Part shown: one piece after another, positions 1 to 64,000 of the stretch | How the letters are laid out: every line of letters starts with the position of its first letter | Position numbering within the stretch: the first letter of the stretch is position 1 | Assembly: GCA_963769215.1 (NCBI GenBank) | Contig: CAVYKX010000019.1 | Coordinates: forward strand, 93,314-157,313 | Direction: 5' to 3' | DNA from: Candidatus Sulfomarinibacteraceae bacterium | Lineage (GTDB): Bacteria; Acidobacteriota; Thermoanaerobaculia; Thermoanaerobaculales; Sulfomarinibacteraceae | DNA length: 64,000 nt | The notes under the pieces: model-generated | Told to the model about the DNA's origin: nothing | Seen by the model: the letters and a program-made list of their open reading frames with translations, nothing else | The model's database searches: none | Program-made: the position numbers and the translations under genes

Positions 1-373
1 CCAAGAAATCACAAAGGGGCAGTCGCCGACTTGAAACACGGTCGCCAAGACCGGCCGGCAGAACAACAGGCGATCGAGATCGCCTGCCGCCGGTGAAAAG
101 ATCGACGCGCCGAGTGCACGTCGGTTCTGCCTCGCGTTCCCCTTCTTAGGAAGGGACACGGAACCTTTTCTTTTTTCAAAATGAAAGGAGGAGTGGCGAG
201 GCCTGCGCTCTCTGAGAGCGCAGGCCGCTGGGAAAGAGACCCGATGCGAACGCTTGCTTTCACATCTGGGTCTCTTCCCAGCGGTTTCCGGCCGTTTGAC
301 GGCCGGAAACCTCGCCACGGCGTCAGGCTGCGATGAATATCTGCGTCAATCTACGTGATCTGCGGGCAATCCG

Positions 374-485
374 GGTGGGTGGGCGGGCTCTGTGCTTTCC
401 TCTGTGCTCTCTGTGCACTCTGTGGTTCTGTCCGGGGTGGGTGGAAATCCAAAATCCAAAATCCAAAATCCAAAATCCGAATTGT
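374..485. repeat. Intergenic composite repeat E1: G-tract core GGGTGGGTGGGCGGG (374-388) + CTCTGTGC-type 8-mer array (388-432); second core GGGGTGGGTGG (435-445) + AAAATCC x5 array (446-480)
   Basis: Read directly from the sequence. Lies just downstream of the radA stop (496). ORF-track peptides such as KSKIQNPKSK are translations of the array. Confidence 0.8.
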
Positions 486-495
486 GTCTCTGTGG

Positions 496-1850
496 TTATT
501 CGCCCGCCTGGAGCAGGCGAGGCAAATCAGCGACCGTGGAAATCGGAGTGGCGGGGAGATCGAGCTTGCCGTTGGCGTCTCGAGCCGGCAGGGCGACGCG
601 GCCGAAACCGAGGGCGGACGCTTCGCGCACCCGCTCCGCTGCCCGGCTCACCGCCCTGACTTCGCCGAGAAGACCGATCTCTCCGAATACGGCGAGCTCG
701 GGAGCCAGTGGTAGATCTGCGGCCGACGAGAGCAGCGCGGCCGCGACTGCAAGATCGAGGGCGGGCTCGCGCAACGACAGACCACCGACGAGATTGACGA
801 AGACATCCCTGTCCGCAAAGCCGACGCCGGCGTGCCGCTCGAGCACCGCGAGGAGGAGGGCGAGGCGCGACGAGTCGAGCCCGTGAGCCACCCTGCGGGG
901 TGTTCCGAGAGACGACGGCGAGACCAGCGCCTGGACCTCGACCAGGAGGGGCACCGACCCTTCGAGGGCGACCGCAACTGCGGAACCCGCGAGCGCCGCT
1001 CTGCCGGTCCTCGAGCAACCATGCCGAGGCGTTCTGTACCGCCTCCAGACCGCTGCCGGTCATCGAATAGAGCGCGAGCTCGGCGATAGTGCCGAAACGG
1101 TTTTTCCCGGCTCGCAGCGCGCGCAGTTCGTGCCCGGGTTCGCCTTCGAGGGACATCACGACATCGACCAGGTGCTCGAGGAGCTTCGGGCCCGGCGATC
1201 ATTCCGTCTTTGGTGACGTGACCCACAAGGACAACCGGCACGCCGCGGGTCTTGGCGAAGTGCTGAAAGCGCGACGCCACCTGCCGCACCTGGCTCACCG
1301 AACCGGCCACCGCATCGATAGAGTCGAGGACGGCAGTCTGCACTGAGTCCACAACCACCAACTGCGGTTCGAGATCTTCGATTTGAGCGAGCACCGATTC
1401 ACACGAGGTTTCGGGCAAGAGGAACAGATTCGGTTCGAGGCCGCCGATTCGCCGAGCGCGCAATGCGATCTGTTCCGCCGACTCTTCTCCGGTGACATAC
1501 ACAACCGGACCGCAGTCGCGAGCGAGGGACGCAGCAACCTGGAGGAGAAGGGTCGACTTTCCAATCCCCGGTTCGCCGGCGAGGAGCACCAGCGAGCCCG
1601 GCACCAGACCACCTCCGAGTACCCGGTCGAGCCCGTCGAGCCCGGTCGGAGTGCGGGCAGCCGGAGCGGCCGCGGCCTCGGTCACCGGGATGGCCGCTGC
1701 TCCACGGCGCGGTACGGCCCCGGCCTTCTTCTTCTTCGGTTGAGAAGGTTGTTCGGCGTAGCAATTCCATTCTCCGCACCCCGGACACTGGCCGAGCCAT
1801 TTGCCGGATTCGTGGCCGCACGAGGTGCAGAAGAAAACGGTGTCAGCCAA
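496..1850 (-). CDS. radA: DNA repair protein RadA/Sms; reading frame broken twice (about 1195 and about 1003)
   Basis: The N-terminus in ORF 648..1850 has the zinc ribbon CTSCGHESGKWLGQCPGCGEW and Walker A GEPGIGKST. The protein continues as VMSLEGEPGHELRALRAGKNRFGTIAEL in ORF 527..1159 and as the Lon-like C-terminus PLLVEVQALV... in ORF 496..954. Confidence 0.85.
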
Positions 1851-1859
1851 TATCCGCCC

Positions 1860-3345
1860 TCAGTTGAGGGCCCCGCCGGCGAGGCCGAGGCTGTACTTGA
1901 CGTCGTCGTCGGCCCAGGTGATGCCGCCGCCGAAAAGGACTGAGGACTTTGCGGACACCAGCGGGTCGTCCCAGCCGGCCGTCACGAAGATGTTCCTGCT
2001 GATGAAATACCGGCCCTCGAATCTCAGGTGCACGGCTTCGTCGAACTCGCGACCGAAATCGTAGGCTTCGAAGACCAGGGTCAGCGGCCGCTTGCCGAGT
2101 TTGATGCTGTGGTCGACGCCGACACCGCCTGTGGATTCGATCAGCCCTGCGCGCACGATCGTGTCCGGGAAGACCCGGTATCCGACCTGGGCGTTGAGGC
2201 CGATCTTGTCGTCGACTTTGATTTTCTCCTGGAGATAGGATTCCTCGGTCCCGTCGGGGATAGGTCGTGGTCACATACTGGGCGTCGGTGCGGACGCGGC
2301 CGTACGGCATGTCCACCCCCTCGATCCGGAAGAACCGGTTCTTGGTGGTCCACAGGTCGAAGCCGAAGGCCGTTCGAGACTGGTCGGTGGAGGGCAACGC
2401 CTCGGCGCGGAGCGCGACCTGGAGCTCGTAGCGGCGATAGCGGCCCATGGTTTCGTTGAGAGTTCCAATGCCGTCTTCGATGGAGTCGAGGGTGCTGTTG
2501 AAATTGTCGACGGTGGTTTCGTCGTTGACAAGTTTGCCGATGGTGCCTTCGCCCGAAGAGATTTTGCCCGTGATCTCGTTGAGGTTTTCGGCTGACACCT
2601 GAAGGCGGTCCGTGAGCTCGCGAATGTTGGCCATCGACGCCTGCAGGTCGTCCCGATTTTCTCCCACCACACCGTTGAGTTGATCTGCGAGGAGGTTCAT
2701 TTTTTCGGTGATCTTCGGCAACTCGTCGCGAAGGGTGGCGGAGAAGTCGGCGAAGTTGGCGGTGGTTTCGTTGACATTGGCCTGGTTCTCGGCGATCAGA
2801 ACTTTGAGCGAGGCCGTGAGGTCGCGAATGTTGGCCACGATCTCGCTGATCGCCTCTTCACCCTGAGTTCCTCCAATCGAGCCCCGCAGCGCTACGGTGA
2901 CTTCCTTGACGTCGGCGCCGATCTCGGTGGCCACCCGCAACACGTCGTCAAATGTCGGTGTGATGGCGCCACCGAGCACGAAGCCGTCGGGAAGGAGCGG
3001 GAGTGACGGGTCGCCAGGCAGAATTTCGATGTACCGGTCGCCGAGCATCCCGAGACTGGCGATCTGCGCCGAAGCGCCCTGGTGCAGCTGGACCTGCGGG
3101 TCGAGCGAAAGGGTCAACAGCGCGGCGGATCCGTCGAGTGAGATCGCGTCCACCTTGCCCACCCGAACGCCGGCGATTCGCACGGCAGCCTTGCGGTCGA
3201 GGCCTGCAACCGAGGAAAAACGGGCGGTGACGACGGTCCGTTCTCCACGCTCACCGACGGGGATGTCCTCGATCTTGATGATGAATACGCCGAGAATGAT
3301 CATTCCCATGAGCATGAACATGCCGATCCGTGCGGCTGGGGTCAT
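1860..3345 (-). CDS. MCE (MlaD-like) domain protein, long form; frame break at the G4 run 2256-2259
   Basis: ORF 1843..3345 has an N-terminal TM helix plus an MCE-like segment (VTARFSSVAGLDRKAAVRIAGVRVGKVDAISL) and long helical repeats. The C-terminus continues in ORF 1860..2156 after one extra base in a homopolymer. It overlaps mlaF by 4 nt. Confidence 0.7.
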
Positions 3346-4139
3346 GACTCGTCCTCCAGTTCTTCTGGCATCTCACCCTCGAGGAAACCTCGCACGAAGC
3401 GGTTCCGAGACTTGGCAAATGTCTCCGGAACATCCACCTGCAGGATCTGCCCGCGCCGCATGATGGCGATCCGGTCGGCAATCCGGTAGGCGAGGCTCAT
3501 GTCATGGGTGATCGTGACCACCGTGACATCGAGTTCGGCTCGGAGCTGATTGATCACCCGGCCGATGGCGGCGGTGTTGATCGGGTCGAGGCCGGTGGTG
3601 GGCTCGTCGAAGAGCAGGATCTTCGGTTCGAGTGCGATGGCGCGCGCGAAGCCGACGCGGCGCCTCATGCCGCCGGAGAGTTCAGACGGCATCTTGTCTT
3701 CGATGCCGGGCAGTCTCACCAGCTTCAGACACTCGTCGACTCGGGCCGCCACTTCTTCGGGATTCTTGTCGGTGTGGCGCCGAAGTGGAAAGGCGATGTT
3801 GTCGAACACCGTCATCGAGTCGAAGAGGGCTCCCTCCTGGAAGCTCATGCCGAACTGCTTCCGCAGGACGAGGACCGCCTCCGCGGGGGCGAGGGTGAGA
3901 TCGACACCGTCAACCACCACGTGTCCGTCATCGGGCTGCAGGAGCCCGATCAGATGCTTGATGAAGACCGACTTGCCGGCGCCGGATCCGCCGACGATGA
4001 CGAATGATTCTCCCCGCAGGACATCGATCTCGATGCCGCGGAGGACCTTCTTGTCACCGAAGGACTTGTGGAGGCCGATGACCGAGATCATCGGCGGTGC
4101 GATCGTTGGATCGTGGGCGGTTGAATTCATCATCATCAT
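3342..4139 (-). CDS. mlaF: ABC transporter ATP-binding protein, MlaF-like
   Basis: Intact 265-aa ORF with Walker A GGSGAGKS, signature LSGGMRRRV and Walker B LLFDEP. Start/stop overlaps link it to the flanking permease and MCE genes. Confidence 0.8.
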   Translation of the reverse strand: MMMMNSTAHDPTIAPPMISVIGLHKSFGDKKVLRGIEIDVLRGESFVIVGGSGAGKSVFIKHLIGLLQPDDGHVVVDGVDLTLAPAEAVLVLRKQFGMSFQEGALFDSMTVFDNIAFPLRRHTDKNPEEVAARVDECLKLVRLPGIEDKMPSELSGGMRRRVGFARAIALEPKILLFDEPTTGLDPINTAAIGRVINQLRAELDVTVVTITHDMSLAYRIADRIAIMRRGQILQVDVPETFAKSRNRFVRGFLEGEMPEELEDES

Positions 4140-4939
4140 CAGAACAAGATCTTTGTCAGGAAGAAGTCCGAAAGGAGGATATACATGGAGGCGGTGACCA
4201 CCGCGGAGGTGGTGGACCTGCCGACCCCTTCAGCTCCGCCCGCAGTGTAAAAACCCTTGGTGCAGCCGGTGACCGACAGGATGAGACCGAAGAACGCCGC
4301 CTTGATGAGCCCCGAGGTGACGTCGTTGACTTCGAGAAACTGAAACGTCCGTTCGATGTAGAGAAAACTGTTTGCGCCGAAGAGGCCGACCGATACCAGC
4401 CACCCACCAATGATGCCGATGGCATCTCCCATGATGGTGAGCACCGGCAACATCAGAATCGAAGCGTTGACGCGCGGAACCACCAGGTAATGGACCGGTT
4501 CGGTAGCCATCGCGTAGAGAGCGTCGATCTGTTCGGTGACGCGCATGGTGCCGATCTCGGCAGCCATCGCCGAACCCACCCGACCGGCGACCATCAGCCC
4601 GGTGAGCACCGGCGCCAGCTCGCGGGTCAGCGACAGCGCCACCACCGAGCCGACAAAACCCTCGGCGTGAAATCGCTCGAATCCGCGGTAGGTCTGGAGT
4701 GCCAGGACCATGCCCGTGAACAGACACGTGAGAAAGACCACCGGGATCGAGTCCCAGCCGACCCGCACCATCTGGCGCAGGAGCTCAGGGGCATCGAACG
4801 GCCGTCGAAAGGTCCACAGGACGCTCGATGCCATGATGTAGAAGAAGCGGCCGAGGTCATCGAGGCCGCGGAGGATGAGCGTTCCGAAACGATCGAGCCA
4901 GTCGAGGATGCCCCCGGATCGGGCGGTGTCCTCTACCAC
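4139..4939 (-). CDS. mlaE: ABC transporter permease, MlaE-like
   Basis: Intact 266-aa polytopic membrane ORF immediately upstream of the MlaF-like ATPase, which is the typical Mla operon order. Confidence 0.75.
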
Positions 4940-6319
4940 GGTGCGTCGCCGTCGTCGTGGCTGAAGTCGGCGTTTTCGAAACGAGTGAACTCGTGCTGAA
5001 AGACCAGATCGATCTCTCCGATCGGCCCGTTGCGCTGTTTGGCGATGATGAGCTCGGCGCGGCGGGGGTCTTCGACCTCGCGGTCGTAGACCGATGGCCG
5101 AATGATGAACATGACGACGTCCGCGTCCTGTTCGATCGATCCTGATTCGCGGAGATCCGACAGCTGCGGCCGGTGATCGCCGCCCCGGCGTTCGGGTTGG
5201 CGCGAGAGCTGGGACAGTACCAGCATCGGCACGTCGAGCTCCTTGGCGACCGCCTTGAGGCTGCGTGAGATGGCTGACACTTCCTCGTTGCGGCTGCTGA
5301 ACCGGGCGCCGCCCGACATCAGCTGCATGTAATCCACCATCACCAGATCGAGCCCTCGCTCCTGTTTGAGGCGGCGTGCCTTGGCGGAGAGCTCAAGCGG
5401 GGTGATGCCGGGGGTGTCATCGATCCACAGATTGACGTCGCGCAGGGCCTTGCGCGGCGAGTTCGAGCTTCGGCCAGTCGGATTTGGAAAGATAGCCGCC
5501 CGAGATTCGTTTCTGATCGACGCGGGCCTCGGACGAGAGGAGCCGGCGAACCAGCTGCTCGGCGGCCATCTCCAGCGAAAAGACAGCGACCTTCTTGCCG
5601 CCGCGGATTGCAGCGTGGGCGCAGATGTTGACGCCGAGTGAGGTCTTCCCCATCGAAGGCCGCGCCGCGAGAATGACCAGGTCCTTCGACTGGAGTCCGG
5701 AGGTCATTTCATTGAGGCGGATATAACCGGTGTCGAGGCCGGTCAGGGTCGAGTGGTTTTCCCGACTCGCATCGATGTTGGCCAGTTCTTTATCGGTGAG
5801 CCGGCGGATGTGAACGAGGCCGCCGGAGAGCGTGTCCTCGGCGATTCGGAAGACGTCTTTCTGCGCGCTCTCGACCGCCTCTCGAGCTTCGCCGTGGTCG
5901 AGCGAGCAGGTTGAGAGGATTTTCTGGGCCGCAGCCATCAGCTGTCGTTTGACCGACTTGTCGTGGACGATCTCGGCGTAGTGGATCACGTTCGCCACGT
6001 CGGGAAGTTCGTCGACCAACCCGGAGAGATAGGACACTCCACCCACCTGCTCGAGCCGGCCCTGCTCGGTGAGGTGGTTGCGCACCGTGACCAGATCGGC
6101 AGCGTCGCCCTTTTCGTGCAACTCCAGACAGGCTTCGTAGACGATGCGGTGGCTCTCGAGATAGAACTCGTCCATCCGCAGCTTCTCGATGATGTGGAGC
6201 ATCGCCCCGGGATCCAGGAGTACCGCACCGAGCACCGCCCGTTCGGCTTCGGGGTCGTGGGGCAGACGATCAGCGATCGAAGTCGGGCCCGCCGCGACGT
6301 GTGATGCATTCGTGCTCAT
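4933..6319 (-). CDS. dnaB: Replicative DNA helicase DnaB; one frame break near 5460
   Basis: ORF 5417..6319 has the N-terminal domain ([18 protein letters not shown]) and Walker [10 protein letters not shown]. After the shift the frame reads ...[45 protein letters not shown], joining ORF 4933..5343 ([23 protein letters not shown]). Confidence 0.9.
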
Positions 6320-6541
6320 GGGTCTCTCATCCTACCTTAGATTGGTCTACGAATCTCCATCGAATTCTGTTCCTCGCCCGGGTCCGAGCCCGTCCCGATC
6401 CCGTTCCCGACGTGCAGGGACAGGGGCGGCGTTCTGCGGCAGGTACAGAAGACAGCTAACAGCGGCAGCATTCGGCGACGGCGATCCACCGTTGGACGCG
6501 CTCTTCTGCGAACGCCACACCGCGTGGCGGATTCTCCGTTC

Positions 6542-6789
6542 AAACGTTGAAACGTGAGCCTCTTTCAGAATTCGAATATTCCGCCGGAATCAGTTTTGGG
6601 CCTGGTCGAGGCAAGGCGGCACAGGTGCCGCCACTACCCCCAAGAGGCATCCCCCTGTAGTGGCGGGGCCTGCCCCGCCTTTGACCGTGAATTTTGCAAG
6701 AGGCTCACGTTGCACGTTCAACGTTGGGTATCGGGCGGTGGCGGAAGGTTGGGAACGTTCTAACATTTAAACGTTCCAACGTTCCAACG
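6542..6789. repeat. Intergenic composite repeat E2: AACGTT-type arms forming a 13-bp perfect inverted repeat (6551-6563 / 6699-6711) around a 135-bp GC-rich structured insert, followed by G-rich core GGGCGGTGGCGG (6733-) + AACGTTC-type array (6753-6789)
   Basis: Read directly. Lies between the dnaB upstream region and the 3' end of the TonB-receptor gene. Confidence 0.7.
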
Positions 6790-6792
6790 AAA

Positions 6793-6812
6793 GAGGGGCC
6801 CGAAGGCCCCTC
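6793..6812 (-). terminator. Putative intrinsic terminator hairpin GAGGGGCC-CGAA-GGCCCCTC
   Basis: 8-bp GC stem with a tetraloop, 24 nt downstream of the receptor stop (6836). On the minus-strand RNA it is followed by UUUCGUUGG, which is only a moderately U-rich tail. Confidence 0.5.
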
Positions 6813-6835
6813 GTGATTGAAGATCCGATTTCAGA

Positions 6836-9800
6836 TCAGAAGGACCAACGCACGCCGAGACGTGTCTTCCAGCGCGAACGCAGGTCGTCGACGTAATAGA
6901 TGTTGGTGTCCGGATAAAGGACCTCAGACCGCAGCTCATAGATCGGCAGGCCTTCGTCGCTCACTCCCTGGTACCTGACCGGGTCCACGGTGCCGTAGGG
7001 GACGTACTCGACGACTCCGGATTCGTTGTCGAGCATATTCCAGAAGTTGAAGATGTCGAGCGAGATCTGGAATGTCGAGCGACCCGGGAACGGGATGTTC
7101 TGGCGGAACGAGAGGTCGGTCTGCATGAAGTAGGGCGCCCGGTTGACGTTGCGCGGCGCGACCCCGCCCGCGTACTTGGTCAGACCGGTCTTCTCGAGAT
7201 AGTCCTCGAGTTGCGCCCAGGTGCCGTTGGTGATCACGACGTCGTCGGCGCCGGTGGGCACGTACATCAGATCGTTATATCCGTAACCGTCATTGTTGAT
7301 CGATCGATAGGGCCAGGCGGCACCGAGGATGTTGGTCCAGGGTTTGCCGGTCTGGCGGTTCCAGAACACCGACACCACCGTCGACCACCTCGAGGAGCGG
7401 TTGAACTCGTAGTTGAGGTTGATGATGCCGCGGTGCTCGACCTCGAAGTCGGAGGTCGAGAGGACGGAGTTGTTCGGGTCCGTGCCCTCGTTGTACTGCC
7501 AGTTGGAGACCGCGCGGCTCGAGGTGGCGTCGTTGATGACGTTCGACTCGCCCCAGGCGTAGGACACGCTGCCCCAGAAGGGTTGCTGGCCGTAGGGCAG
7601 TTCGAGCTTGAGGATGAAGTTCAGCGCGTCACCCTTGCGGAGTTCCGGAGATAGTAAGCGCCCGTGAAATGGTCACTGACGTCCTCGTACATCGGGCGGC
7701 CGTCGAACGGGATCGTCGCGCCGGTCTGCTCGATATTGAGGTTCTGGTAGTCGATCTCGTTTTTGCTCTTGGCGTAGATGACCTCGGCCGTTGCGACCAT
7801 TCTCTGCCAGGGCAGCCGGTAGTCATACGCGAGGTTGGCGCGCCAGGTCTGCGGGAACTCGAAGTCGGGATCGATGGCGTTGATGTCCTGGGTCGTGGCG
7901 CCGCCGATGTTGTCGGGCTGATCAAACGGATCGGGGTTGAAGGGGATGACGCCATAGGCTTCGAGCGTCGTCTGGCGGGTGCCGGTTCGGGCGTAGCTGT
8001 TGGACAGCCAGACGAAGGGTGTGCGGCCCGAGAAGAGGCCGGCGCCGCCGCGGAGCTGGCTGGTGGCGTTGCCCGTGATGTCCCAGTTGAAGCCGATGCG
8101 CGGCGACCACATGATCTTGCCGCTCGGAAAATCACTCGTGTCCACTCCGAAGGTCGCTTCGGCGAGCGGGTTGTAGTCCGGTGAGTCGGGGAAGATGGGC
8201 ACGTCCATCCTCAGACCGTAGACCAATGAGAAGTTCGGTTTGACGCTCCAGGTATCCCCTGCATAGAGACTCACCTGGTAGGCCTTGAATTGGTCGCTCG
8301 GGTTGTCGGGGTCGTTGCTGTAAGTGTGGTCGAAAACGTTGGCGACACCGGCGTAGTAGGCGTCGAGATCCGGGAACTCGTAGGAGCCGAACCCGTCCTG
8401 GATGAAGAGGTTGTCGATGGTGTAGAACTCGTTGTGGGTGCCGATGACGATCTCGTGGTTGCCGGTGAAGAAGCTGAAGTCGTTGGTCAGCTCGATGATG
8501 TCCTGGTCGAGGTTGTTGTAGGTCGAGTACTGCTCGGTGCCGAACTCCCAACTGTTGCCCTCGCCGTCGACGTCATCGATATTGACATGGGGGAAGGGCT
8601 CGATGACACCGGTGCGCGGGCCGCGGATCGTCTGGTAGGTGACCCGCAGCTCGTTGAAGGAGTTCTCGCCGAAGACCGCGTTCCACTGGCCGACCAGCGA
8701 GTTGACCTTGGTGTTGAAGTCGTAGCCTTCGCTCGGCCACTCATAGCTGTCGTCGTCGGGCCGGTTGATGACGTTCGAGGCATCCATGTAGTTGTAGCGC
8801 GCGGTAATGGTGTTGCTCGGGTTGAGGTTGAAGTCGAAACGCAGGAAGAACCGGTCGGCCGGCCTGTTGCGGCTGGCCTGGCCGAGAGACCCCGGATCGT
8901 AGTTGTAGGTCGACTGGGTGAATTGACGCAACTGCGAGGCCTCGTCGGTGAAGTTGCAGTTCTGCCAGCAGCTGCCGCTCGAGCCGTCGAGCGACCAACC
9001 GGTCGGTTCCGTGACCTCGGCCGTCGTGAAGTTCGTGAAGAAGAAGACCTTGTCTTTCGAAAGCGTTCCGCCGAGGCTTGCGCCGAGCTCGTTGTCCTCG
9101 AAAGTGCCGAGCTCTCCGAGTTCGTCCGGTCCGCCACCGACGAAACTGTCATCGCTGTAGTAGCCGTAGACGGTGCCATGGAGCTCGTTGGTTCCGGAAC
9201 GGGTGATGGCGTTGACGCTGCCGCCGGTGAATCCGCCCTGGCGGACGTCAAAGCTCGAGGTCACGAGCTGCAACTCCTGAACCACGTCGAGCTGGATCGG
9301 CTGCGCGCCGGACTGGCCGCCGGGCGTGCCGCTGTGGGCGAGACCGAAGACATCGTTGTTGACCGCGCCGTCGATCGAGATGTTGTTGTAGCGGGGGTTG
9401 CGGCCCGAGACCGAGAGCTCGGTGTTGTCCCGGTCCGGCGAGAAGGTCGAGAACATCGGGTTGGTAGCGCGCCATGTCGAAGAGGTTGCGCTCGACCGAG
9501 GGCATGCGCCTCGAGGGAGCCCTGCGACACCGAGCTGGCGACGCCCATCTTCATCGGGCTGATCAGCGGGCTCGACTCGGCCACGACCTCGATCGTGCCG
9601 ACCGCGGCCTCGAGCCGGAGCTCGATCGCCAGGTTGGTGTCTTCGCCCAGTCGGACATAGACGTCGCCCAGGTTCTGGGGCTGGAAGCCTGCAAGGTTTG
9701 CCGCCACCTCATACGGGCCGCCGACCTTGATGTTGACCATCCTGAAGCGGCCGGTGGCATCGGTCACGGTCCCGTAGCGGTTACCGGTGGACGGTAGGCT

Positions 9801-9944
9801 CGCGACGACCGAGACCCCGGGCAGCGGGTCGCCGTTGGGATCGACCACCACGCCGGACATCGATCCGGTTGTCACTCCCTGGGCCTGGACGAGGCCTGCC
9901 CACAAGAGCGCGCAGATTGATAAACAGATTGCCTTTTTCATCAT
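6836..9944 (-). CDS. TonB-dependent receptor with N-terminal carboxypeptidase-regulatory-like domain; three frame breaks (about 9505, about 9458, about 7635)
   Basis: GGGAGG RBS then ATGATG at 9944. Signal peptide MKKAICLSICALLWAGLVQAQG, then GVVVDPNGDPLPGVSVVA (ORF 9261..9965). The plug/barrel is in ORF 7621..9456. The C-terminal barrel ending ...RLGVRWSF is in ORF 6836..7567. The 7635 break lies at a short A run (GCAAGGG versus the expected GCAAAGGG). Confidence 0.85.
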
Positions 9945-10097
9945 CGTGACCTCCCTATTTCTCACCTCAAAAAAATTACGGGACCATACCCTTTTATGAA
10001 CGGGATCATACCACCGACCACGACCATCGAGGCCGGTTCAGAACAAGATTTTTGTCGCACCGCGGCACAGTCTGAAAATCCCATTTTGGAACGCATC

Positions 10098-11193
10098 TCA
10101 GTCTCTCCCAGATGACTCCTTTTTCAGGTCCTCGAAGACTTCGAGAACCTCCTCAGCCGAGACTCGCTGATTGAGTGCAACCCCTTTGTTTGTAGGTAGA
10201 ACCCAGCCGATTCCATGGTCACTGTTCTTCTTGTCATGCCCGATATGCGAGCGGACGGTTTCGGGCGTCGATGTCGGCGAGAGAAGGCATCGGGCCGAGG
10301 GTCGCGATGGCCGCCGAAATCGCCTCCTCGCCGTCGCTCGAGAGCAGGTCGTGACGGCGTCCGAGCCGAGCCGCCGCCAGCAGGCCCCAGGCCACGGCTT
10401 CGCCGTGCAGAAAACGCCGGTAACCGGTGGCAGCCTCGAGGGCGTGGCCGAGGGTGTGGCCGAGGTTGAGGGCGGCCCGGTTGCCGGCCTCGCGCTCGTC
10501 CTCGGTGACGACCCGCGCTTTGACTGCGACACATCGCATCACGAGCTCTTGCCATTGATCGGTCGGGACCTTATCGAATTTCGAGGGGATCATTGTCAGC
10601 AGATCGTGGTCGCCGATCCAGGCCGTCTTGATCACCTCCGCCATGCCCGCCCGGAGTTCGCGTTCGGGCAGGGTCGACAGCGTCTCCACGTCGATGACCA
10701 CTAGATGCGGCGGCCAGAATGCCCCGACCAGGTTCTTGCCCTGCTCGAGGTTGACTCCTGTCTTGCCGCCGACCGAGGCGTCGACCATCGCCAGCAGCGT
10801 TGTCGGCACCGCGACCCAGTCGATGCCCCGCAGAAAGACCGCGGCCGCGAATCCGACCGTGTCGGTGAGGACCCCGCCGCCGACGGCGGCCACAGAGTCT
10901 CCGCGATGAAGTCCCGCTTCGAGCCACTGCCCGAGCGTCCCCTCGACCGTCGGCCAGCGTTTGTGCTCCTCGCCGTCGGGGATTTCTATCAGCGACACGC
11001 CGAGAGCCTGGGAGGCGGGCCTGCCCCACAGCGGTCCTACGGTGGTGTCGGTGACCAGCAAACGGGGTGTGGTGAGGCCTTCCTCTTCGATCAAGTGCGC
11101 GAGACGGGAAACAGCTCCAGCCTCGGCGACCACGCTGTACGCTCCTCGTCCGCTCTCGACCGTCAGTCTCGGCATCGCTCTCGACCTATCCAA
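10098..11193 (-). CDS. aroB: 3-dehydroquinate synthase; frame break near 10260
   Basis: ORF 10234..11193 has GGGVLTDTVGFAAAVFLRGIDWVAVPTTLLAMVDASVGGKTGVN and NLGHTLGHALE. The C-terminus (...IGHDKKNSDHGIGWVLPTNKG...) is in ORF 10098..10532. Confidence 0.85.
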
Positions 11194-11271
11194 TCAACGA
11201 ATGTCAATTTCTGGACCCTCGCGCCCGATCGCCATTCCGTTTCCGAGAACTTCCGGGCTGGGTCGGCCGGT

Positions 11272-12928
11272 CACTTTTCGGCCTCGAGCTCGCGGCCGAT
11301 GCTCCAGTTGCCATCGACCACAGGCCGCCACGGCCGGTGGTCGTTCAGATAGTTACCAATCAGGTCAGCCATCTCTTCCGAGGACCGCCACACGACCTCC
11401 ACCTCGTCCAGATGCGGGAAATGTCCCCCACCGGCTGCGCGGTAAGAGTTGCAGACGAGCGTGAACTCCGCGTGAAGATCGAGTGGCAGGCCTTCGTACC
11501 GCGCGGTCGAGAATCCGCGACCCCTCGGGTCTCGTTGGATCGATTCGATAGTCGATCCCGGCCATGTTGTCGACGTTGTAATGCGGGATGTCGGGGTCCG
11601 TTAGCACCACGCAGCCGCCTTTTTCGGGACAGCTCAGCCCGTCGTAATATCGCGCCGCGTGTTCGAGCACGTCGAGCACTTGGGCTCCGGTCAGGCGCAC
11701 CGCCACCAAGGTGTTGGGATAGACGTAGAAGGCGTTGATCCAGCGCCAGCTCACGGGGCCTGCGCCGAGGGGCGGTGCATGGGCGTTGAGCAGCGCCGCG
11801 AGCGACAGCTGGGCGCCCGAAGCCTCGCGCTGCACCGCGTGCAGGAGGTCCACCGCGGCGCAGTCCTCGAGCCGGCAGCGGTCGACCCGAACGCCGTCGG
11901 TCACCTCGCCCACCGGACCGTCGAGTGCGGTGGCGACCCGCTGATGGGTCAGGGCGAATGCCTCGGTGATGCGGCGGTCTGCCGGCGCTTCACCGGTCGG
12001 GATGTTTTCCCCGGACCACCCATCGATCTTCCATCCGCCGTCCGCCTTGACGAGGTGGAGATCGATCCTGGTCAGCAGTCGGGCGCGCGCGGCCGGCTGT
12101 GAGACAACAACGCCGCGCACGAGGCGAGGCGGGATATCTTCGTGAGCGTGGCCGGTCAGCAGCAGATCGATCCCCGGGACCTCGGTGATCCTGGAGACGA
12201 AATTCTCGTACTCCGTGCCGTTTGATTCGCCGGTCTCCAGGTCGTACTCGAAACCCGTGTGGGCGAGCACCACCACGATGTCGCAGCTCTCCTTTTCGCG
12301 GAGAATCGGGACCCAGAGGCGCGCTGCGTCATCCATGGCTTCAAACTCGAGACCGCGAGTAATTCTCCGCCTTCTCCCAACCGGGTACGTTCGGAGTGAT
12401 GAGTCCGAGGACGCCGACCCGAACCGGTCTGGCCTCGAGCACGATGTACGGGAGGAAGGCCGGTTCGCCGGTGTCGATCTCCAGGGTGTTCGCGGAAAGG
12501 AAAGGGAACCCCGCTTGCTCTTCGGCCCGGCGCAGGACCTCGAGACCGAAATTGAATTCGTGGTTGCCGACCGCCATGGCCTGGTAGCCGATGAGATTCA
12601 TGGCTGCGATGGTCGGGCTCGGTTCACCCCACCGCACGTGAACGAACTGCTCGAAAGGGGAACCCTGCAGGGTATCCCCCGAATCCAGAACCAGCACCGG
12701 GTTCAGCGACTTTTCGCGAATCTGATCGACCAGGGTCGAGACCTGGGCCAGAGAACCCCGGGACGAGGGGCGGTTGGCGTAGTCGTTGAACGGCAGCACG
12801 TTACCGTGCAGATCCGAGGTGTGGAGGATCGTGAGATCAACCGTGTCAGGGGTTGCTCCGGACAGACTGAACGCAGCCAGAACAACCGTCGTCGCGACCA
12901 ACCCCGTAAATACTGAATACCTGTTCAT
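11272..12928 (-). CDS. Secreted 5'-nucleotidase / 2',3'-cyclic-nucleotide phosphodiesterase family metallophosphoesterase; frame breaks near 12355 and 11515
   Basis: Signal-like N-terminus, with metallophosphoesterase motifs HTSDLHG, DSGDTLQG and GNHEFN (ORF 12341..12928). Continues in ORF 11365..12336 (LLTGHAHED) and in a third frame to a TGA at 11272-11274. Confidence 0.75.
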
Positions 12929-13064
12929 TACGGTGTGCAGATCATAGCATCGCCAACCGATCTGCGGGGTGATTGTGTCCCGGGCTCAACTTGGCGCGAG
13001 CCGGCATTCCGCGTATCCTCGTTGGCATGAAGTATCTGCACCGTCTTCCGATTGGATCACCGCT

Positions 13065-14274
13065 GTGAAACGGCTGCGTCTGCTCACGGGAGGCGAATCG
13101 CACGGACCGGGTTTGACGGCGATCCTCGAGGGTCTCCCTGCCGGACTCGAGCTCGACCGTGAGCGAGATCGACGGCCGGCTGGCGCGCCGCCAGCACGGC
13201 TTCGGACGAGGTGGGCGCCAGCGCATCGAAAAAGATGTGGTCACCGTAACGGGTGGTCTGCGCGACGGCCGCACCCTGGGCGGTCCGCTCGTGCTCGAGG
13301 TAACGAACCTCGACTGGAAAAATTGGGCCGATGTGATGGATCCGTGGCAGGTGGATGCCGAGGTTGCGGCCAAGAGAGCGGTCACCCGGCCGCGTCCGGG
13401 ACACGCCGACTACTCCGGCGGAGCCGCTACCGACCAGTTGGCGGACATGCGCAATGTGCTCGAACGCTCGTCGGCGCGGGAGACCGCGGCGCGGGTCGCG
13501 GCGGGCGCGGTGTGCGGCCAGCTGTTGAGCCGTTACGGCGTCTCCATGCGGTCGGCGGTGTTGCGGGTCGGTCCGCACGAAGTGCTTGCGGGCGCCCCGT
13601 CGTGGAACGAGCTGAAAGGTGTGCGCTTTGATTCCCCGCTGGTGACCCCGAAACCGGATCACGAGGAACCGATTGTCGAGGCGATCCGCGAGGCACGCCA
13701 GGCGGGGGAGACCATGGGCGGCATCGTGGGTGCGGTGGTTCGCGGCCTTCCCCCCGGTCTCGGCTCCTACGCCCATTGGGACCGAAAGCTGGACGGCCGG
13801 CTGGCGCAGGCCCTGACATCCATTCACTCGGTCAAAGCGGCGGCGATCGGTGACGGCATCGAGGTTGCTTCGCTGCTGGGGTCGCAGGCCCACGACCCCT
13901 ACGAGCTCGTCGACGGACGACTCGAACGGACCGGCAACCGGGCGGGTGGGCTCGAAGGCGGGGTCACGAACGGGGCCGATCTCGTGGTCCGTGCCTTTTT
14001 CAAACCGATCTCGACGCTCCGCCGGGGGCTGCCGTCGGTCGATCTTTCCACCGGCGAACCCGGAGCGACCGAGTGGGAACGCTCCGACGTGACGGCCATC
14101 GGCGCAGCGCCGGTGATTGTCGAAGCCATGTTGGCGCTGATCCTCGGTGACGCTCTGCTCGAGAAGCTCGGCGGCGACGCGATCGCCGACACGGACGCGG
14201 CGTGGAAAGCGCTGGCCGAACGGCTTGCACCGTGGTGGACGCCGGCACGAGGAATTCTCAATTTTGAATTTTGA
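13065..14274 (+). CDS. aroC: Chorismate synthase; frame break near 13153
   Basis: A GTG at 13065 gives VKRLRLLTGGESHGPGLTAILEGLPAGLEL (in the frame of ORF 12969..13631). This joins ORF 13159..14274 (LARRQHGFGRGGRQRIEKD..., SARETAARVAAGAV, GGLEGGVTNG). The last about 7 codons and the stop are encoded by repeat E3. Confidence 0.9.
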
Positions 14275-14353
14275 ATTTTGAATTTCCGCCTGCCCTCCCG
14301 AAGAACGTGGTGGAGGGGACCATTGAGAATTGAGAATTAAAAACCGAGAATTC
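14252..14353. repeat. Intergenic hairpin repeat E3: (GAATTTT)n - CCGCCTGCCCTCCC - loop - GGTGGAGGGG - (GAGAATT)n
   Basis: Read directly. Overlaps the aroC stop codon (14272-14274). Confidence 0.75.
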
Positions 14354-14397
14354 AATCTCCTGTTTCCCTGCGGTACGTTAACCTATGGCGATGGCCA

Positions 14398-15246
14398 ATG
14401 AAAGAACAAAGATTGGCGGTGGTAACCGGCGCGTCCTCCGGGATTGGTGCGGCAACCGCGAAGGCTTTGGCTCGCGAAGGATGGCGGGTGGTGTTGGTGG
14501 CGAGACGGGCCGAACGCCTCGAAGAGTTCGTTGCCGAGATCACGAATGCCGGAGGGGTGGCGATCGCCGAGGCCCTGGACGGCGCGGATGGGAATGCCGT
14601 CCTTGCGATGGCGGAGCGCGTGCACTCGAAATGGGGCGCCCCGTCACTGCTGGTCAACAGCGCGGGCGCCGGTGTCTGGCGGTTTCTCGAAGAGACCTCT
14701 CCGGAGCAGATCGTCGAAATGATGGGCGCACCCTTTCTGGCTGCGGCCAACGCGAGCCGTGCATTCATGCAGGGGATGCTCGATGCCGGCGAAGGGCTGC
14801 TGGTCCATGTGGGTTCGCCGGCTTCGGTGATGCCGTGGCCAGGAGCCACCGCCTACACGGCCTCTCGTTGGGCGTTGCGCGGCCTGCACGAAGCCCTCTG
14901 CATGGACCTCGCCGGCACAGGCGTTCGCAGCTCGCTGATCTACTTCGGCGAAGTTTCGAGTGAGTACTTCGACGCCAACCCGGATTCTCGCGAACACATC
15001 CCGAGCATCGGCGGCTGGGTTCCAACCAGCTCTCCGGAGCGTTGCGCCGAGGTGATTCTCGAAATTGTGCGGCGCCCGCGAAGGGTTGTGTTCTATCCGA
15101 TTCGCCCTTCGCCTCATGGCCTGGATGGCGGCTGTCGCGCCGGCGCCGACCAGATGGTTGATCAGCCTCACCGGCCGCAGACACCAACGTTAAAACGTTT
15201 AAACGTTCAACGTTATAACGTTTCGAGGTCTCGACATTCCTGCTAA
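14398..15246 (+). CDS. Short-chain dehydrogenase/reductase (SDR) family oxidoreductase; possible C-terminal frame break near 15105 (alternative end 15189)
   Basis: TGASSGIG cofactor motif and a central NSAG. The active-site region reads AYTASRWA (Y-x3-R). In the +1 frame the tail reads LRLMAWMAAVAPAPTRWLISLTGRRHQR*, which looks more protein-like than the annotated tail that runs through repeat E4. Confidence 0.75.
   Translation: MKEQRLAVVTGASSGIGAATAKALAREGWRVVLVARRAERLEEFVAEITNAGGVAIAEALDGADGNAVLAMAERVHSKWGAPSLLVNSAGAGVWRFLEETSPEQIVEMMGAPFLAAANASRAFMQGMLDAGEGLLVHVGSPASVMPWPGATAYTASRWALRGLHEALCMDLAGTGVRSSLIYFGEVSSEYFDANPDSREHIPSIGGWVPTSSPERCAEVILEIVRRPRRVVFYPIRPSPHGLDGGCRAGADQMVDQPHRPQTPTLKRLNVQRYNVSRSRHSC
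15186..15222. repeat. AACGTT tandem array E4 (5 units, period 7-8)
   Basis: AACGTTAAAACGTTTAAACGTTCAACGTTATAACGTT read directly. No adjacent G-core. Confidence 0.7.
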
Positions 15247-15266
15247 CCTTGAGTGGAGAGGGTGCC

Positions 15267-16161
15267 ATGAGTGAACCAGTGATCTGCGGCGACTGCGGCA
15301 AGGAGCTTGCCGAGGGCTCGACCATCTGTGTCTTCTGCGGTTGGGACCAGAGCACCACGCTGGCGCGGCCGCCGCGGCCTTCGCTGGTCTCCCAGCTCAA
15401 GTCGGGTGGTTGGAGGGTCGTGGTTTACGGCCTGATCATTGCTCTCCCTTTCCTCGGGTTCATGCGTCTGCGAAGCACCGGTCCGGGGCCCGATCTGCCG
15501 ACGACGCTGCGGTGGATGGCATTCGGCGATGGTGGGAGAGCGGCCGAGCTGGAGACCATCCACCGCATGCACGAGATCGGATCCGCAACCTCGCGCTACG
15601 GTGTTCGCGAGATGGAGGTTCCTCCCTTTGACGGCGACTGGGAGGAGGTGCTGGCCCCGGCCGCCACGGCTCGGGTGCGCGGATGGATTCCTCTGGTCTT
15701 TGTTGGTGCCGACACCGGGATGGCCCCTGCGTCGGTTCGCGAGATGTATGAGGTGCGATCGACCGACGGCTGGGGGAGGCCCTACCGTGTGACCGCCGAT
15801 CCTCTAGCCCCGCAGCGGAGAGTGGCGGGAGAGCGCGCGGGTGAAGGCGGATCTCGACGACGGTTTGCAGGCCACCTTTTTCACGCTGGACGAACCTGAC
15901 TTCGAGCGCGGCGACTGGCTGCGTCTGGAAATCGAGTCGGCGGGGAAAGACGGCGTCTTCGACACGGGTGACGACATTCGAATGGTCAGCTATCTCCGGG
16001 TCGGCCACGTCTTCCAGTTGCTCTACGACACCGACGAGATCCAGCGCCGTGTCGAACGCGCCTACACTATCGGCCGCCATTACTTCCGCTTCGAGGGCAA
16101 CACCTACGATCTGATAGATGCCCGGTTGCTCGCCGAATACCGACTCACCTCGATTCACTAG
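15267..16161 (+). CDS. Hypothetical membrane protein with N-terminal zinc ribbon; frame break near 15835
   Basis: GGAGAGG RBS then ATG at 15267. CGDCGKELAEGSTICVFCG motif and a TM segment WRVVVYGLIIALPFLGF (ORF 15249..15899). The C-terminus is in ORF 15841..16161. Confidence 0.55.
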
Positions 16162-16271
16162 ATACTCGATACTGAGACTCAACGATCGGCTTTCGCTATC
16201 AGAATTGCCGGGCGGAACACCACCATCGGCTGACCCCCAGTCCAACGTCACGCTAACCAACAGAGCGCTCG

Positions 16272-16344
16272 TGGCGGGCCCTGAAGGACCCGCCTACACG
16301 TGTATTCGGTTTTCTCCTCTAGGCGGGTCCTTCAGGGCCCGCCA
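16272..16344. repeat. 25-bp perfect inverted repeat TGGCGGGCCCTGAAGGACCCGCCTA (16272-16296 / 16320-16344), 23-nt spacer
   Basis: Read directly. Each arm is itself a near-palindrome (GGCGGGCCC/GGACCCGCC). Confidence 0.8.
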
Positions 16345-16402
16345 AGGTCCTGGGCGTGTTCCCACTGTGCCTCACGTCAGTGTCGTGCCGAATTCACTGG
16401 TC

Positions 16403-16450
16403 GGGTGGGTGGAAACGTTCAACGTCTCAACGTTCAACGTTTCAACGTCT
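16403..16450. repeat. Half-element E5: core GGGTGGGTGG + AACGTYN array
   Basis: GGGTGGGTGGAAACGTTCAACGTCTCAACGTTCAACGTTTCAACGTCT, ending 13 nt before the carB stop (16463). Confidence 0.75.
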
Positions 16451-16462
16451 ACAGTGCGAGTT

Positions 16463-19400
16463 TCAGTCCCCCAGCGACGCCGCCCACGCCGGCTGTCCGG
16501 TGGCATCGTCCTGCAGCGCGCGGACCGAGAGTGGTCCGCGGCGCAAGGCAGCCACGGCTTCGGCGGCGGCGTGGGCTCCGGGGATGGTCGTGAAATAGAG
16601 CACCCCGGCGTCGAGCGCCGCTCTCCGGATCGACCCGGCGTCCTGTGCGGCGCGCTGTCCGGCTGCCGTGTTGACCACCATCTTCACGTCACCATCGCTC
16701 AGGAGCTCGGGGATGTCGGGGCGCCCTTCGCCGACCTTGAACACTCGATGAACGTCCGGGAAACCGGCGGCGTGGAGACTGGCGGCTGTGCCCTCGGTGG
16801 CGCTGAGTTCGAAACCGAGTTCCGAAAACCGGGCCGCCAGGGCCGGCAGCCGTCCCTTGTCGCGGTCGGCCAACGACAGCAGCACGCGGCCGTGCTCGGG
16901 GAGGCGCCAGCCGGCGGCCAACGCAGCCTTCGCAAAGGCTTCGCCGAAGGTGCGCCCTCGGCCCATGACCTCGCCGGTGGAACGCATCTCGGGACCCGGC
17001 AGTGGGTCAACGCCGGGGAATCGTTCGAAGGGGAAGACCGGCAGCTTGACCGCGACCTCGGTCGGCACTCCGTCGTGGACGCCGAGGTCGGCGAGCTTGG
17101 CTCCGGCGCAGACCCGGGCCGCCAGCTCCGCCCACGGTGTGCCGCTGGCGCGGGCCAGGAACGGCACGGTGCGCGAGGCCCGCGGGTTGACCTCGATGAC
17201 GAAGACGGTGTTTTCCTGGATCGCGAACTGTACGTTGATCAGCCCGCGAACGTCGAGGGCCAGAGCGAGGAGCCGGACCTGGCGCCGGAGTTCGGCCTGC
17301 ATCTCGAGGGGCAGGCTCACCGGAGGCGTGACGGCGGCCGAGTCGCCCGAGTGCACCCCCGCCTCTTCGATATGCTCCATGACGCCGCAGATGACGACGC
17401 GTTCGCCGTCGGCGACGGCGTCGACATCGACCTCGACCGCCCGCTCGAGGAAGTGGTCGAGGAGGACGGGCCGGTCCGGATCGACCGCGGCGGCACGCCG
17501 CAGGTACCCGGCGAGCTGATCGTGCCCGTAGACAATCTCCATCGCCCGTCCACCGAGGACGTACGAGGGCCTCACGAGAACGGGGAACCCGAGCTCGTCG
17601 GCTGCCACCGCGGCCTCTTCGGCCGAAGTCACCATTCGTCCGGGCGGTTGCTGCAATCCGAGTTCGTCGAGCAATTCGGCGAAGCGCCCCCTGTCCTCGG
17701 CGCGGTCGATGGCGTCGCGCGTCGTTCCGCGAATCGGGATGCCGTGGTTTTCGAGGTCGGCGGCCAGCTTGAGCGGGGTCTGACCGCCAAGCTGAACGAT
17801 GACGCCGATCGGCCGTCTCCGCGGCGCAGATTTCGAGGACGTCTTCGGTGTGGAGAGGATCGAAGTGGAGCCGGTCGACCGCGTCGTAGTCGGTGGAGAC
17901 GGTTTCGGGGTTGCAGTTCACCATGACCGCTTCATAGCCTTCGGCGCGCAGCCCGGCCACCGCCTCGACGCAGCAGGCGTCGAATTCGATGCCCTGGCCG
18001 ATTCGCACCGGGCCGCCGCCGAGAATGATGATCGGCCGTCTCGGCGTCGGCTGCTCGTCGCCGTCACCGAAGCTGCCGTAGAGATAGGGGGTGCGCGCCT
18101 CGAATTCGGCGGCGCAGGTGTCGACCCGCCGACGAATCCGAAACATCCCGGCCTCGAATCGGCGGTGTTCGATCTCCGAAGTTGCCTCGCCAAGGAGTCG
18201 CCCGATGTGGGCGTCGGAAAAGCCGAGCCGCTTGACGGCGGCCAACACCCCGGGTTCATCGATGCGGGCGGCAATCTCGGACTCCGCCGCCACCAACCCG
18301 TTTATTCGGCGGAGGAACCAGGGGTCGACGCCGGTCACCGCCTGAACGCGCTCGACACCCCAACCGCGGCGCAGGGCTTCGGCGAGCTCCCAAAGACGGT
18401 CCGGGGTGGGCTCGGCAAGCCGCCGTTCGAGATCCGCGTCGTCGGCCGCCGCAATCGCCGGCGGCGCTTCCAACGAATCGCGATCGACTTCGAGCGACCG
18501 GATCGCTTTGAGAAGGGCTTCCTCGAACGAGCGCCCCATGGCCGCGACTTCTCCCACAGCCTTCATCGAGGTGCCGAGGCGGGAGTCCGCTCCCGGGAAC
18601 TTCTCGAAGGCGAAGCGCGGAATTTTGACCACCACGTAATCGAGAGCGGGCTCGAACGACGCCGGCGTGGATCCGGTGATGTCGTTGGTGATCTCGTCGA
18701 GCCGGCGCCCGAGCGCGACCTTGGCTGCGATGCGGGCGATCGGGAAACCGGTCGCTTTGGAAGCCAGCGCCGACGATCTCGAAACCCGTGGATTCATTTC
18801 GATGACCACGTAACGGCCGTCTTCCGGATTGACGGCGAATTGGACGTTGGCGCCGCCGGTGGCGACTCCGACCGCGTCGAGCACGACTCGAGCCGCGTCC
18901 CTCAGGACCTGGTACTCGCGGTCGGTCAGGGTCTGGGCCGGGGCCACCGTGATCGAGTCGCCGGTGTGGACTCCCATCGGATCGAGGTTTTCGATCGAAC
19001 ACACGACGACGAACGCGCCGGCCGAGTCGCGCATCACCTCGAGCTCGTACTCCTTCCAGCCGAGAACCGAGGCCTCGACCAACACCTGGTGGGCCGGCGA
19101 GGCCTCCAGCCCCTTCTTGAGGAGGATCTCGAAGCTCTCGCGATCGTGAGCGATGCCGCCGCCCCACCCGCCGAGGGTGAAGGACGGGCGGAGAATCGCC
19201 GGCAGCCCGACGAGATCGAGTGCCGCGACGCCCGCCTCGACGGTAGTGACGGTCGCCGCCGGCAAGACCGGCAGACCGGCTTCCTCCATCGCGAGCCGAA
19301 ATTCCTCGCGGTCCTCGGCGAGGCGTATCGAGCGGGTCGACGCTCCGAGCAGCCGGACACCGAGCCTCTCCAGGACACCGGTCTCTTCGAGCTTGATGGC

Positions 19401-19697
19401 CAGGTTGAGAGCGGTCTGCCCGCCGAGGGTCGGGATCAATGCGTCGGGCCGTTCCTTTTCGAGGACGGCGGTTACGGTCTTGGCGGTCAGCGGTTCCACA
19501 TAGCTGCGGTGCGCGAGCCGCGCGTCGGTCATCACGGTCGCTGGGTTCGAGTTGACCAGAATGACCCGGCAGCCCTCCTCGCGAAGCGCCCGTACGCCCT
19601 GCACCCCCGAATAGTCGAACTCGCAGGCCTGGCCGATGCGGATCGGGCCCGCGCCCAGGATGCACACGGAGGAAGGTTTGGTGTTCACCCGGTCCAC
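16463..19697 (-). CDS. carB: Carbamoyl-phosphate synthase large subunit; one frame break near 17815
   Basis: ORF 17007..19697 carries the N-terminal half ([19 protein letters not shown], two ATP-grasp regions). After the shift the frame reads [21 protein letters not shown]..., joining ORF 16463..17674, which includes the MGS-like C-terminus. Confidence 0.95.
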
Positions 19698-19704
19698 CGC
19701 CCGG

Positions 19705-19811
19705 AGAATTCGGAATTCGGAATTCGGATTTCGGATTTTTCCCCCACCCGCCCGCTGTCGATCATGGGGGGAGGGCGGAAATTCCGAAATCCGAAATTCC
19801 GAATTCCAAAA

Positions 19812-19812
<1 letters not shown>
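19705..19812. repeat. Hairpin repeat E6 filling the carA-carB spacer: (GAATTCG/GGATTTC)n - CCCCCACCCGCCC - GCTGTCGATCAT - GGGGGGAGGGCGG - (AAATTCC/GAAATCC)n
   Basis: Read directly. The arms are about 80% complementary by hand alignment. The right arm abuts the carA stop codon (19812-19814). Confidence 0.8.
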
Positions 19813-20999
<1,187 letters not shown>

Positions 21000-21004
21000 A
21001 CCGT

Positions 21005-21126
21005 CCCCCAACCCGCCCATTTCGGATTTGCGGATTTTGGATTTCGGATTTCCCCCCAACCCGCCCGCGATCGACCATGGGGGGTTGGGCGGGAAATCCG
21101 AAATCCGAAATCCGAAATCCGAAATT
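21005..21126. repeat. Hairpin repeat E7: CCCCCAACCCGCCC - (GGATTTY)n - CCCCCCAACCCGCCC - GCGATCGACCAT - GGGGGGTTGGGCGGG - (AAATCCG)n
   Basis: Read directly. Lies between the divergent carA and ECF-sigma genes. Its core and loop are nearly identical to those of E6. Confidence 0.8.
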
Positions 21127-21158
21127 GTGGATTGTGCGGATCACGTATCGTGGTGTAG

Positions 21159-21728
21159 ATGGTTGATTCCTCGAAATGGGACGAAATCGCGCTGCTGGTG
21201 AGGCGGGCGCGGCGGGGCGATCAGGGCGCCTTTCGGCAGTTGCTGGAAACGCACCGGGATGCGGTCGTGTCGACCTTGTTCGCGTGCGGCGTCCGGTGTC
21301 CCGAAACGGCGCGTGACCTCGCGCAGGATGTGGCGCTCCGGGCCTGGACCAAGCTCGGCTCGTTGAAGGACCCCCGGACCTTTCCGGCCTGGGTGCGGAG
21401 GATCGCCGCCAATGCCGCTCGGGATCATCTGCGGCGAACCGCGGTGCGGCGTGAGGACGAACTCGACGAGGCTCTCGATCTGGATGGGGGCGACGACCCG
21501 CACTCGAAAGCGGAACGGATCTCCGAGCTCCGGCTCATGCTGGCCGCTCTGACCGAGGAGGATGACGAGGTGGTGCGCCTTCTCGTTTCGCGGGCGGATG
21601 GAGTTCCGGTGGAAAAGCTCGCCGCCGCGATGGGTATCAGCCCGGATGCGCTCAAGATGAGAACCATGCGCGCCCGCAAGCGGCTCCGGGCGCGCCTCGA
21701 AAAACTCCGCCGGGGCCCGGAAGGGTGA
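21159..21728 (+). CDS. ECF-type RNA polymerase sigma-70 family factor
   Basis: Intact 189-aa ORF. The region-2-like segment is FRQLLETHRDAVVSTLF...DLAQDVALRAW and the region-4 HTH-like segment is VEKLAAAMGISPDALKMRTMRARKRLR. Confidence 0.8.
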   Translation: MVDSSKWDEIALLVRRARRGDQGAFRQLLETHRDAVVSTLFACGVRCPETARDLAQDVALRAWTKLGSLKDPRTFPAWVRRIAANAARDHLRRTAVRREDELDEALDLDGGDDPHSKAERISELRLMLAALTEEDDEVVRLLVSRADGVPVEKLAAAMGISPDALKMRTMRARKRLRARLEKLRRGPEG

Positions 21729-21772
21729 CGTTACCTCGTCGAAGTGGCTGCGTCTTTGAAAGTGGAGGATCG

Positions 21773-22278
21773 ATGAAGGTGCCCAACTGCCCGGACCACG
21801 AAAACCTGGTACTCGAGCTGGCTCGCGGGCTGCTCGACGACCGGGAGGCCCTGCGCGCGGAAGACCGTGCGACAGGACTGTGCGCACTGCGCGACGTGGT
21901 GGTCGGAGACCTTCGACACCGAAACGGTGGCTGTGGTGTCCTCCGCGGTGGGCGAGTCCTTCTCGGACTTTCGCGCCGCCGGCACGTCGCCGGCGAGCGT
22001 GGCTGGCCGCCGCGGCGGCAGCGGTGCTCGCGGTGGGCATTGGAACGACGACCGTGTTGTGGCGCAATGCCGAGGACGTCAGGCGGGACCGATCGCGGCT
22101 GAGACGAACGGTGCGGTCCTCTCGACCTGGGATTTTGAAGACGGTGTGACGCCTCTGCAGGCCTCTCCCGGCGAGCTCCGATGTGCCGACCCCGGCTACC
22201 GAGCGCGTGGGCGATCCGGCCGTGTTCACCAGCGACCTCGAATCGGGCGATCTCTCAGGGTGGTCCTCACACTCGTAA
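21773..22278 (+). CDS. Putative anti-sigma factor (zf-HC2-like N-terminus, one TM); at least 3 frame breaks
   Basis: GGAGG RBS then ATG at 21773. Begins MKVPNCPDHENLVLELARGLLDD..., then CAHCATWW in a second frame, a TM segment WLAAAAAAVLAVGIGTTTVLW in a third, and a tail ...VFTSDLESGDLSGWSSHS* ending at 22278. Its position directly after the ECF sigma gene supports the call. Confidence 0.5.
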
Positions 22279-22317
22279 CGACGTTCAAACGTTTGAACGT
22301 TCAACGGTTGAACGTTC
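22278..22317. repeat. AACGTT array E8 containing a 20-bp perfect palindrome ACGTTCAAACGTTTGAACGT (22281-22300)
   Basis: Read directly. Lies between the anti-sigma stop and the S9 peptidase start. Confidence 0.75.
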
Positions 22318-22369
22318 TACCGATCTGCGCTACGATCTCTCTGCCCGGTGCACCGGGCTGGGAGGTTCC

Positions 22370-24430
22370 ATGACTCATCGAACAATCGTCGTTTGTTGCG
22401 TGCTGCTGTTGGCCGCGGGTGCGGTCACCGCAGAAAAACACCCTTTCAACGTCCACGACCTGGTGGCGATGCAGAGAATCGGCGATCCGCAGCCGTCTCC
22501 CGATGGGAGCCGCGTTGCCTTTGTCGTCACGACCATGGATCTCGAGGCCAACAAGGGCCGCAGGGATATCTGGATGGCGGCGACCGATGGGTCGAAGGTC
22601 CACCGTGTCACGACCGATATCGCAAATGACTGGAGCCCGCGTTGGGGGGATGACGAGACGCTCTACTTCCTCTCGTCGCGCTCGGGTTCGGCGCAGGTGT
22701 GGCGCTGGGACTTCTCGGCAAATGTTGCTGCTCAGGTCACCGATCTGCCGCTCGGAATCGACGTCTTCAAAACCGGTCCGGACGGCGGGGCGCTCTACGC
22801 CGGTCTCGCCGTCTTCCCGGATTGTGAGGATTCCATCCCGTGCACCGAGAAGCGGCTCGCGGAGAAGGCCGCTGAGAAGACCTCCGGAATGATCTTCGAC
22901 AAGGTCTTCGTTCGCCACTGGGACACGTGGAAGGACGGGCGCCGCAACCACGTCTTCCGCATCCCCATCGCCAACGGTTCTGCCGGCGCTCCGGTGGATC
23001 TGATGGCGGGAGTGGATGGCGATTGCCCGACCATCCCGTGGGGAGGTGACGGCGACTTCGACGTGTCCCCTGATGACAAATGGCTGGTCTACACAGCCAA
23101 GGTTGTCGAGGGTTCGGAGGAAGTGTGGTCAACCGACTGGGATCTGTGGGCGGTGCCCACCGACGGGTCGAAGGCGGCCAAGTGCCTGACCGAGGAAAAC
23201 AAAGCCTGGGACGCCGCGCCGGCGTTTTCGCCGGACGGCTCGACCCTCGCCTATCTGGCGATGGTGCGTCCCGGTTACGAAGCGGACAGGTATCGTGTGA
23301 TGCTGATGGATTGGGCCGATGGTTCAACCAGAAATCTGACCGAAAAGTGGGATCGCTCACCGGGCTCGGTGGTATGGGCGCCCGACGGGTCGGCTCTCTA
23401 CGGGTCGGCCAACAACGTCGGCCACCACTCGATCTTCCGCATCGATCCGGCCAATGGAGCGGTGTCGGCGATCCTCACTCCGCACACCAACTCGAGCCCG
23501 AGTCCGCTGGCCGATGGCCGCGTGGTCTTTTCCCGCGACAGCCTGGTGTCCCCGGCCGAGCTCTATGTCCTCCCGGCGGGAGGTGGTGAACCGGCGCAGA
23601 TCACCCACCTCAACGACGAGCGTTTGGCGGGAATCGAGTTTGGCGAGTACAAACAGTTTTCCTTCACCGGCGCGAACCACGATGAAGTCTTCGGTTACCT
23701 CCTCTACCCGGCGAACAGGGACCTGGAGAAAAAGTACCCGCTGGCCTTCATCATCCACGGTGGTCCGCAGGGCAGCTCCGACGACCACTGGCACTATCGT
23801 TGGAACCCGCAGATCTACGCCGCACACGGCTACGCCACGGTGATGATCGATTTCCACGGATCGACGGGCTACGGCCAGGATTTCACCGATGCCATCAGGA
23901 ATGACTGGGGTGGCGCGCCCTACGAGGATCTGATGAAGGGGCTGGACCACGTTCTCCGCACGCATCTGTGGATCGACTCCGAACGCATGGCGGCGGCGGG
24001 CGCCAGCTACGGCGGCTACATGATCAACTGGATTCAGGGCCAGACCGACCGCTTCAAGGCCCTGGTGTGCCACGACGGCAACCTCGACGAATTCATGGCC
24101 TACTTCGATACCGAAGAATTGTGGTTCCCGGAGTGGGAGCACGGCGGCACCCCGTGGGAGAACCCCGAGGGCTACCGCAAGCACTCACCGTCGGCCTTCC
24201 TCAAGAACTGGAAGACTCCGGAGCTGGTCATCCACGGCGCGCTCGACTACCGGGTCGTGGACACCCAGGGTCTGGGGACATTCAACGCCCTGCAGCGATT
24301 GGGCGTGCCCTCGCGCCTGCTCTACTACCCGGACGAGAACCACTGGGTCCTCAAACCGCTCAACTCCATCCAGTGGCATGAGGTCGTCCTCGACTGGATG
24401 GACACGTGGACCGCTGCTGAAGAGGAGTAG
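22370..24430 (+). CDS. S9 family serine peptidase (prolyl oligopeptidase / acylaminoacyl-peptidase-like) with N-terminal beta-propeller
   Basis: GGAGG RBS then ATG at 22370. Signal peptide MTHRTIVVCCVLLLAAGAVTA, WD40-like/TolB-like repeats (SPDGSRVAF, SPDGSTLAY, APDGSALY) and the nucleophile motif GASYGGY. Frame is intact. Confidence 0.85.
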   Translation: MTHRTIVVCCVLLLAAGAVTAEKHPFNVHDLVAMQRIGDPQPSPDGSRVAFVVTTMDLEANKGRRDIWMAATDGSKVHRVTTDIANDWSPRWGDDETLYFLSSRSGSAQVWRWDFSANVAAQVTDLPLGIDVFKTGPDGGALYAGLAVFPDCEDSIPCTEKRLAEKAAEKTSGMIFDKVFVRHWDTWKDGRRNHVFRIPIANGSAGAPVDLMAGVDGDCPTIPWGGDGDFDVSPDDKWLVYTAKVVEGSEEVWSTDWDLWAVPTDGSKAAKCLTEENKAWDAAPAFSPDGSTLAYLAMVRPGYEADRYRVMLMDWADGSTRNLTEKWDRSPGSVVWAPDGSALYGSANNVGHHSIFRIDPANGAVSAILTPHTNSSPSPLADGRVVFSRDSLVSPAELYVLPAGGGEPAQITHLNDERLAGIEFGEYKQFSFTGANHDEVFGYLLYPANRDLEKKYPLAFIIHGGPQGSSDDHWHYRWNPQIYAAHGYATVMIDFHGSTGYGQDFTDAIRNDWGGAPYEDLMKGLDHVLRTHLWIDSERMAAAGASYGGYMINWIQGQTDRFKALVCHDGNLDEFMAYFDTEELWFPEWEHGGTPWENPEGYRKHSPSAFLKNWKTPELVIHGALDYRVVDTQGLGTFNALQRLGVPSRLLYYPDENHWVLKPLNSIQWHEVVLDWMDTWTAAEEE

Positions 24431-24454
24431 CGACTTAGGGCGAACGAGCCAACA

Positions 24455-24558
24455 AATTTTGAATTTTCAATTCTGAATTTTGAATTCCCAACCACCCCTC
24501 CCGGGAAATGGGGCGGATGGGCGGGAATTCAAAATTCAGAATTCAAAATTGAAAATTC
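24455..24558. repeat. Hairpin repeat E9: (GAATTTT/CAATTCT)n - CCCAACCACCCCTCCC - GGGAAAT - GGGGCGGATGGGCGGG - (AATTCAAA/AATTCAGA)n
   Basis: Read directly. Starts 25 nt after the S9 peptidase stop. Confidence 0.8.
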
Positions 24559-24631
24559 ATCGTCATTGGTCCCGATCCGGGTCTGACAATTGCTGATATC
24601 ATTAAATGGTTCGAATCTGGAGGTTCTTCAG

Positions 24632-25195
24632 GTGATCATCACCTGCCCGCAATGCGATACCAAGTACCGGTATGACGAGGCTCGCTTCGGTGGGGCGGAT
24701 GTCAAGACGGTCAAGTGCACGAGCTGCCACCACTCTTTTGATGTCCGCAACCCCCTCGACGAGCCGTCAAGCGCGACATCGATCGGCAAGATGTTCACCG
24801 ATACGCCGTCGGAGGTCCGGCCGGCCGTTCAGGACACGGAGCCCGAACCCGCCGAGCTTCCGGAGCTCCCTCCGCTGCCGAAGGACCAGCGCTTCTCGCT
24901 GGCCGTGATCGCCGGCTCCCAGGCGGGAAGCGTCTTTCCCATCACCAAACCTCGCATCTATCTCGGCCGAGGTTCGGTCATGGACGTCCAGGTCAAGGAC
25001 TCGGAGGTTTCGCGGAAGCACGCCATGATCGAGGTCCGCGCCAACAAGGTGATGCTGATCGATCTCGGCGCCACGAATGGCACCTGGGTCAGTGGCGAAC
25101 GCGCCGACGAGGCGGAGATCGCCAATCAGGGCGAGTTCACCCTCGGGTCGACGACGCTCATGCTCATCATCACCGGAGGTCCGGCGGCCGGGTAG
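24632..25195 (+). CDS. FHA-domain protein with N-terminal MJ0042-type zinc ribbon
   Basis: GGAGG then GTG at 24632. The zinc ribbon is ITCPQCDTKYRY...VKCTSCHHSF and the FHA segment is IYLGRGSVMDVQVKDSEVSRKHAMIEVRANKVMLIDLGATNGTWVSG. Confidence 0.8.
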   Translation: MIITCPQCDTKYRYDEARFGGADVKTVKCTSCHHSFDVRNPLDEPSSATSIGKMFTDTPSEVRPAVQDTEPEPAELPELPPLPKDQRFSLAVIAGSQAGSVFPITKPRIYLGRGSVMDVQVKDSEVSRKHAMIEVRANKVMLIDLGATNGTWVSGERADEAEIANQGEFTLGSTTLMLIITGGPAAG

Positions 25196-25355
25196 GCATT
25201 CAAGGCTGCCAATTTGACCTGTAACGAGCGACCGGATTCCTGTATCTTCGGGCTTGAAATTGGATCGCATTTTGCTTAGCCTTTGCGATTGACAGCGGCC
25301 GTGTGACGCGAGGCGCCATTTCGCCCGCCGCGGCAGTTCCAGGGAGGCGTTCTCG

Positions 25356-26321
25356 ATGATCGAAGTTGAAAACCTCGGTAAGACCTATGTGCAGACGCCG
25401 GTGGTCCAGGACCTGAGCTTCTTTGTCCCTGAAGGACAGGTGCTCGGTTTCCTCGGTCCCAACGGCGCCGGCAAGACCACGGTGATGCGCATGCTCACCG
25501 CCTTCCTGCCGCCGACCACCGGCCGGGTTGTGGTGGCGGGAGTCGATCTCGACAAGGATCCGGTGGATCTCCGGCGAAACGTCGGCTACCTTCCGGAGAA
25601 CGTACCGCTCTACCCCGAGATGCGGGTCGACGAGTACCTTCGTTTTCGAGCCGACGTGGAAGAGGTGCCGCGCGGTGAAGTCCGTAGTCGCGTCGACGAG
25701 GTCGTCGGCCGCTGCCTCATCGGCGATGTGCGCCGGCAGGTGATCGGCACCTTGTCGAAAGGCTACCGGCAGAGGGTGGGTCTTGCCGGAGCGCTGATCC
25801 ACCACCCGGCGGTGCTGATCCTCGATGAGCCCACCGTCGGGCTCGATCCCAACCAGATCATCAAGGTGCGGGAGCTCATCACCGAGCTCGGCCAGGAACA
25901 CACAGTGCTCTTGTCCACCCACATCCTGCCCGAGGTCGAGCAGGTCTGCGAACGCGTTTTCATCATCGATCGCGGCCGGATCGTCGCCGATGGCACCCCC
26001 GACGCGCTGCGCGCCAAGCTGGTCGGCAACCCGACGCTGATGGTCGAGTTCAAGGGCGCGGACGAATCCGCAGCTGGCGCGCTTCTGGCGCTGCCGGGCG
26101 TGGTGGACGCCAGCGGGCGGGAGGACGGCCGGTTCCTGGTCGAGTACGGGGCCGGGGCCGATCCCCGGGAGGCGGTCTTCAACCTCGCGGTGGAGAAGGG
26201 CTGGGCGCTGCTGGCTCTGACCCCGCACCAGGCGACGCTGGAAGACGTGTTCGTGCGGCTGACGACCCGCGAAGAGGCTGTGCTGGAATCCATTCCGGCC
26301 GGGGAGGTGGCCGATGCGTAA
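25356..26321 (+). CDS. ABC transporter ATP-binding protein (GldA-like)
   Basis: Intact 321-aa ORF with Walker A GPNGAGKTT, signature LSKGYRQRV and Walker B LILDEP. Confidence 0.85.
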   Translation: MIEVENLGKTYVQTPVVQDLSFFVPEGQVLGFLGPNGAGKTTVMRMLTAFLPPTTGRVVVAGVDLDKDPVDLRRNVGYLPENVPLYPEMRVDEYLRFRADVEEVPRGEVRSRVDEVVGRCLIGDVRRQVIGTLSKGYRQRVGLAGALIHHPAVLILDEPTVGLDPNQIIKVRELITELGQEHTVLLSTHILPEVEQVCERVFIIDRGRIVADGTPDALRAKLVGNPTLMVEFKGADESAAGALLALPGVVDASGREDGRFLVEYGAGADPREAVFNLAVEKGWALLALTPHQATLEDVFVRLTTREEAVLESIPAGEVADA

Positions 26322-27057
26322 GACCTGGGCGGTGGTGCGGCGCGAGCTGATTGCCTATTTTTCGTCGCCGCTGGCATATGTGGTGATGACTGGTTTCCTG
26401 CTCATTCAGGGATTCGTCTTCGAACGGATCGTCTCCATCCTCAACAACCCTCAGGTACCGGCGATGACGCCGTTGCGGGCCTTCTTTGGCGGGACGTTCT
26501 TCTTCTGGCTCATCCTGCTCTTCATCATCCCGATGATCACGATGCGTCTGATCGCCGAAGAACGGCGTTCGGGAACGATCGAAATGCTGATGACCTCTCC
26601 GGTCACCGAGGCTCAGGTCGTTGTCGCCAAGTTCAGTGCGGCACTGATTTTCTACATTGCGCTCTGGCTGCCGACGGTGGTCTATGTCGTGTTGCTCGGA
26701 CGGCACTCGGAGATCGACATGGGTCCGATCGCGGCGAGCTATCTCGGTGTCGTGCTGATCGGCTTTTTCTTCCTGGCGATCGGGACCTTCGTCTCGACGC
26801 TGACCAACAACCAGTTGATCGCCGCCGTCATCACCTTTGCGGTGATTCTCTTCCTGTTTTCGATGGCACTTGTCGAGCAAACCGTGATTTCATCCTCGTT
26901 CCTCAAACCGGTGCTTGCCCGGATGAACCTCTGGACCCAGATGGACGACTTCGCCAAGGGCATCGTCGATACCCGGCACGTCATCTACCAGCTTTCGGTT
27001 GGGGTGCTCTTCCTGTTCCTCGCCGCCAAGAGCCTCGAAGTGAAGAAGTGGAGGTGA
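26314..27057 (+). CDS. ABC-2 family transporter permease (GldF-like)
   Basis: Intact 247-aa polytopic ORF. It overlaps the ATPase stop by 8 nt. Confidence 0.75.
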   Translation: MRKTWAVVRRELIAYFSSPLAYVVMTGFLLIQGFVFERIVSILNNPQVPAMTPLRAFFGGTFFFWLILLFIIPMITMRLIAEERRSGTIEMLMTSPVTEAQVVVAKFSAALIFYIALWLPTVVYVVLLGRHSEIDMGPIAASYLGVVLIGFFFLAIGTFVSTLTNNQLIAAVITFAVILFLFSMALVEQTVISSSFLKPVLARMNLWTQMDDFAKGIVDTRHVIYQLSVGVLFLFLAAKSLEVKKWR

Positions 27058-27061
27058 AGGC

Positions 27062-28512
27062 ATGAGACAGCAAGCCCTTCGCTACACGATCTCCGGTCTG
27101 ACCGCGGTGGTCCTCGTGATCGCGCTGACGGTGATGGTGAACTGGCTCTCGGCCCGCCGGTGGGTGCGCGCCGATTGGACCACCACCCAGATCTACACCC
27201 TGTCCGAGAAGTCCGAGAATTTGCTGGCCGACCTTTCCGACGAGGTCAACGTCGTGGTCTTCATGACGCCTGCGACCTCGCTCTTCGACCAGGCCAGCGA
27301 GCTACTCGAGCGCTACCAGGCCGCGTCGGACAAGATCACGGTGGAGTTCATCGATCCCGAAAAGGAACCGCTCAGGACCCGCCAATTGGCGGAGCAGTTT
27401 GGAGTCCAGGTCGCCGATACGGTGGTCTTTGCTTACGGCGATCGTACGAAGTACGTGACCTCCGACCAGATGGCCGACATGGACTACTCGGGCATGCAGT
27501 ACGGGCAGGCGCCGACCATGCGCGCATTCAAGGGCGAGGAGCAATTCACGTCGGCGATCCTGTCGCTGGTCGCGCCCGATGTGCCGAAAGTCTACTTCGT
27601 CACCGGCCACGGTGAAGCCGCTCTCGCCGGCACCGGCGACCGCAGCCTCCGGGTTCTCGAGGAAACGCTCAAGCGCGACAACATGGAGACCGCTGACACC
27701 ACCTTGTTCTCGGGTGAGGTTCCACCGGATGCCGACGTCCTGGCGATCGTCGGTCCAACGATGGGATATACGGAGGTGGAAATTGACGCCCTGAACACCT
27801 TTGTCGAAGGCGGTGGCCGGCTGTTGGTGGCGCTGGATCCGCTGCTGTCGGCGGGTGGATCCATGAATCAGACCAATCTCGAGGCGTTCCTTGCGGATCG
27901 CGGCGTCACGGTGCACGACGATCTCGTCCTGGACCCCTCGCGCAAGCTTCCCTTCTACGACCTGTCGGCGGTGTATCTCGAGGACTTCCCGGCGCACTCC
28001 GTGACCGAAGGGCTCGAAGGATTTGCCGTGTTGTTCACCCTGGCGCGGTCGTTGTCGGCTGATGGTGAGGGTGCAACGGTGCTGGTGCGGACCTCCGACG
28101 AGGGGTGGGGTGAAACCAACCTCGGAATGCTGCTGCGCGGAGAGCCGGTGGCCGCAGATGAAGCGGACAACCCCGGGCCGGCGGCGGTCGGTGTGGCCGT
28201 GGAAGGACAAGCCGAAGCGACCGGAGCCGAGGATGCCGAGCCGATCGATTACCGCTCGTGGTCTTCGGCGATTCCGAGTTCCTGACCGACCTCGACATCG
28301 CCAACGCCGGCAACTCGATCCTCGGCACCAACGCCTTCAACTGGTTGGCGGCCCAGGATGATCTGGTTGGAATTCCACCGCGCGATGTGGAGCAGGTGAG
28401 CCTCTATCTGAACCAGCAGCAGATTCGCTTTCTCCAGCTGATCGTGCTCGTGCTCCTGCCCGGCGCCGCGATTGTCAGCGGGATCTTCGTGTGGCGGAGA
28501 CGGAGACACTGA
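27062..28512 (+). CDS. GldG-like ABC-transporter auxiliary component; frame break near 28250
   Basis: N-terminal TM segment, then KVYFVTGHGE and DVLAIVGP motifs typical of the GldG family (ORF 27062..28285). The C-terminus with a second TM segment (FLQLIVLVLLPGAAIVSGIFVW) is in ORF 28258..28512. Confidence 0.7.
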
Positions 28513-28518
28513 CAATGC

Positions 28519-28635
<117 letters not shown>

Positions 28636-28647
28636 ACCGTGAGGTAG

Positions 28648-30024
28648 ATGGCTATGAAATCAAAGAACCTCATCATCCTCGCCGTGGTCGTGGCGCTGTT
28701 CGCCGCCTACATGCTGTTGTTCGAACGTCACCAGTTGACGTCTGACGAGGCGGCAAACGAAGCCGAGAAGATCCTCCAGGGATTCGAGCGGGACGACGTG
28801 GTTGGGATCGTCGTCGAGAGCGATGCCGGTCGGGTGCGCCTCGAAAAGGTCGAAGAGGATTGGCGGTTGCGGGAGCCCCTCGACTTTCCCGCGGACAGCA
28901 CGGCGGTGGATTCCGCCCTGGTTGCCCTCGCGGGTTTGACGGCCGACCGCCGGCTCGACGCCGGTGAGATCGAACTCGCCGAGTACGGCCTCGATGATCC
29001 GCCGGCTAAGGTGACTCTGCAGATGGAGGACGGCTCGGAGATCGTCCTCGCGATCGGTGACGAGATGCCGCTCGGGGCCAAGCGCCCCGTCCGGCTCGGG
29101 GACGCGGGCGAGATCGTGGTGGCGCAGGGATATTTCATGCTCGATATCGAGCTCGAGCTCGACGACTGGCGCTCGCGCGAAGTGGTGGATCTGGCGGAAG
29201 ATCAGATTGCGTCGATCGACATCGACACCGACACCGACCATATTCGCGCCGTGCGGCTCGATGACGACTGGCGGCTCGTGAGCCCGCTCGAGGACACCGC
29301 AGATGGCGAGCACCTGCGCAACCTGGTGACGGATCTCGGAGCACTGAGGATTCAAGAATTCCTCGAACCGGGGGTCGATCCCGGCGACCTCGGCCTGGTT
29401 GCGCCGGAATACGAAATCATGGTGGTCCGGTCCGACGGCGGTGAAGCCTTCCGACTCGATCTCGGGGCCACACGGGAGGGCGAGACCGGGACCGAGGTGG
29501 CGTGCCGCCGGGGCGACGGCGAGTACTTCTGGGCGCTTGATCGGGTGCGGATCAGGCTTTCCAAGGCGCCGGTCCTGTGGCGGGCGAAGAAGGTCATGCC
29601 CTTCGAGACCTGGAATGCAGAAAAGTTCCGACTCGTCCGCGGTGAGGAATCAGCGGAACTCGAACAGACCGACGGGGTGTGGCATTTTGTTGATGAAGGC
29701 GGCGAGGCTGACCTCACCGAGGTCCAGCAGCGGCTCCGTAAGCTCTCCGACCTCGAAGCCACCGACTACGATCTGATGGCGCCGATGACCTCCGAGCTGG
29801 GCCGTGCCGAAGTCGTGCTCGAAGCGGCCGACGGAGAATCCGAACCGGAGACTCTGAGCTTCACATTCTATGCACCGCTCGAAGCTGGCGGCCGGGCGAT
29901 GGTCCGTGCGGCCGGGCGCGAGACGATCATGGGCGTCGATGCCGCGAAAGTGGATGAGATTTTTGCCGATATCGATGCGCTGCGGCCGGATCCGGTAGAG
30001 GAATTGACCGAAGACTCCCAGTAG
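28648..30024 (+). CDS. DUF4340-like protein (N-terminal TM anchor), usual partner of GldG-type systems
   Basis: Intact 458-aa ORF with repeated modules of the form E.DWRL..P...AD...V. Synteny after the ABC/GldG-like genes supports the call. Confidence 0.6.
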   Translation: MAMKSKNLIILAVVVALFAAYMLLFERHQLTSDEAANEAEKILQGFERDDVVGIVVESDAGRVRLEKVEEDWRLREPLDFPADSTAVDSALVALAGLTADRRLDAGEIELAEYGLDDPPAKVTLQMEDGSEIVLAIGDEMPLGAKRPVRLGDAGEIVVAQGYFMLDIELELDDWRSREVVDLAEDQIASIDIDTDTDHIRAVRLDDDWRLVSPLEDTADGEHLRNLVTDLGALRIQEFLEPGVDPGDLGLVAPEYEIMVVRSDGGEAFRLDLGATREGETGTEVACRRGDGEYFWALDRVRIRLSKAPVLWRAKKVMPFETWNAEKFRLVRGEESAELEQTDGVWHFVDEGGEADLTEVQQRLRKLSDLEATDYDLMAPMTSELGRAEVVLEAADGESEPETLSFTFYAPLEAGGRAMVRAAGRETIMGVDAAKVDEIFADIDALRPDPVEELTEDSQ

Positions 30025-30041
30025 CGGCTACAATCAATTCG

Positions 30042-32333
30042 ATGGCTGAATGGCGTCAGCAATTCGACGATCTTCGGCAGCGTCGGCCTGATCTCGCAGA
30101 CCGCGTGTGCCGCCGGCTGCTGATGGACCTTCAGCGCAAGGGCTTGGTGGACCTCGACGCGCTCGACGAATTGGCCGAAGCCCTCAAGCTTGGCGGGGCG
30201 AGGCCCAAGTACGACCCCAACCGTCCCAAACCCCAGCAGAGCAGCCAATCGCGAAAGCAGCTCTACGATCTCGCCCTCGAGTACGCCGAGCGCCACATGA
30301 AACCGGAGAAGATCTCCGCGACCATTCTCCTGGTCGAAAAGAGAATGCTGGCGCACGACAGCGCTCGTCTCGCCGAGGACCTCGATACCCCGTTGCCGGA
30401 GCTGCGCCAGAAGATCCACGATTTTCTCGATTTCGCTCCGGGGCAGGTGGTGGCGCCGCGCGAGGATCTCATCGGCACCCGGGCCGCCCTGGTCCGGCGG
30501 CTGCTGACCGACCAGCTCGATTTCATCTCTGTCGCCAAACGCTTCATTCGGGTTCGCGAGTTCGCCGAGGTGCTCGACCACATCATCCCCACCGACGGCG
30601 GCCACGGCCGTCTCGGAGGCAAGGCCGCCGGTCTGATCCTGGCTCACGCCATCCTCTTCAAGGCCAAGCGGAGAGGACGGTTCGAGGGCGAGTACAAGGT
30701 CCCGACATCGTACTTTCTGCCCTCCAACGGCATCCTCGAGTTCATCGAGTACAACGGCCTCGAAGAGCTGATCAACGTCAAGTACAAGACCCCGGAAGAG
30801 GTGCGCGACGAGTACCCGTTGGTGGAAAGGCTCTTCAAGTCGTCGGAGTTTTCGCCGACGGTCCACAAAGGCCTCGGCGAGATGCTCTACCAGCTCGGCG
30901 AGGTGCCGTTGGTGGTGCGGTCGTCGAGCCTGCTCGAAGACCGGATCGGCCACGCGTTCTCGGGCAAGTACAAGAGCCTGTTCATCCCCAATCGCGGGCC
31001 CCTCGAAATGCGGCTTGCGCAGCTCGAGGACGCGGTTGCCGAGGTCTACGCCTCGATCTTCCACCCCGACCCCATCGAGTACCGGCGCGAGCGCGGGCTG
31101 ATCGACTTCCAGGAGCAGATGGGTGTGCTCATCCAGGAGGTGGTGGGGCGCGAGGTGGGCGGCATGCTCTTCCCGGTCTTTGCCGGAGTCGGGTTCTCAC
31201 GCTGTGAGATGCGGTGGTCTCCCCGAATCCGCCACACCGACGGTATGGCGCGCCTGGTGCTCGGTCTCGGGACCCGAGCCGTCGACCGGACTGTCGACGA
31301 CTACCCTGTGCTGGTGGCTCTCGAACAGCCGGCCCTGCGCTCGGTGCAGCAGCCGGACGAGGTCTATCGCTACTCGCAATCAGAGGTCGACGTGGTGGAT
31401 CTCCGCGAGAGCCAGTTCGAGTCGTTGCCTCTGGACGATTTCATGACCCGGGTCGGGCGCAAGATCCCCAATATGAACCGGGTCTTCTCGATTTACCGCG
31501 ACCGGCAGATCCTGCCGATGGTCGGGGTGATGGCGCAGGTCGATCCGCGCGAGTTGGTGGTGACCTTCGACGGACTGCTGCGTTCGGGCTTCCCGCGCCA
31601 GCTCAAGGCGATGCTCGATCTGCTGGAGGAGGGGCTCGGCGAGCCGGTCGACGTCGAGTTCGCACACGATGGGGACGACTTTTACATGCTGCAGTGCCGC
31701 GCACTCAGCCGCGGCGCGATGGCGCAGCGGGCCGAGATCCCGGACGTGGCCGATGACCACAAGGTCTTCTCGGCCGACCGCTATGTACAGATGGGCCAGG
31801 TGCGGGATCTGGAGTACGTCGTCCTGGTCGAACCGCGCGACTACGAGAGCCTCGGAAGCCGTGAGGAAATGCAGCGGGTTGCGCGCGCCGTGGGTGCAGT
31901 CAACAAAAAGCTGCCGGCGAAACGATTCCTCATGATGGGCCCCGGCCGCTGGGGCAGCCGCGGCGACATCAGGCTCGGCGTCCCCGTCACCTACGCGGAT
32001 ATCTCCCGCACCGCGATCCTGGTGGAGATCGCACGCAAGAAGGGCTCATACGTTCCCGACGTGTCCTTCGGCACCCACTTCTTCAACGATCTCGTGGAGT
32101 CCGGCATCCACTACCTTCCGCTCTACCCGGATGACGAAGGCGTGGTGTGGAACGGGGAGTTCCTCGAACAATCCGCCAATTGCCTGGCCGAGATCGTTCC
32201 TGATTTCGCTGACATGGAGAAAGTGGTGCGGGTCATCCGGGTCGCCGACGCCGCCGACGGAAAACTCCTCCAGGTCATCATGGATGCCGAGGACGACAAA
32301 GCGCTGGGCTTCCTTGCGGAACCCCAGCAATAA
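30042..32333 (+). CDS. PEP-utilising enzyme family protein (PEP/pyruvate-binding PPDK_N-type domain)
   Basis: Intact 763-aa ORF with GGKAAGLILAH, VVRSSSLLEDRIGHAFSGKYKSLF and MGVLIQEVV, which are typical of pyruvate,water/phosphate dikinase N-domains. Confidence 0.7.
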   Translation: MAEWRQQFDDLRQRRPDLADRVCRRLLMDLQRKGLVDLDALDELAEALKLGGARPKYDPNRPKPQQSSQSRKQLYDLALEYAERHMKPEKISATILLVEKRMLAHDSARLAEDLDTPLPELRQKIHDFLDFAPGQVVAPREDLIGTRAALVRRLLTDQLDFISVAKRFIRVREFAEVLDHIIPTDGGHGRLGGKAAGLILAHAILFKAKRRGRFEGEYKVPTSYFLPSNGILEFIEYNGLEELINVKYKTPEEVRDEYPLVERLFKSSEFSPTVHKGLGEMLYQLGEVPLVVRSSSLLEDRIGHAFSGKYKSLFIPNRGPLEMRLAQLEDAVAEVYASIFHPDPIEYRRERGLIDFQEQMGVLIQEVVGREVGGMLFPVFAGVGFSRCEMRWSPRIRHTDGMARLVLGLGTRAVDRTVDDYPVLVALEQPALRSVQQPDEVYRYSQSEVDVVDLRESQFESLPLDDFMTRVGRKIPNMNRVFSIYRDRQILPMVGVMAQVDPRELVVTFDGLLRSGFPRQLKAMLDLLEEGLGEPVDVEFAHDGDDFYMLQCRALSRGAMAQRAEIPDVADDHKVFSADRYVQMGQVRDLEYVVLVEPRDYESLGSREEMQRVARAVGAVNKKLPAKRFLMMGPGRWGSRGDIRLGVPVTYADISRTAILVEIARKKGSYVPDVSFGTHFFNDLVESGIHYLPLYPDDEGVVWNGEFLEQSANCLAEIVPDFADMEKVVRVIRVADAADGKLLQVIMDAEDDKALGFLAEPQQ

Positions 32334-32440
32334 TTCTCAATTTTGAATTTTGAATTTTGAATTCCCACCCACCCCCCGCCCACAATCCAGCGCTCTGGGT
32401 GGGTGGGAATTCCGAATTCCGAATTCCGACTGCGAATTCG
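32334..32440. repeat. Hairpin repeat E11: (GAATTTT)n - CCCACCCACCCCCCGCCC - loop - GGGTGGGTGGG - (AATTCCG)n
   Basis: Read directly. Occupies the whole gap between two convergent genes (stops at 32333 and 32445). Its arms use different heptads that still pair apart from periodic U-C and U-G positions. Confidence 0.8.
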
Positions 32441-32444
32441 ATCG

Positions 32445-33717
32445 CTACGCTTCCTTCACCCAGCGTACGATTTCCTTGAACTTCGGCTTCGAGCCGTGCA
32501 TCAGGATCCCGACGCGGTAGACCTTGGCGACGATCCAGGTGCAGGCGAGGATCGCGCCGACCATCAGGACGACCGAAGCGACGAGCTGGATCGCCGGCAC
32601 CTCGGTCAGGGTCATCCGCAGGAACATGAGCATCGGGGTGAAGAACGGAACCAGTGACAGCACCACCGCCAGCGTGCCGTCGGGCTGGTTGAGGATCTGC
32701 ATCATCAACACCAGCGGCACGATCAGAAACATCGTCACCACGCCCTGGAAGTTCTGCGCCTCCTGTTCGGTGTCGAAGGCGGCGCCGATGCCCGCGTACA
32801 GGGTCCCGTACAGCAGGAATCCAAGCACGAAATAGACAACGAAGAAGAACAGCAACTGGGCCGGCACAGCCGGCAACTCGATGCCGCTGATGCCGATCGC
32901 CGCTACCGCTCCCGGCGCGGAGATCACCGCCATCAAGACCGACCAGATCAGAAACTGGGTCAGACCGACCGCGCCGATGCCGAGGATCTTGCCGAGCATC
33001 AGCTCGAAGGGTTTGACCGTCGAGATTATGACCTCGACCACGTGCGAGGCCTTCTCCTCGAGCACCCCGCGCATGACGTAGATGCCGTACATCAATACCG
33101 TCACGTAGATGATCATCATGAAGACGTAGGCGAGGATAAAGCTTTGGCCCTGGTCCTCGGTCTCCTCGCCGCCCTTGCCGAGCTTGAGGGTCGAGAGGCC
33201 GGGCCGCCGGGTCAGCTCGCGCACCTTGTCGGGGTCGAGGCCGGCGCCGGTCAGCCGGTCCGCGACGGTGACGTTGTTGACCGATCGTTCGAGCACCGTG
33301 ATCAGCTTGAAAGCCGAGACGTTGGGCGCCACGTACTCGGGCTGACCCTCATCGGGCAGCGTTCTGGGCAGCACCAGCACGCCGTCGAAGGTCTTGGCCT
33401 GCACCTCCCGCTTGAGGCGCTCGCGGGTGGCCTCGACATCTGCGCCCCGGGTCCTGCTCGAGCAGGGAGATCGTGAGCTTTTCATCGTCGCCGGACAGCA
33501 GGCGCTGAACTTCGTCGTTGACGGGCTCGAAGAAGCGGCCGGTCTCGTCGACCACCGCGATCGTGAACTCGCCGCCACCGCGGGCCGCGAGGTAGGCGGG
33601 CAGGATCATGACCGCACCGAGGAAAAGCGGTACCAGCAGGGTCGAGATCCAGAACGCTTTGGTTCGGACCCGCTCCAGATACTCGCGACGGATGACTGCG
33701 AGGATTCGGTTAAGCAT
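32445..33717 (-). CDS. ABC-2 type transporter permease (NatB-like); frame break near 33455
   Basis: N-terminus MLNRILAVIRREYLERVRTKAFWISTLLVP (ORF 33349..33717). The large periplasmic loop plus 5 C-terminal TM helices are in ORF 32445..33578. Confidence 0.75.
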
Positions 33718-34622
33718 GGGCCTTGTCCTCCTCCACGGCGCGGATGAAGATGTTTTCGAGATCGGGGATGAAGCGGGTGAAGCTCTCGACCTCGCCGCGG
33801 TCGACCAGCGCCCGCAGCAGGTCCCTCGGTTCCTGGCCGTCCGCCAGTTCGAGGAGCTTTTCGTCGCCGAGCGGGTGGACCGAGATCACGCCCGGGAGGG
33901 TGGCGAGGTCGTCGTCCTCGAGATTCGCGCTGCACCTTCCAGGTGTTGCCGCCGTAGTCGTGGCGGATCTCCTCGAGCGAGCCGAGCAGGATCGGCCGCG
34001 CCCGGTTGATCAGGCAGATGTCGGAGCACAACTCATCCACCTGCGGCAGCACGTGGGTGGAGAGCACGATGGTCACGCCCTCGTCCTTCATCGCCTGCAT
34101 CAGGTCTTTGAGCTGGCGGGTGTTGATCGGGTCGAGGCCCGAGAACGGCTCGTCGAGGATCAGCAGCGGCGGCCGGTGGAGGATCGTGCCGATGAACTGG
34201 ATCTTCTGCTGCATGCCCTTGGAGAGGTCCTCCACCTTGTGGGTCGCCCACTCGTCGAGCTCGAAGCGCTCCAGCCAGGCCGAAGACCGTTTCTTCGCCT
34301 CGCCCGGCCGCAGCCCGCGGATCGTGCCCAGATAGACCAGGTGCTCGAGCACCTTCATCTTTTTATAGAGGCCGCGTTCCTCCGGCAGGTAGCCGATGAT
34401 CCGCCGACGGTCGTCGTCGACCGGCTCGCCGTCGAGCAGCACCGTGCCGCTGTCGGACGAGATGATCCGCATCACCATCCGGATAGTCGTGGTTTTCCCT
34501 GCGCCGTTGGGACCCAGCAGACCGAAGACCGACCCCCGCGGGACAGTGAAGCTGAGATCGTCCACCGCCACGTGGTCCCCATAGCGCTTGCTCAGATTCT
34601 GCAATTCGAGTATTGCGTCCAC
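33710..34622 (-). CDS. ABC transporter ATP-binding protein (NatA-like); frame break near 33930
   Basis: Walker A GPNGAGKTT, signature LSKGMQQKI and Walker B LILDEP (ORF 33606..34622). The shifted C-terminus ends ...EEDKAHA* at 33710 and overlaps the permease start. Confidence 0.8.
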
Positions 34623-35208
34623 TCCGCCTCCTTTTTCCGATGTCGGAGCATACTACGCGCGACTGTGACTGGTGTTCCACTGTCCTTTCATGCCCGTGCC
34701 CGTGCCCGGCGTGGGGATCGGAAGCGCGCTCCTCCGTTCGACGCGCTCTTCTGCAAACGCCACACCGCGTGGTTACTGGCGGCCTGCGGCCACCGTGAAG
34801 CACCGTCGCCAGCGAGCGGACCCATGAATTCGCCTCACGACGAATCCTGGGCCGCGGGTCGCAGCCGTCGGTGGTTTGCCACCCCTAACAATGTTTGGAC
34901 CATTCGCTGAACTGAGCGGAGGGCACTCGGTTCCAAACATTGTGAGAAGTGGCACGCCCGATCATCGCGCTGTTCTTCAAACCCGTATTGGCCGCCCACT
35001 CCTATGTCATCCCGAGCGGAGGTGACCGACCGGCTCTGCCGGGAGGGCACCGGAGTCGAGGGATCCCCCGAAATAGGAGAGTGACGCAATCACCCATGCC
35101 TCAAACCCAGCAATCCATTACCTCATCACAACCCCGCCCACCAAAAACCCAGCAAACCATTCACCGATCGACCCCCTGCCTTCTGATGACTCAGGAAATA
35201 CCTGGCTC

Positions 35209-35330
35209 CCCGCATTCCCCATTCCCGATCCGGGTGGGCGGGAACTCAAAACTCAGAACTCAAAACTCAGAACTCAAAACTCAAAACTGCATCATGTGGG
35301 TGGGTGGGCGGCATTCCTCATTCCTAATTC
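35209..35330. repeat. Composite repeat E12: (CATTCC)n - core GGGTGGGCGGG (35232-35242) - (AACTCARA)n array - core GGGTGGGTGGGCGG (35298-35311) - (CATTCCT)n
   Basis: Read directly. Lies 55 nt upstream of tRNA-Arg. Confidence 0.8.
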
Positions 35331-35384
35331 ACCCCCGGGCTTGCGTTGAAAACTCCCTTGTGGCAAAATGCGCCTCCTTGAGCT

Positions 35385-35461
35385 GCGCCGATAGCTCAAT
35401 TGGATAGAGCATCTGACTACGGATCAGAAGGTTGGGGATTCGAGTTCCTCTCGGCGCGCCA
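35385..35461 (+). tRNA. tRNA-Arg (anticodon ACG), CCA encoded
   Basis: Manual cloverleaf. Acceptor stem GCGCCGA/TCGGCGC. D arm GCTC-AATTGGATA-GAGC. Anticodon arm TCTGA-CTACGGA-TCAGA. Variable loop AGGTT. T arm GGGGA-TTCGAGT-TCCTC. Discriminator G followed by CCA. Confidence 0.9.
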
Positions 35462-35497
35462 TTTTTCATTCGAACTGTCAGTTCGAATGAAAAATGG
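35459..35497 (+). terminator. Perfect 19-bp-arm palindrome CCATTTTTCATTCGAACTG-T-CAGTTCGAATGAAAAATGG overlapping the tRNA CCA end
   Basis: Read directly. Plausible tRNA terminator or element-end structure. There is no long U tail. Confidence 0.5.
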
Positions 35498-35686
35498 TCG
35501 CGGCGAAGCTGCCTTGCAGCGAAGCCGGACACGTCGCTTCCAATCGCCTGCCACCGTGCAGGCGTTTCTCGTTTCAGCGCGTTGTGCCGCCCCCGGTGGC
35601 GCCGCGTCTCGCCGGAACCGGTGGGTGATCGTAAGCCGTGAAGAGGAACTGATTTCTATCGGAGGAGTTTCCCCAGGCCGGCCGGA

Positions 35687-36001
35687 CTATTTGCTGTTGG
35701 TTTGCTCTGCCAGGGATTCGTCGATCAGACTGTGGCTTTCGAAGACGGTGAGGACGACGATGGTGCTCTCGTCGGGTTGGTACACGATGCGGTAGTTGCC
35801 GAGAATCACTTCGCGGAGATCGGATCGACCGAACTCAGGGACGATGCGACCCGAAGTCGGGAACAGTGCGGTGCGCTCGACCGCATCCAAAATCTCCCCG
35901 ACCAACTTCGATGCCGCGCCCGGTTTGTCACGAGCGATGAAGTCGCCGATCTCGAGGAGGTCACGACGAGCCCGTTTCGACCACAGAATCGCAGTCTTCA
36001 T
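35687..36001 (-). CDS. Type II toxin, ParE/RelE superfamily
   Basis: Intact 104-aa ORF (WSKRARRDLLEIGDFIARD...IVYQPDESTIVVLTVFESH). Its start overlaps the upstream antitoxin stop by 4 nt. Confidence 0.75.
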   Translation of the reverse strand: MKTAILWSKRARRDLLEIGDFIARDKPGAASKLVGEILDAVERTALFPTSGRIVPEFGRSDLREVILGNYRIVYQPDESTIVVLTVFESHSLIDESLAEQTNSK

Positions 36002-36285
36002 TCCTCGTCGCCGTATCGGGTATGGACCTCGGCGACCAGACTTTCGTGCGTGACGACCCTGCCCGAACGGGTGTCGTCGAGCCCCTCCGCGACCGCATTA
36101 GCGAAACGGAGACGCTCGGTCAAGGCGTCGAACTCGGCAGGGGAGAGCAGAACACCGGCGGCGCGGCCGTTCTGAGTGATGACCATGGGTGCCCCGGTCT
36201 CGGCGAGCCTCTTCAGCAGTTCCGAAGCTCGGGTCTTGAATTCACTCAGCGGAACGATGTCTTCGGCGACTCGAAGATTCGGCAT
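35998..36285 (-). CDS. Type II antitoxin, Phd/YefM family
   Basis: Intact 95-aa ORF (VPLSEFKTRASELLKRLAETGAPMVITQNGRAAGVLLSPAEFDAL). Confidence 0.75.
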   Translation of the reverse strand: MPNLRVAEDIVPLSEFKTRASELLKRLAETGAPMVITQNGRAAGVLLSPAEFDALTERLRFANAVAEGLDDTRSGRVVTHESLVAEVHTRYGDEE

Positions 36286-36338
36286 GGGGCCTCCTGGAGT
36301 CTAAATATAGTCTTTATAAAGTCTTTTTTCAAGACTGA

Positions 36339-36577
36339 ATCAGGTCCGAATGGCCAAGTGCGGCCAAGGTCCGCGTACCGGATGACGGCCCCGGGCCGCG
36401 GCTGCGATCGGTGGATGTCTTCCGAGGCATCACGATCGTCGCGATGATTCTGGTGAACAACCCGGGTGATCCAAAATCGACCTACTGGCCGCTGCTGCAC
36501 GCCGAGTGGCACGGCTGGACCCCGACGGACCTGGTCTTCCCCTTCTTCCTCTTCATCGTTGGCGTCGCGATCGGAAG
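36339..36577 (+). pseudogene. 5' fragment (about 75 codons) of a DUF1624/DUF5009-type acyltransferase (heparan-alpha-glucosaminide N-acetyltransferase-like) gene
   Basis: ...[60 protein letters not shown] matches the N-terminus of an about 370-aa membrane-protein family. Similarity stops exactly where the 26-bp inverted repeat begins (36579). Confidence 0.6.
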
Positions 36578-36578
36578 G

Positions 36579-36650
36579 GTGCCAGGTATGCGCTTTGTGC
36601 GCATCCCGTTCATCCCACCGGAAGATGCGCATAAAGCGCATACCTGGCAC
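36579..36650. repeat. 26-bp inverted repeat GTGCCAGGTATGCGCTTTGTGCGCAT / ATGCGCATAAAGCGCATACCTGGCAC (1 mismatch), 20-nt spacer
   Basis: Read directly. Sits at the truncation point of the acyltransferase fragment, 80 nt upstream of STK1. Confidence 0.8.
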
Positions 36651-36729
36651 CCACCCGAAGCCGGACACCCCGTTTCATACGTCTGCCACCGCGCAGGCGT
36701 TTCTGTTTCTGTGGTGATGCTGCGGTATC

Positions 36730-39429
36730 ATGGCCGAGCAGGTAAACCGGACAATGCGAGACCTCATCGGTCGCACCCTGGGCCGCTACCGTATCGTCGA
36801 GAAGATCGGTGCAGGTGGAATGGGCGAGGTCTTCCGCGCCCACGACGAACGACTCGATCGGGATGTTGCGATCAAGGTATTGCCTGCGGAGGTGGCCCAA
36901 ACCCGTGACCGCCTGGATCGGTTCGAACGTGAGGCGAGGGCGGTGGCCAAACTCGACCATCCAAACATCCTCGCCATCCACGATTTCGGCACGGATCAAG
37001 GAGTTACCTACGCCGTCACCGAGTTGTTGGATGGTCAGAACCTCAGGCAGTCAATCCCGGCCTCCGGCATGCCGTGGCAAAAGGCGGTGGAGATCGGAGC
37101 GGCCATTGCCGATGGTCTCGCCGCAGCACACGGCAAGGGGATCGTTCACCGCGACCTCAAACCCGAGAACATCTTTCTCACCGCCGATGGGCGAATAAAG
37201 ATTCTGGACTTTGGGCTCGCCCAGGTGAAGGTGCCGGTAGAGGAGGAAGCCGAGACCGCGACCCTCACCCCAGCCGGAACGATTCCGGGGACCGTCATGG
37301 GAACCATGGGCTACATGTCGCCGGAGCAGCTTCGCGGCCAGACGGTCGACGCGCGGTCCGACATACTTGCCCTCGGCTGCGTGCTCTACGAGATGTTGGG
37401 GGGTGTGGCGGCCTTCCGTCGTGGGACGACCGCTGAGATCTCCGCCGCCATCCTCAAAGAGGACCCTCGTGCACTGACGGATTCAGGGATACTGTTACCG
37501 TCAGAGCTCGATCGGACTGTCCGTCGCTGTCTCGAAAAAAGTGCTGAAGCCAGGTTTCAGTCAGCCTCCGATCTCGCCTATGATCTCCGCGCCAATTCTA
37601 CCGCGCCAGCGCCCGTGGCCACTCGCGACGTACCTCACGCCGGTGACCGGAGGAAAGCGATCGCGGGGACCGCCATCGGATTCGTCATCGTGGTCGCCGT
37701 CGTGTTGACGGTCATTCTGAGCGGACCGCTCCGGCGACAGCCGGCCGCACCTCAACCGGAGTTCTCGCCGAATCGAGTCGCCGTGGTGCAGATGGAGAAC
37801 CGGACCGGGGATCCCTCGCTCGATACTGTGGGCATCTTAGCGGCTGACGCGATCGTGCAGCGGTTCACCGAATCTGCTGCCGCCGAAGTAGTGCTGCTGC
37901 TGGATGCGTTGGAGGAGGCTCTATCCACGGAACGGGACAGGGACCAGAGGCGGGGGACGGCCTACCTCCTCGAGCGCGCCCGCCAGCGGGGCGCAGGTCT
38001 GGTGCTTTCCGGTGCATACTACCTGGACGGTGACACCCTGCGGCTGCAGGCGCGCCTCGTCGACGTCGCCACTGGTGATCTGATCCACGCATTCCAACAG
38101 GTGGGCGCAACAAGAGACGCGGTTGCTGACGGCATCGACTCGCTCAGCGACCGGCTTCTGGCGGGGGTGGCGGCGCACGTCGCCCACTACGATTTCGACA
38201 TAGCCGTCATGAGACCCCCTTCCACCTACGAGGCTTACCAGGCCTACCGCCAGGGCGATGAGTTGTTCGGCCCCAACTGGCCAGGGGCCATCGTGCACTA
38301 TCGGCGAGCCTTGGGAATCGACCAGGACTTTCACTTGGCGCGGATACAGCTTGTGTGGTCGCATATCAACATCGACGACTACGAAGGGGCGAGGAATGAA
38401 CATTCGGTCCTGGAGAAGCAACTCGACCGGATGACCCTGTACGAGCGGACCTACGTCCAGTATCAGAAGGCTTTTCTGGAGTGGGATCGCTCAGGTGCGT
38501 TGAACGCGCTCCGTCGTATGCAGGAGCTTGCACCGCAGATACCATGGCATCCACAAGAAATCGCGTTTCGTGCGCTCGAACTGAATCGTCCCAGGGAGGC
38601 CGTCGAAGCGCTTGAGCCCAGCATCGATCGCCCCCATTTCGATTCGGGTGCCGTCCCACAATGGCCCCTCATGAAGATGACATCGGCCCAGCACATGCTT
38701 GGGGACTACGAGCGCGAGCTCGAGTACGCGGGGCTCGGTTTGAAACGCTTTCCAGGCCTCGCCAACTTTTTTTTTGCCAAGGCGCGAGCGCTGGCGGCGA
38801 TGGGGCGGACCGAGTTGGTCGACGAGGTCATCGATGAGTTCCTTCGTGTCCAGACACGCGGCGGGTCGCCTGGGGGACTGATGAGCGCGACTGCCTCGGA
38901 GTTTCGAGCCCACGGCCACCACGAGGCAGCCGATGAGATGGCGGTCCGGTCGGTGAAGTGGTACGAAACCCATCCTTCGGCGCTCCCGGAGGAAAGTGGG
39001 TCCGTCGCCACCGAGTTGTGGATGATTGGCTACCCAGATGAGAGGAAATCCCTTGCCAACGCACTGTGGATAGTCGGGCGCTGGCACGACATCGGCAACC
39101 TCATCGTACGGCCGATCGATACCGGACCGAGCGAGTACAAGTTGGCTGGATGGCTTGGAGTCATCGCCGCCATCAAGGGCGATGACGACCTGGCGGTGCA
39201 GGTTTCTGATGACCTGCCAGTGAGCGACAGCCCGCGAGCGGTTGCTTGGGGGAGGTATTGGCAAGCCTGCATCGCGGCTCATCTCGGAGAAAAGGAGAGG
39301 GCAGTCGAGCTCCTCGCCGAGGCATTCTCCAAGGGCTACCCATTCAGTGTCCTCCTTCACAGCTCCATGGACTTCGAACCCCTCTGGGACTACCCGCCGT
39401 TTGAGGAGCTAATCGAACCGAAGGGATGA
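36730..39429 (+). CDS. Ser/Thr protein kinase with TM segment and large C-terminal TPR/helical-repeat region (STK1)
   Basis: Intact 899-aa ORF with [30 protein letters not shown] and GYMSPEQ. A TM segment ([21 protein letters not shown]) is followed by a helical-repeat tail. Confidence 0.9.
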
Positions 39430-39613
39430 CGGCTGGATCGGCACCACCGTCTCCATGGTGCACTCCTGGTGCACTTGAACTCAACAATCGAGTATTCCAG
39501 GCAACAACCGACCACACAACGAGGCCACCCGAACGGCCCGTAAGTCCTCGTAACTCTTGTTGTTGAGTGTTGTATGATGTCGTAAGTTGTTATTATGTAT
39601 AAGCTTACGATCG

Positions 39614-39662
39614 GACTACGGATCAGAAGGTTGGGGATTCGAGTTCCTCTCGGCGCGCCATT
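39614..39662 (+). repeat. Direct repeat of the 3' part of tRNA-Arg (49/49 nt identical to 35415-35463); putative att site
   Basis: GACTACGGATCAGAAGGTTGGGGATTCGAGTTCCTCTCGGCGCGCCATT occurs at both places. The second copy lacks the 5' half of the tRNA. It is preceded by an AT-rich stretch (39560-39613) that is unusual for this genome. Confidence 0.85.
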
Positions 39663-39743
39663 AAAATCAATGACTTACGGCTATCGTTGCGGTGGCTTTC
39701 TTTCTGCTGTCACAGAACTGTCGCAGGTGTGAGCGATGTCGGT

Positions 39744-41684
39744 TTATTCACGCGGTTTCGGGACCGCTCTTCTCGGGTTCAAGTGGGCCGAGAGAATTCC
39801 CTCAATGGGATTCCCCTCTTGATCACGGGCGGGGTCGAACTCCCACTCTTCGAAAAACGCCTGCAACTCCGGGAGCGCGAGTCCCGAGCTCATCTCACCG
39901 CCATAACCTCGCTTGATTCCGTAAACCCTGCCGGTGCTGCTGATCACAGCTTGCATGGACACGGCTGTGGTGATCCCTGTCGGATTCTCGCACCAGGGAA
40001 ACGATTCGGGCGTGAGGATGGGCCGAGGGGACCCGGTTTTTTCAGCTGAACCAGACCGAAGTGAAGTCCCAGCGTTGAAACGAATTTCCAGGTCGCAGTG
40101 AGCATATCGAAGAAAGCGCCACCCTGATCCCGATGTGGGTACCGGAGCCCTTGTTCGCGCTATCCGGACTGTGGGGGCCTCACCAAAAACCAATTCGCCG
40201 TCACTGAACAGGTCCCAAGTACTTCGAAGCCAATCGAACAAAAACTTTTCTCGAGCCCAACTCCCGATATCGAACACAGGATCCCCATATCGAATCGTGA
40301 CGGAATCCGCCGCGACAAGAACCTCCGCTTCAGGGAAACTCACGGGACCCGCGCCGCCGAAAAGCGGTTGGTCGGCACACGGTTCGAGGAGGGCGGCCTC
40401 GATCCCGAGGTTCGCGCCGATGGGCTCGGTACGAATCAGCCATCTTTCGCGATCGTTCCCATTCGGCTGAGGATAGGAGTGTTCGATACAGGGCAGCGAA
40501 AATTCGACTACCCGTACCTCGCCCTTTTTCCAAAGCACCGATCCTGTCGCTGAAGCCCTCGCGAGGAGCATCTCCTCAGACCATCGAAAGGTCTCGACTT
40601 CCGCCACTTCCGGCCACTCCTTCCGATAGTGATCAACCCAGAACCCAAATTTGCCGCGCGGATGATTCTCGACATTATTCCGAACCCACCACGACGATCC
40701 GCCCTGAAATCCGAACTGCGGAAGCAAGATCGCACCCTCGGCCCTCGAACGATCATTGAGGCCTAGAAATCTCGAGGCGCCATGGTTGGTTGGGGACTCG
40801 GCCATCAGAGCCTTCAACCCCTGGACGACAACCGTCGCCGCATACGGCTGATAGCCGATTTCACGCGCCCTGGCGGCGAGCACCGCCAGGCCATCCAAAT
40901 TCTCAACGTCGTGTCGAGCCGGTCGGTGGTTCACCTGCCACTCAAACGAGCCCCGTGTCTCCCCCCCGTTCCAGCAAACCCATGAGCGTACAGGGACCTC
41001 GAACCAGAGCTCACCGCCTCGAAACTCCCACCCGGGCTTGATACTTGCTTGCGCACTGGCAAAATCACCCGGTGAACAGGGGGACAAATCTCGTGTTTCC
41101 AACATTGAGTTGCGTAAGAACCTGACCTCCGGATCGATCTGCACGACGATCCACCGGGTTTCAATCACCGCACCTCGCCAATGGTCGCGGGTGTGTTTAC
41201 ACACGATGGCCAGGAGCACCTTCGAACCATCTTCGATAACCTTGATATCCGTCACATCGACCGGTGACTGCAGCGGAATGATCTCCTCGTCCTTGAGACC
41301 GCGTTTCGGCTCGAGGGACACGATCAGCTCATAGCCCGAATGGGGCTGATCGGAGGTTTCGCGCCGACTTTCATTCTCCGAAATCTCTGCCTCGGATGGT
41401 CCACGCTGATGGATCTGAAAGCCGAGCCAACGGCCCTCGGTTGTCCGAACGTGATAGACGCCACCTTGATTCTCCGACTGCTTGACCTCCAACTCCGCGC
41501 CCGAAAGGAACGGAGGTGTGAAAGCCATCGTCGTACAGATCGCGCAGATGCTCATCACAGAAGCCCCGGTGCTCTGCCACGCCTCCATATGAACCTCCCG
41601 ACGATCAATGGTATCGAAGCATTGTGCAAATGATGTGTCGAAAATGTCGCAAATCCAAGCCGGAATCATTCGGAATGCGTGCAA
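39744..41684 (-). CDS. Hypothetical protein (646 aa in the ORF track; start uncertain because the 41684 codon is TTG) with a possible TonB_C-like C-terminal domain
   Basis: Intact long ORF with clearly lower GC (50-60% in two hand-counted 100-nt samples). The C-terminal about 70 aa (ITTAVSMQAVISSTGRVYGIKRGYGG...LQAFFEEWEFDPARDQEGNPIEGI) resemble the TonB C-terminal pattern by eye. No other recognisable motifs were found. Confidence 0.55.
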   Translation of the reverse strand: MHAFRMIPAWICDIFDTSFAQCFDTIDRREVHMEAWQSTGASVMSICAICTTMAFTPPFLSGAELEVKQSENQGGVYHVRTTEGRWLGFQIHQRGPSEAEISENESRRETSDQPHSGYELIVSLEPKRGLKDEEIIPLQSPVDVTDIKVIEDGSKVLLAIVCKHTRDHWRGAVIETRWIVVQIDPEVRFLRNSMLETRDLSPCSPGDFASAQASIKPGWEFRGGELWFEVPVRSWVCWNGGETRGSFEWQVNHRPARHDVENLDGLAVLAARAREIGYQPYAATVVVQGLKALMAESPTNHGASRFLGLNDRSRAEGAILLPQFGFQGGSSWWVRNNVENHPRGKFGFWVDHYRKEWPEVAEVETFRWSEEMLLARASATGSVLWKKGEVRVVEFSLPCIEHSYPQPNGNDRERWLIRTEPIGANLGIEAALLEPCADQPLFGGAGPVSFPEAEVLVAADSVTIRYGDPVFDIGSWAREKFLFDWLRSTWDLFSDGELVFGEAPTVRIARTRAPVPTSGSGWRFLRYAHCDLEIRFNAGTSLRSGSAEKTGSPRPILTPESFPWCENPTGITTAVSMQAVISSTGRVYGIKRGYGGEMSSGLALPELQAFFEEWEFDPARDQEGNPIEGILSAHLNPRRAVPKPRE

Positions 41685-41692
41685 GGTCCGCA

Positions 41693-41748
41693 GTTCTGAC
41701 TGATGACCATGGGTGCCCCGGTTTGGTCGAGTCTCTTCAGCAGTTCCG
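41693..41748 (-). pseudogene. 56-nt fragment of a second Phd/YefM antitoxin gene (about 91% identical to 36169-36224)
   Basis: Hand alignment gives 51/56 identical nt. It encodes ...ELLKRLDQTGAPMVISQN versus ...ELLKRLAETGAPMVITQN. No start codon, no C-terminus and no cognate toxin are present. Confidence 0.7.
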
Positions 41749-41833
41749 CTATGTCGGGAAGCGCGATGTGCGAGAAGCGCGGCGGAACGTCGCGATATAC
41801 CGGCCGCAGCAGATCCTTGGTGAGATCAGCGGG

Positions 41834-43141
41834 CTACGTGACCTCGGGCAGAGACCAGCTCATGAGAGCGCCTGCGAGGCCGAGCACCGAGAGGACGAGG
41901 ACCACGAACAGCACGGAGAAAACCTGGGCCACGGCACCCATGCCACCGAGGACGAGAAGCAGGACTCCGATGACCGAGTTGCTGACGGCCACGTAGTCGG
42001 TGCGCCGGTTCCCGGCGGCAAGATCGACGACGTACGTTTTTCGCCCTAGGCGGACACCGCTGTGGGCGACCATCAGCGTGAAGAAGACTGCCGGATAGAA
42101 CCACAGAGCCGCCGCGACGCCGGGCGCGAAGAGCTCGACGGCAACCGCCAGGAAGCCGAGCCCGCTCGTGAGCAGAGCTGCCAGCGCCATGACCGTTCGG
42201 CTGGACCAGTCGGCGGCCCGGCCCCAGAACGGGGCGCTGACGCTCGAGGCGAGGCCGCCGGCGATGATGAAAAAGCCGAGCTGGCCTGCTGTGCCTGCCT
42301 CGTGCCGGCGGGCGAGGATCACGTAGTAGGGTGCCGAGAGCGCCGAACACAACAACAGGGCGCGCGCGATCACGAAGTTGCGGAAGGACGTGTCCTCCCG
42401 GAGGAGGGCGAGCTTTCGAACGGCTTCGGCGAAGGCGTTGCCGCCGCCCTCGGTTTCACCGGGCAGTTCCTCGATCCGGGAGTAGAGCCAGGAGGCCGCG
42501 ACCCACAGGACGGCAGCGCCGGCCAGCAGCACGAGAAAGGTCGCCGGGGCCCCGTCGTCCGACCCGAAGGCGATCAGCGCCGCGCCCACACCCAGCGTCG
42601 CCACGCCGGCCGCGCTCGCGCTGAAGCCGTTGACCCGCCCGCGCCGGGTCTTCGGGATGGTCTTGCCGAGCACGTCTTTCGCCGCCACTGAGCAAAGGCC
42701 GCGGGCAAGACTGAATACGACCAAGCAGGCGACGACCCCCAAACCAGCTGCAATGCCGCTCGAAAACCATGCGATCACACCCATCGCCAGGACGGCCGCT
42801 GCCTGAAGCAGGCTGCCTAGAACCCAAACCCACTTCCGCACCGGCCGCCTGCGCACGGCGGCGGCGATCAGGAGCTGCGGGATCAGCGAACCGGACTCGC
42901 GGATCGGCACCAGGAGCCCGGTCAGCGCGACCGGCGCCCCGATGGCCTCCATCATCCAGGTCAACGTGGTCTTGGGGTTGGCGATGGCATCGCCGAGCTT
43001 GGTGAGCACGTAGCTACCGATGAGGAGGAAGAAGTTCTTCGGCACCTCCCGGCAGGCCTCGTCCGGGATCTCGCGGCAGACGCGGGCATCCTCCTCGTTG
43101 ACCAGTCGCCCATAGAGTTCGTCGAGCGTCCATTGAGCCAT
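41834..43141 (-). CDS. MFS-type transporter
   Basis: Intact 435-aa ORF with about 12 hydrophobic segments and a central loop. The family assignment rests on overall architecture only. Confidence 0.6.
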   Translation of the reverse strand: MAQWTLDELYGRLVNEEDARVCREIPDEACREVPKNFFLLIGSYVLTKLGDAIANPKTTLTWMMEAIGAPVALTGLLVPIRESGSLIPQLLIAAAVRRRPVRKWVWVLGSLLQAAAVLAMGVIAWFSSGIAAGLGVVACLVVFSLARGLCSVAAKDVLGKTIPKTRRGRVNGFSASAAGVATLGVGAALIAFGSDDGAPATFLVLLAGAAVLWVAASWLYSRIEELPGETEGGGNAFAEAVRKLALLREDTSFRNFVIARALLLCSALSAPYYVILARRHEAGTAGQLGFFIIAGGLASSVSAPFWGRAADWSSRTVMALAALLTSGLGFLAVAVELFAPGVAAALWFYPAVFFTLMVAHSGVRLGRKTYVVDLAAGNRRTDYVAVSNSVIGVLLLVLGGMGAVAQVFSVLFVVLVLSVLGLAGALMSWSLPEVT

Positions 43142-43213
43142 GCGGCAAAGGATAACCGAACCGAACGCGGCACTTGGGTGTTCATTTGGATTGACGCTGC
43201 CTTATGATCGGGC

Positions 43214-44722
43214 GTGGCCTTTGTCGGCATATTCAACGATGTCATCGGGCCGGTGATGCGTGGTCCGTCGAGTTCGCACACGGCCGGCGCCCATCGGATC
43301 GGCTTGATGGTGCGCGATCTGATCGGGGGTGCGCCGGCGAGCGCCCGGGTGACCTTCGATCCGCTGGGTTCGATGGCGCCTACCTGGAAACCGCTCGGGG
43401 TGGATCTCGCTTTCACCGCGGGCCTCATGGGTTGGTCCATGCTGGACGAGCACTACCGCGCGACCCTGGAGAGGGCGACAGAAGCGGGGCTCACGGTCGA
43501 CTTTGTCGTCGCTCCCCTGGATCACACGGACCACCCCAACGGGATGTTGGTCGTGGCCGAGGATAGTGAAGGGCGGGTGCTGCAGGTTGTGGCCGAGGCG
43601 GTGGGAGGGGGTGGGCTTCGTCTCATCCGCCTGAACGACTGGACGGTCGAGATCGACGGCAAGGTCCACGTAGCGTTGGTCGAGGTTGGCTTGGAAGACG
43701 AGCCGGCCGTTGCCGACCTGTTGGTGGAATCGACACGACAGGAGGGCGAAGAAACCGTCCTCTTGACCGCATCCAGCGCGAGTTCCCTGAGTCTGGAATT
43801 CCCGGATGCACGAGGGGTGTGGACCGCCGCACCGGTCTTTTATGTTCAGAAGGGTGAGGCGCTCTTCGAAAGCGCCCAGGGAATGGTGGCTCTGGCCGAG
43901 GACCGCGATCTCACACTGGGCGAGACGGCCCTGATCTTCGAGGCCGAATTGCTGGGTATGACGGAAACCGAGACGATCAAGGAGATGCTGCACCGGTACG
44001 AGGTCATGGAGCAATCCGTGGCTGCCGGCCTCGATGACCGCCGATCGGACATGCTGCTGCTGCAACCCACCGCGTCAAGCGTGCTCGAGGCCGAGAGTGG
44101 CGGGCGGGTTGCCGTCGGTGGCATTCACACCCGCGCTGCCGCCCGGGCGATGGCGGTGATGCACCACTGCAACAGCCGGGGCGTGGTCTGTGCCGCGCCC
44201 ACCGGAGGCTCCGCAGGAGCGTTGCCCGGAGTTGTCGTCAGCCTGGTGGAGGGAAATGGCCTGTCGCACCGGCAGACCGCGCTCGCCCTCTTTGCGGCGT
44301 CGGCAATCGGGCTCATCGTCGCCAAGCGGGCCACTTTTGCAGCGGAAATTGCCGGCTGCCAGGTGGAGATCGGTGTGGCCGGGGCCATGGCTGCGGCGGC
44401 GGTGGTGGAGGCTGCCGGAGGGACTGCCCGGCAGGCGGCCGATGCCGCGGCCATTTCGCTTCAGAACACCATGGGCTCGCCCTGTGACCCGGTTGCCGGC
44501 ACCTGCGAGATCCCGTGCCACACCCGCAACGCGGTGGCCGCCTCCAGCGCTTTCACCTGTGCGGATCTCATCCTCGGCGGCTACGCCAACCCGATCCCGC
44601 TCGATGAGGCCATCGACGCCTCCTACGAGGTCGGCAAGACACTGCCCGGCGAGCTTCGTTGCACCGCCCGCGGAGGCTGTGCCGTCACGCCCTCGGCGCG
44701 TGCCCTTCCCAGGCTGCGATAG
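43214..44722 (+). CDS. sdaA: L-serine ammonia-lyase (iron-sulfur-dependent L-serine dehydratase), single-chain form
   Basis: Intact 502-aa ORF with IFNDVIGPVMRGPSSSHTAGAHRIG at the N-terminus and GSPCDPVAG.CEIPCHTRNA near the C-terminus. Confidence 0.8.
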   Translation: MAFVGIFNDVIGPVMRGPSSSHTAGAHRIGLMVRDLIGGAPASARVTFDPLGSMAPTWKPLGVDLAFTAGLMGWSMLDEHYRATLERATEAGLTVDFVVAPLDHTDHPNGMLVVAEDSEGRVLQVVAEAVGGGGLRLIRLNDWTVEIDGKVHVALVEVGLEDEPAVADLLVESTRQEGEETVLLTASSASSLSLEFPDARGVWTAAPVFYVQKGEALFESAQGMVALAEDRDLTLGETALIFEAELLGMTETETIKEMLHRYEVMEQSVAAGLDDRRSDMLLLQPTASSVLEAESGGRVAVGGIHTRAAARAMAVMHHCNSRGVVCAAPTGGSAGALPGVVVSLVEGNGLSHRQTALALFAASAIGLIVAKRATFAAEIAGCQVEIGVAGAMAAAAVVEAAGGTARQAADAAAISLQNTMGSPCDPVAGTCEIPCHTRNAVAASSAFTCADLILGGYANPIPLDEAIDASYEVGKTLPGELRCTARGGCAVTPSARALPRLR

Positions 44723-44837
44723 CGATCGAGGTGCATCCGGCGCTCCTGGTATTTCCTGGTTGGACCGTCGAGCACGAATCGGGGACTCGACCTTGCCACA
44801 ATGAGAACACGCATGACGCTCGTGAGTTGGAGGCAAA

Positions 44838-44909
44838 GTGGTTGCTGACGATCTGGGCTTTTTCCGAGTCGAAATCGAAATGGTGCTCGACGAAGGACCG
44901 GATGACTGA
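44838..44909 (+). pseudogene. Truncated paralogue (23 codons) of the small ORF at 60765
   Basis: [23 protein letters not shown] versus [24 protein letters not shown].... About 83 nt, including 30 nt of upstream leader with GGAGG, are about 88% identical (44808-44890 versus 60735-60817, hand alignment). Confidence 0.6.
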
Positions 44910-45069
44910 CATCCTCACGCCGTAGATTCGAGAGTCACGATTGACGTTCGTGTGTCGCCGCTTTGGGGATCTGTGCCTGTAGCGTGGAATATTCGGGTCG
45001 AGCGACGACCTTCCCATCGCGAATCATCGGAACTCCAGGCGCGGCCATCGAAGAGACAGGGACAGGAAC

Positions 45070-45567
45070 TTGAACTCAGGTCATGAGGGACAACGCACGG
45101 GCAGACAACCGCAGCGGCATAGGATGACGCTCGCTCAGTTCATTCGTCGGCGAAACGGTGTGCCTGCGGGAGCTTCCGGCTCGCTCCGGAACATGTTGCA
45201 GCGCTCTCTGGGGGCAGGTTCATTCGCCGGGTTCTGGCAGTACTGGAATCCTGTCTTCGGATACGGATTGGGGAGGTACGTGTACTCGCCGTTGAAGCGA
45301 GTGGTGCCGCCTGCGGTCGCACTGGTGATGACCTTTGTAGTCTGCGGCGCCCTTCATGATCTGGTGACGATTGCGATTCGAGGATCCGCGACATTTTTCT
45401 TCACGCCGTGGTTTTTCCTCTTGGCCGTCGGAGTGCTGCTCGGGCGGGCAGCAGGGATGGATCTTTCAGGCAGGCCGTGGCTGGTCCGAGCAGGCGTCAA
45501 TTTCAGCTATATCACGGTCTGCCTTGGCCTGACCCTCGTCGTGCGGCGAGTGTTCGCGATTCCGTAG
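45070..45567 (+). CDS. Small membrane protein resembling the C-terminal part of MBOAT_2-type O-acyltransferases (likely start at ATG 45124)
   Basis: FAGFWQYWNPVFGYGLGRYVYSPLKR...FVVCGALHDLV resembles the FW(R)RWN...Y.PL...H motif region of the family. Only about 150 aa are present, so it may be a fragment. Confidence 0.45.
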   Translation: MNSGHEGQRTGRQPQRHRMTLAQFIRRRNGVPAGASGSLRNMLQRSLGAGSFAGFWQYWNPVFGYGLGRYVYSPLKRVVPPAVALVMTFVVCGALHDLVTIAIRGSATFFFTPWFFLLAVGVLLGRAAGMDLSGRPWLVRAGVNFSYITVCLGLTLVVRRVFAIP

Positions 45568-45603
45568 GAAGAACACTCTCAAATTACAGGTGCCACCCTC
45601 GAG

Positions 45604-45813
45604 TCAGTCGTCAGGCAACCGCTCCATCGCCGAGCGCAACATTCGCTCCTTCCACCTGTCAATGGCCTCCTGGTATTTGCTCGCCGGTAGCTCTACGGTG
45701 CACGACCTGCACACGATGACGGCGGCGGCTCAGCGCCCCCGGAGATCGGCAGGTCCGCCGCACAGCGGGCACTCGAGCTCCGGCAGCGCTTCGGTTCGAT
45801 GCTCCGAACTCAA
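45604..45813 (-). CDS. Unlisted small zinc-ribbon protein (about 70 codons), one frame break near 45740
   Basis: GAGAGGAGG RBS then TTG at 45813. It reads (M)SSEHRTEALPELECPLCGGPADLRG, and after the shift IVCRSCTVELPASKYQEAIDRWKERMLRSAMERLPDD* with the stop at 45604-45606. The CPxC...CxxC pair is the main support. Confidence 0.35.
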
Positions 45814-45965
45814 GGCGAATCCTCCTCTCGCGATTCCATGTTACCCAATAGGCCGCCATGGAGTGCGCCTTTCGAGTTGCGCCACTTCGTTCGTGGAAAC
45901 GACGGCCACCTCTTCGGTGCCGCCTGATTGACTGCGATACCATTACCCTACTGGGTACCTGAACA

Positions 45966-48900
45966 ATGCGAGAATTGGTCGGTCGCTCCCTGGGCAACTA
46001 CCGCATCGTCGAGAAGATCGGCGAGGGCGGGATGGGGGAGGTCTACCGGGCTCGCGACGCGCGCCTCGATCGGGACGTGGCGATCAAGGTGCTGCCGGCA
46101 TCGGTGGCCCGGGACGCAGGGCGCATCGCGCGTTTCGAGCGCGAGGCCAGGGCGGTTGCCAGGCTTACCCACCCGAACATCCTACAGATCTTCGAATTTG
46201 GCGAGGACGAGGACGTGACCTACGCGGTCATGGAGATCCTCGAGGGCGAGACGCTGCAAGAGCGGATGGGGCGAGGTCGGCTGCAGTGGCGGGAGGTTGT
46301 GAAGTTCGGTGCCGCGATCGCCGAGGGCGTCGCGGCCGCTCATGGCGAGGGAATCATCCACCGCGACCTCAAGCCGGGGAACGTCTTCCTCACAGCCGAT
46401 GGCCGGGTCAAGGTGCTGGACTTCGGGCTCGCGAAGATCGACGAGGGACCGATCGAGGAGCTGGAGACCATGACCTCACCGCCTCCCGAGACGGCAGTCG
46501 GCACGATGCTCGGCACCGTCGAATACATGGCGCCGGAGCAGGTGCGGGGCGAGAAGCTCGATGAGCGCGCAGATCTCTTTTCCCTGGGGGTCGTGCTCTA
46601 CGAGATGGCAACCGGCAAGCGTCCGTTCGAGGGAGCGACATCGGGGGCCATCCTCGGATCGATCCTCAGCCGGGAGCCGGCGGCCGCCTCGTCGATCAAC
46701 CCTGACCTGCCGGGGGAGCTGGGACGGATCATCGACCGGCTGCTTCAGAAGGAGCGGAGCTCGCGTTACCAGACGGCCAAAGAGCTGTTGGATGAGCTGA
46801 GGCGTGTCGAACGGGATTCAGAGCCTCGACAGGCGGTCGAGACTCCCGTGGCCACTTCCCTGTCCGGCGGTCGGTTCAGTTTTCTGCAGCTCGCGGCTGC
46901 GGCCGCCGTTATCGCTGTGATCGCGCTCAGCCTCTGGCTCACCCTGGGCCGCGAGGGCGTCATGCGCGCCGGCGCCGCGGGGGGTGCTCAAAATGTCATC
47001 GCGGTCATGCCCTTCACCGTGCGCGGCGGCGACGAGGTCGCCTACCTCGGCTCCGGCATGGTCGATTTGCTGAGCGTGAAGCTCGACGGGGCGGGGAGCT
47101 TCACCACCGTCGACCCACACGCAGTCATTCGGGTCGTGGGCTCCGAGGCCGGCGTGATCGATCCCGGCCGGGCCGCAAGCCTGTGCGCCGATCTCGGTGC
47201 CGGGTTGTTCGTGCTCGGCAGCATCGTCGAGGCCGGTGGCCAGCTCCAGGTGTCGGCCTCGCTCTACGGTTCGGACGAGGGTGTCGAAGCCGTTTCCCAG
47301 GGCTCGGCTGAGGGCGCGGTGGACGAGGTCTTCGCCCTGGTCGACGCGGTCGCGGCGCAGCTCCTGGTCGGGCTGAGCGGCGGGCCGGAGGCGCGGGTGC
47401 ACCGCGTGGCCGGCGTCACGACCGAGTCGCTGCCGGCCCTCAAAGCCTACCTGGAAGGAGAGGAGGCCTATCGCGGCGGAGAGTACGCGGCCTCCCTCGA
47501 ACACTTCGAACGCGCGGTCGCCATCGACCCCGAGTTCGCTTTGGCCTACTACCGCATCAGCACCGCCGCCGAGTGGGCCTGGGACGAGAGGCAGATTTAT
47601 GCCGCGGCAGAGCGGGCGGTCGAGCTGGCGGACCGCCTGCCGGAACGAGAGCGCAGGCTGGTAGAGGTCCTGGGAGTGCGCCGGCGGGAGGCGAACGAGG
47701 ATGCAGAGTCCGTTCTCCGCTCGTTCCTCGGGGTCTACCCGAACGACCTCGAGGCCTGGGTGAATCTCGGCGAGCTCGTCAACCACACTCGTCCCATGCA
47801 CGGGCGCTCTTTCCTGGAGGCGCGCGAGGTGTGGGAGCGGGTCCTGAGCATCGACGAGGCCCACACGGGCGCCCTGCTGCACGTCATGCGGATGGACGCG
47901 TTCGAGGGCAAGCTGGAGAGCATGGACACCGGGCTGCGCCGCTTCCACGAGCTGTACCCGAAGGCGGATCGCAGCATCGAGATGGACATCCTTTCGCTGG
48001 CGACGCACGGAAATCCTGAGAGCGAAGCGAAGGCGCTGGAACTTCTGGCCAACGCCTCAGACGTCGATTTGTTGATGGGTGTGTGGAACGCGGCGGTCTA
48101 TGCGCAGCAACTACGATCTCTCCATCAAGCTCTGCGAGATGATGGTCGGCCCCGACCACTCGGTGGCCGTGCGACGGACCGCCTACTCATGGCTCGCGAG
48201 CCTCCAGTATGCGAAGGGGCGATTGGGAGCCATGCGGCAGGCACTGGATTCGCTGGCAGAGGTGGACGCCCTCGCCGGGGCGGAGTACCGCCCGGTGTTC
48301 CTGGGGCTGCCATTCGTGCAGGCCTCCGCCTCGGAGCTGGACTCGGCCTACGCGGATCTGGAGGGACAGCTCATTCCGGAGCCGAAGGAAGGGCCGCAGC
48401 TGATCATAGCTGCCCACGACAACCTGCACCCGCTTCTGCAGGAGTTCGGCTTGGGCAGGCTCGCAGTGTTGCGAGGTGAAAATGAGGTCGTGCGCACGCA
48501 AGCAGAGTTGCTCGCAGCCATGCGGCCCGAGGCCGACCACGAGGGCCTCGCCCAGGATCTCGCTATCGCCTTGCGCGGCTACCTGGCCCTCGCTGCAGAG
48601 CAATCGGAGGCTGCCCTGGAGTACTTCGAGGCCATGAAGATGAGCGCCTGGCACGGCCAGTCGTTGTTCTCTCCCTTTTATGCCCGGACCGCCGAGCGAT
48701 TTGCCCGGGCTGAGGCATTGGAGCTCAGTGGGCGCGGCGACGAGGCGCTCAACTGGTACGAACACCTGGCGGAGAACTCGCCCTTCGAGGTGGCCTACGT
48801 CCCACCCTCGTTGGTTCGTCGGGCCGAGATTCACGCCGAGCGTGGCGAGAACGAACTCGCCATCGATCTCTACCGCGACTTCATCCGGTTATGGGGGGAA

Positions 48901-49011
48901 GGTGACCAGGAGCTTCGCCCGGTTGTCGACCGGGCGCTTTCACGTGTCGAAGAGCTCCAGCCGGAGGGTGCCACCTCGCGCGGCCATCGAACGCCATCGG
49001 TGATGCGTTAA
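45966..49011 (+). CDS. Ser/Thr protein kinase with TM segment and TPR-rich C-terminal region (STK2); frame break near 48100
   Basis: ORF 45966..48479 has GEGGMGEVY, VAIKVL, HRDLKPGNVF, DFGLA and EYMAPEQ, a TM segment (LAAAAAVIAVIALSLWLTL) and TPR-like repeats. The tail continues in ORF 48079..49011. Confidence 0.9.
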
Positions 49012-49077
49012 AGTGGGAGTGTCGTTCCCGAAAACCGTCGAGCATTCGACCTGCGCTCATTTTGAGGGAGGCGTGCA

Positions 49078-49769
49078 ATGTCCATCTTGTCGAAGATCTT
49101 CTGGACGATTGTCTATCTCGCGGTCCTGGCCGGCCTTCTCTACCTGATCTACCTCGCCTTCACCGAGCTGTCCTCGTTCTCGGGAATCGTTGTCATCATT
49201 GTCCTCTTTGTCCCCATTGCGATCGTGTTGCTGAAGATCGTGGCCCCCTTTCTGCCGGAGCCGCCCGAAGAGGACGACGATGCTACGATGACTACGATGA
49301 CAACGATGAGATAACCCAGGAAGATCTCCTCGGGAGTTTCGAGGCAGCCAGATATCGGACGTGGGAGAAGGTCGAGGCGGTCCTGGCTGAGCACCAGGAC
49401 GAGTTGGCCGATCGACCTCCCGGAGAACGCCGCATGGAGCTGTTGCTGCTCTGGCGGCAGGCGATCGACGAACGCGCCCACGCCTATTCCGATCTGGTGG
49501 CGGGTCACGGGAGCGCCGAGCAGGTGGCCGCGTTTCACGCCGAGGCGATCATGCTCGCGTGGTCCCTGGGGTACGCGGCGGAGCGCGGCTGGATCGAGGA
49601 AGGCGAAGTGCGGCTCAACGTCAGCACCCTGGGCCGTTCCCTGCGCGATCAGGTGCGCGAGCTCGGTCTCGAGATCGAACACCTCGGCCTGGACATGCCC
49701 CTGATAGTCGACGAGACCCTGGCGGACATCGCCGCTCTCGGACGAGAGGATGGCGGCTCCGGCGTCTGA
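49078..49769 (+). CDS. Hypothetical membrane protein (2 TM + acidic linker + about 150-aa soluble domain); frame break near 49280
   Basis: ORF 49078..49314 (2 TM, ...PEPPEEDDD) continues as DYDDYDDNDEITQEDLLGSFEAARYRTWEK... in the frame of ORF 49062..49769. No recognisable family. Confidence 0.45.
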
Positions 49770-49889
49770 GCACTGTGTGCACAAAAACCGGTCTTCGCTC
49801 TTGCTCCAACGAATTGAGATAACGTCCTAATCACAAGACATCACATCCTGTACAATCACTCGCAAATATCAGATCGGAGGCCCCGGGAG

Positions 49890-50624
49890 ATGGCGCTCAC
49901 CTGCGGCAATTGTGGGCATCGAAACCGGACGGAAACCCGTTTCTGTACCAAATGCGGAACGGAGATCGAAAAACCGGCCACCCCTCAAACTCCCACCTGT
50001 ACCGACTGCGGTGCCGAGATCCCGGAGGGCAAGAGGTTCTGCACGAAGTGCGGCGCCGGTCGGATTCTCGAGGCCGGGCCGCTCCCGATCCAGACGCTGG
50101 TCTGCGGCTCGTGCGGAAAGGAACTCGCCGCGGATGCGCAGTTCTGTAGCTCGTGCGGCGCGCCGCGGTCGGATGCCAGGACCGCGGTGAAACCACCGCC
50201 GCCGGCAACGCCAAAGCCGGCTCCACGCCCTCAAAAAAAGGAACCGCCCGTCCGGCCCAAACCGTCACCACCGCCCAAGGCGACGGTCGCTCCTCAGGCA
50301 GCGGCTCCAGCGGTGCCTACCGCCCCCGGCGCACATCGCCACAGCCCGGTGGTGGCCCTGGTGTCGGGTTTCCTCGTTCCCGGCGCCGGTCAGGCCTACA
50401 ACGGGTTCCCGTTTCGCGCCTTCTTCCTCCTCATCTTCAGCCCACTCCTGGTGCCGTGGATCTACGGTGTCGTTGATGCCCATCTCTCGGCCAAGAAGAT
50501 CGTCGCTGCAGGTGGCAGGGTTGGCCCCGGCGGATGGCCGTGGATCGGTCTCCAGATGTGGCTCGCCGTCGATTTCGTGCTCTTCCTGCTCATCGTGCTG
50601 ACCATGCGCGGGACGCTGTCGTGA
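49890..50624 (+). CDS. Triple zinc-ribbon, proline-rich, C-terminally membrane-embedded protein
   Basis: Intact 244-aa ORF with three CxxC...CxxC ribbons (CGNCGH..CTKCG, CTDCGA..CTKCG, CGSCGK..CSSCG), a PPPPATPKPAPRP linker and TM segments carrying a GAGQAYNG motif. Confidence 0.6.
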   Translation: MALTCGNCGHRNRTETRFCTKCGTEIEKPATPQTPTCTDCGAEIPEGKRFCTKCGAGRILEAGPLPIQTLVCGSCGKELAADAQFCSSCGAPRSDARTAVKPPPPATPKPAPRPQKKEPPVRPKPSPPPKATVAPQAAAPAVPTAPGAHRHSPVVALVSGFLVPGAGQAYNGFPFRAFFLLIFSPLLVPWIYGVVDAHLSAKKIVAAGGRVGPGGWPWIGLQMWLAVDFVLFLLIVLTMRGTLS

Positions 50625-53620
50625 CCGCCCCGGCGCCCAGGTCGTCGAACCTCGGCTGCCTCGGCTGCTTCTCAATCATCTGCCTGACCTTCGTCCTGCT
50701 GGCGGAGATCGTCGTGGTCGGATTGCTGAATCCGAAGTGGTTCGACCGGATGGCGTTCTGGCGCGGGCCGCGGTACGAGCCGCATATCAAGCTCGTCGAC
50801 GACCCGGAGGCGTGGGCGCGGTTGGAGGCCGAGACGTCCTCGACCAGAGAAGATCCTCTGCCTCCAGCATTGAATGAACCAGTCTCGTTCAGCTTCGGCC
50901 GGATCGCGACCGATTACGATCCCGCTCGCGGTGCGGAGCTGGCCTACTCGGAACGCGCCGCACTTCAGCGTTCCGCCCGGCGCCATCGGCGGCGCGACCG
51001 AGATCTCCATGACGCCGATGCTCAGGGTGCCGGACGAGATGGCGGCTCCCTTTGTCGGTCCGATCGTCGATCTCCGCATCGGCGACCACCAGCACTTCAT
51101 CTTTCGAAGACCGGTCACGCTGACCCTGCCCTACGAAGATGCGGGCGACGGGAATCAACCCTCCATCGGTGTCTGGGAGAACGGCCGTTGGACGGCTCTT
51201 CCTTCAAAGGTCGACCGTGATCAGAAGACCGTAACTGCGGAGCTTCCGCACGCGAGCTACATCGCGCCAATCGCCTATGGACAAACGGTGAACCTGGCCG
51301 CGCGCATCGGTATTGGCGCTGTTGCGGGAACCGCTGTGGGAACCGCGGTCGCCATCATGTTGCCCGTCATAGCCGAACAGTTGCGGGTCGAGCGCAGGCG
51401 GTGGCAATTCGTTGGGCCTTCTGTTGATGAGTATGAAACCCCACGGGGGAACTTCAAGTCCGTATGTCTCGACCACCGGCAAGGATGCGGTTCCGGATGA
51501 TGACGCGTTTCGCTCGGCCAGCATCTTCAACGAACGGACCTCCGGACGGCTACCCGCTCTACGTCAGATACCTCGGGAAACAGCTCGAGGACTGCCGACC
51601 GAGTTCAACCGGATGGGTCTCGAAGTTCCGGTGGCCAGGCTCATCCGGTACGACATCTTCGTTCAAGATTTGAAAGGCCCGCCGGGTCTGGCGCGGCTCG
51701 GTGGCCCCTTGTTTTTCTCATCCAAGCTGCTCACGCTCAATGGCGCGGACAAAAGGCTCGCGGATCAGACGGTCCGATTTATCGTGGCCAAAGATCTGAC
51801 CTATGTCGCGTTGGACGAGCATTTCAACAGGTGGACCTTAGGCCCTTCGATGTGGTTTACCGAACTTGTCTCCACACTACATCAGCTTTTCCACTACTGG
51901 GAAGATCAAGGGCAACCGATCCACGACCTGTTCGGGGTATACATCAAGGGGAGGCTGCGGTTCTTATTGCTGCGTCCGATGGACGGAGGCCGTGTGCCCT
52001 GGTACGGGTACTCGCTGTTTCCGCGGTGGATCGACCGGACGTTCTGGCCGCGGAGCGGGTCCATGCCTCCTGACCTCATGTGAAAGTTGGCTCGGAAAAT
52101 CTGTCGAGCTCAAAGACCTCGACTCGGCGATCAAGGCGACCCTGAAGTCTCCAAACACGGGTCTGGCCGATGTGTTCACCCCGTTTCTCGCTGGATTTCT
52201 ATCACAACGACCTGTGGGGAGGAGATCGGAAGTCTGAGTCCCTGACGACGGCAATGTTCCCGCGGTGGAATAGGCATGCCGCAGCCGAGGCGTTGTCGTT
52301 GACCCCGCACAAATTCTTGCGAGTCACGTACCCCTCACCCGTCGATTACCGCAATCTGGTCAATCTCTGGGAATCACACGAATTCGGGGACAAGGTCAGA
52401 AACGGGCGTCGCTACCTCCCCCATCTCTCGGCCGAGGCCGCGTATATGCGTGTGGGGCGCTTCCCCTCGACTCAGAAAGCGAAGCTCGTCGTTCGGTACG
52501 CAACACACCGAGCTGCCGTCGCCGGACCTGGCGGTGTATTTTGCCGAGGGTCAGTGCGTTGGCGTCCCGCCTTATTCCGGCTCCCATCGCGAGGCCTGGG
52601 CGGGGTTTCCTTGAAGGCCGGCGAGCTCCCGATGTTTATCGTCGACCGCGTGGCCAGGAGGATCGACCGAACTGCGCGACGGTCATCGCGGTCAATCGCT
52701 CGCTCGACACATCCGTCAGGGACCGGGCGTCGAGCGCTGGCTGCTGCTTCCCCCGGAGGATGTCACATTCTGGCGAGAGGGAGAAAACCACTGGCAGGTC
52801 AAGTGGAAGGAGGCCGCCCTCAAGAAGAAAAAGGAAATCTGGGGCGAATACCAGGTGTGGCGAAAAAAGGTCGGGGAGCCGGATGGACGCCGCTGGGTCG
52901 ATCGAACACCGAACGAATACTACTCCTGGGGCGCAGGGCGGGCTGAACCCCGACGACTATGTCTTCACGGTCAGCGTCATCGACGCCTTGGGCAACGAAA
53001 GCCACCCGGCTCCCGTTCCCGACCGGGATCCGTTCGTCGGTAGCTGGTCCGGTTTCATCCGCGAGGAGCACGGCCTGTACATCACCGAGAGCACCGGCGT
53101 GATCGACACGATCTATCGCCAGAAGATGGAGGAGGCGCGGGCCAAGATCCAGCGGATGCCGGTGGGCACGATGCAACAGCACAAGTGAGCAACGAGGAGG
53201 AAAGCCTGAAATTCGTGCAGGGTCTCCTCGGTGAGCTGGTGGGCGTGTTGAAGCAGGCGGCTCCGGTAGCTTCGACGGTTGTCCGCAAGCCGGGGGTGCC
53301 GGTTGCGCTCAACATCAGGCGTTTCGAAGGGGACTACTCCCTGACCGTGAAAAGCGTGGCGGGAATGCCGGTTTCTGATACAACTCGTGGACATCCCGCT
53401 CGAGCCCGATGGTTTTCTCAGGCTCAAGATGCCCTCGGGTTCGAAGCTGCTGTCGGGAGCACCACTACTCTCACCGCGCGACAGCTTCATCGAGTCGCCC
53501 GGTGATCTCAACCGAAAGTACGTCGATCCGGAGACCGGAACCGTGTACGACTTCACCTTCAGCTGGACATTCGGTCGCGAGGGTGAATCACAAATCTCCA
53601 GTCTGCTCAAGGGAATCTTA
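50621..53620 (+). pseudogene. Paralogue A of an about 1000-aa N-terminally membrane-anchored protein; HExxH position reads KDLTY; about 10 frame breaks; 3' end uncertain
   Basis: The GTG at 50621 overlaps the upstream stop (GTGA). The sequence is traced through ORFs 50534, 50874, 51412, 51866, 52170, 52541/52855, 53185 and 53387. It aligns colinearly with paralogue B (for example NFK.RYVSTTGKDAVP versus HFRIHYTDTGGNAVP, and FYHNDLWGGD versus FHFDLWRGE). Confidence 0.5.
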
Positions 53621-53686
53621 AATGAGATCAACCTCGAATTCGGGTTCGTTCTTTTCTTCGGGGCGAGTCGTCATGACGCTTCTCCC

Positions 53687-56583
53687 ATGAACACCGACGT
53701 CTCCAAACGGTCCGGTCTCGGCTGTCTCGGCTGCTTCTCGATCATCTGCCTGACCTTCGTCCTGTTGGTGGAGCTGGCGGTTGTGTGGTGGTTGAACCCG
53801 ACGTGGTTCGACCGCGTGGCGTTCTGGCAAGGGCCCATCATCCCACCCGATGTGATCCTCGAGGAGGACCCCGGTGCGCGCGCAGTTCTGGAAAAGGAAA
53901 TCGCCGCGTTGCAAAAACACACTCGTCCGAAGATCATTGGCTCACAGCCGGTGTTGATCGAGGGCAACGCGGTCGAGACAGATTATGATCCGGCCAGGGG
54001 TGCGGTACTTGAGACGAAGGAAGGCGCGACGGTGCGTTTTCCACCAGGAGTTCTACCGCGACCAGGCCAGGATTCGGTTGACTCCGGTTGCTTCATTGCC
54101 TGACGAGGCCCTTATGGCGGGTTTCAGCAGGTCAGGCCTACCGTCATACCACATCCTGGTCGATGGCAAAGAGCACTCTCAATTCAATCGGCCGGTGAGT
54201 GTTTCCCTCCCTTTCAATCCTGATGCCGTGGAAAACCCTGATGACCTTTCAAAGGTGGCGGTCCACGTGTGGTCGGACGGCCGCTGGCATCGGTTTCCCT
54301 CTCGCGTCGACGTGACTCGACGAATCGTGACCGGCGACATCGGTTTCTCATCGGTCATCAGCGGCGGAGGCTTCTCGGAAACCATGGTCTGGCAGGTGGG
54401 CGGGCGCATTCTCCGTATGTCGTCGGCGGTGGCGGTGGGGCGTACGTCGTTTCGCCGCAGTTTCGAGAGTTCTTGACTAGCAAAAAGCTCGACAAGATAC
54501 ATGAGACGACGCATTTCAGAATTCACTACACCGATACGGGAGGGAATGCCGTGCCAGCCACGTCGCCTGTCGCGCCTGCGACACCGGTGGCAGGGAAGCC
54601 AGACATGGTCGTGGCAATCGGCGAGTTTCTGGAGACAAGCTTCAGCGGGTTGGGGAGAGTCAAGATGGCCCTTCCTCCCCCAGAAGACCTGCTCCCCGTC
54701 ATGTTGCTTCCCTTGTCGGGCCCTGGCTCGATGAGAGTTCTCGGTGACACCAACCTCGGCGGAGCCATCATGATCACGACGGCCTGGCAAGGAGCAGCCC
54801 GCCGCATCCCGGTCGGGGACTTGATGCGCGGGACGGCGTGCCACGAGCTGATTCATCTTTCTCAAGGGCAGTTCTTCTCAAATAAGGAGGCCAAGAAGGC
54901 GGGGTGGTGGTTCGAGATGACTGCGCCCTATCTTTCGGATCGAATGTGGCAAGCGCTGGGACGTCCGACCGGAGAGGTCGGCGAGTACATGTTGGTTCAA
55001 GAAGCTCGTTCTCTCCAAGACCCCGATGTTCCTGGCAACCGGAGACGATAAGTACAGGTATGCGACGTTTCTCCGTTTTCTCGAGGAACAGGGCGATGTG
55101 ATCGCGGCCGTGGAGGCGGTGAACAAAGGCGGAAGCGCGACTCCACAGAGACTCGACGCGGCGCTCCGCACGACGATGAAGAGGTCGCTGGCGGGGCTGT
55201 TTCACGATTTCGCCCTGGAGTACTTCCATTTCGATCTGTGGAGAGGTGAGATCCTCGCGCCGGATCTTCATTTCGGAAACAGCGCCATCAAACAGGCGAA
55301 CACCATGGCGCCGTACGAGCTGCCATTTGCCTTCGTGACCCGTGCGCCAACTAGTGGGGAACAGGCCGGTGTCATCGGTCAAATCAACCTTTTCGCTTCC
55401 ACGACAATTGATGCGCTCAAACCGCTGACCGCAGCCGGCCTGCCGGTACATATCCAGGTCATGCCGGAGAACAGACGAGGAAAGCTGATTTTCCTCTTTG
55501 AACCGCTCGGTCCGCTCAATCTCGACCTCACGGCATCCTACGTCGCCGCCACGGTAGGCGCCGCGTTGCCCGCGCAGGGAGAGACGCGCGGGACGCCCGT
55601 ATCGATCGAGTTGAAACGACCGTCATCCCAGGTCGAGGTGCGGAACATCGCCTCGCCAGGTGGATTCGATCGTGTAAACGTCGTCGTCAGCAATGGGTCA
55701 CTGGACACTTCGGCGCCTCGTCTCAGGGTCAGTCGCTGGGCCCTATTGGCCCCCGAGTGGGTGCGGTCGAGCGAAGAGCCCGGATCGTGGTCTTGGCAGG
55801 TGAGGCTGGAAAAAAAGTGGCTTGAAGGATCCGAAAATTCCGAAGGAGGTCTTCAGCCATTACGAGGTGTGGGAGCGGTTGGCGAGCGAACCGTACGAGG
55901 CCTTCCGATGGGCAAAAGATGTGCGAAAGCCCGATAGCCACGAGAAACCATCTACAAAACGTCGACATGTACGACGGCCAGGACCGGGTCTTTTCTGTGC
56001 TCGTGGTGGACGGGCATGGCAACAAGAGCGCCCTGTTCGAGCCGGAGGATACTGATCCGTTCCAGGGCATCTGGGAGGTACTGTTCGGCTGACCTCGGGA
56101 TCGGCGGTGAAGCCGGTGGTCACTTTCATGCGCCAGGCAGCGGTGGCGTTTCCCTACAACCAGCGAATGCTCGAGATCAGCAGAATGACTCGTGGTGCCG
56201 ATCAAGCGGCCCACGAGTGGGCGGAGTGGCGCCAGATGCGTGATTCCATGATTGACCGGTCAAGAGTTCGGGAGGTTCGTCGAGTTCGGCCTCCGGTTCG
56301 GGGTGCCGGTCACCTGCGAGCTGTTCCGGGTGGACAACAAGTACTCGGTGGTCGTCCGCGAGATTGGTAAGAAAAAGGTCTTCATGCGTGAGGACGCGGC
56401 GATTCCGCTCCGATAACGTTGCCAACAACACCCTTGCTCTTGATCAGCAAGACATCGCCATTCAACTTGAGAAGCAACCACAGCCGTTCCGGGAGTTTGT
56501 GGTGACTGGGAAAACGTGACGGGAAAATCGTGGGGCATGTGGTCGGTGACAGCCGGACCGAGAGCGGGGGCCGTGTAGTCTGA
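53687..56583 (+). pseudogene. Paralogue B: membrane-anchored putative MA-clan (gluzincin-like) metallopeptidase, HELIH at 54842-54856 and Glu at 54914; about 8 frame breaks; 3' end uncertain (56416 or 56583)
   Basis: Begins MNTDVSKRSGLGCLGCFSIICLTFVLL... The sequence is traced through ORFs 53387, 53985, 54269, 55026, 55822 and 56107 and shifted frames. The motif TACHELIHLSQGQFFSNKEAKKAGWWFEMTAPY gives HExxH-X19-E spacing, close to the HExxH-X18-E of gluzincins. Confidence 0.5.
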
Positions 56584-56604
56584 AACGGTACGACTCGATT
56601 TTAT

Positions 56605-57431
56605 TCAGTCGATCGAAATGAGGCGGACGTTACAGCTCCGTTTCCTGCAGCCACCGCCTCTCGCAAGCATCTGAACGATGTCGTCGAATCCGTTCTGGCG
56701 CGCGATCGTCAATGCGGTCCGGCCCGAGTTGTCGCGCGCATTGGGGTCGCCGCCATAGTCGAGCATCATTTCCACGGTGTCGGGCTCGCCGGCGTCGGCC
56801 GCCTCCATCAGGGGAGTGAAGCCCTGATGATCGCGGGCGTTGGGGTCGGCGCCCGAGGTCAAGAGCACGTCGACGACCATCGGATCAATGGCGTAGTGGA
56901 GGGCGGTCCTGCCGTCCCCGTCGGTTCCGTTGACATCGGCCCCGGCGGCGGCCAGGGTGCCGACGATGTCGATGTCTCCGCTGAGCACCGCCATGACCAG
57001 CGGGATCTGGCCATTTTCGTCGCGGGCATTGGGGTCGGCGCCGCGGCCGATCAAATCGAGGACCCGCTGGACAGGGCCCTCGAGCGCGGCTGCGATGAGC
57101 TCATCGGTGCTCGCCCGGGAAGAACCGTGGCTTCTTCGACGGCCTGGTAGACCTGCTCTCCGAGGTCGCCCGTCTCGGCGCCCGTGCCCAGGTCGATCGC
57201 CATCGTCTGAGTGCCATCGGCGGGAATTTGCTGCCTCGCCTGGGGCGGGCGCTGAGGTTGATGGCGAACTTCCTCTGCGGCCTGCTCCCGCACGTCGATC
57301 CCCTGAGGAGAACTGCTCGCCTCGTTTTCCCCGACGTACCGTTCGGGAGGATTGTCTGCTTGGCTCTCGTCCGCGTACGGGTCTTCATACGTGGAACCCG
57401 CTTCGTTTTCCGAATCCGCCGGATCCCGCAT
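56605..57431 (-). CDS. Ankyrin-repeat protein with acidic N-terminal region; frame break near 57110
   Basis: ORF 56605..57054 has 3-4 ankyrin repeats (GADPNARDENGQIPLVMAV, GADVNGTDGDGRTALHYA, GADPNARDHQGFTPLMEAA, GGDPNARDNSGRTALTIA). The upstream part is in ORF 57051..57431. Confidence 0.7.
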
Positions 57432-58146
57432 TGACAGCCTCGTTCAATGAGGAGTAGGTCGTACCCTCGTTTTCATAACCCGAGGCCAGATTGGATGCGG
57501 ACCGGCTGATGAAGCGGTATCCGGCTACGGCAATGATCAGCATGACCACCACCGCAGCCACGCCGACGATAGCGACGACCGGTTTGGGCATTCCTGAAGC
57601 CGCGCTTGGCACCGCCGCGACAGCCTGGGGGATGGCCTGGCCGCATTCGCCGCAAAAGGCATCGTCGGTTCCGATGCCTGCGCCGCATGACGGGCAGCTC
57701 GTGGGCCGCTCCGCCGGTGGGGGAGTGGATGTGTCGGCGGTTTGGCGGGGGGCCGAGGGTGCCGCACTCTGTGCCCCGCTGAAGGCGAGATAGGCCGGCA
57801 CCGCGAGTCCCACGACCGGGACGATGAACAACAGTCCGATCCAGCCCGGTTTGCCCAACACCTTGGCGATGTCCATCCACAGGACAACGATTACGACGAA
57901 ATTGACCAATGGGACGAGTGCGAGCACGATCCACCAGTCGGGGCGCCGGGCGATGCGGCACATGAGCACGAAGTTGAGCACCGGCACCCAGGCCATCCAG
58001 GGGTTCGGGACGCCGGCCCGTTTGGCGATCAGCATCAGCATGGCGCAGAAGTATGCGTAGAAGAGCAGGCCGAAGATCATCATGGTCCCGAAAGCGGCTC
58101 CGAGACCGGGCAGAGCATCGACACCGGATTGCGGCAGCGTCTCCAT
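57385..58146 (-). CDS. Membrane protein (DUF5684-like TM bundle) + zinc ribbon + extra TM; possibly the N-terminal part of the ankyrin protein
   Basis: 253-aa ORF with PNPWMAWVPVLNFVLMCRIARRPDWWIVLALVPLVNF, CPSCGAGIGTDDAFCGECG and VVAIVGVAAVVVMLIIAVAG. Its 3' end overlaps the next ORF in another frame. Confidence 0.55.
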   Translation of the reverse strand: METLPQSGVDALPGLGAAFGTMMIFGLLFYAYFCAMLMLIAKRAGVPNPWMAWVPVLNFVLMCRIARRPDWWIVLALVPLVNFVVIVVLWMDIAKVLGKPGWIGLLFIVPVVGLAVPAYLAFSGAQSAAPSAPRQTADTSTPPPAERPTSCPSCGAGIGTDDAFCGECGQAIPQAVAAVPSAASGMPKPVVAIVGVAAVVVMLIIAVAGYRFISRSASNLASGYENEGTTYSSLNEAVNAGSGGFGKRSGFHV

Positions 58147-58302
58147 CGTGACCCCCTTGCTGTGAGTGAATCGATTTTATGGGCATTTGCAGCTATTGCA
58201 AGTATGGCTTCGTTTTTAAAGACAGATTCTCAATCGCAGATATGATTCTGGCACATGTATGATGACCGTACAGAACATGAAAGACATCGGGAGGACGGGT
58301 CG

Positions 58303-59445
58303 ATGAGACGCTGGAATCACTTTGCACTTCTCTGTGTCGCCGTGATCGTGGGATCGAGCGTTGGCCCATGCTCCGCTGAGCAGTGGTCCGATCTCGGCAT
58401 CAAAGCCAAGGATGTGTCCGTCTCCGGCGCCACAATGTGGGTCATCGGAGAGGATGACCGGGTGTACTTCGCCACGAGCTCCGGCTGGCAGCCGCATGCA
58501 ACGGTACTGACCGGCGCAACGGTCATCGATGTCGGGCCGGATCAAAAACCGGTGGTGGCCGGTCCGTCGGGCTGGAAGATATACAAGAGCAACGGCTCGA
58601 GCTGGTACGAGATCCCCGGCGCCACCGCATCCAGGATTTCAGTGGACGCCCAGAACCGTCCGTGGATCTCGTGGGGCGGTGGCCGGCACTTCCACTACTA
58701 CGACGGCCAGGGGTGGAAGAACGCCAACATCGGCTACGGGTTGGGGATCGAGAGCAATGCCGCCGGCGTCATGGCCGCCATTGGAAACGGCGAAGGGCCA
58801 CATCGAATCACCAACGGCACGTGGCAGAACCTGGGTGCGCAGAGTGGCATGAGAGTCGTCGACCTCGACATCGATGGCCGTGGCTATGTGTGGGTGGCCG
58901 ACAACGGGGGCAATCTCTTGAGCTACGACGGCAGCCAGTGGCGGCGGCACCAGCCGCCCCAGGGAGCGGTCCGGGTGTCGGTCTCCGAAGCCGGTCAGCC
59001 GGTGGTGCTCGGGCGCGACGCCCGCGTCTATATCTGCACGGACTGCGTCGGCCAGGTGGCGCCACCGCCGCCCCAGCCGACCGTCGCCCCGCCGCAGGTC
59101 AACCGCCCGCCCAACGCCCCAACCGTAGAACCGGGAGGGTTTGAGCCTCCGTTCCCCATCGGCTACGAGGGGGCGATCCACCTCTCGTGGCGAAACAACG
59201 GCGACCCGGACGGCGACCCTCTCGCGTTCTGGATCGAGATCTGGTTCTGGCATCCGACCCAGGGACAGTGGGTCCAGATGAGGAGTGAATGGGTGACCGG
59301 GACCACCACCTACACCTTGACCATCAACAACGGCCTGGTGGCGAATATCCACTATGCGTGGCGGGTGGCCGCGTGCGACACTGGCCGCAGAAGTGATCCG
59401 TGGTTTGTCTGGAGCAACTACTCCGTTTTCAAGACCGCCCAGTGA
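58303..59445 (+). CDS. Secreted beta-propeller repeat protein (tectonin-like W-x-G repeats) with proline linker and FN3-like C-terminal domain
   Basis: GGGAGG then ATG at 58303. Signal peptide MRRWNHFALLCVAVIVGSSVGPCSA. Repeats of the type W..(I/L)G....VS.....WV.G.D..VY recur about 6 times. The linker is PPPPQPTVAPPQVNRPPNAP and the C-terminus is ...HLSWRNNGDPDGDPLAFWIEIW...YAWRVAACD. Confidence 0.5.
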   Translation: MRRWNHFALLCVAVIVGSSVGPCSAEQWSDLGIKAKDVSVSGATMWVIGEDDRVYFATSSGWQPHATVLTGATVIDVGPDQKPVVAGPSGWKIYKSNGSSWYEIPGATASRISVDAQNRPWISWGGGRHFHYYDGQGWKNANIGYGLGIESNAAGVMAAIGNGEGPHRITNGTWQNLGAQSGMRVVDLDIDGRGYVWVADNGGNLLSYDGSQWRRHQPPQGAVRVSVSEAGQPVVLGRDARVYICTDCVGQVAPPPPQPTVAPPQVNRPPNAPTVEPGGFEPPFPIGYEGAIHLSWRNNGDPDGDPLAFWIEIWFWHPTQGQWVQMRSEWVTGTTTYTLTINNGLVANIHYAWRVAACDTGRRSDPWFVWSNYSVFKTAQ

Positions 59446-59462
59446 CGGATCGGGAGGCGACG

Positions 59463-60605
59463 ATGAATGGGAAGATCGATCGGACCGAGACGACGAGACC
59501 GGTTCCTCTGCTGCTTGCATTGATCGTGGCGAGCTGTGTCCTCTGCCTGCCGGCCATAGCCGGTGCCGACGACTGTAGGGTGGGCTACGACGACTGTGGA
59601 CCGGGCATGCAGTGCATCATTTGCGCCCGAGGGCCCGTGTGCGCAGTGGCCCCCGCCGTGTGCTGTGCCGACTTCGTGTGCGGCGCCGGTATGATTTGCA
59701 TGAACTGCCCCGGGAGAACGGCGTGTGCGGTGCCGCCGGCCGAGTGCTGCGGATCGGCCATCTGCGGCGCCGGAATGCGGTGTCGTCAGAACACCAACGG
59801 CCAGTTCCGCTGCACGGTCGTGACTCAGAATGATCCGCCGCCGGCGCCTCCGGGCGCGCCGCCAGGGCCACCACCCGGAGGACCTCCCGGCCCACCGCCC
59901 GGGCCGCCCCCGCCGACTCCGCGGTCCGCGCCACCGACCCCGACGGCCGCCGCCCCTCCGCAACCTCCGCCGACACCGCAACCGGAGACGGCCTCGATGA
60001 CCGGCAAGATCGACATGAGCGCCATCCAGGATCCGGAGATGCGGCGCCAGCTCGAGGCGGCGTTGGCCACCATCGGCGACCCGCAACCCGGAGGCACCGC
60101 TGCACCAGCCGCTCCGCCGACGAACCAACCGCCGCCACCACCGCCGGCGCCCGCCGCAGCCCCAGGATCTTCGACCATCACCATGCCGCCGTCGACCGGC
60201 GCTCCACCACCACCACCCCCGGTCGCCTCGCCGCCACCAGGCACCGGAAGTGCCCAGCCGTCCGGAGGTGGATCCCTCGCGAGCGGCGAGTACACCTTGC
60301 GGGGCAGCTACCAGATGAAGTGCTATTCCATGAGCGCGCTGCCGATGTCCGGGAGCTTCGATCTCGCGGTCAATGCGTCCACGGTCAAGGGGCTCCTCCA
60401 CCACGAAAACCAGGCCCTTGCGGCCGAGGGCACCGTGACGGCCGATGGCCAAATCAGGGTGGCCGCAATGGACGCCATCGTCATGACCGGCCAGGTCAAC
60501 CCGTCAGGCGCGGACGCCTCGCTCACCGGCAGAGGCGAGATCAAGAGCGAGTCGACCATGTTGGGTGAGTCCTACTCGTGCAGCGGTACCTGGAGCAGCG
60601 AGTAG
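59463..60605 (+). CDS. Secreted protein: three Cys-rich about 25-aa repeats + two long polyproline linkers + about 110-aa C-terminal domain
   Basis: GGGAGG then ATG at 59463. Signal/TM segment PVPLLLALIVASCVLCLPAIAG. The repeats are DCGPGMQCIICARGPVCAVAPAVCC, DFVCGAGMICMNCPGRTACAVPPAECCG and SAICGAGMRCRQNTNGQFRC. The frame is intact. Confidence 0.55.
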   Translation: MNGKIDRTETTRPVPLLLALIVASCVLCLPAIAGADDCRVGYDDCGPGMQCIICARGPVCAVAPAVCCADFVCGAGMICMNCPGRTACAVPPAECCGSAICGAGMRCRQNTNGQFRCTVVTQNDPPPAPPGAPPGPPPGGPPGPPPGPPPPTPRSAPPTPTAAAPPQPPPTPQPETASMTGKIDMSAIQDPEMRRQLEAALATIGDPQPGGTAAPAAPPTNQPPPPPPAPAAAPGSSTITMPPSTGAPPPPPPVASPPPGTGSAQPSGGGSLASGEYTLRGSYQMKCYSMSALPMSGSFDLAVNASTVKGLLHHENQALAAEGTVTADGQIRVAAMDAIVMTGQVNPSGADASLTGRGEIKSESTMLGESYSCSGTWSSE

Positions 60606-60764
60606 CGGGGGTCAGGCATTCTCCTCCGTACGCGCCGGCCGTTGGACATGACCGATGAAGGGAGCTTTATCGCAGTGCAATTTTTCGAAGAGTAAACGCA
60701 ATCCAAGGACTCGTGACACCGAAGATTTTGGGAGCACGCATCACCCTCGTGAGTTGGAGGCAAC

Positions 60765-61244
60765 ATGGTCGACGACAATCTGGGCTTTTTCCGAGTTGAA
60801 ATCGAAATGGCGCTCGAGGGTGTGGTGGAAATCGACGCCGATGACGAGGGCTCTGTGAAAATGGCGAATGGGTACTACCAGCTCTTCGGCGTAACGGGAT
60901 CGAGCTATGCCGAAGCGGTGGCCTTTGTCGAGAATGCCCTCGCCGAGATCGTGACGGCCGAAACTCAGGCCCCCGGGTGGCTGGTCCAGCTGCAGGTCGA
61001 CACCTGGAGCGAGCCCGCCTCAGACGAGGAGGGGGAATTCCTTCAAGACCCCTCGTCGCGCGGGGTGCACTTCATTTCCGACCGCGCGTATTTTCTGGCG
61101 CTCGACGAACCGGATGACCTGACATATCCCTCCCATCGGTGCCAGGGAAAACAAAGCCGGCAGACGCGACCGTTCAACTTGAGACCTTCCAACGATAAAA
61201 GGGTCTGGTCTGGGTTACCATTGTGGCCGAGAACCCGACAATGA
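60765..61244 (+). CDS. Hypothetical small acidic protein directly upstream of, and overlapping, STK3
   Basis: 159-aa ORF with a GGAGG RBS. A truncated paralogue lies at 44838. No family recognised. Confidence 0.4.
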
Positions 61245-63608
61245 AGGACCTCATCGGTCGCACGCTCGGCCGCTACCGCATCGTCGAGAAGATCGGCGCA
61301 GGCGGGATGGGTGTGGTCTACCGAGCCCGCGACGAACGGCTCGATCGAGATGTCGCGATCAAAGTGCTGCCGCGAGGAGGTCGCGAGACGCCGATCGGGT
61401 CGCCCGGTTCAAGCGCGAGGCCAGGCCGTCGCCCAGCTCGACCACCCGAACATCCTCGCGATCCACGACTTCGGAACCGACGAGGGGGTGAGCTACGCCG
61501 TGACCGAGCTCCTCGAGGGCAACAATCTCCGCGAGGGAATTCCGGCCTGGGGAATCGGTGGCAGAAGGCGGTCGAGATCGGCTCCGCGGTCGCCGAAGGG
61601 CTGGCCGCAGCGCACGGCACGGACATCGTCCACCGAGACCTCAAACCCGAGAACATCTTCCTCACCACGGACGGGCGCGTCAAGATCCTCGACTTCGGTT
61701 TGGCCCAGATGAGAGAACGGTCGACGAGGATGCCGAGACGCTCACGATCACACCGGCCGGCACCGTGGCCGGGACCGTCATGGGCACCGTCGGATACATG
61801 GCCCCGGAGCAGGTGAAGGGTGAGCCGTCCGACGCCCGGTCCGACATCTTCGCTTCGGGTGCCTGCTGTACGAGATGGTGTCGGGGCAGCAGGCCTTCCG
61901 GCGCAACAGCACCGCCGAGATCCAGGCGGCGATCCTCAAGGAGGAGCCGCCGTCGCTGACGTCCTCGGCGTCGCCCTCCCGCCGAGCTCGAGCGGACGAT
62001 CCGGCGCTGCCTCGAGAAGACTCCGGAAGCGCGTTTCCAGTCGGCTTCCGACCTCGCCTATAACCTCAAGTCGATCTCGACCGACCAGGCCGTTCCGGTG
62101 GCGGCACCGGCAGAAGCGAACAAGAAATGCTCGTGACGGTGCTGCCGCCGTAGTGGGTCGTGGCGGTGGTCGCCATTCTCCTGGTCACTGGGAAATTCGG
62201 TTTCGATCGGTCGGGCCGGACCAGCCCGCGATTCGCTCGATCGCGATCCTTCCCCTGCAGAACCTGACCGGCGACCCGGAGCAGGCCTACTTCGTCGACG
62301 GCCTGCACGAGGAGCTGATCGCCACCTTCGCCCAGATTTCCGCCTTCGACAAAGTGATTGCTCGTACCTCGGTGCTGGCATTCAGGGACTCCGGTACTCC
62401 GGTTCGTGAGATCGGCAGACAGCTCGGGGTTGATCTGGTCGTCGAAGGGTCGGTGCGGCGCTCCGGAAACACGGTGCGCACGACCGTGCAGCTGATCGAC
62501 GCGAGACCGAGAACCACCTGTGGGCAACAGCTTCGAGCGCGACCTCACCGATATCCTGGCGCTGCAGAGTGACGTTGCCCGGGCGGTCGCTAACGAGGTC
62601 GAGCTGGCGCTGACGCCCGAGGACAAGGCACGCCTCGCAAGTGCCCCCCAGGTCAATCCCGAGGCCTATGAGGCCTATCTCAAGGGCATGTCTCACCTGT
62701 ACAAGCTGACTCCACCGGATCTCGATGCCGCGCTGCACTACTTCGAACAATCTCTGGAAAACGATCCCGATTATGCTCTTGGGCTATGCAGGGGTATCGT
62801 TCGTCTGGGTCGGCCGCCAACAAATGGGATTGGTCATCCCCAGCGAAGCGACGCCGAAAGCGAAGGCGGCGGCACAGAGGGCCCTCGAACTGGATGACAC
62901 GCTGCCGGAGGTTCACTACACGTGGGCTGCCATCAAAACATGGAGCGACTGGGACTGGGAGGGAGGAGAGCAGGAATTCAAGCGGGCCCTCGAACTCAAA
63001 CCGAACTTTGCGGAAGCGCTCGTGTACTACTCGCACCTGTTGTGTTACATGGGTCGTCTGGATGAAGCGCTGGAAATGGCAGAGAGAGCCGTACAGCTGG
63101 ATCCGCTCAACTCGATCATCCTGACGATCTCTGGAGTCACCTTCGGGTACCTGGGCCGTTATGACGAAGCCATCGAGCGGCACAAACAGGCCCTCAGGAC
63201 ATCACCCAATGATCCCGTAGCTCATAATTCGCTCTGGGAAACCTATTACAAAAAGGGAATGTATGAGGAATCTCTGAATTCAGCCAAAGCGTTTTTCACA
63301 GGACTGGGCTTGAATGAGATCGCGGAAGTCATGGCACAGGGATATGAGGAAGATGGCTACGGTGGGGCGATGATGTCCGCAGCCGAGACCATGGAGGCGT
63401 TTTCGAAGCAGACCTATTTTTCACCCACGTTCATTGCCATGATCTATGCCTTGGCTGGGGATCGCGAGAAAACCATCGAATGGCTCGAGATGGGATATGA
63501 AATGAAAGACCCCAACATGCCGTATGCTGGGTTCATTCTTTCGATCTCCTGGACGATGACCCGCGGTACCAGGACCTGCTCCGGCGGATGAACCTCCCGG
63601 ACGACTGA
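61223..63608 (+). pseudogene. Ser/Thr protein kinase + TM + TolB-N-like + TPR region (STK3), at least 8 frame breaks; kinase domain closely paralogous to STK1
   Basis: Pieced together from ORFs 61223, 61311, 61558, 61875, 61820, 62520 and 62725 and a final shift to ...DDPRYQDLLRRMNLPDD* (63608). Kinase motifs [24 protein letters not shown] and GYMAPEQ are present, as is IAILPLQNLTGDPEQAYFVDGLHEELI. Confidence 0.75.
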
Positions 63609-63610
63609 AG

Positions 63611-64000
63611 ATGATCGGCGCGACCCTCGGTCACTACCGCATCGTCGAGAAGATCGGCGAGGGCGGGATGGGTGAGGTTTATCGGGCTCGTGACGAGCGC
63701 CTCGACCGGGATGTCGCGATCAAGGTACTGCCGGAGGAGGTGGCCTCTGACCCGGACCGCCTGAAAAGATTTCAGCGCGAAGCAAAGGCCGTCGCCTCAC
63801 TCTCTCATCCCAACATCCTCGAAATTTTCGACTTCGACACCGATGGAGGCATCACGTTTTCAGTGACCGAGCTTCTCGAAGGCAGAACGCTGCGCGAGCT
63901 CCTTCAGAAGGAAGACCGTCCGCTGCCCTGGCGCCGAGTGCGGGAGATCGCCGTTGCGGTGGTCGATGGGCTCGACGCGGCGCACGAAAAGGGGGTGGTC
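63611..64000 (+). CDS. Ser/Thr protein kinase (STK4), 5' part only; runs off the window end
   Basis: The ATG at 63611 gives [44 protein letters not shown]...SHPNILEIFDF... with no stop before 64000. It is therefore absent from the ORF track. Confidence 0.85.
   Translation, partial: MIGATLGHYRIVEKIGEGGMGEVYRARDERLDRDVAIKVLPEEVASDPDRLKRFQREAKAVASLSHPNILEIFDFDTDGGITFSVTELLEGRTLRELLQKEDRPLPWRRVREIAVAVVDGLDAAHEKGVV

Follow-up and report, generated by a model that had tools for sequence, protein, structure and literature searches.

A dense family of G-core and heptad-array repeats between core genes of a marine-sediment acidobacterium and its relatives

We report a genuine, non-coding and very dense family of repeats that lies between the core genes of a marine-sediment acidobacterium and its relatives. 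In the window, the whole 64-kb stretch of DNA analysed here, the family is built from a module of about 50 nt, in which a (GGGY)3-4 G-tract core precedes five AAHTC-NN heptads on the same strand. A head-to-head pair of such modules, with the cores inward and the arrays outward towards the genes, gives a full form of 105-120 nt; direct chains and single modules are the other layouts of the family. Where both arms carry the same array type, the element is a near-perfect palindrome. Inverted heptamer arrays as a kind are already reported from Xanthomonas and Geobacter metallireducens (PMC4692102, PMC2700814), while in this lineage and with this grammar they are undescribed; the view of a preliminary description of this DNA, that the family matches no described one, stands for lineage and grammar and falls for the kind.

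Results

The preliminary description listed twelve loci (E1 to E12) with a G-core and arrays of period 7 or 8, and this family lies far above chance expectation. TRF reports period-7/8 arrays at each of the 12 loci, and a stringent period-7 scan of the window finds nine arrays against none in dinucleotide shuffles; all nine lie before 35.4 kb, and such arrays are absent from the accessory second half of the window. The motif GGGYGGGYGG matches 15 times in the window (1.7 expected), and three consecutive AAHTCNN units, with at most one mismatch, match 43 times (0.06 expected), always within E1, E3, E6, E7, E9, E10, E11 or E12.

A fixed core with freely variable, copy-specific arms had been proposed; the arms instead follow a strict grammar. 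Nearly all units at the window loci are AAHTC followed by two variable bases, with five motifs in nearly every array, and the supposedly copy-specific units are variants of one pentamer theme, whose types recur across the genomes of relatives as a common repertoire. The number of units per array has its mode at five (37 of 55 core-anchored arrays) and is four to six in 50 of the 55, and the phase of the array is fixed relative to the core junction. In a position weight matrix of the heptads, which is partly biased by the parsing filter, A2, T4 and C5 are near-invariant and positions 3, 6 and 7 variable. The arrays are G-poor on the core strand (258 G in 1687 bases), and G3 tracts are confined to the core. 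With at least three tandem 7-nt copies, over-representation and a mainly intergenic position, they qualify as heptamer long simple-sequence repeats.

Six of the loci are full forms. E3 (14252-14353) runs from a GAATTTT-type left array (14252-14286) through a C-core (14287-14299), a loop and a G-core (14309-14320) to its right array (14321-14353). As had been described, aroC ends within the left array, which encodes its final codons and stop (ORF end 14274). E6 (19705-19812) fills the carA-carB spacer with a left array (19705-19739), C-core (19740-19753), loop (19754-19765), G-core (19766-19778) and right array (19779-19812). E7 (21005-21126), between the divergent carA and ECF-sigma starts, has an extra outer core: a C-core (21005-21018) precedes the left array (21019-21051), followed by a second C-core (21052-21066), a loop (21067-21078), the G-core (21079-21093) and (AAATCCG)5 (21094-21126). 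E9 (24455-24558) starts 24 nt past the S9 peptidase stop and comprises, in order, an array of (GAATTTT) type (24455-24486), a C-core (24487-24502), a loop of 7 nt, a G-core (24510-24525) and an array of (AATTCAA) type (24526-24558); units that vary in one arm are mirrored in the other (arms of 48 nt, 85%). E10 (28519-28635) lies between the co-directional ABC-auxiliary and DUF4340 genes, a probable operon, with the downstream ATG 12 nt away, and consists of a left array (28519-28552), C-core (28553-28567), loop (28568-28587), G-core (28588-28601) and (AATTCCG)5 (28602-28635). E11 (32334-32440) fills the gap between convergent genes (stops 32333 and 32445), and its arms differ in type, with GAATTTT in the left arm (32334-32363) and AATTCCG in the right (32408-32440), around a C-core (32364-32381) and a G-core (32397-32407), with an array complementarity of 0.68. 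The placement of E6 and E10 in intra-operon spacers and of E11 in a convergent gap is thus as first described.

E1, E5 and E12 are assigned to the plus strand, the other nine loci to neither. E1 (373-483) is a direct tandem of two modules, the first with core GGGTGGGTGGGCGGG (373-387) and an CTCTGTGC-type array (388-430), the second with core GGGGTGGGTGG (434-444) and (AAATCCA)5 (445-483), whose end is separated by 12 nt from the stop (496) of a Lon_C/ChlI-like ORF on the minus strand. E5 (16403-16450) is a single module, with core GGGTGGGTGG (16403-16412) and five AACGT-type units (16413-16450), and leaves 12 nt to the stop of carB (16463, minus strand). E12 (35209-35330), upstream of tRNA-Arg, begins with a C-rich, CATTCC-like remnant (35209-35231) and continues in direct modules, core GGGTGGGCGGG (35232-35242) with (AACTCAA)7 (35243-35291) and core GGGTGGGTGGGCGG (35298-35311) with a CATTCCT array (35312-35330). 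The union of G-core and array, ascribed earlier to every locus, is seen at most of them: it is missing from E4 (15186-15222), five AACGTT-N(1-2) motifs in the 3' tail of an SDR ORF (14398-15246) beyond its Pfam domain, and from E8 (22278-22317), five AACGTT-type motifs at the 5' end of, or just upstream of, an S9 peptidase ORF, and E2 (6537-6789) is composite. The AACGTT-type inverted arms of E2 (6537-6566 and 6698-6729) enclose a nested palindrome (6613-6681) of a different, GTAG-type family, and the second arm is followed by a G-rich segment (6733-6758) and a five-motif AACGTTC array (6759-6789). This separate family of GTAG-plus-palindrome doublets coexists in the window, at 16272-16344 as well as at 6613-6681. 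The reported proximity of copies to stop codons holds for E1, E5, E9 and E10 (6-25 nt), and of the array ends next to a start or stop codon, 33 adjoin a stop and 18 a start, a ratio of about two. The carB and aroC sequences of the window contain probable indel errors.

All six full forms fold as long hairpins (z = -4.3 for E3, -6.5 for E6, -9.8 for E7, -7.4 for E9, -9.0 for E10 and -7.3 for E11), which bears out the hairpins of about 100 nt described at gene ends; the value for E6 is -6.5 on the plus and -6.9 on the minus strand, and the direct-module loci E1 and E12 are unstructured (+0.8 and +1.1). The conserved pairing of the arms that had been claimed applies to these full forms and does not extend to the whole family. 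Among 64 non-redundant array pairs from relatives, arms are at least 85% complementary in 30%, against 8% after random re-pairing, so that complementarity is enriched yet not required.

A structural or terminator interpretation of the hairpins had been raised, and we reject an intrinsic terminator: no T-tract follows the stem, and the order of G-core and then A-rich, G-poor AAHTC array, present on both strands, is the opposite of terminator polarity. Hairpin folding energy has no sense-strand bias (n = 20, p = 0.26). Terminator-like sites are not enriched between 14 and 33 kb (11 found, 13.6 expected), and none of the 11 coincides with an element. Rho-independent terminators, including bidirectional ones, resemble the elements in having a GC-rich stem-loop at gene ends with A/T-rich flanks that extend the stem; the elements differ from them in the missing T-tract, in a 3' flank that is A-rich and G-poor on both strands, in stems that are several-fold longer and more stable, and in occurring also in promoter regions and operon spacers.

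The same family is found in more than 25 independent relatives (Acidobacteriota, Thermoanaerobaculia, Ca. Sulfomarinibacteraceae-like). Per 10 kb, the closest clade has 5.6 period-7 arrays, as against 0.64 in other Thermoanaerobaculia-like loci and 0.22 in other phyla, a clade-restricted burst. At the orthologous carA-carB spacer, both presence or absence and turnover of units are seen. The carA and carB codons of distant relatives overlap, with no element, and about 24 closer relatives carry an element in which at least six right-arm and three left-arm types are freely combined; some spacers hold only one to three units or none, and others have gained a third module. Two relatives with 92% identical carA (L081 and L089) have the left arm in common and differ in the entire core-loop-core-right-arm block. 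Gain, loss and exchange of elements at this spacer have proceeded one module at a time. On either side of carA, E6 and E7 are 85% identical through core and loop, and the corresponding pair in a relative (L006) are more alike mutually than to the window copies, which suggests homogenisation within genomes. The same architecture appears in short-read and long-read MAGs and in metagenome contigs of many studies, excluding the assembly or read artefact that had been raised as a possible refutation.

Discussion

Our preferred reading, to which we give slightly less than an even chance, is that the elements are a dispersed, lineage-restricted repeat of REP/BIME-like character, whose turnover takes place at the level of DNA and which would affect RNA, if at all, only through transcript structure. 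REP/BIME/REPIN sequences are likewise short intergenic modules, single or in inverted doublets with hairpins of about 100 nt; they too are dense, vertically persistent and lineage-specific, lie in operon spacers and at gene ends, and receive other insertions. The six head-to-head doublets of the window, dispersed and intergenic, are REPIN-like in this respect (z from -4.3 to -9.8). As such DNA does, the elements would occupy intergenic space right up to stop and start codons, and modules would probably be exchanged by inverted duplication, insertion beside existing modules, slippage or conversion between copies; the mirrored units of E9 fit inverted duplication. An element would be tolerated because its polarity never puts a U-tract after the GC hairpin, so that transcription would not end inside operons. 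If the element influences expression, it would do so through the structure, a very stable hairpin or a G-rich fold, carried by transcripts that cross it, and this structure might block 3' exonucleases or serve as a processing site of RNase III type. We infer this propagation and this effect on RNA, whereas the grammar, enrichment, hairpin potential, clade restriction, turnover by module and want of terminator features are direct results.

Several observations run counter to the dispersed-repeat reading. With its sharp mode of five units, its fixed phase at the core junction and its near-invariant A2, T4 and C5, the array resembles a recognition platform and not drifting selfish DNA, and the persistence of some element at the carA-carB spacer across the clade could reflect selection for function. 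The copies are not near-identical, as recent transposition would lead one to expect, and only E6 and E7 are close. No mobilising enzyme was identified in the 64-kb window or the 20-kb loci of relatives, and no target-site duplications are visible by eye at element borders in the window or in the carA-carB spacers of relatives.

The elements had been distinguished from REP/BIME and CRISPR, correctly in both cases. Their modules have no GTAG-type 5' motif and are not palindromic, and their arms are tandem heptads of several types; REP modules are imperfect palindromes of 20-40 nt with a conserved 5' GT(A/G)G, and in the window GTAG plus a palindrome is seen in the other element at 16272-16344. 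CRISPR is rejected, since the units are 7 nt long and contiguous and the elements dispersed, in contrast to identical direct repeats of 24-48 nt with unique spacers of similar length, and MITEs (including Correia and ERIC) are rejected because the termini are arrays of differing types with no visible flanking duplications. Only tRNA passes the gathering score of the Rfam covariance models; no family matches the elements, which give sub-threshold, hairpin-like matches to miRNA precursor models (29.7 bits against a gathering score of 80).

Closer parallels exist among known heptamer arrays. The GGGAATC arrays of Xanthomonas and GGGGA(C/T)T arrays of Nostoc (Rehm et al., 2015; PMC4692102) are also intergenic and favour a low copy number (four); each genome has 70-75 cases of convergent inverted pairs from which stem-loops can form, like our full forms. 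They lie closest to the end of the upstream ORF (about 28 nt on average), and, as here, related species have the same spacers occupied by arrays of varying length and sequence. The Xanthomonas unit read on the other strand, GATTC-CC, is close to the AATTC-CG of the elements. However, every Xanthomonas-type unit contains a G-tract and four units can form a G4, whereas the elements have G-poor units without a G3 tract, a separate (GGGY)3-4 core, several coexisting unit types and a mode of five. The "global regulator binding sites" (classes 1-3) of Geobacter metallireducens (Aklujkar et al., 2009; PMC2700814) are pairs of three to five tandem 7-9-mers on opposite strands, directed outward from a variable centre; class 3 consists of five heptamers MTYCTGA (AATTCTG / ACTCCTG), very like AATTCCG / AACTCAA here, and it resembles the elements in the five-unit mode, the outward pairs and the unit (AMTYC-TG vs AAHTC-NN). 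Further likenesses are the several classes per genome, with some sites in two classes, one pair in an intra-operon spacer (proB-proA) and absence from the sister species; unlike the elements, these sites are far fewer (8-24 pairs per class), and a conserved G-tract core is neither described nor visible in the class 3 alignment. The TAACTGA repeats of Beggiatoaceae, Cyanobacteria and Bacteroidetes (MacGregor, 2015; PMC4679880), and with them the cyanobacterial STRR heptamers, are likewise intergenic arrays of two to six copies near gene boundaries with a sporadic phylogenetic distribution, but have essentially one unit, no core, direct sets almost exclusively (169 vs 1 inverted) and a position mainly just upstream of start codons.

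These parallels bear on a less probable reading, to which we give roughly one chance in five, in which an oligomeric or multi-domain nucleic-acid-binding protein uses the module as its platform and the elements mark or insulate gene boundaries. Such a protein would recognise five AAHTC motifs spaced 7 nt apart, and the G-tract would serve it as an anchor or as an insulator. On DNA it might be a nucleoid-associated or "global regulator" protein, and on RNA a reader resembling S1, Csp or HutP/TRAP. The sharp five-unit mode, fixed phase, conserved pentamer positions and recurring repertoire all argue for such a platform, as do the five tandem heptamers of Geobacter class 3, for which their authors suggested a role as IHF/HU sites (PMC2700814), and the proposal of S1/Csp/CsrA sites for TAACTGA arrays upstream of start codons (PMC4679880). 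Also in its favour, phage contigs carry (AAATCCG)4-5 arrays, several directly upstream of a Shine-Dalgarno sequence and start codon. Against it, the orientation of the phage arrays is ambiguous (12 vs 5 at downstream starts but 8 vs 13 at upstream stops). Rho rut sites are spaced about 12 nt apart, and neither this spacing nor the IHF consensus would fit the arrays. The platform also comes without a candidate protein, orthologous positions differ in unit type, some close relatives lack elements, and the weight matrix carries the parsing bias noted above.

Marginally less probable still is that the elements are RNA structural signals under selection at each locus: U-tract-independent (I-shaped) terminators, 3'-end stabilisers or intercistronic processing hairpins. 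The very stable hairpins of all six full forms, the excess of array ends at stop codons, the position of E11 in a convergent gap and the mirrored units of E9 favour such signals, and the lack of enrichment of canonical terminators makes another 3'-end device plausible. Yet the arms of most family members are not complementary, single and direct modules are unstructured, stability has no sense-strand (G-U) bias, there is no T-tract, and the polarity is the reverse of a terminator's. Copies also occupy divergent promoter regions (E7, E12) and the interior of operons (E6, E10), and duplexes of 35-50 bp would be substrates of RNase III rather than protectors.

A broader proposal, which we consider unlikely, takes the (GGGY)n core and five AAHTC-NN heptads as the platform of a widely distributed binding machine, so that the elements of Sulfomarinibacteraceae, Geobacter classes 1-3, Xanthomonas GGGAATC and phage (AAATCCG)n would form one unrecognised class of gene-boundary cis-element, or else as a new kind of mobile element that makes its arms by copying a 7-nt template over and over. 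A single such cis-element class, if real, would explain the dominance of heptamers among long simple-sequence repeats of bacteria.

We regard it as quite improbable that the elements are G-quadruplex devices, in which the (GGGY)3-4 cores would adopt a G4 fold, as DNA or as RNA, and influence replication, transcription or translation, with the arrays as accessory linkers. Cores such as GGGTGGGTGGGCGGG are canonical short-loop G4 motifs, eight of the nine short-loop G4-like matches of the window fall in elements, and Xanthomonas heptamer arrays form G4 in vitro (PMC4692102). In full forms, however, the G-core faces a complementary C-core, so that G4 has a competitor in the duplex or hairpin. No more than two or three G3 tracts are intact in many cores, the cores of relatives are degenerate, and the five-heptad grammar is left unexplained.

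Least probable of all are ordinary slippage microsatellites beside chance G-rich sequence, or assembly artefacts: polymerase slippage has been invoked to explain heptamer simple-sequence repeats, the most frequent long repeats of many bacteria (Mrazek, 2007, cited in both PMC4692102 and PMC4679880), and the indel errors in carB and aroC might point to artefact, but core adjacency, fixed phase, head-to-head geometry and a narrow five-unit distribution are not expected from slippage, the family recurs in more than 25 independent assemblies, and the shuffle and motif statistics, the grammar and the carA-carB comparison effectively refute this reading.

Architecture of the heptad-array module

The preliminary description of this DNA had placed tandem arrays of 7-8 nt units at twelve intergenic loci (E1 to E12, between 374 and 35330), and Tandem Repeats Finder recovered arrays of period 7 or 8 at 12 of 12. 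The window has a G+C content of 63%; a stringent self-similarity scan found 9 period-7 arrays in it, all located before 35.4 kb, versus 0 in dinucleotide shuffles. The core pattern GGGYGGGYGG occurs 15 times where 1.7 occurrences are expected, and three consecutive AAHTC-NN units (at most one mismatch) occur 43 times where 0.06 are expected, these latter matches being confined to E1, E3, E6, E7, E9, E10, E11 and E12.

When every array is oriented by its neighbouring G-rich segment, one arrangement emerges: on the strand that is G-poor within the array, the G-core, in essence (GGGY)3-4, is found 5' of the array. The units on the core strand are AAATCCG, AATTCCG, AATTCAA, AACTCAA, AATTCCT/CATTCCT or AACTCTC, and all are variants of a single pentamer, AAHTC, with two variable bases. 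The array begins in a fixed phase directly after the core, often via a single C, and usually terminates with the pentamer. Unit number is sharply peaked, with five units in 37 of 55 core-anchored arrays and four to six in 50 of them; the parsing filter biases the position frequencies and leaves these unit counts unaffected. Nearly every array of the window, the AACGTT type included, holds five motifs. In full forms two modules are paired head-to-head, with the cores central and the arrays towards the genes, and array ends adjoin a stop codon in 33 cases and a start codon in 18, roughly a twofold difference. The array units had been thought specific to each copy; unit type does vary between copies, but the units are drawn from a limited set that turns up again in other genomes and at other loci.

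The full form of array, C-core, loop, G-core and array, previously described as a hairpin, is present at six loci (E3, E6, E7, E9 at 24455-24558, E10 and E11), each of which folds into one long hairpin (-32 to -81 kcal/mol; z -4.3 to -9.8), but not at the remaining six. E1 and E12, the latter upstream of tRNA-Arg, consist of modules chained in direct orientation and, if anything, fold less well than shuffled sequence (z +0.8 and +1.1, respectively); E5 is one module alone; E4 and E8 have five AACGTT-N motifs each and no core; and E2 (6537-6789) is a composite with a palindrome of another family nested inside it. The G-core is on the + strand, where the cumulative GC skew rises, in 5 of 5 direct or single modules of the window, a sample too small to interpret.

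Relatives were found by carA scans of genomes and metagenomes, the nearest having 84% amino-acid and 77% nucleotide identity. The best matches (74-84% amino-acid identity) are MAGs labelled Ca. Sulfomarinibacteraceae, Thermoanaerobaculales or Thermoanaerobaculia (Acidobacteriota), and the same architecture is abundant in these genomes. Period-7 arrays number 5.6 per 10 kb in the closest clade, 3.4 in the first 35.4 kb of the window, 0.64 in other Thermoanaerobaculia-like loci, 0.22 in other phyla and 0 in the second half of the window. More distant Thermoanaerobaculia (comparison loci L013 and L018) carry a few modules that share the design but are built from other units. A blastn search of E10 against PLSDB plasmids gave no match.

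Turnover at the carA-carB spacer

The carA stop and carB start of distant Thermoanaerobaculia overlap or lie within about 20 nt of each other, without an element. About 24 loci of the closer clade have an element here, 100-230 nt long, and a spacer of that length has replaced the ancestral overlapping junction. The first unit of the element includes the carA stop codon (TGATTTCGGATTTCG...; AATGAGGAATGAGG...). The arms, of three types on the left and at least six on the right, are freely combined, for example GATTTCG with AACTCAA in L085 and L086, GAATTAGG with AAATCCG in L081, and GAATTCG with CATTCCT in L095. The spacers of L003, L005 and L083/84 have one to three units only and that of L082 has none, while a third module is added downstream in L008, L020 and L092. 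L081 and L089, whose carA genes are 92% identical, have the left arm in common and differ in the entire block from C-core to right arm. On the two sides of the window's carA, E6 (in the carA-carB spacer) and E7 are 85% identical through array end, core and loop, and their counterparts in L006 resemble one another, not the window's copies; within E9, irregular units are mirrored between the two arms. Taken together, the arm combinations, the likeness of E6 and E7, the L006 pair and the mirrored units of E9 indicate that the elements undergo module-wise gain, loss, inverted duplication and within-genome homogenisation at the DNA level; they do not point to a structure conserved locus by locus.

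A small inverted repeat, CTGGGCGG-N-GCCCAGTG, is conserved in the clade and overlaps the carB GTG start (for example ...GAACTGGGCGGTAGCTCAGTG in L085). It is present with or without the heptad element (as L003 illustrates) and replaces the ancestral ATGA stop/start overlap of distant relatives. Upstream of carA, a conserved (G)TTACATTCTSCCGAC motif (about 20990-21004 in the window, minus strand) lies 15-25 nt beyond the outer end of the array, some 10 nt ahead of the carA ATG. It may be a -10 region or a leader, in which case the array would occupy the position of a -35 or UP element. Both carB (about 17815) and aroC (about 13110-13150) are split by frameshifts in the window: by tblastn, a relative's carB changes frame at 17815/17817, and the N-terminus of aroC lies in a different frame. 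Indel errors of long-read assembly are the probable cause, rather than pseudogene formation, and the same errors could explain the odd 8-nt array units.

Arm pairing and the nature of the elements

Arm pairing was assessed as the best ungapped complementarity in a non-redundant set of 64 array pairs drawn from the window and from relatives, with random re-pairing of left and right arrays as the control. Mean complementarity is 0.75 in real pairs versus 0.62 in re-paired ones, and a value of 0.85 is reached by 30% versus 8%. Pairing between the arms, which had been called conserved, is therefore enriched over chance but not conserved, and the arms are of unlike types in about half or more of the elements.

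Our tentative preference is for a dispersed DNA repeat of a REP/BIME-like kind, with its turnover taking place at the DNA level; if it affects RNA at all, it would do so as a side effect of the structure it imposes. Drifting selfish DNA would not be expected to show so narrow a peak at five units, a fixed phase or a conserved pentamer, and we therefore retain two substantial rivals. The stronger, though we consider it unlikely, is that the module is a protein-binding platform, on DNA or RNA. Ranked after it, and doubtful, is the proposal that the elements are RNA hairpins under local selection: in co-directional contexts the sense strand has no folding advantage over its antisense counterpart (n=20, mean difference +1.9 kcal/mol, p=0.26; a weak test, with errors in the GC3-based gene calls), and because folding energies are unbiased between strands, no G-U signature of RNA-level selection is seen. 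A G4-centred function is a minor and improbable alternative. Plain slippage or artefact is the least probable of all, and assembly artefact, a concern raised at the outset, is excluded because the family occurs in short-read and long-read assemblies of many projects.

Several known identities were rejected. An Rfam search of the window returned tRNA alone at gathering score, with sub-threshold hairpin noise at E<=1; no element is a member of an Rfam family. The distinction of the family from REP and CRISPR also stands, both the GTAG-plus-palindrome signature and CRISPR spacing being missing. The elements are not MITEs, as they have no conserved termini or target duplications, and no target-site duplications were seen at them by eye. 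The suggestion that they are intrinsic terminators fails because the A-rich array follows the G-core on both strands, the reverse of terminator polarity; the 14-33 kb stretch shows no enrichment, with 11 terminator-like sites versus 13.6 expected, and 0 of the 11 coincide with an element. This reversed polarity may be the reason that elements are tolerated within operons such as carAB. The C periodicity of Rho rut sites is about 12 nt, and a rut site with UC every 7 nt was set aside on that basis. By eye, the elements do not fit the IHF consensus WATCAANNNNTTR.

Precedents and significance

Xanthomonas genomes each have about 185 GGGAATC arrays with a preferred length of four units, and 70-75 cases are convergent inverted pairs; the distance to the upstream ORF is about 28 nt. 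Two species have arrays in the same spacers, with sequence that varies, and no function was found (Rehm et al., PMC4692102). Geobacter metallireducens has three classes of paired sites, composed of 3-5 tandem 7-9-mers on opposite strands and guessed to be IHF/HU sites, of which class 3 consists of five MTYCTGA heptamers that read outward; one such pair lies between proB and proA (Aklujkar et al., PMC2700814). TAACTGA arrays are located just upstream of start codons (MacGregor, PMC4679880). Our own scan of other phyla found sporadic inverted pairs of heptamer arrays. IMG/VR phage contigs (L161-L176; 43-65% G+C) carry (AAATCCG)4-5 and (AATTCCG)4-5 arrays and further G-poor heptamers in 4-5 units (CATCCTT, TATCTCT and similar), with a G-tract immediately before the array in one case, L161. 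Several of these phage arrays lie 0-20 nt upstream of an SD and start codon. A translation-leader role prompted by this placement was rejected: orientation counts in phage are ambiguous, and array orientation in the clade is a geometric consequence of inward cores.

Relative to the Xanthomonas, Geobacter and TAACTGA precedents, the new features are a G-tract core set apart from the units, several coexisting unit types, a strict length of five heptads and an extreme density. The view that the family is undescribed holds for Acidobacteriota, for which literature searches found no description of such elements, but is tempered by the heptamer arrays of Xanthomonas and Geobacter.

Since 2007 it has been an open question why many bacteria over-represent heptamer arrays, and those of Xanthomonas, Geobacter, cyanobacteria and Beggiatoa have no established function or mechanism. 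The present family is the densest and most regular example documented here, with an array roughly every 2 kb of core genome, and its regularity (five-unit length, fixed phase to the G-core, module-wise turnover) makes concrete tests feasible. In practice, the elements lengthen ORFs (aroC and the SDR gene) and make gene starts hard to call, and they will mislead assembly and terminator prediction in this abundant sediment lineage.

Other repeats and the second half of the window

A second, REP/REPIN-like repeat family consists of an inverted doublet of small GC-rich hairpins preceded by (G)TAG. One doublet, TGGCGGGCCCTGAAGGACCCGCCTA ... TAGGCGGGTCCTTCAGGGCCCGCCA, lies at 16272-16344 with perfect 25-nt arms, a related copy is nested inside E2 (6613-6681), and another interrupts the heptad element in the L090 carA-carB spacer. 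A 47-nt repeat of 91% identity (6481-6527 and 34726-34772) adjoins E2 and E12, upstream of two minus-strand genes, a dnaB-like gene and an ABC ATPase. The two copies may represent a common promoter or leader, or a further repeat.

The 3' half (35411-35463) of tRNA-Arg(ACG), at 35385-35461, is duplicated at 39610-39662 with 98% identity, a signature of a putative integrated island of about 4.2 kb that contains a ParE toxin gene (35687-36001) and a Ser/Thr kinase (36730-39429). Within the window, no heptad elements were found in the putative island or beyond it. A perfect 19-nt palindrome (CCATTTTTCATTCGAACTG / CAGTTCGAATGAAAAATGG; 35459-35497) lies directly after the tRNA at the island junction, and a palindrome with 35-nt arms, 91% complementary and unrelated to the heptad family, lies within the island (36571-36658). 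The element-free second half has four paralogous Ser/Thr protein kinase N-terminal regions with 70-85% nucleotide identity (36745-37364, 45957-46440, 61232-61847 and 63593-63899), together with other local duplications at 44802/60729, 50651/53717 and 36166/41690.

Follow-up and report, generated by a model that had tools for sequence, protein, structure and literature searches.

A small integrase-less islet bounded by direct repeats at the tRNA-Arg(ACG) gene of a Candidatus Sulfomarinibacteraceae bacterium, a probable decayed remnant of site-specific integration

How the 3' half of a tRNA gene came to stand a second time 4.2 kb downstream of the intact gene, with no integrase gene in between, is the question raised by a locus of the marine acidobacterium Candidatus Sulfomarinibacteraceae bacterium. 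The stretch of DNA analysed here, called the window, comprises 64,000 nucleotides of contig CAVYKX010000019.1 (assembly GCA_963769215.1). A single tRNA-Arg(ACG) gene is located at 35385–35461 on the plus strand and is intact (ARAGORN; Rfam tRNA, 65.8 bits). From its anticodon stem to two nucleotides beyond the CCA end the gene is repeated directly. A repeat search of the window aligned 35411–35463 (+) with 39610–39662 (+) over 53 nt at 98 % (52/53 identical), and because the sole mismatch is T/G at 35414/39613, 49 nt (35415–35463 and 39614–39662) are exact, as the initial annotation had stated. The second copy, a displaced 3' fragment of the tRNA gene, has the same orientation as the gene itself, and the block of identity starts 2 nt before the anticodon loop. 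With up to three mismatches allowed, a 32-mer of this core occurs twice in the window and not once in 100 shuffles; a third copy, even a degenerate one, was not found in the window by short-word BLAST.

An island that enters a tRNA gene restores the gene and leaves a displaced fragment behind; tyrosine integrases are the only ones known to use tRNA genes as targets, and 2083 of the 3919 islands in Islander have anticodon-centred sites (PMC4383910). A core start at the anticodon loop is the commonest sublocation for these enzymes. The two core copies are termed attL and attR, and the segment between them the islet.

Occupation of the site is polymorphic. In the locus L005 of a close relative (94.6 % identity in the neighbouring ABC ATPase gene) the tRNA-Arg gene, identical in the alignment to that of the window, is followed directly by the homologue of window positions 39663–39720. 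The alignment of this flank scores 11–12 compared with 3 ± 1.6 in shuffled sequences, and such a score was reached by 0–3 of 2000 shuffles. The sequence behind the L005 tRNA has no resemblance to that behind the window tRNA. By this homology, 39663–39707 (+), with a terminator-like hairpin at 39679–39697 and a T run, is the chromosomal DNA that originally followed the tRNA gene. The initial annotation had proposed to look for exactly such empty sites, and had named as arguments against integration a repeat without polymorphism of the intervening DNA and the decay of a tandem tRNA array; the first is answered by the empty site of L005.

The second, that no insertion took place and the repeat was left by a tandem tRNA array or a local segmental duplication, is hardly credible. 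Tandem arrays with deletion remnants between the copies do occur among kinase genes of the family to which the islet kinase belongs. However, a tRNA 5' half was not found upstream of 39610, where only 6 of 26 bases match it, which is chance level. In addition, the conserved arm to the left of the second copy also lies beside another core in the locus L002, and the attR flank stands directly behind the tRNA in L005, which refutes a duplication unless L005 represents a secondary deletion. To the right of attR, too, the DNA is non-core. A second islet around an ORFan (39744–41684) was considered and dropped, as there is no third, degenerate core copy to bound it. The stretch 35313–35462, comprising the tRNA and its upstream sequence, is 88 % identical to a further locus, L006, which also shares an exact 41-mer of the core. 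In total this 41-mer was found exactly in one contig of the metagenome collection and one of the genome collection.

The counterpart of the empty site is a reciprocal junction, present on two metagenome contigs (L001 and L015), in which an AT-rich arm and the core run straight into a hairpin and then into a module called X, and from which the tRNA 5' half is absent. Behind this junction L001 continues into a 5'-truncated IS91-type gene and L015 into ParE/Phd genes. Such junctions may be circles or joins inside tandem arrays. The core of L001 is identical to the tRNA, and its junction might in principle stem from a mis-join in assembly. In L015 the core has three substitutions in the T arm and the hairpin has compensatory changes, which shows that its non-tRNA junction is real and did not arise as an assembly chimera from a window-like genome. 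The attL junction from tRNA into hairpin was found only in the window. The empty site, the reciprocal junctions and the missing 5' half together support an insertion by recombination at the core, and with it the proposal of the initial annotation that integration took place into the 3' half of the tRNA gene.

It is extremely improbable that assembly alone produced the integrated form, by threading together an empty chromosome and a separate arm-core-hairpin molecule via their common repeat. L014, in which the right flank was assembled independently, ends inside the repeat, and the window proteins map to a single MAG contig of 164.6 kb, as would be compatible with such an artefact, but two wrong joins would be required, and the repeat is short, so that ordinary reads span it. 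Even then an element with an attP for tRNA-Arg would remain. RecA-dependent homologous recombination of a circle with a tRNA-derived 49-bp stretch, with no site-specific integrase at any time, would likewise place the junctions inside a block of perfect identity, and the repeated block in L002 exceeds the tRNA-like sequence, as from unequal crossing-over. We nevertheless regard this route as very unlikely, since homologous recombination works poorly on 49 bp, the block of identity begins exactly at the anticodon loop, a known integrase sublocation (PMC4383910), and next to the core lies, as in attP sites, an AT-rich arm that is conserved and contains repeated hexamers.

This arm, a candidate P arm by its GC content and hexamer repeats, adjoins the second core copy at 39488–39609 (+). 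The AT-rich tract noticed earlier at this place is real, with a GC content of 0.33 over 39560–39613 and 0.36 over 39540–39609 compared with 0.63 for the window. CGTAAGT occurs at 39539 and 39581 and CTTACG at 39604, and four of the nine CGTAAG/CTTACG hexamers in the 64-kb window fall within 39539–39679. The arm is 98.9 % identical in L001, 97 % in L015 and 73 % in L002. Immediately to its left, at 39453–39487 (+), lies the motif CCATGGTGCACTCCTGGTGCACTTGAACTCAACAA, which consists of two TGGTGCAC repeats 11 nt apart and is unique in the window. In relatives it mostly precedes kinase genes by about 60 nt (twice in L002, in L008 and in one copy of L003), and by about 210 nt in L004 and the second copy of L003. 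Three IMG/VR phage contigs matching an 18-mer of this motif were treated as unrelated because they have nothing else in common with the window.

At the left end, a perfect palindrome at 35459–35497, found by inverted-repeat search and already described in the initial annotation, abuts the CCA of the intact tRNA. Its 19-bp arms (35459–35477 and 35479–35497) fold with −30.9 kcal/mol (z = −9.5), and it is not followed by a T run. A hairpin also abuts the CCA in L001, L015 and L002, where the sequence differs and compensatory changes keep the pairing (z = −5.3 to −8.1); it is absent behind the tRNA in L005 and L006. Next follows module X (35520–35574, +; repeat and terminator analysis) with a terminator-like hairpin at 35545–35564 and a T run. 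In L015 the hairpin is likewise followed by X, in L001 by part of it. A second copy, X' (36656–36709, +; repeat search), is about 84 % identical to X, has a terminator-like hairpin at 36679–36700 and shares 93.8 % identity with the single X of L015. The idea of a genome-wide interspersed repeat was dropped, as the window holds only these two copies, both within the islet. A 28-nt piece of X was found upstream of the L005 tRNA.

The cargo between both ends was described initially as a ParE/Phd pair, a truncated acyltransferase gene and a kinase, and Pfam domains confirm this. The ParE toxin gene (35687–36001, −; 104 aa; PF05016, E = 1.3e-19) and the Phd/YefM antitoxin gene (35998–36285, −; 95 aa; PF02604, E = 4.2e-17) overlap by 4 nt with the antitoxin first. 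The domains are covered from position 1 to 83 of 89 and from 1 to 69 of 74, respectively, as in type II ParE/Phd pairs, and upstream of Phd lies a sigma-70-like promoter (TTGAAA-17-TATATT; 36304–36332, −; a consensus match only) with an AT-rich palindrome formed by an inverted repeat. Homologues of ParE at 77–88 % are located in regions rich in toxin-antitoxin genes. The acyltransferase is an N-terminal fragment of the HGSNAT/DUF5009 type (36390–36578, +), a pseudogene which covers the first quarter of HGSNAT_cat (positions 1–58 of 222) at E = 1.9e-4, just under the curated cut-off. Its reading frame is lost at the start of an 88-nt inverted repeat with 35-nt arms (36571–36658; fold −71.3 kcal/mol, z = −13), of which no copy was found in the other loci compared.

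The largest gene (36730–39429, +) encodes a Hanks-type Ser/Thr kinase of 899 aa with a transmembrane segment and a TPR-like C-terminus (Pfam Pkinase, E = 1.4e-45). An assignment to the PD-T4-6 anti-phage defence was dropped, since the PADLOC matches cover only the kinase domain (residues 4–331), and the gene is not listed among defence genes. Over 36702–39662, which spans kinase gene, arm and core, the DNA identity between window and L001 is 99.5 %. An exact match to the window kinase, ParE or the protein P0121 was not found in the contig index. Relatives of the kinase at 65–75 % occur on Thermoanaerobaculia-type contigs; the family is native to this lineage and expanded in it, and the cargo is therefore not obviously foreign. 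The GC content of the islet (0.61 compared with 0.63; GC3 0.73) is also little different from the chromosome.

A Pfam-type domain scan found no integrase, excisionase or transposase family among the islet genes or alternative ORFs, in line with the initial annotation, nor among the ORFs scanned across the window, which covers 64 kb of the 164.6-kb contig. A parent element with integrase or conjugation genes was not found in the compared loci or in IMG/VR. The catalyst of integration can thus only be inferred; most likely it would have been a tyrosine integrase whose gene lay elsewhere or in a since-lost part of the element. The islet resembles the class A islands of Islander (Williams 2002; PMC4383910) in its regenerated tRNA, the displaced 3' fragment of the same orientation, the identity block from anticodon loop to 3' end and the empty attB of a relative (L005). 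It differs from them by its very small size of 4.2 kb and by the missing integrase gene between tRNA and fragment (all islet ORFs and alternative frames), for which reason it does not pass Islander's own filter.

A combination of cargo and recombination site only, with the recombinase encoded elsewhere, is known from integron cassettes and IMEX. Chromosomal integron cassette arrays often carry toxin-antitoxin genes. The islet differs from these in size, being much larger than an integron cassette, and in its site, which is not attC- or dif-like but combines a tRNA 3' half with an AT-rich arm. In L002, similar integrase-less units with toxin-antitoxin pair, kinase, homologous arm and repeated core are arranged in tandem. 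They adjoin a core different from that of tRNA-Arg, which appears to be the 3' half of a tRNA-Lys(UUU); tmRNA or another known RNA was rejected, as Rfam gave nothing at E ≤ 0.1 and relaxed ARAGORN only noise. The islet could be an active, non-autonomous satellite or cassette-like element with a functional attP, which depends on an unlinked integrase for its movement in trans and accumulates in tandem at tRNA genes. The perfect 49-nt core, the 97–99 % conservation of the arm in three gene contexts (window, L001 and L015), the CGTAAGT/CTTACG positions kept even in the 73 %-identical arm of L002, the hairpin maintained by compensatory changes and the like design of the L002 units next to a tRNA-Lys(UUU)-like core would all fit. 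We consider this unlikely, however, because no integrase was seen in the loci compared, the T-arm substitutions of L015 would damage the tRNA after integration, and pseudogenes and deletion breakpoints in the interior are typical of decay. Furthermore, neither the exact core 41-mer nor the hairpin or arm pattern has a match among the viral contigs of IMG/VR.

Judged from its sequence, the islet is probably a non-autonomous, CIME-like decayed remnant with both att sites kept, which arose by site-specific integration into tRNA-Arg(ACG). The foreign 4.2-kb segment (35464–39609) would have entered the chromosome as a circle by recombination between the anticodon-loop region of the tRNA gene and an element-borne attP made up of AT-rich arm, copy of the tRNA 3' half and hairpin. 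The original 3' half would thereby have been displaced to 39610–39662 and the gene completed by the element-borne one; the tRNA-Arg(ACG) of today is chromosomal in its 5' part and islet-supplied in its 3' part. The acyltransferase stump, the X/X' duplication and the breakpoints relative to L001 (35534 and 36702) are marks of decay and mosaicism. They suggest an interior of at least two fused modules, a left one with hairpin, X, ParE/Phd and acyltransferase stump and a right one with X', kinase and arm, which most likely result from tandem accretion of two related elements and a subsequent internal deletion. ParE/Phd probably disfavours loss of the islet, as assumed from its family. Re-mobilisation would require an integrase of the same specificity, in trans or, after integration of an adjacent element, in cis. 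Between a decayed island and an element mobilised in trans, we lean towards the decayed, accreted remnant.

The cis-mobilizable elements (CIMEs) and their accretion model, reviewed in PMC5704250, were defined for the ICESt1/ICESt3-related islands of Streptococcus thermophilus (Pavlovic et al. 2004; Bellanger et al. 2011; PMC5704250). Like them, the islet still has attL and attR (core 52/53; in L001 and L015 the core links the conserved arm and hairpin), lacks genes for integration or transfer and is internally decayed, and its relatives show tandem accretion with related elements; the tandem-type junctions of L001, L015 and L002, a static record, are compatible with accretion. In contrast, it belongs to the Acidobacteriota, class Thermoanaerobaculia, has a tRNA gene as target and is known from sequence alone, with no known parent ICE or IME. 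In Dehalococcoides, repeated 3' fragments of a small-RNA gene are likewise reported to mark a hot spot of islands, which are integrated at the tmRNA gene ssrA (PMC3146451).

Decayed or hitch-hiking mobile elements are a well-known kind, to which the islet adds a new example, and on its own it changes nothing in what is known about the working of such elements. It is a clean and fully bounded case of a tRNA-gene element that lacks an integrase, from a little-studied, mostly metagenome-known phylum, and public data provide all four of its junction types, occupied left and right, empty site and joined form. Island finders that demand an integrase gene would miss elements of this sort. The arm-core-hairpin sequence offers a lead to the missing integrase and to a possible shuffling of kinase and toxin-antitoxin genes between genomes by site-specific recombination. 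It is conceivable, if quite unlikely, that Thermoanaerobaculia host a whole family of small units, each lacking an integrase but equipped with a toxin-antitoxin pair, a TPR Ser/Thr kinase and a working attP (AT-rich arm with CGTAAGT repeats, tRNA 3' half and structure-conserved hairpin), which are moved in trans by an unlinked integrase, switch their arms between anticodon-loop cores of tRNA-Arg and tRNA-Lys and pile up in tandem. If so, this tandem pile-up would offer one way of expanding and shuffling the large kinase repertoires found in Thermoanaerobaculia.

The sole tRNA gene that ARAGORN reports in the window is tRNA-Arg(ACG) at 35385–35461, and Rfam agrees on this assignment (65.8 bits). 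A repeat search of the window recovered its 3′ part as a direct repeat of 53 nt (35411–35463 and 39610–39662) with a single mismatch, T/G at 35414/39613, which leaves 49 nt exact. The repeat, hereafter the core, opens within the anticodon stem (5′ strand), is perfect from 2 nt ahead of the anticodon loop onward and extends to 2 nt past the CCA. With up to three mismatches allowed, a 32-mer from it matches the window at two sites and none of 100 shuffles, and a short-word BLAST with the whole tRNA as query detected no third copy. A perfect palindrome with 19-bp arms (the hairpin, 35459–35497; −30.9 kcal/mol, z = −9.5) adjoins the 3′ end of the tRNA, and the second core copy is preceded by an AT-rich arm (39488–39609), with a GC content of 0.33 over 39560–39613 and 0.36 over 39540–39609 compared to 0.63 for the window. 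The exact repeat, the palindrome and the AT-rich tract had all been described in the initial annotation, and every one of its factual statements was borne out. Decay of a tandem tRNA array, which it had considered as another origin of the repeat, was rejected: in the stretch preceding 39610, 6 of 26 positions agree with the tRNA 5′ half, which is chance level.

The decisive evidence is an alignment of the window with empty-site and joined-form loci. The initial annotation had asked whether the intervening DNA is polymorphic among relatives, and such polymorphism was found. The JGI contig L005, whose ABC ATPase gene on the left side of the tRNA is 94.6% identical to that of the window, carries an empty site: the same tRNA-Arg runs directly into TTCAAATCAAGCACTT... 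and then a canonical terminator. By alignment, the counterpart of this flank in the window is 39661–39720, so that the tRNA is joined to a homologue of the sequence from 39663 onward; no alignment was obtained with the sequence after the window's tRNA. The score of 11–12 compares with 3.0–3.3 ± 1.5–1.6 for shuffles and was reached by 3 of 2000 (80 nt), 3 of 2000 (20 nt) and 0 of 2000 (50 nt) of them. In L006, a Thermoanaerobaculia MAG with 78% identity in the ABC genes, unrelated DNA comes after the tRNA, and the islet is absent.

Joined forms, which may stem from circles or from within tandem arrays, were found in two contigs, both of which lack the tRNA 5′ half. L001 (JGI, 4811 bp) is 99.5% identical to window 36702–39662 and continues past the core with the hairpin and the first part of a module X (93.5% identity to 35411–35534), followed by a 5′-truncated IS91-type gene. 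L001 has a core identical to the tRNA, and its junction may therefore be an assembly mis-join. The ENA contig L015 (k141 assembly) begins with a spermine-synthase-like gene and a short kinase 3′ remnant, followed by the arm and the motif that adjoins it (97% identity to 39450–39660) and then by core, hairpin, X, ParE and Phd (87% identity to 35411–36288). Its core has three T-arm substitutions and its hairpin differs from that of the window by paired, compensating changes, so that this junction is real and not an assembly chimera.

These junctions form the pattern of a Campbell-type insertion, in which the circle has arm-core-hairpin as its attP, the order seen in the joined form. Insertion at an attB consisting of the tRNA and then the old flank would yield attL (tRNA 5′ half, core, hairpin) and attR (arm, core, old flank). 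The anticodon-centred sublocation is that of 2083 of the 3919 Islander islands, with which the islet shares an identity block starting at the anticodon loop, and tyrosine-family integrases are the only kind known to target tRNA genes according to the Islander authors (PMC4383910). Since no catalyst was found, the agent of the insertion is a step that we infer. Of nine CGTAAG/CTTACG hexamers in the 64-kb window four lie within 39539–39679, and their positions are retained in the 73%-identical arm of the related locus L002; by such features the arm is a candidate P arm. The hairpin abuts the CCA in four contexts with retained pairing and different sequences, and it has no T run. Module X (about 50 nt, 35520–35574), situated 50 nt beyond it and composed of a terminator-like hairpin and then a T run, looks like the real terminator.

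The cargo proposed in the initial annotation, a ParE/Phd pair, an acyltransferase fragment and a kinase, was recovered with Pfam. ParE (35687–36001) and Phd/YefM (35998–36285) are on the minus strand, and upstream of Phd lies a consensus-like sigma-70 promoter together with a palindrome. An HGSNAT_cat match to profile positions 1–58 of 222 (about 36390–36578) is lost from its reading frame precisely at the start of an 88-nt inverted repeat (36571–36658; −71 kcal/mol). Next to it is a second module, X′ (36656–36709), again with a terminator-like hairpin ahead of a T run and about 84% identical to X. A Hanks-type kinase of 899 aa (36730–39429, plus strand) completes the islet. As had been claimed, no integrase, excisionase or transposase family was matched by the islet genes or by 10 alternative ORFs in and around the islet, and none was found among the scanned ORFs of at least 100 aa in the rest of the window. 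Relatives of Phd/ParE (ParE 77%) occur in seven different samples (L016–L022) within conserved runs of toxin-antitoxin modules, including DUF433/PIN, nucleotidyltransferase and HicA; no tRNA or integrase was found near them.

The initial annotation suspected chromosomal kin of the kinase, and this is supported. Its relatives are annotated as Thermoanaerobaculia, Holophagae or Acidobacteriota, and three further paralogues exist in the window, at 45966–48479, at 61223–62572 (two ORFs, 61223–61816 and 61820–62572) and from 63611 to the window end. Such kinases are found in ordinary chromosomal contexts (L009, L010), as four-gene runs (L007) and in plastic regions that also contain transposases and toxin-antitoxin genes (L002, L008). 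The islet kinase thus comes from a family native to the lineage. An MBOAT acyltransferase fragment is present upstream of the 45966 kinase (45070–45567), and an 89-nt repeat (86.5%; 44802–44890 and 60729–60817) lies ahead of two kinase regions. A motif with two TGGTGCAC repeats 11 nt apart was found at 39453–39487 and in relatives (L002 at 386, 5240 and 8006; L003 at 2512 and 14608; L004 at 78; L008 at 6759). In several of them it precedes kinase start codons by about 60 nt, and by about 210 nt in the second L003 copy and in L004. The window's motif is downstream of the islet kinase and adjoins the arm.

The pseudogene, the two X copies and the breaks of L001–window similarity at 35534 and 36702, which are the edges of X and X′, favour a reading of the islet as a decayed, accreted remnant. 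Furthermore, X′ resembles the single X of L015 (93.8%) more than the first X does. Two related elements, hairpin-X-ParE/Phd-acyltransferase and hairpin-X′-kinase-arm, would have stood in tandem before a deletion fused both. L002 offers a direct view of such a tandem arrangement: a kinase, a homologous arm, an 85-nt core, BrnT/BrnA, an HTH gene and a second kinase (75% identity to the islet kinase) are followed by a diverged arm, a second core copy, a tRNA-like 3′ end to CCA, a long hairpin and the start of X. In the diverged arm both TGGTGCAC repeats are jointly altered to TGGGACAC. The L002 core (8166–8250; 12876–13036) has CTTTTAA as its anticodon loop, an insertion of about 100 nt in the T loop and then a second T-loop-to-CCA fragment; judging by eye, we infer a tRNA-Lys(UUU) 3′ half with a split T loop, although neither Rfam nor ARAGORN calls it.

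Core chromosome makes up the left half of the window (RadA, Mla, DnaB, CarAB, 3-dehydroquinate synthase). The DnaB ORF (5417–6319, minus, 300 aa) comprises the N-terminal domain and only positions 1–96 of 255 of the C-terminal domain, which suggests a split, a frameshift or an interruption of the gene. Palindromic intergenic repeats of about 75–120 nt, 72–87% alike and each self-complementary, were found by self-BLAST at 14253–14354, 16272–16344, 19706–19813, 21019–21125, 24455–24557, 28519–28635 and 32332–32440; pieces of them are found ahead of the tRNA in L005 and L006 as well. Immediately ahead of tRNA-Arg, the window, L005 and L006 each carry short tandem repeats, with AACTCAAAACTCAG units in the window (35243–35291) and GAATTGA- and GAATTCC-like units in L005 (about 1165–1200) and L006 (about 4040–4075).

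The DNA right of attR is likewise non-core. Directly adjacent is an ORF of 615–646 aa (39744–41591/41684, minus) in a region of 57% GC, below that of the flanks; a comparison with 5.8 billion clustered proteins gave no homologue but itself and its own copies, and it has no Pfam or PADLOC family. Between this ORFan and an MFS transporter gene lies a Phd-like antitoxin gene remnant (41690–41810, minus), of which 59 nt (41690–41748) are 90% identical to the islet Phd gene (36166–36224) with abrupt ends on both sides. In addition, the sequences after the tRNA differ between the window, L005 and L006, which makes the tRNA-Arg locus a hot spot for variable DNA. Further right, a 119-nt direct repeat (83%; 50651–50769 and 53717–53835) is found among ORFs without Pfam families.

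Taken as a tRNA-inserted, integrase-less element, the islet is confirmed as an observation and supported as an interpretation. It resembles cis-mobilizable elements (CIMEs) in being att-flanked and without an integrase, here in a tRNA gene. It serves as a well-delimited example from an under-studied phylum and as a lead toward the missing integrase.

What the first reader, a model, noticed from the sequence alone, without database searches (positions are those of the whole stretch)
49890..56583. Uncharacterised operon: triple-zinc-ribbon membrane protein plus two tandem about 1000-aa membrane-anchored paralogues, only one of which keeps a metallopeptidase motif
The zinc-ribbon gene stop overlaps the start of paralogue A (GTGA at 50621-50624), and paralogue B follows after about 65 nt. 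A and B are colinear along their whole length, as shown by hand-aligned blocks in several frames.

B carries TACHELIHL...WWFEM (HELIH at 54842-54856, Glu at 54914). This gives HExxH-X19-E spacing, close to the HExxH-X18-E of gluzincins. At the same place A reads VAKDLTYVA...MWFTEL (KDLTY at 51790-51804), so both His and the catalytic Glu are replaced.

An active enzyme paired with a dead paralogue, both anchored by a single N-terminal TM helix and coupled to a zinc-ribbon membrane protein, resembles a dedicated protease/pseudo-protease module. I cannot assign it to a known system.
Basis: partly seen in the sequence, partly recalled or inferred. Interest (0 to 1): 0.7.

Follow-up and report, generated by a model that had tools for sequence, protein, structure and literature searches.

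The report
Membrane zinc-protease pair with small partner
Three same-strand genes encode a small zinc-ribbon membrane protein and two large membrane-anchored relatives of zinc proteases, only one of which keeps the catalytic motif; they belong to a rare, uncurated family, and the many frame breaks in the two large genes look like sequencing errors, not gene death.

Summary
A 244-aa protein with three zinc ribbons and three TM segments (49890-50624) overlaps by GTGA the start of paralogue A. Paralogue B follows. A and B are colinear at 30% identity. B has HELIH-X19-E; A has KDLTY at the same place.

As given, A needs about 15 frameshifts and B about 10, with no in-frame stop. radA, a kinase and an ABC ATPase in the same window are broken the same way. 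A 90%-identical metagenome contig reads through the one testable site. A versus its intact orthologue gives dN/dS 0.24. I read the breaks as assembly indel errors.

An exhaustive HMMER search found about 40 intact homologues of 900-1040 aa, from Acidobacteriota and Planctomycetota MAGs. None has a Pfam family. All eight tested hit NCBIfam MXAN_6640_HExxH far below its cut-off.

AlphaFold models plus Foldseek give this order: N-terminal TM helix, ZU5/GAIN/FIIND-like domain, gluzincin-like catalytic domain, beta-sandwich, FN3, C-terminal domain. H-x-(S/C) is conserved at the end of the ZU5-like domain, which suggests self-cleavage.

The small partner's membrane module sits directly upstream in 10 of 12 other loci. 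A tandem A+B pair occurs only here. The closest syntenic relative has only the dead A-type gene.

The parts
49890..50624 (+). Partner gene, 244 aa. Three cytoplasmic zinc ribbons (49902-49955, 49998-50051, 50103-50156), a Pro-rich linker, and a C-terminal three-TM module (about 50338-50621) with the motif PGAGQAYNG.
   Evidence: The ORF is intact. Pfam Zn_Ribbon_1 and DZR hit; DUF6677 and DUF5683 hit only below threshold. The membrane module lies directly upstream of the large gene in 10 of 12 other loci.
50621..50624 (+). GTGA: the partner's TGA stop overlaps the GTG start of A (translational coupling).
   Evidence: Read. The same overlap is seen in L002, L004, L006-8, the P0009 locus and L016.
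50621..53586 (+). Paralogue A, about 990 aa: a pseudo-peptidase broken by about 15 frameshifts as given. TM helix 50658-50728. ZU5-like domain 50894-51266, with H-A-S at 51249-51257. Gluzincin-like domain 51383-52325, with KDLTY at 51790-51804. Beta-sandwich 52326-52761. FN3-like 52762-53071. Helical hairpin 53078-53292. C-terminal beta domain 53296-53578.
   Evidence: Frameshift-aware alignment to the intact orthologue P0030: 60% identity over 940 aa and no in-frame stop. Domain borders were transferred from the P0007 model. dN/dS is 0.24.
53688..56578 (+). Paralogue B, about 950 aa: catalytic motifs intact, broken by 9-10 frameshifts as given. TM helix 53732-53794. ZU5-like domain 53963-54383, with F-S-S at 54345-54353 in place of H-x-S. 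Gluzincin-like domain 54444-55337, with HELIH at 54842-54856 and Glu at 54914-54916. Beta-sandwich 55338-55760. FN3-like 55761-56097. Helical hairpin 56104-56247. C-terminal beta domain 56252-56548.
   Evidence: Frameshift-aware alignment to P0007, P0008 and P0009: 43% identity. B's HELIH-containing fragment found the whole family. NCBIfam NF045524 hits B at E 3.8e-4. Domain map.
57385..58146 (-). DUF5684 plus zinc-ribbon membrane protein: a recurrent neighbour and a possible accessory component.
   Evidence: Pfam DUF5684 at E 4.4e-13. A homologue lies next to the large gene in L005 and in L006-8. No functional link is shown.

Best explanation
The locus encodes a membrane cassette that recurs in Acidobacteriota and Planctomycetota.

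The small partner has a variable cytoplasmic N-terminus, here three zinc ribbons, and a conserved three-TM module. It is translationally coupled to a large single-pass, N-in membrane protein. The outward-facing part of that protein runs, in order: a ZU5/GAIN/FIIND-like beta domain, a gluzincin-type zinc-peptidase domain (HExxH-X19-E), a beta-sandwich, an FN3 domain, a helical hairpin and a C-terminal beta domain.

This genome carries two diverged large paralogues in tandem.

- B keeps the zinc site and is the presumptive active endopeptidase.
- A has lost both zinc-binding His and has Asp for the catalytic Glu. It is still under purifying selection, so it acts as a non-catalytic (binding or scaffold) subunit or as an independent pseudo-enzyme.

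The roughly 25 frame breaks are consensus indel errors of the assembly, not biology.

Shown: the homology, architecture, motifs, partner linkage, selection on A, and the fact that the breaks are not local to this locus.

Inferred: the outside topology, physical association of partner and large protein through their conserved TM segments, peptidase activity of B, and self-cleavage at H-x-(S/C) that would leave the protease ectodomain held non-covalently on its membrane stub. I give self-cleavage about 0.4 on its own.
For: Family.
- Exhaustive phmmer with window:54416-54994 returned 46 hits. About 41 are 900-1040 aa proteins matched at the same relative position.
- H376, E377, H380 and E400 are conserved in 40-41 of 41 sequences. 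The spacing is X19 in 26 of 41.
- All eight homologues tested hit NF045524 at E 4e-6 to 5e-12.

Fold.
- The P0007 model has pLDDT 86.6. Its Foldseek PDB hits include IRAP, ERAP1, aminopeptidase N, tricorn F3, EryP, lugdulysin and FN3 domains.
- The P0047 model has pLDDT 83.4. Its top 18 hits are all from the ZU5 superfamily: ankyrin, UNC5b and ZO1 ZU5 domains, adhesion-GPCR GAIN domains and the NLRP1 FIIND. Against the isolated ZU5-ANK domain, TM is 0.60 and rmsd 3.7.
- H-x-(S/C) occurs in 38 of 39 sequences, with Ser/Cys exchange. It lies between the last two strands of the model.

Topology.
- All members have a strong N-terminal hydrophobic helix preceded by Arg or Lys. A second hydrophobic stretch is weak or absent in half of them.

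Partner.
- Its membrane module lies directly upstream in L001-L013 and L016, often with overlapping stop and start.

A is alive.
- Its orthologue P0030 is an intact 1004-aa protein reading RELTN at the motif.
- pN 0.256, pS 0.62, ratio 0.24. Neighbouring genes give 0.11-0.23.

Breaks are errors.
- 25 indels and 0 nonsense codons.
- radA, an STK kinase (about 9 breaks per kb), an ABC ATPase and a MlaD-like gene are broken too.
- L002, about 90% identical in DNA, is in frame where the window has one extra base near 50960.
- The syntenic relative is a Nanopore-only Flye/Medaka MAG, and it has its own breaks in other genes.
Against: - No reads are available, so the indels are not proven to be errors.
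- The break sites are not enriched at homopolymers (8 of 25 against 24% at random). Extra bases outnumber missing ones 16 to 9, which is not the classic Nanopore signature.
- I do not know the window's own sequencing platform.
- The structure models are of homologues (P0007, P0047), not of A or B.
- The match of H-x-S to the known cleavage site rests on its position in the model's secondary structure, not on a residue-level superposition.
- Many ZU5 domains, such as ankyrin's, do not self-cleave.
- B and P0007 lack the His of the motif.
- Two loci (L014, L015) lack the partner.
- A-type occurs without B in the relative, so an obligate A/B complex is unlikely.
- No substrate is indicated.
Confidence: 0.7

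Rival explanations
1. A and B are real pseudogenes: a decaying duplicated locus in a genome that is losing genes.
For: There are about 25 frameshifts in 6 kb. The sites are not homopolymer-biased and insertions exceed deletions. GC is slightly lower over B, 0.594-0.605. B is absent from the syntenic relative.
Against: A and B have no in-frame nonsense codon among about 1,900 codons despite 25 indels. From general knowledge, real bacterial pseudogenes mix both kinds of lesion. Essential-type genes such as radA, and a kinase, are hit in the same indel-only way. The coding pattern of divergence is kept: codon positions 1-3 diverge by 0.31, 0.22 and 0.51, and dN/dS is 0.24. A close relative is intact at the one testable site.
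Confidence: 0.1
2. The large proteins span the membrane twice. The ZU5-like domain would be a periplasmic loop, and the peptidase and downstream domains would be cytoplasmic, close to the partner's zinc ribbons.
For: A hydrophobic, Gly/Ala-rich stretch follows H-x-S in many members, with Kyte-Doolittle 1.6-2.0 in A, P0007-9, P0011, P0017 and P0030. Its pLDDT is below 50.
Against: That stretch falls below the threshold in B, P0014, P0018, P0021, P0025, P0035 and P0042, and it often contains Arg or Lys. FN3 and beta-sandwich domains, and ZU5/GAIN-type tethers, are typical of extracytoplasmic proteins (general knowledge).
Confidence: 0.12
3. A and B form an obligate heteromer, a protease with a pseudo-protease, with a division of labour. 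A would supply the self-cleaving tether and B the catalysis, all dedicated to the zinc-ribbon partner.
For: The two genes are in tandem on one strand behind one partner gene. Their losses are complementary: A keeps H-A-S and lost HExxH, while B keeps HELIH and has F-S-S. From general knowledge, active/inactive subunit pairs are known in M16B peptidases and in mitochondrial processing peptidase.
Against: No other locus has a tandem pair. The nearest relative has A-type alone. A and B come from different subclades and each is at least as close to proteins of other genomes as to the other.
Confidence: 0.2

Closest known systems
NCBIfam NF045524, MXAN_6640 family putative metalloprotease (HExxH domain)
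   Same: It is the only curated model that hits the large proteins. It covers the HExxH region and the following helices, profile positions about 100-245 of 290. E is 3.8e-4 for B and reaches 5e-12 for homologues.
   Different: Scores are 20-46 bits against a cut-off of 140. The model covers one domain of about 290 aa. Whether its members have the TM helix, ZU5-like domain, FN3 or partner gene is unknown to me. I found no paper that mentions MXAN_6640.
M1 aminopeptidases (IRAP, ERAP1, aminopeptidase N, tricorn F3) and other gluzincins (EryP; lugdulysin, M30)
   Same: They are the best Foldseek matches to the family model. They share HExxH plus a Glu on the next helix, and a beta domain before and a beta-sandwich after the catalytic domain.
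   Different: There is no GxMEN exopeptidase motif. The spacing is X19, not X18. There is no Pfam Peptidase_M1 hit. Global TM is only about 0.2. The domain before the catalytic domain is ZU5-like.
ZU5 superfamily self-cleaving modules (PIDD and UNC5CL HF|S, adhesion-GPCR GAIN HL|T, NLRP1/CARD8 FIIND F|S; bacterial ZU5 'releasing' domains of surface proteins, Zhang et al. 2012, PMC3482391)
   Same: The fold match is strong. H-x-(S/C) is conserved at the end of the domain, between its last two strands. The paper notes ZU5 domains in large bacterial surface proteins that carry enzymatic domains.
   Different: No Pfam ZU5 hit. The middle residue is small (Ala or Cys), not Phe or Leu. There are none of the Cys residues of the GPS motif. 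Cleavage is untested. Here the domain sits between a TM anchor and a metallopeptidase.
Active/inactive subunit pairs in metallopeptidases (M16B heterodimers, mitochondrial processing peptidase alpha/beta); recalled from general knowledge, not tested here
   Same: Tandem paralogues of which only one keeps the zinc motif.
   Different: A different clan and fold. In those systems the pairing is conserved and obligate, whereas here the pair is seen in one genome only.
Small membrane proteins of the TM2 / DUF5683 / DUF6677 type
   Same: The partner shares the PGxGQxYNG-type motif at its first TM segment. JGI labels one homologue 'TM2 domain-containing membrane protein YozV'.
   Different: All Pfam scores are below the gathering threshold and cover only about 28-60 residues.

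Membership tests
Gluzincin (clan MA(E)) zinc metallopeptidase | HExxH zinc-binding and catalytic motif | tested here: met
   B has HELIH at 54842-54856. The motif is conserved in 40 of 41 family members. It is not met in A (KDLTY) or in its orthologue P0030 (RELTN).
Gluzincin (clan MA(E)) zinc metallopeptidase | Third zinc ligand Glu on the following helix | tested here: met
   B has WWFE with Glu at 54914-16, 19 residues after the motif. The column holds Glu in 40 of 41 members. The spacing is X19 in 26 of 41. It lies on the helix after the HExxH helix in the models.
Gluzincin (clan MA(E)) zinc metallopeptidase | Thermolysin-like catalytic fold | tested here: met
   This was tested on the homologue P0007, not on B itself. 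Foldseek gives M1 aminopeptidases at E 4e-6 to 1e-3, EryP, and lugdulysin at TM 0.39 over 294 columns.
Gluzincin (clan MA(E)) zinc metallopeptidase | Zinc binding and peptide-bond hydrolysis | not testable with these tools
   Needs purified protein.
NCBIfam NF045524, MXAN_6640 family | Score at or above the curated cut-off of 140 bits | tested here: not met
   20.3 bits for B and 26.6-46.1 bits for eight intact homologues.
Peptidase family M1 | GxMEN exopeptidase motif, HExxH-X18-E spacing, and a Pfam Peptidase_M1 hit | tested here: not met
   No G.MEN in A, B or any family member, and X19 predominates. No Pfam hit.
ZU5 superfamily | ZU5/GAIN/FIIND beta-sandwich fold | tested here: met
   The top 18 Foldseek PDB hits of the P0047 model are from the ZU5 superfamily. 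TM is 0.60 and rmsd 3.7 against ZU5-ANK. UNC5b also hits the P0007 model. No Pfam ZU5 hit at the sequence level.
ZU5 superfamily, self-cleaving members | His-x-Ser/Thr/Cys at the turn before the last strand, and actual cleavage | tested here: inconclusive
   The motif is present in 38 of 39 members and in A (H-A-S at 51249-57), with Ser/Cys exchange. B has F-S-S and P0007 has Q-A-S. The position was inferred from the model's strands. Cleavage itself cannot be tested here.
Pfam TM2 / DUF5683 / DUF6677 (partner protein) | Score at or above the gathering threshold | tested here: not met
   The best score is DUF5683 at 24.7 bits against 26.7, over the first 28 profile positions only.
Pseudogene | Disabling lesions that are real, with relaxed selection | tested here: inconclusive
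   Lesions are present in the given sequence. They are indel-only, they are shared by housekeeping genes of the window, one is contradicted by a close relative, and dN/dS is 0.24. Reads are not available.
Known anti-phage defence systems (PADLOC) | Significant hit to a PADLOC model | tested here: not met
   No hit better than E 0.0025, with no supported stretch.

The most novel reading that the evidence does not exclude
The family is a bacterial counterpart of the GAIN/FIIND principle. The ZU5-like domain would cut itself at H-x-(S/C). The zinc-protease ectodomain would then stay on its one-helix membrane stub only through the last beta-strand. It could be shed or switched on by a signal passed through the coupled three-TM partner, whose exchangeable cytoplasmic heads (zinc ribbons, FHA-like, GYF) read the cell's state, for example Ser/Thr-kinase signalling. 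In this genome the two jobs would have been split between paralogues: A keeps the cleavage motif and B the catalytic site.
Probability: 0.2. Interest if true: 0.8.

Novelty: new variant of a known kind. Interest (0 to 1): 0.5.

Why it matters
If the reading is right, this is an uncurated family of about 950-aa membrane-tethered zinc peptidases in Acidobacteriota and Planctomycetota. It has no Pfam family and only far-sub-threshold NCBIfam hits.

It joins three things not usually seen together: a ZU5/GAIN-like module with a conserved His-x-Ser/Cys, a gluzincin domain, and a dedicated small membrane partner with swappable cytoplasmic heads. That makes a concrete question testable: do bacteria use self-cleaving ZU5-type tethers to hold and release surface proteases?

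It also supplies a natural pseudo-enzyme lineage, A and P0030, that is under purifying selection.

On the practical side, a run of frame breaks in a MAG should be checked against the rest of the contig before a gene is called dead.

Tried and rejected
- The word-indexed protein searches found little. B's middle part and an A/B/L001 alignment returned only fragments of this same contig. A search with the partner's TM module found two short JGI proteins.
- The first genome-contig scan, with the A/B alignment, found nothing, not even the source genome. The 41-sequence alignment was too diverse to scan with.
- Pfam gave nothing on fragments, on reconstructed A and B, or on intact homologues. PDB sequence searches gave only weak FN3 matches at E about 0.1. 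PADLOC gave nothing.
- The window's own proteins are not on record in the look-up of encoding contigs, so the source record and sequencing platform stay unknown.
- The promoter and terminator scan found no more than shuffles do.
- The homopolymer test of the frameshift sites was negative.
- Programmed frameshifting was rejected: about 25 irregular sites of both signs, absent in homologues.
- A lipoprotein signal was considered and rejected: LGCLGC precedes the hydrophobic core instead of following it and does not fit a lipobox.
- A second TM helix was considered and judged unlikely.
- No paper mentions MXAN_6640.
Full report
**1. What is in the sequence**

The zinc-ribbon gene at 49890-50624 is an intact 244-aa ORF. 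It has three CxxC-X(10-12)-CxxC ribbons at 49902-49955, 49998-50051 and 50103-50156. Pfam gives Zn_Ribbon_1 at E 3.6e-21 and DZR at 6.7e-18. The hydrophobic C-terminal third gets only sub-threshold DUF6677 and DUF5683 hits.

Its TGA overlaps a GTG at 50621 (GTGA).

tblastn of B's frames against A's DNA gives a 51%-identical N-terminal block (111 aa, E 2e-34) and further colinear blocks. After frame correction the two proteins align end to end at 30% identity.

**2. Neither large gene is an ORF as given**

The ORF list shows only fragments of 60-340 aa in alternating frames. A codon-usage path needs about 13 shifts in A and 10-11 in B.

Alignment to intact homologues refines this. A against P0030 gives 60% identity over 940 aa, about 15 frameshifts and no in-frame stop inside the gene. 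B against P0009 and P0008 gives 43% identity, 9-10 frameshifts and no in-frame stop.

A's last frame stays open from 53351 into B. A TGA at 53584-86 lies one base out of frame after GGG, and it would end A where P0030 ends.

**3. Are these dead genes?**

I think not, for five reasons.

- The lesions in A and B are indel-only: 25 indels and no nonsense codon in about 1,900 codons.
- The same damage appears elsewhere in the window. radA (1841-499, minus strand) has 2 breaks. A Ser/Thr kinase (61199-62207) has about 9. An ABC ATPase (34619-33719, minus strand) and a MlaD-like gene (3345-1863, minus strand) are also broken. Other genes of 800-900 aa are clean.
- L002 is a JGI metagenome contig about 90% identical in DNA. 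It reads through the first break; the window has one extra base near 50960.
- A against the orthologous gene in L005 gives pN 0.256, pS 0.62 and ratio 0.24. Divergence at codon positions 1-3 is 0.31, 0.22 and 0.51. Neighbouring genes give ratios of 0.11-0.23.
- L005/L012, the syntenic relative, is 'Candidatus Sulfomarinibacteraceae bacterium MFD03804.bin.1.185'. This is Acidobacteriota, class Thermoanaerobaculia. [quoted passage not shown] L005 has its own breaks in other genes.

There are caveats. The break sites are not homopolymer-enriched, and extra bases outnumber missing ones 16 to 9. I could not identify the window's own record. I put real pseudogenes at about 0.1.

**4. The family**

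Word-indexed protein searches returned only this contig's own fragments. An exhaustive phmmer search with B's HELIH-containing fragment (window:54416-54994) against 1.84 billion representatives gave 46 hits. About 41 of them are 900-1040-aa proteins matched at residues of about 250-430.

They share the following:
- an N-terminal GCLGCF TM helix;
- WLNPxWFDRxAFWRGP;
- a beta domain ending in H-x-S;
- FxIHY;
- HELxHVxQ...WWxExTAxYL;
- RWLLLxP, GYNVYRR, DYVYTVxVVDxxGNES and DPFxGxW;
- a C-terminal RxGxP...WxFxR.

Pfam finds nothing. NCBIfam NF045524 (MXAN_6640_HExxH) hits all eight tested at E 4e-6 to 5e-12, but at 27-46 bits against a cut-off of 140. B itself scores 20 bits. So these are distant relatives of that domain, not members.

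Named sources are MAGs of Acidobacteriota and of Planctomycetota, including Phycisphaera.

**5. Architecture**

An AlphaFold2 model of P0007 with the 41-sequence alignment has pLDDT 86.6 and pTM 0.78. Foldseek against the PDB returns:
- M1 aminopeptidases (IRAP at E 3.6e-6, ERAP1, aminopeptidase N, tricorn F3);
- the lanthipeptide peptidase EryP;
- lugdulysin, family M30 (TM 0.39 over 294 columns);
- UNC5b (rmsd 4.0 over 157 columns);
- many FN3 domains.

A second model covers the N-terminal half (P0047, pLDDT 83.4). Its top 18 hits are all from the ZU5 superfamily: ankyrin, UNC5b and ZO1 ZU5 domains, adhesion-GPCR GAIN domains (BAI2, BAI3, CD97) and the NLRP1 FIIND. TM is 0.60 and rmsd 3.7 against isolated ZU5-ANK.

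In the family alignment H-x-(S/C) is present in 38 of 39 sequences: H-A-S 24, H-C-S 8, H-L-S 3, H-S-S 1, H-A-C 2 and H-T-C 1. In the model the His ends the penultimate strand and the Ser precedes the last strand. From established knowledge, that is where PIDD and UNC5CL (HF|S) and GAIN (HL|T) cut themselves. Zhang et al. 2012 already proposed ZU5 self-processing for large bacterial surface proteins with enzymatic domains (PMC3482391).

The residue-level equivalence and the cleavage itself are untested.

On hydropathy, all members have one strong N-terminal helix. A second, weaker stretch after H-x-S is present in only about half. I therefore favour an N-in, single-pass topology with the domains outside.

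**6. A versus B**

B keeps HELIH and the Glu, but has F-S-S (54345-53) where the family has H-x-S.

A keeps H-A-S (51249-57), but reads KDLTY where B has HELIH. Its orthologue P0030 is an intact 1004-aa protein reading RELTN. Among 41 aligned homologues only P0030 lacks the two His.

Both changes lie inside unbroken frame segments and need several base substitutions, so they are not indel artefacts.

A's nearest relatives are P0030 (51-60%), then P0042 and P0026 (36-37%). B's nearest are P0012, P0009 and P0013 (about 32% over the full length). A and B are therefore old paralogues from different subclades.

**7. Gene neighbourhood**

The partner's C-terminal module (...HSPxxAL...PGxGQAYNG...PW...GGRxGxGG...LIVLTLxGV) lies directly upstream of the large gene in L001, L002, L003, L004, L005/L012, L006-8, L009, L010, L011, L013 and L016. 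Stop and start often overlap. In the P0009 locus the upstream gene is a 164-aa GYF_2 protein that overlaps the start; its C-terminus could not be read.

The partner's N-terminus varies: three zinc ribbons (window, L003, L004, L005), two (L006), one (L011), FHA-like (L010, L013), GYF_2, or none (L001, L009). L014 and L015 lack the partner; L015 has a vWA-like gene instead.

No locus has a second large copy within the flanks.

L005 is syntenic with the window. It carries the partner, A-type, Ank, DUF5684 and tectonin genes, but A's stop abuts the Ank gene and B is missing.

A DUF5684 plus zinc-ribbon membrane gene recurs nearby in three lineages.

**8. Reading**

The conserved unit is two genes, the partner and one large ZU5-gluzincin protein. 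It is not the three-gene set.

This window adds a second, catalytically competent paralogue behind a pseudo-peptidase that is itself conserved and under selection.

The most likely mechanism is a membrane complex. It would be assembled co-translationally through the conserved TM segments and would present a zinc endopeptidase on the outer face. The partner's cytoplasmic head would act as an exchangeable adaptor. Ser/Thr kinases and FHA proteins are frequent neighbours, but that link is only circumstantial.

Self-cleavage at H-x-(S/C) is a specific, testable addition.

**9. Novelty and score**

The catalytic domain and the ZU5 fold are known kinds. The family, its domain combination and its dedicated partner are not curated anywhere I could search. 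I file it as a new variant of a known kind.

Interest is 0.5. It is raised by the GAIN-like tether idea and the conserved pseudo-enzyme. It is lowered by the poor sequence quality at this locus and by the fact that the striking active-plus-dead pair is seen in a single genome.

Noticed in passing
window 499-1841 (-), 1863-3345 (-), 33719-34619 (-), 61199-62207 (+): radA, a MlaD-like gene, an ABC-transporter ATPase and a Ser/Thr kinase are each split by frameshifts on a codon-usage path that shows no in-frame stops. The kinase has about 9 breaks in 1 kb. Several genes of 750-900 aa in the same window are clean, so indel errors come in patches.
   Followed up: partly
window 57385-58146 (-); L005 13477-14442; L006 11146-12138: A DUF5684 membrane protein with a C-terminal zinc ribbon lies close to the large gene in three separate lineages. 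It may belong to the same system.
   Followed up: partly
window 51249-51257 and 51790-51804 (A); 54345-54353 and 54842-54856 (B): The losses are complementary. A keeps the H-A-S motif of the ZU5-like domain but lost HExxH. B keeps HELIH but has F-S-S instead of H-x-S.
   Followed up: partly
window 53570-53690: A has no stop in its own frame, and the frame runs open from 53351 into B. A TGA at 53584-86 is one base out of frame after GGG (53581-83). It would end A at ...FGREG, the position where the orthologue P0030 ends.
   Followed up: yes
L005 9321-10100: The Nanopore-derived relative has its own defects. The partner gene has an in-frame TGA (WP*IGLQ), its first zinc ribbon is out of frame, and the called N-terminus of P0030 (SAASVASRS) is the frame-shifted reading of LGCLGCFS.
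   Followed up: partly
window 36730-39429, 45966-48479, 61199-63591 (+); 56605-57054 (-); 58255-59445 (+): The neighbourhood is rich in Ser/Thr kinases with TPR tails, and it also holds an ankyrin-repeat protein and a tectonin-like protein. L004 has an FHA plus double-zinc-ribbon gene right after the large gene.
   Followed up: no
L015 2591-3823: In the locus of P0012, one of B's closest relatives, the upstream gene is a 410-aa vWA-like soluble protein with a Pro-rich tail, not the three-TM partner.
   Followed up: no
window 52000-56000: GC is slightly lower (0.594-0.605) than in most of the window (0.62-0.68), over the 3' part of A and most of B. Together with B's absence from the syntenic relative, this could mean B was inserted in this lineage.
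   Followed up: no
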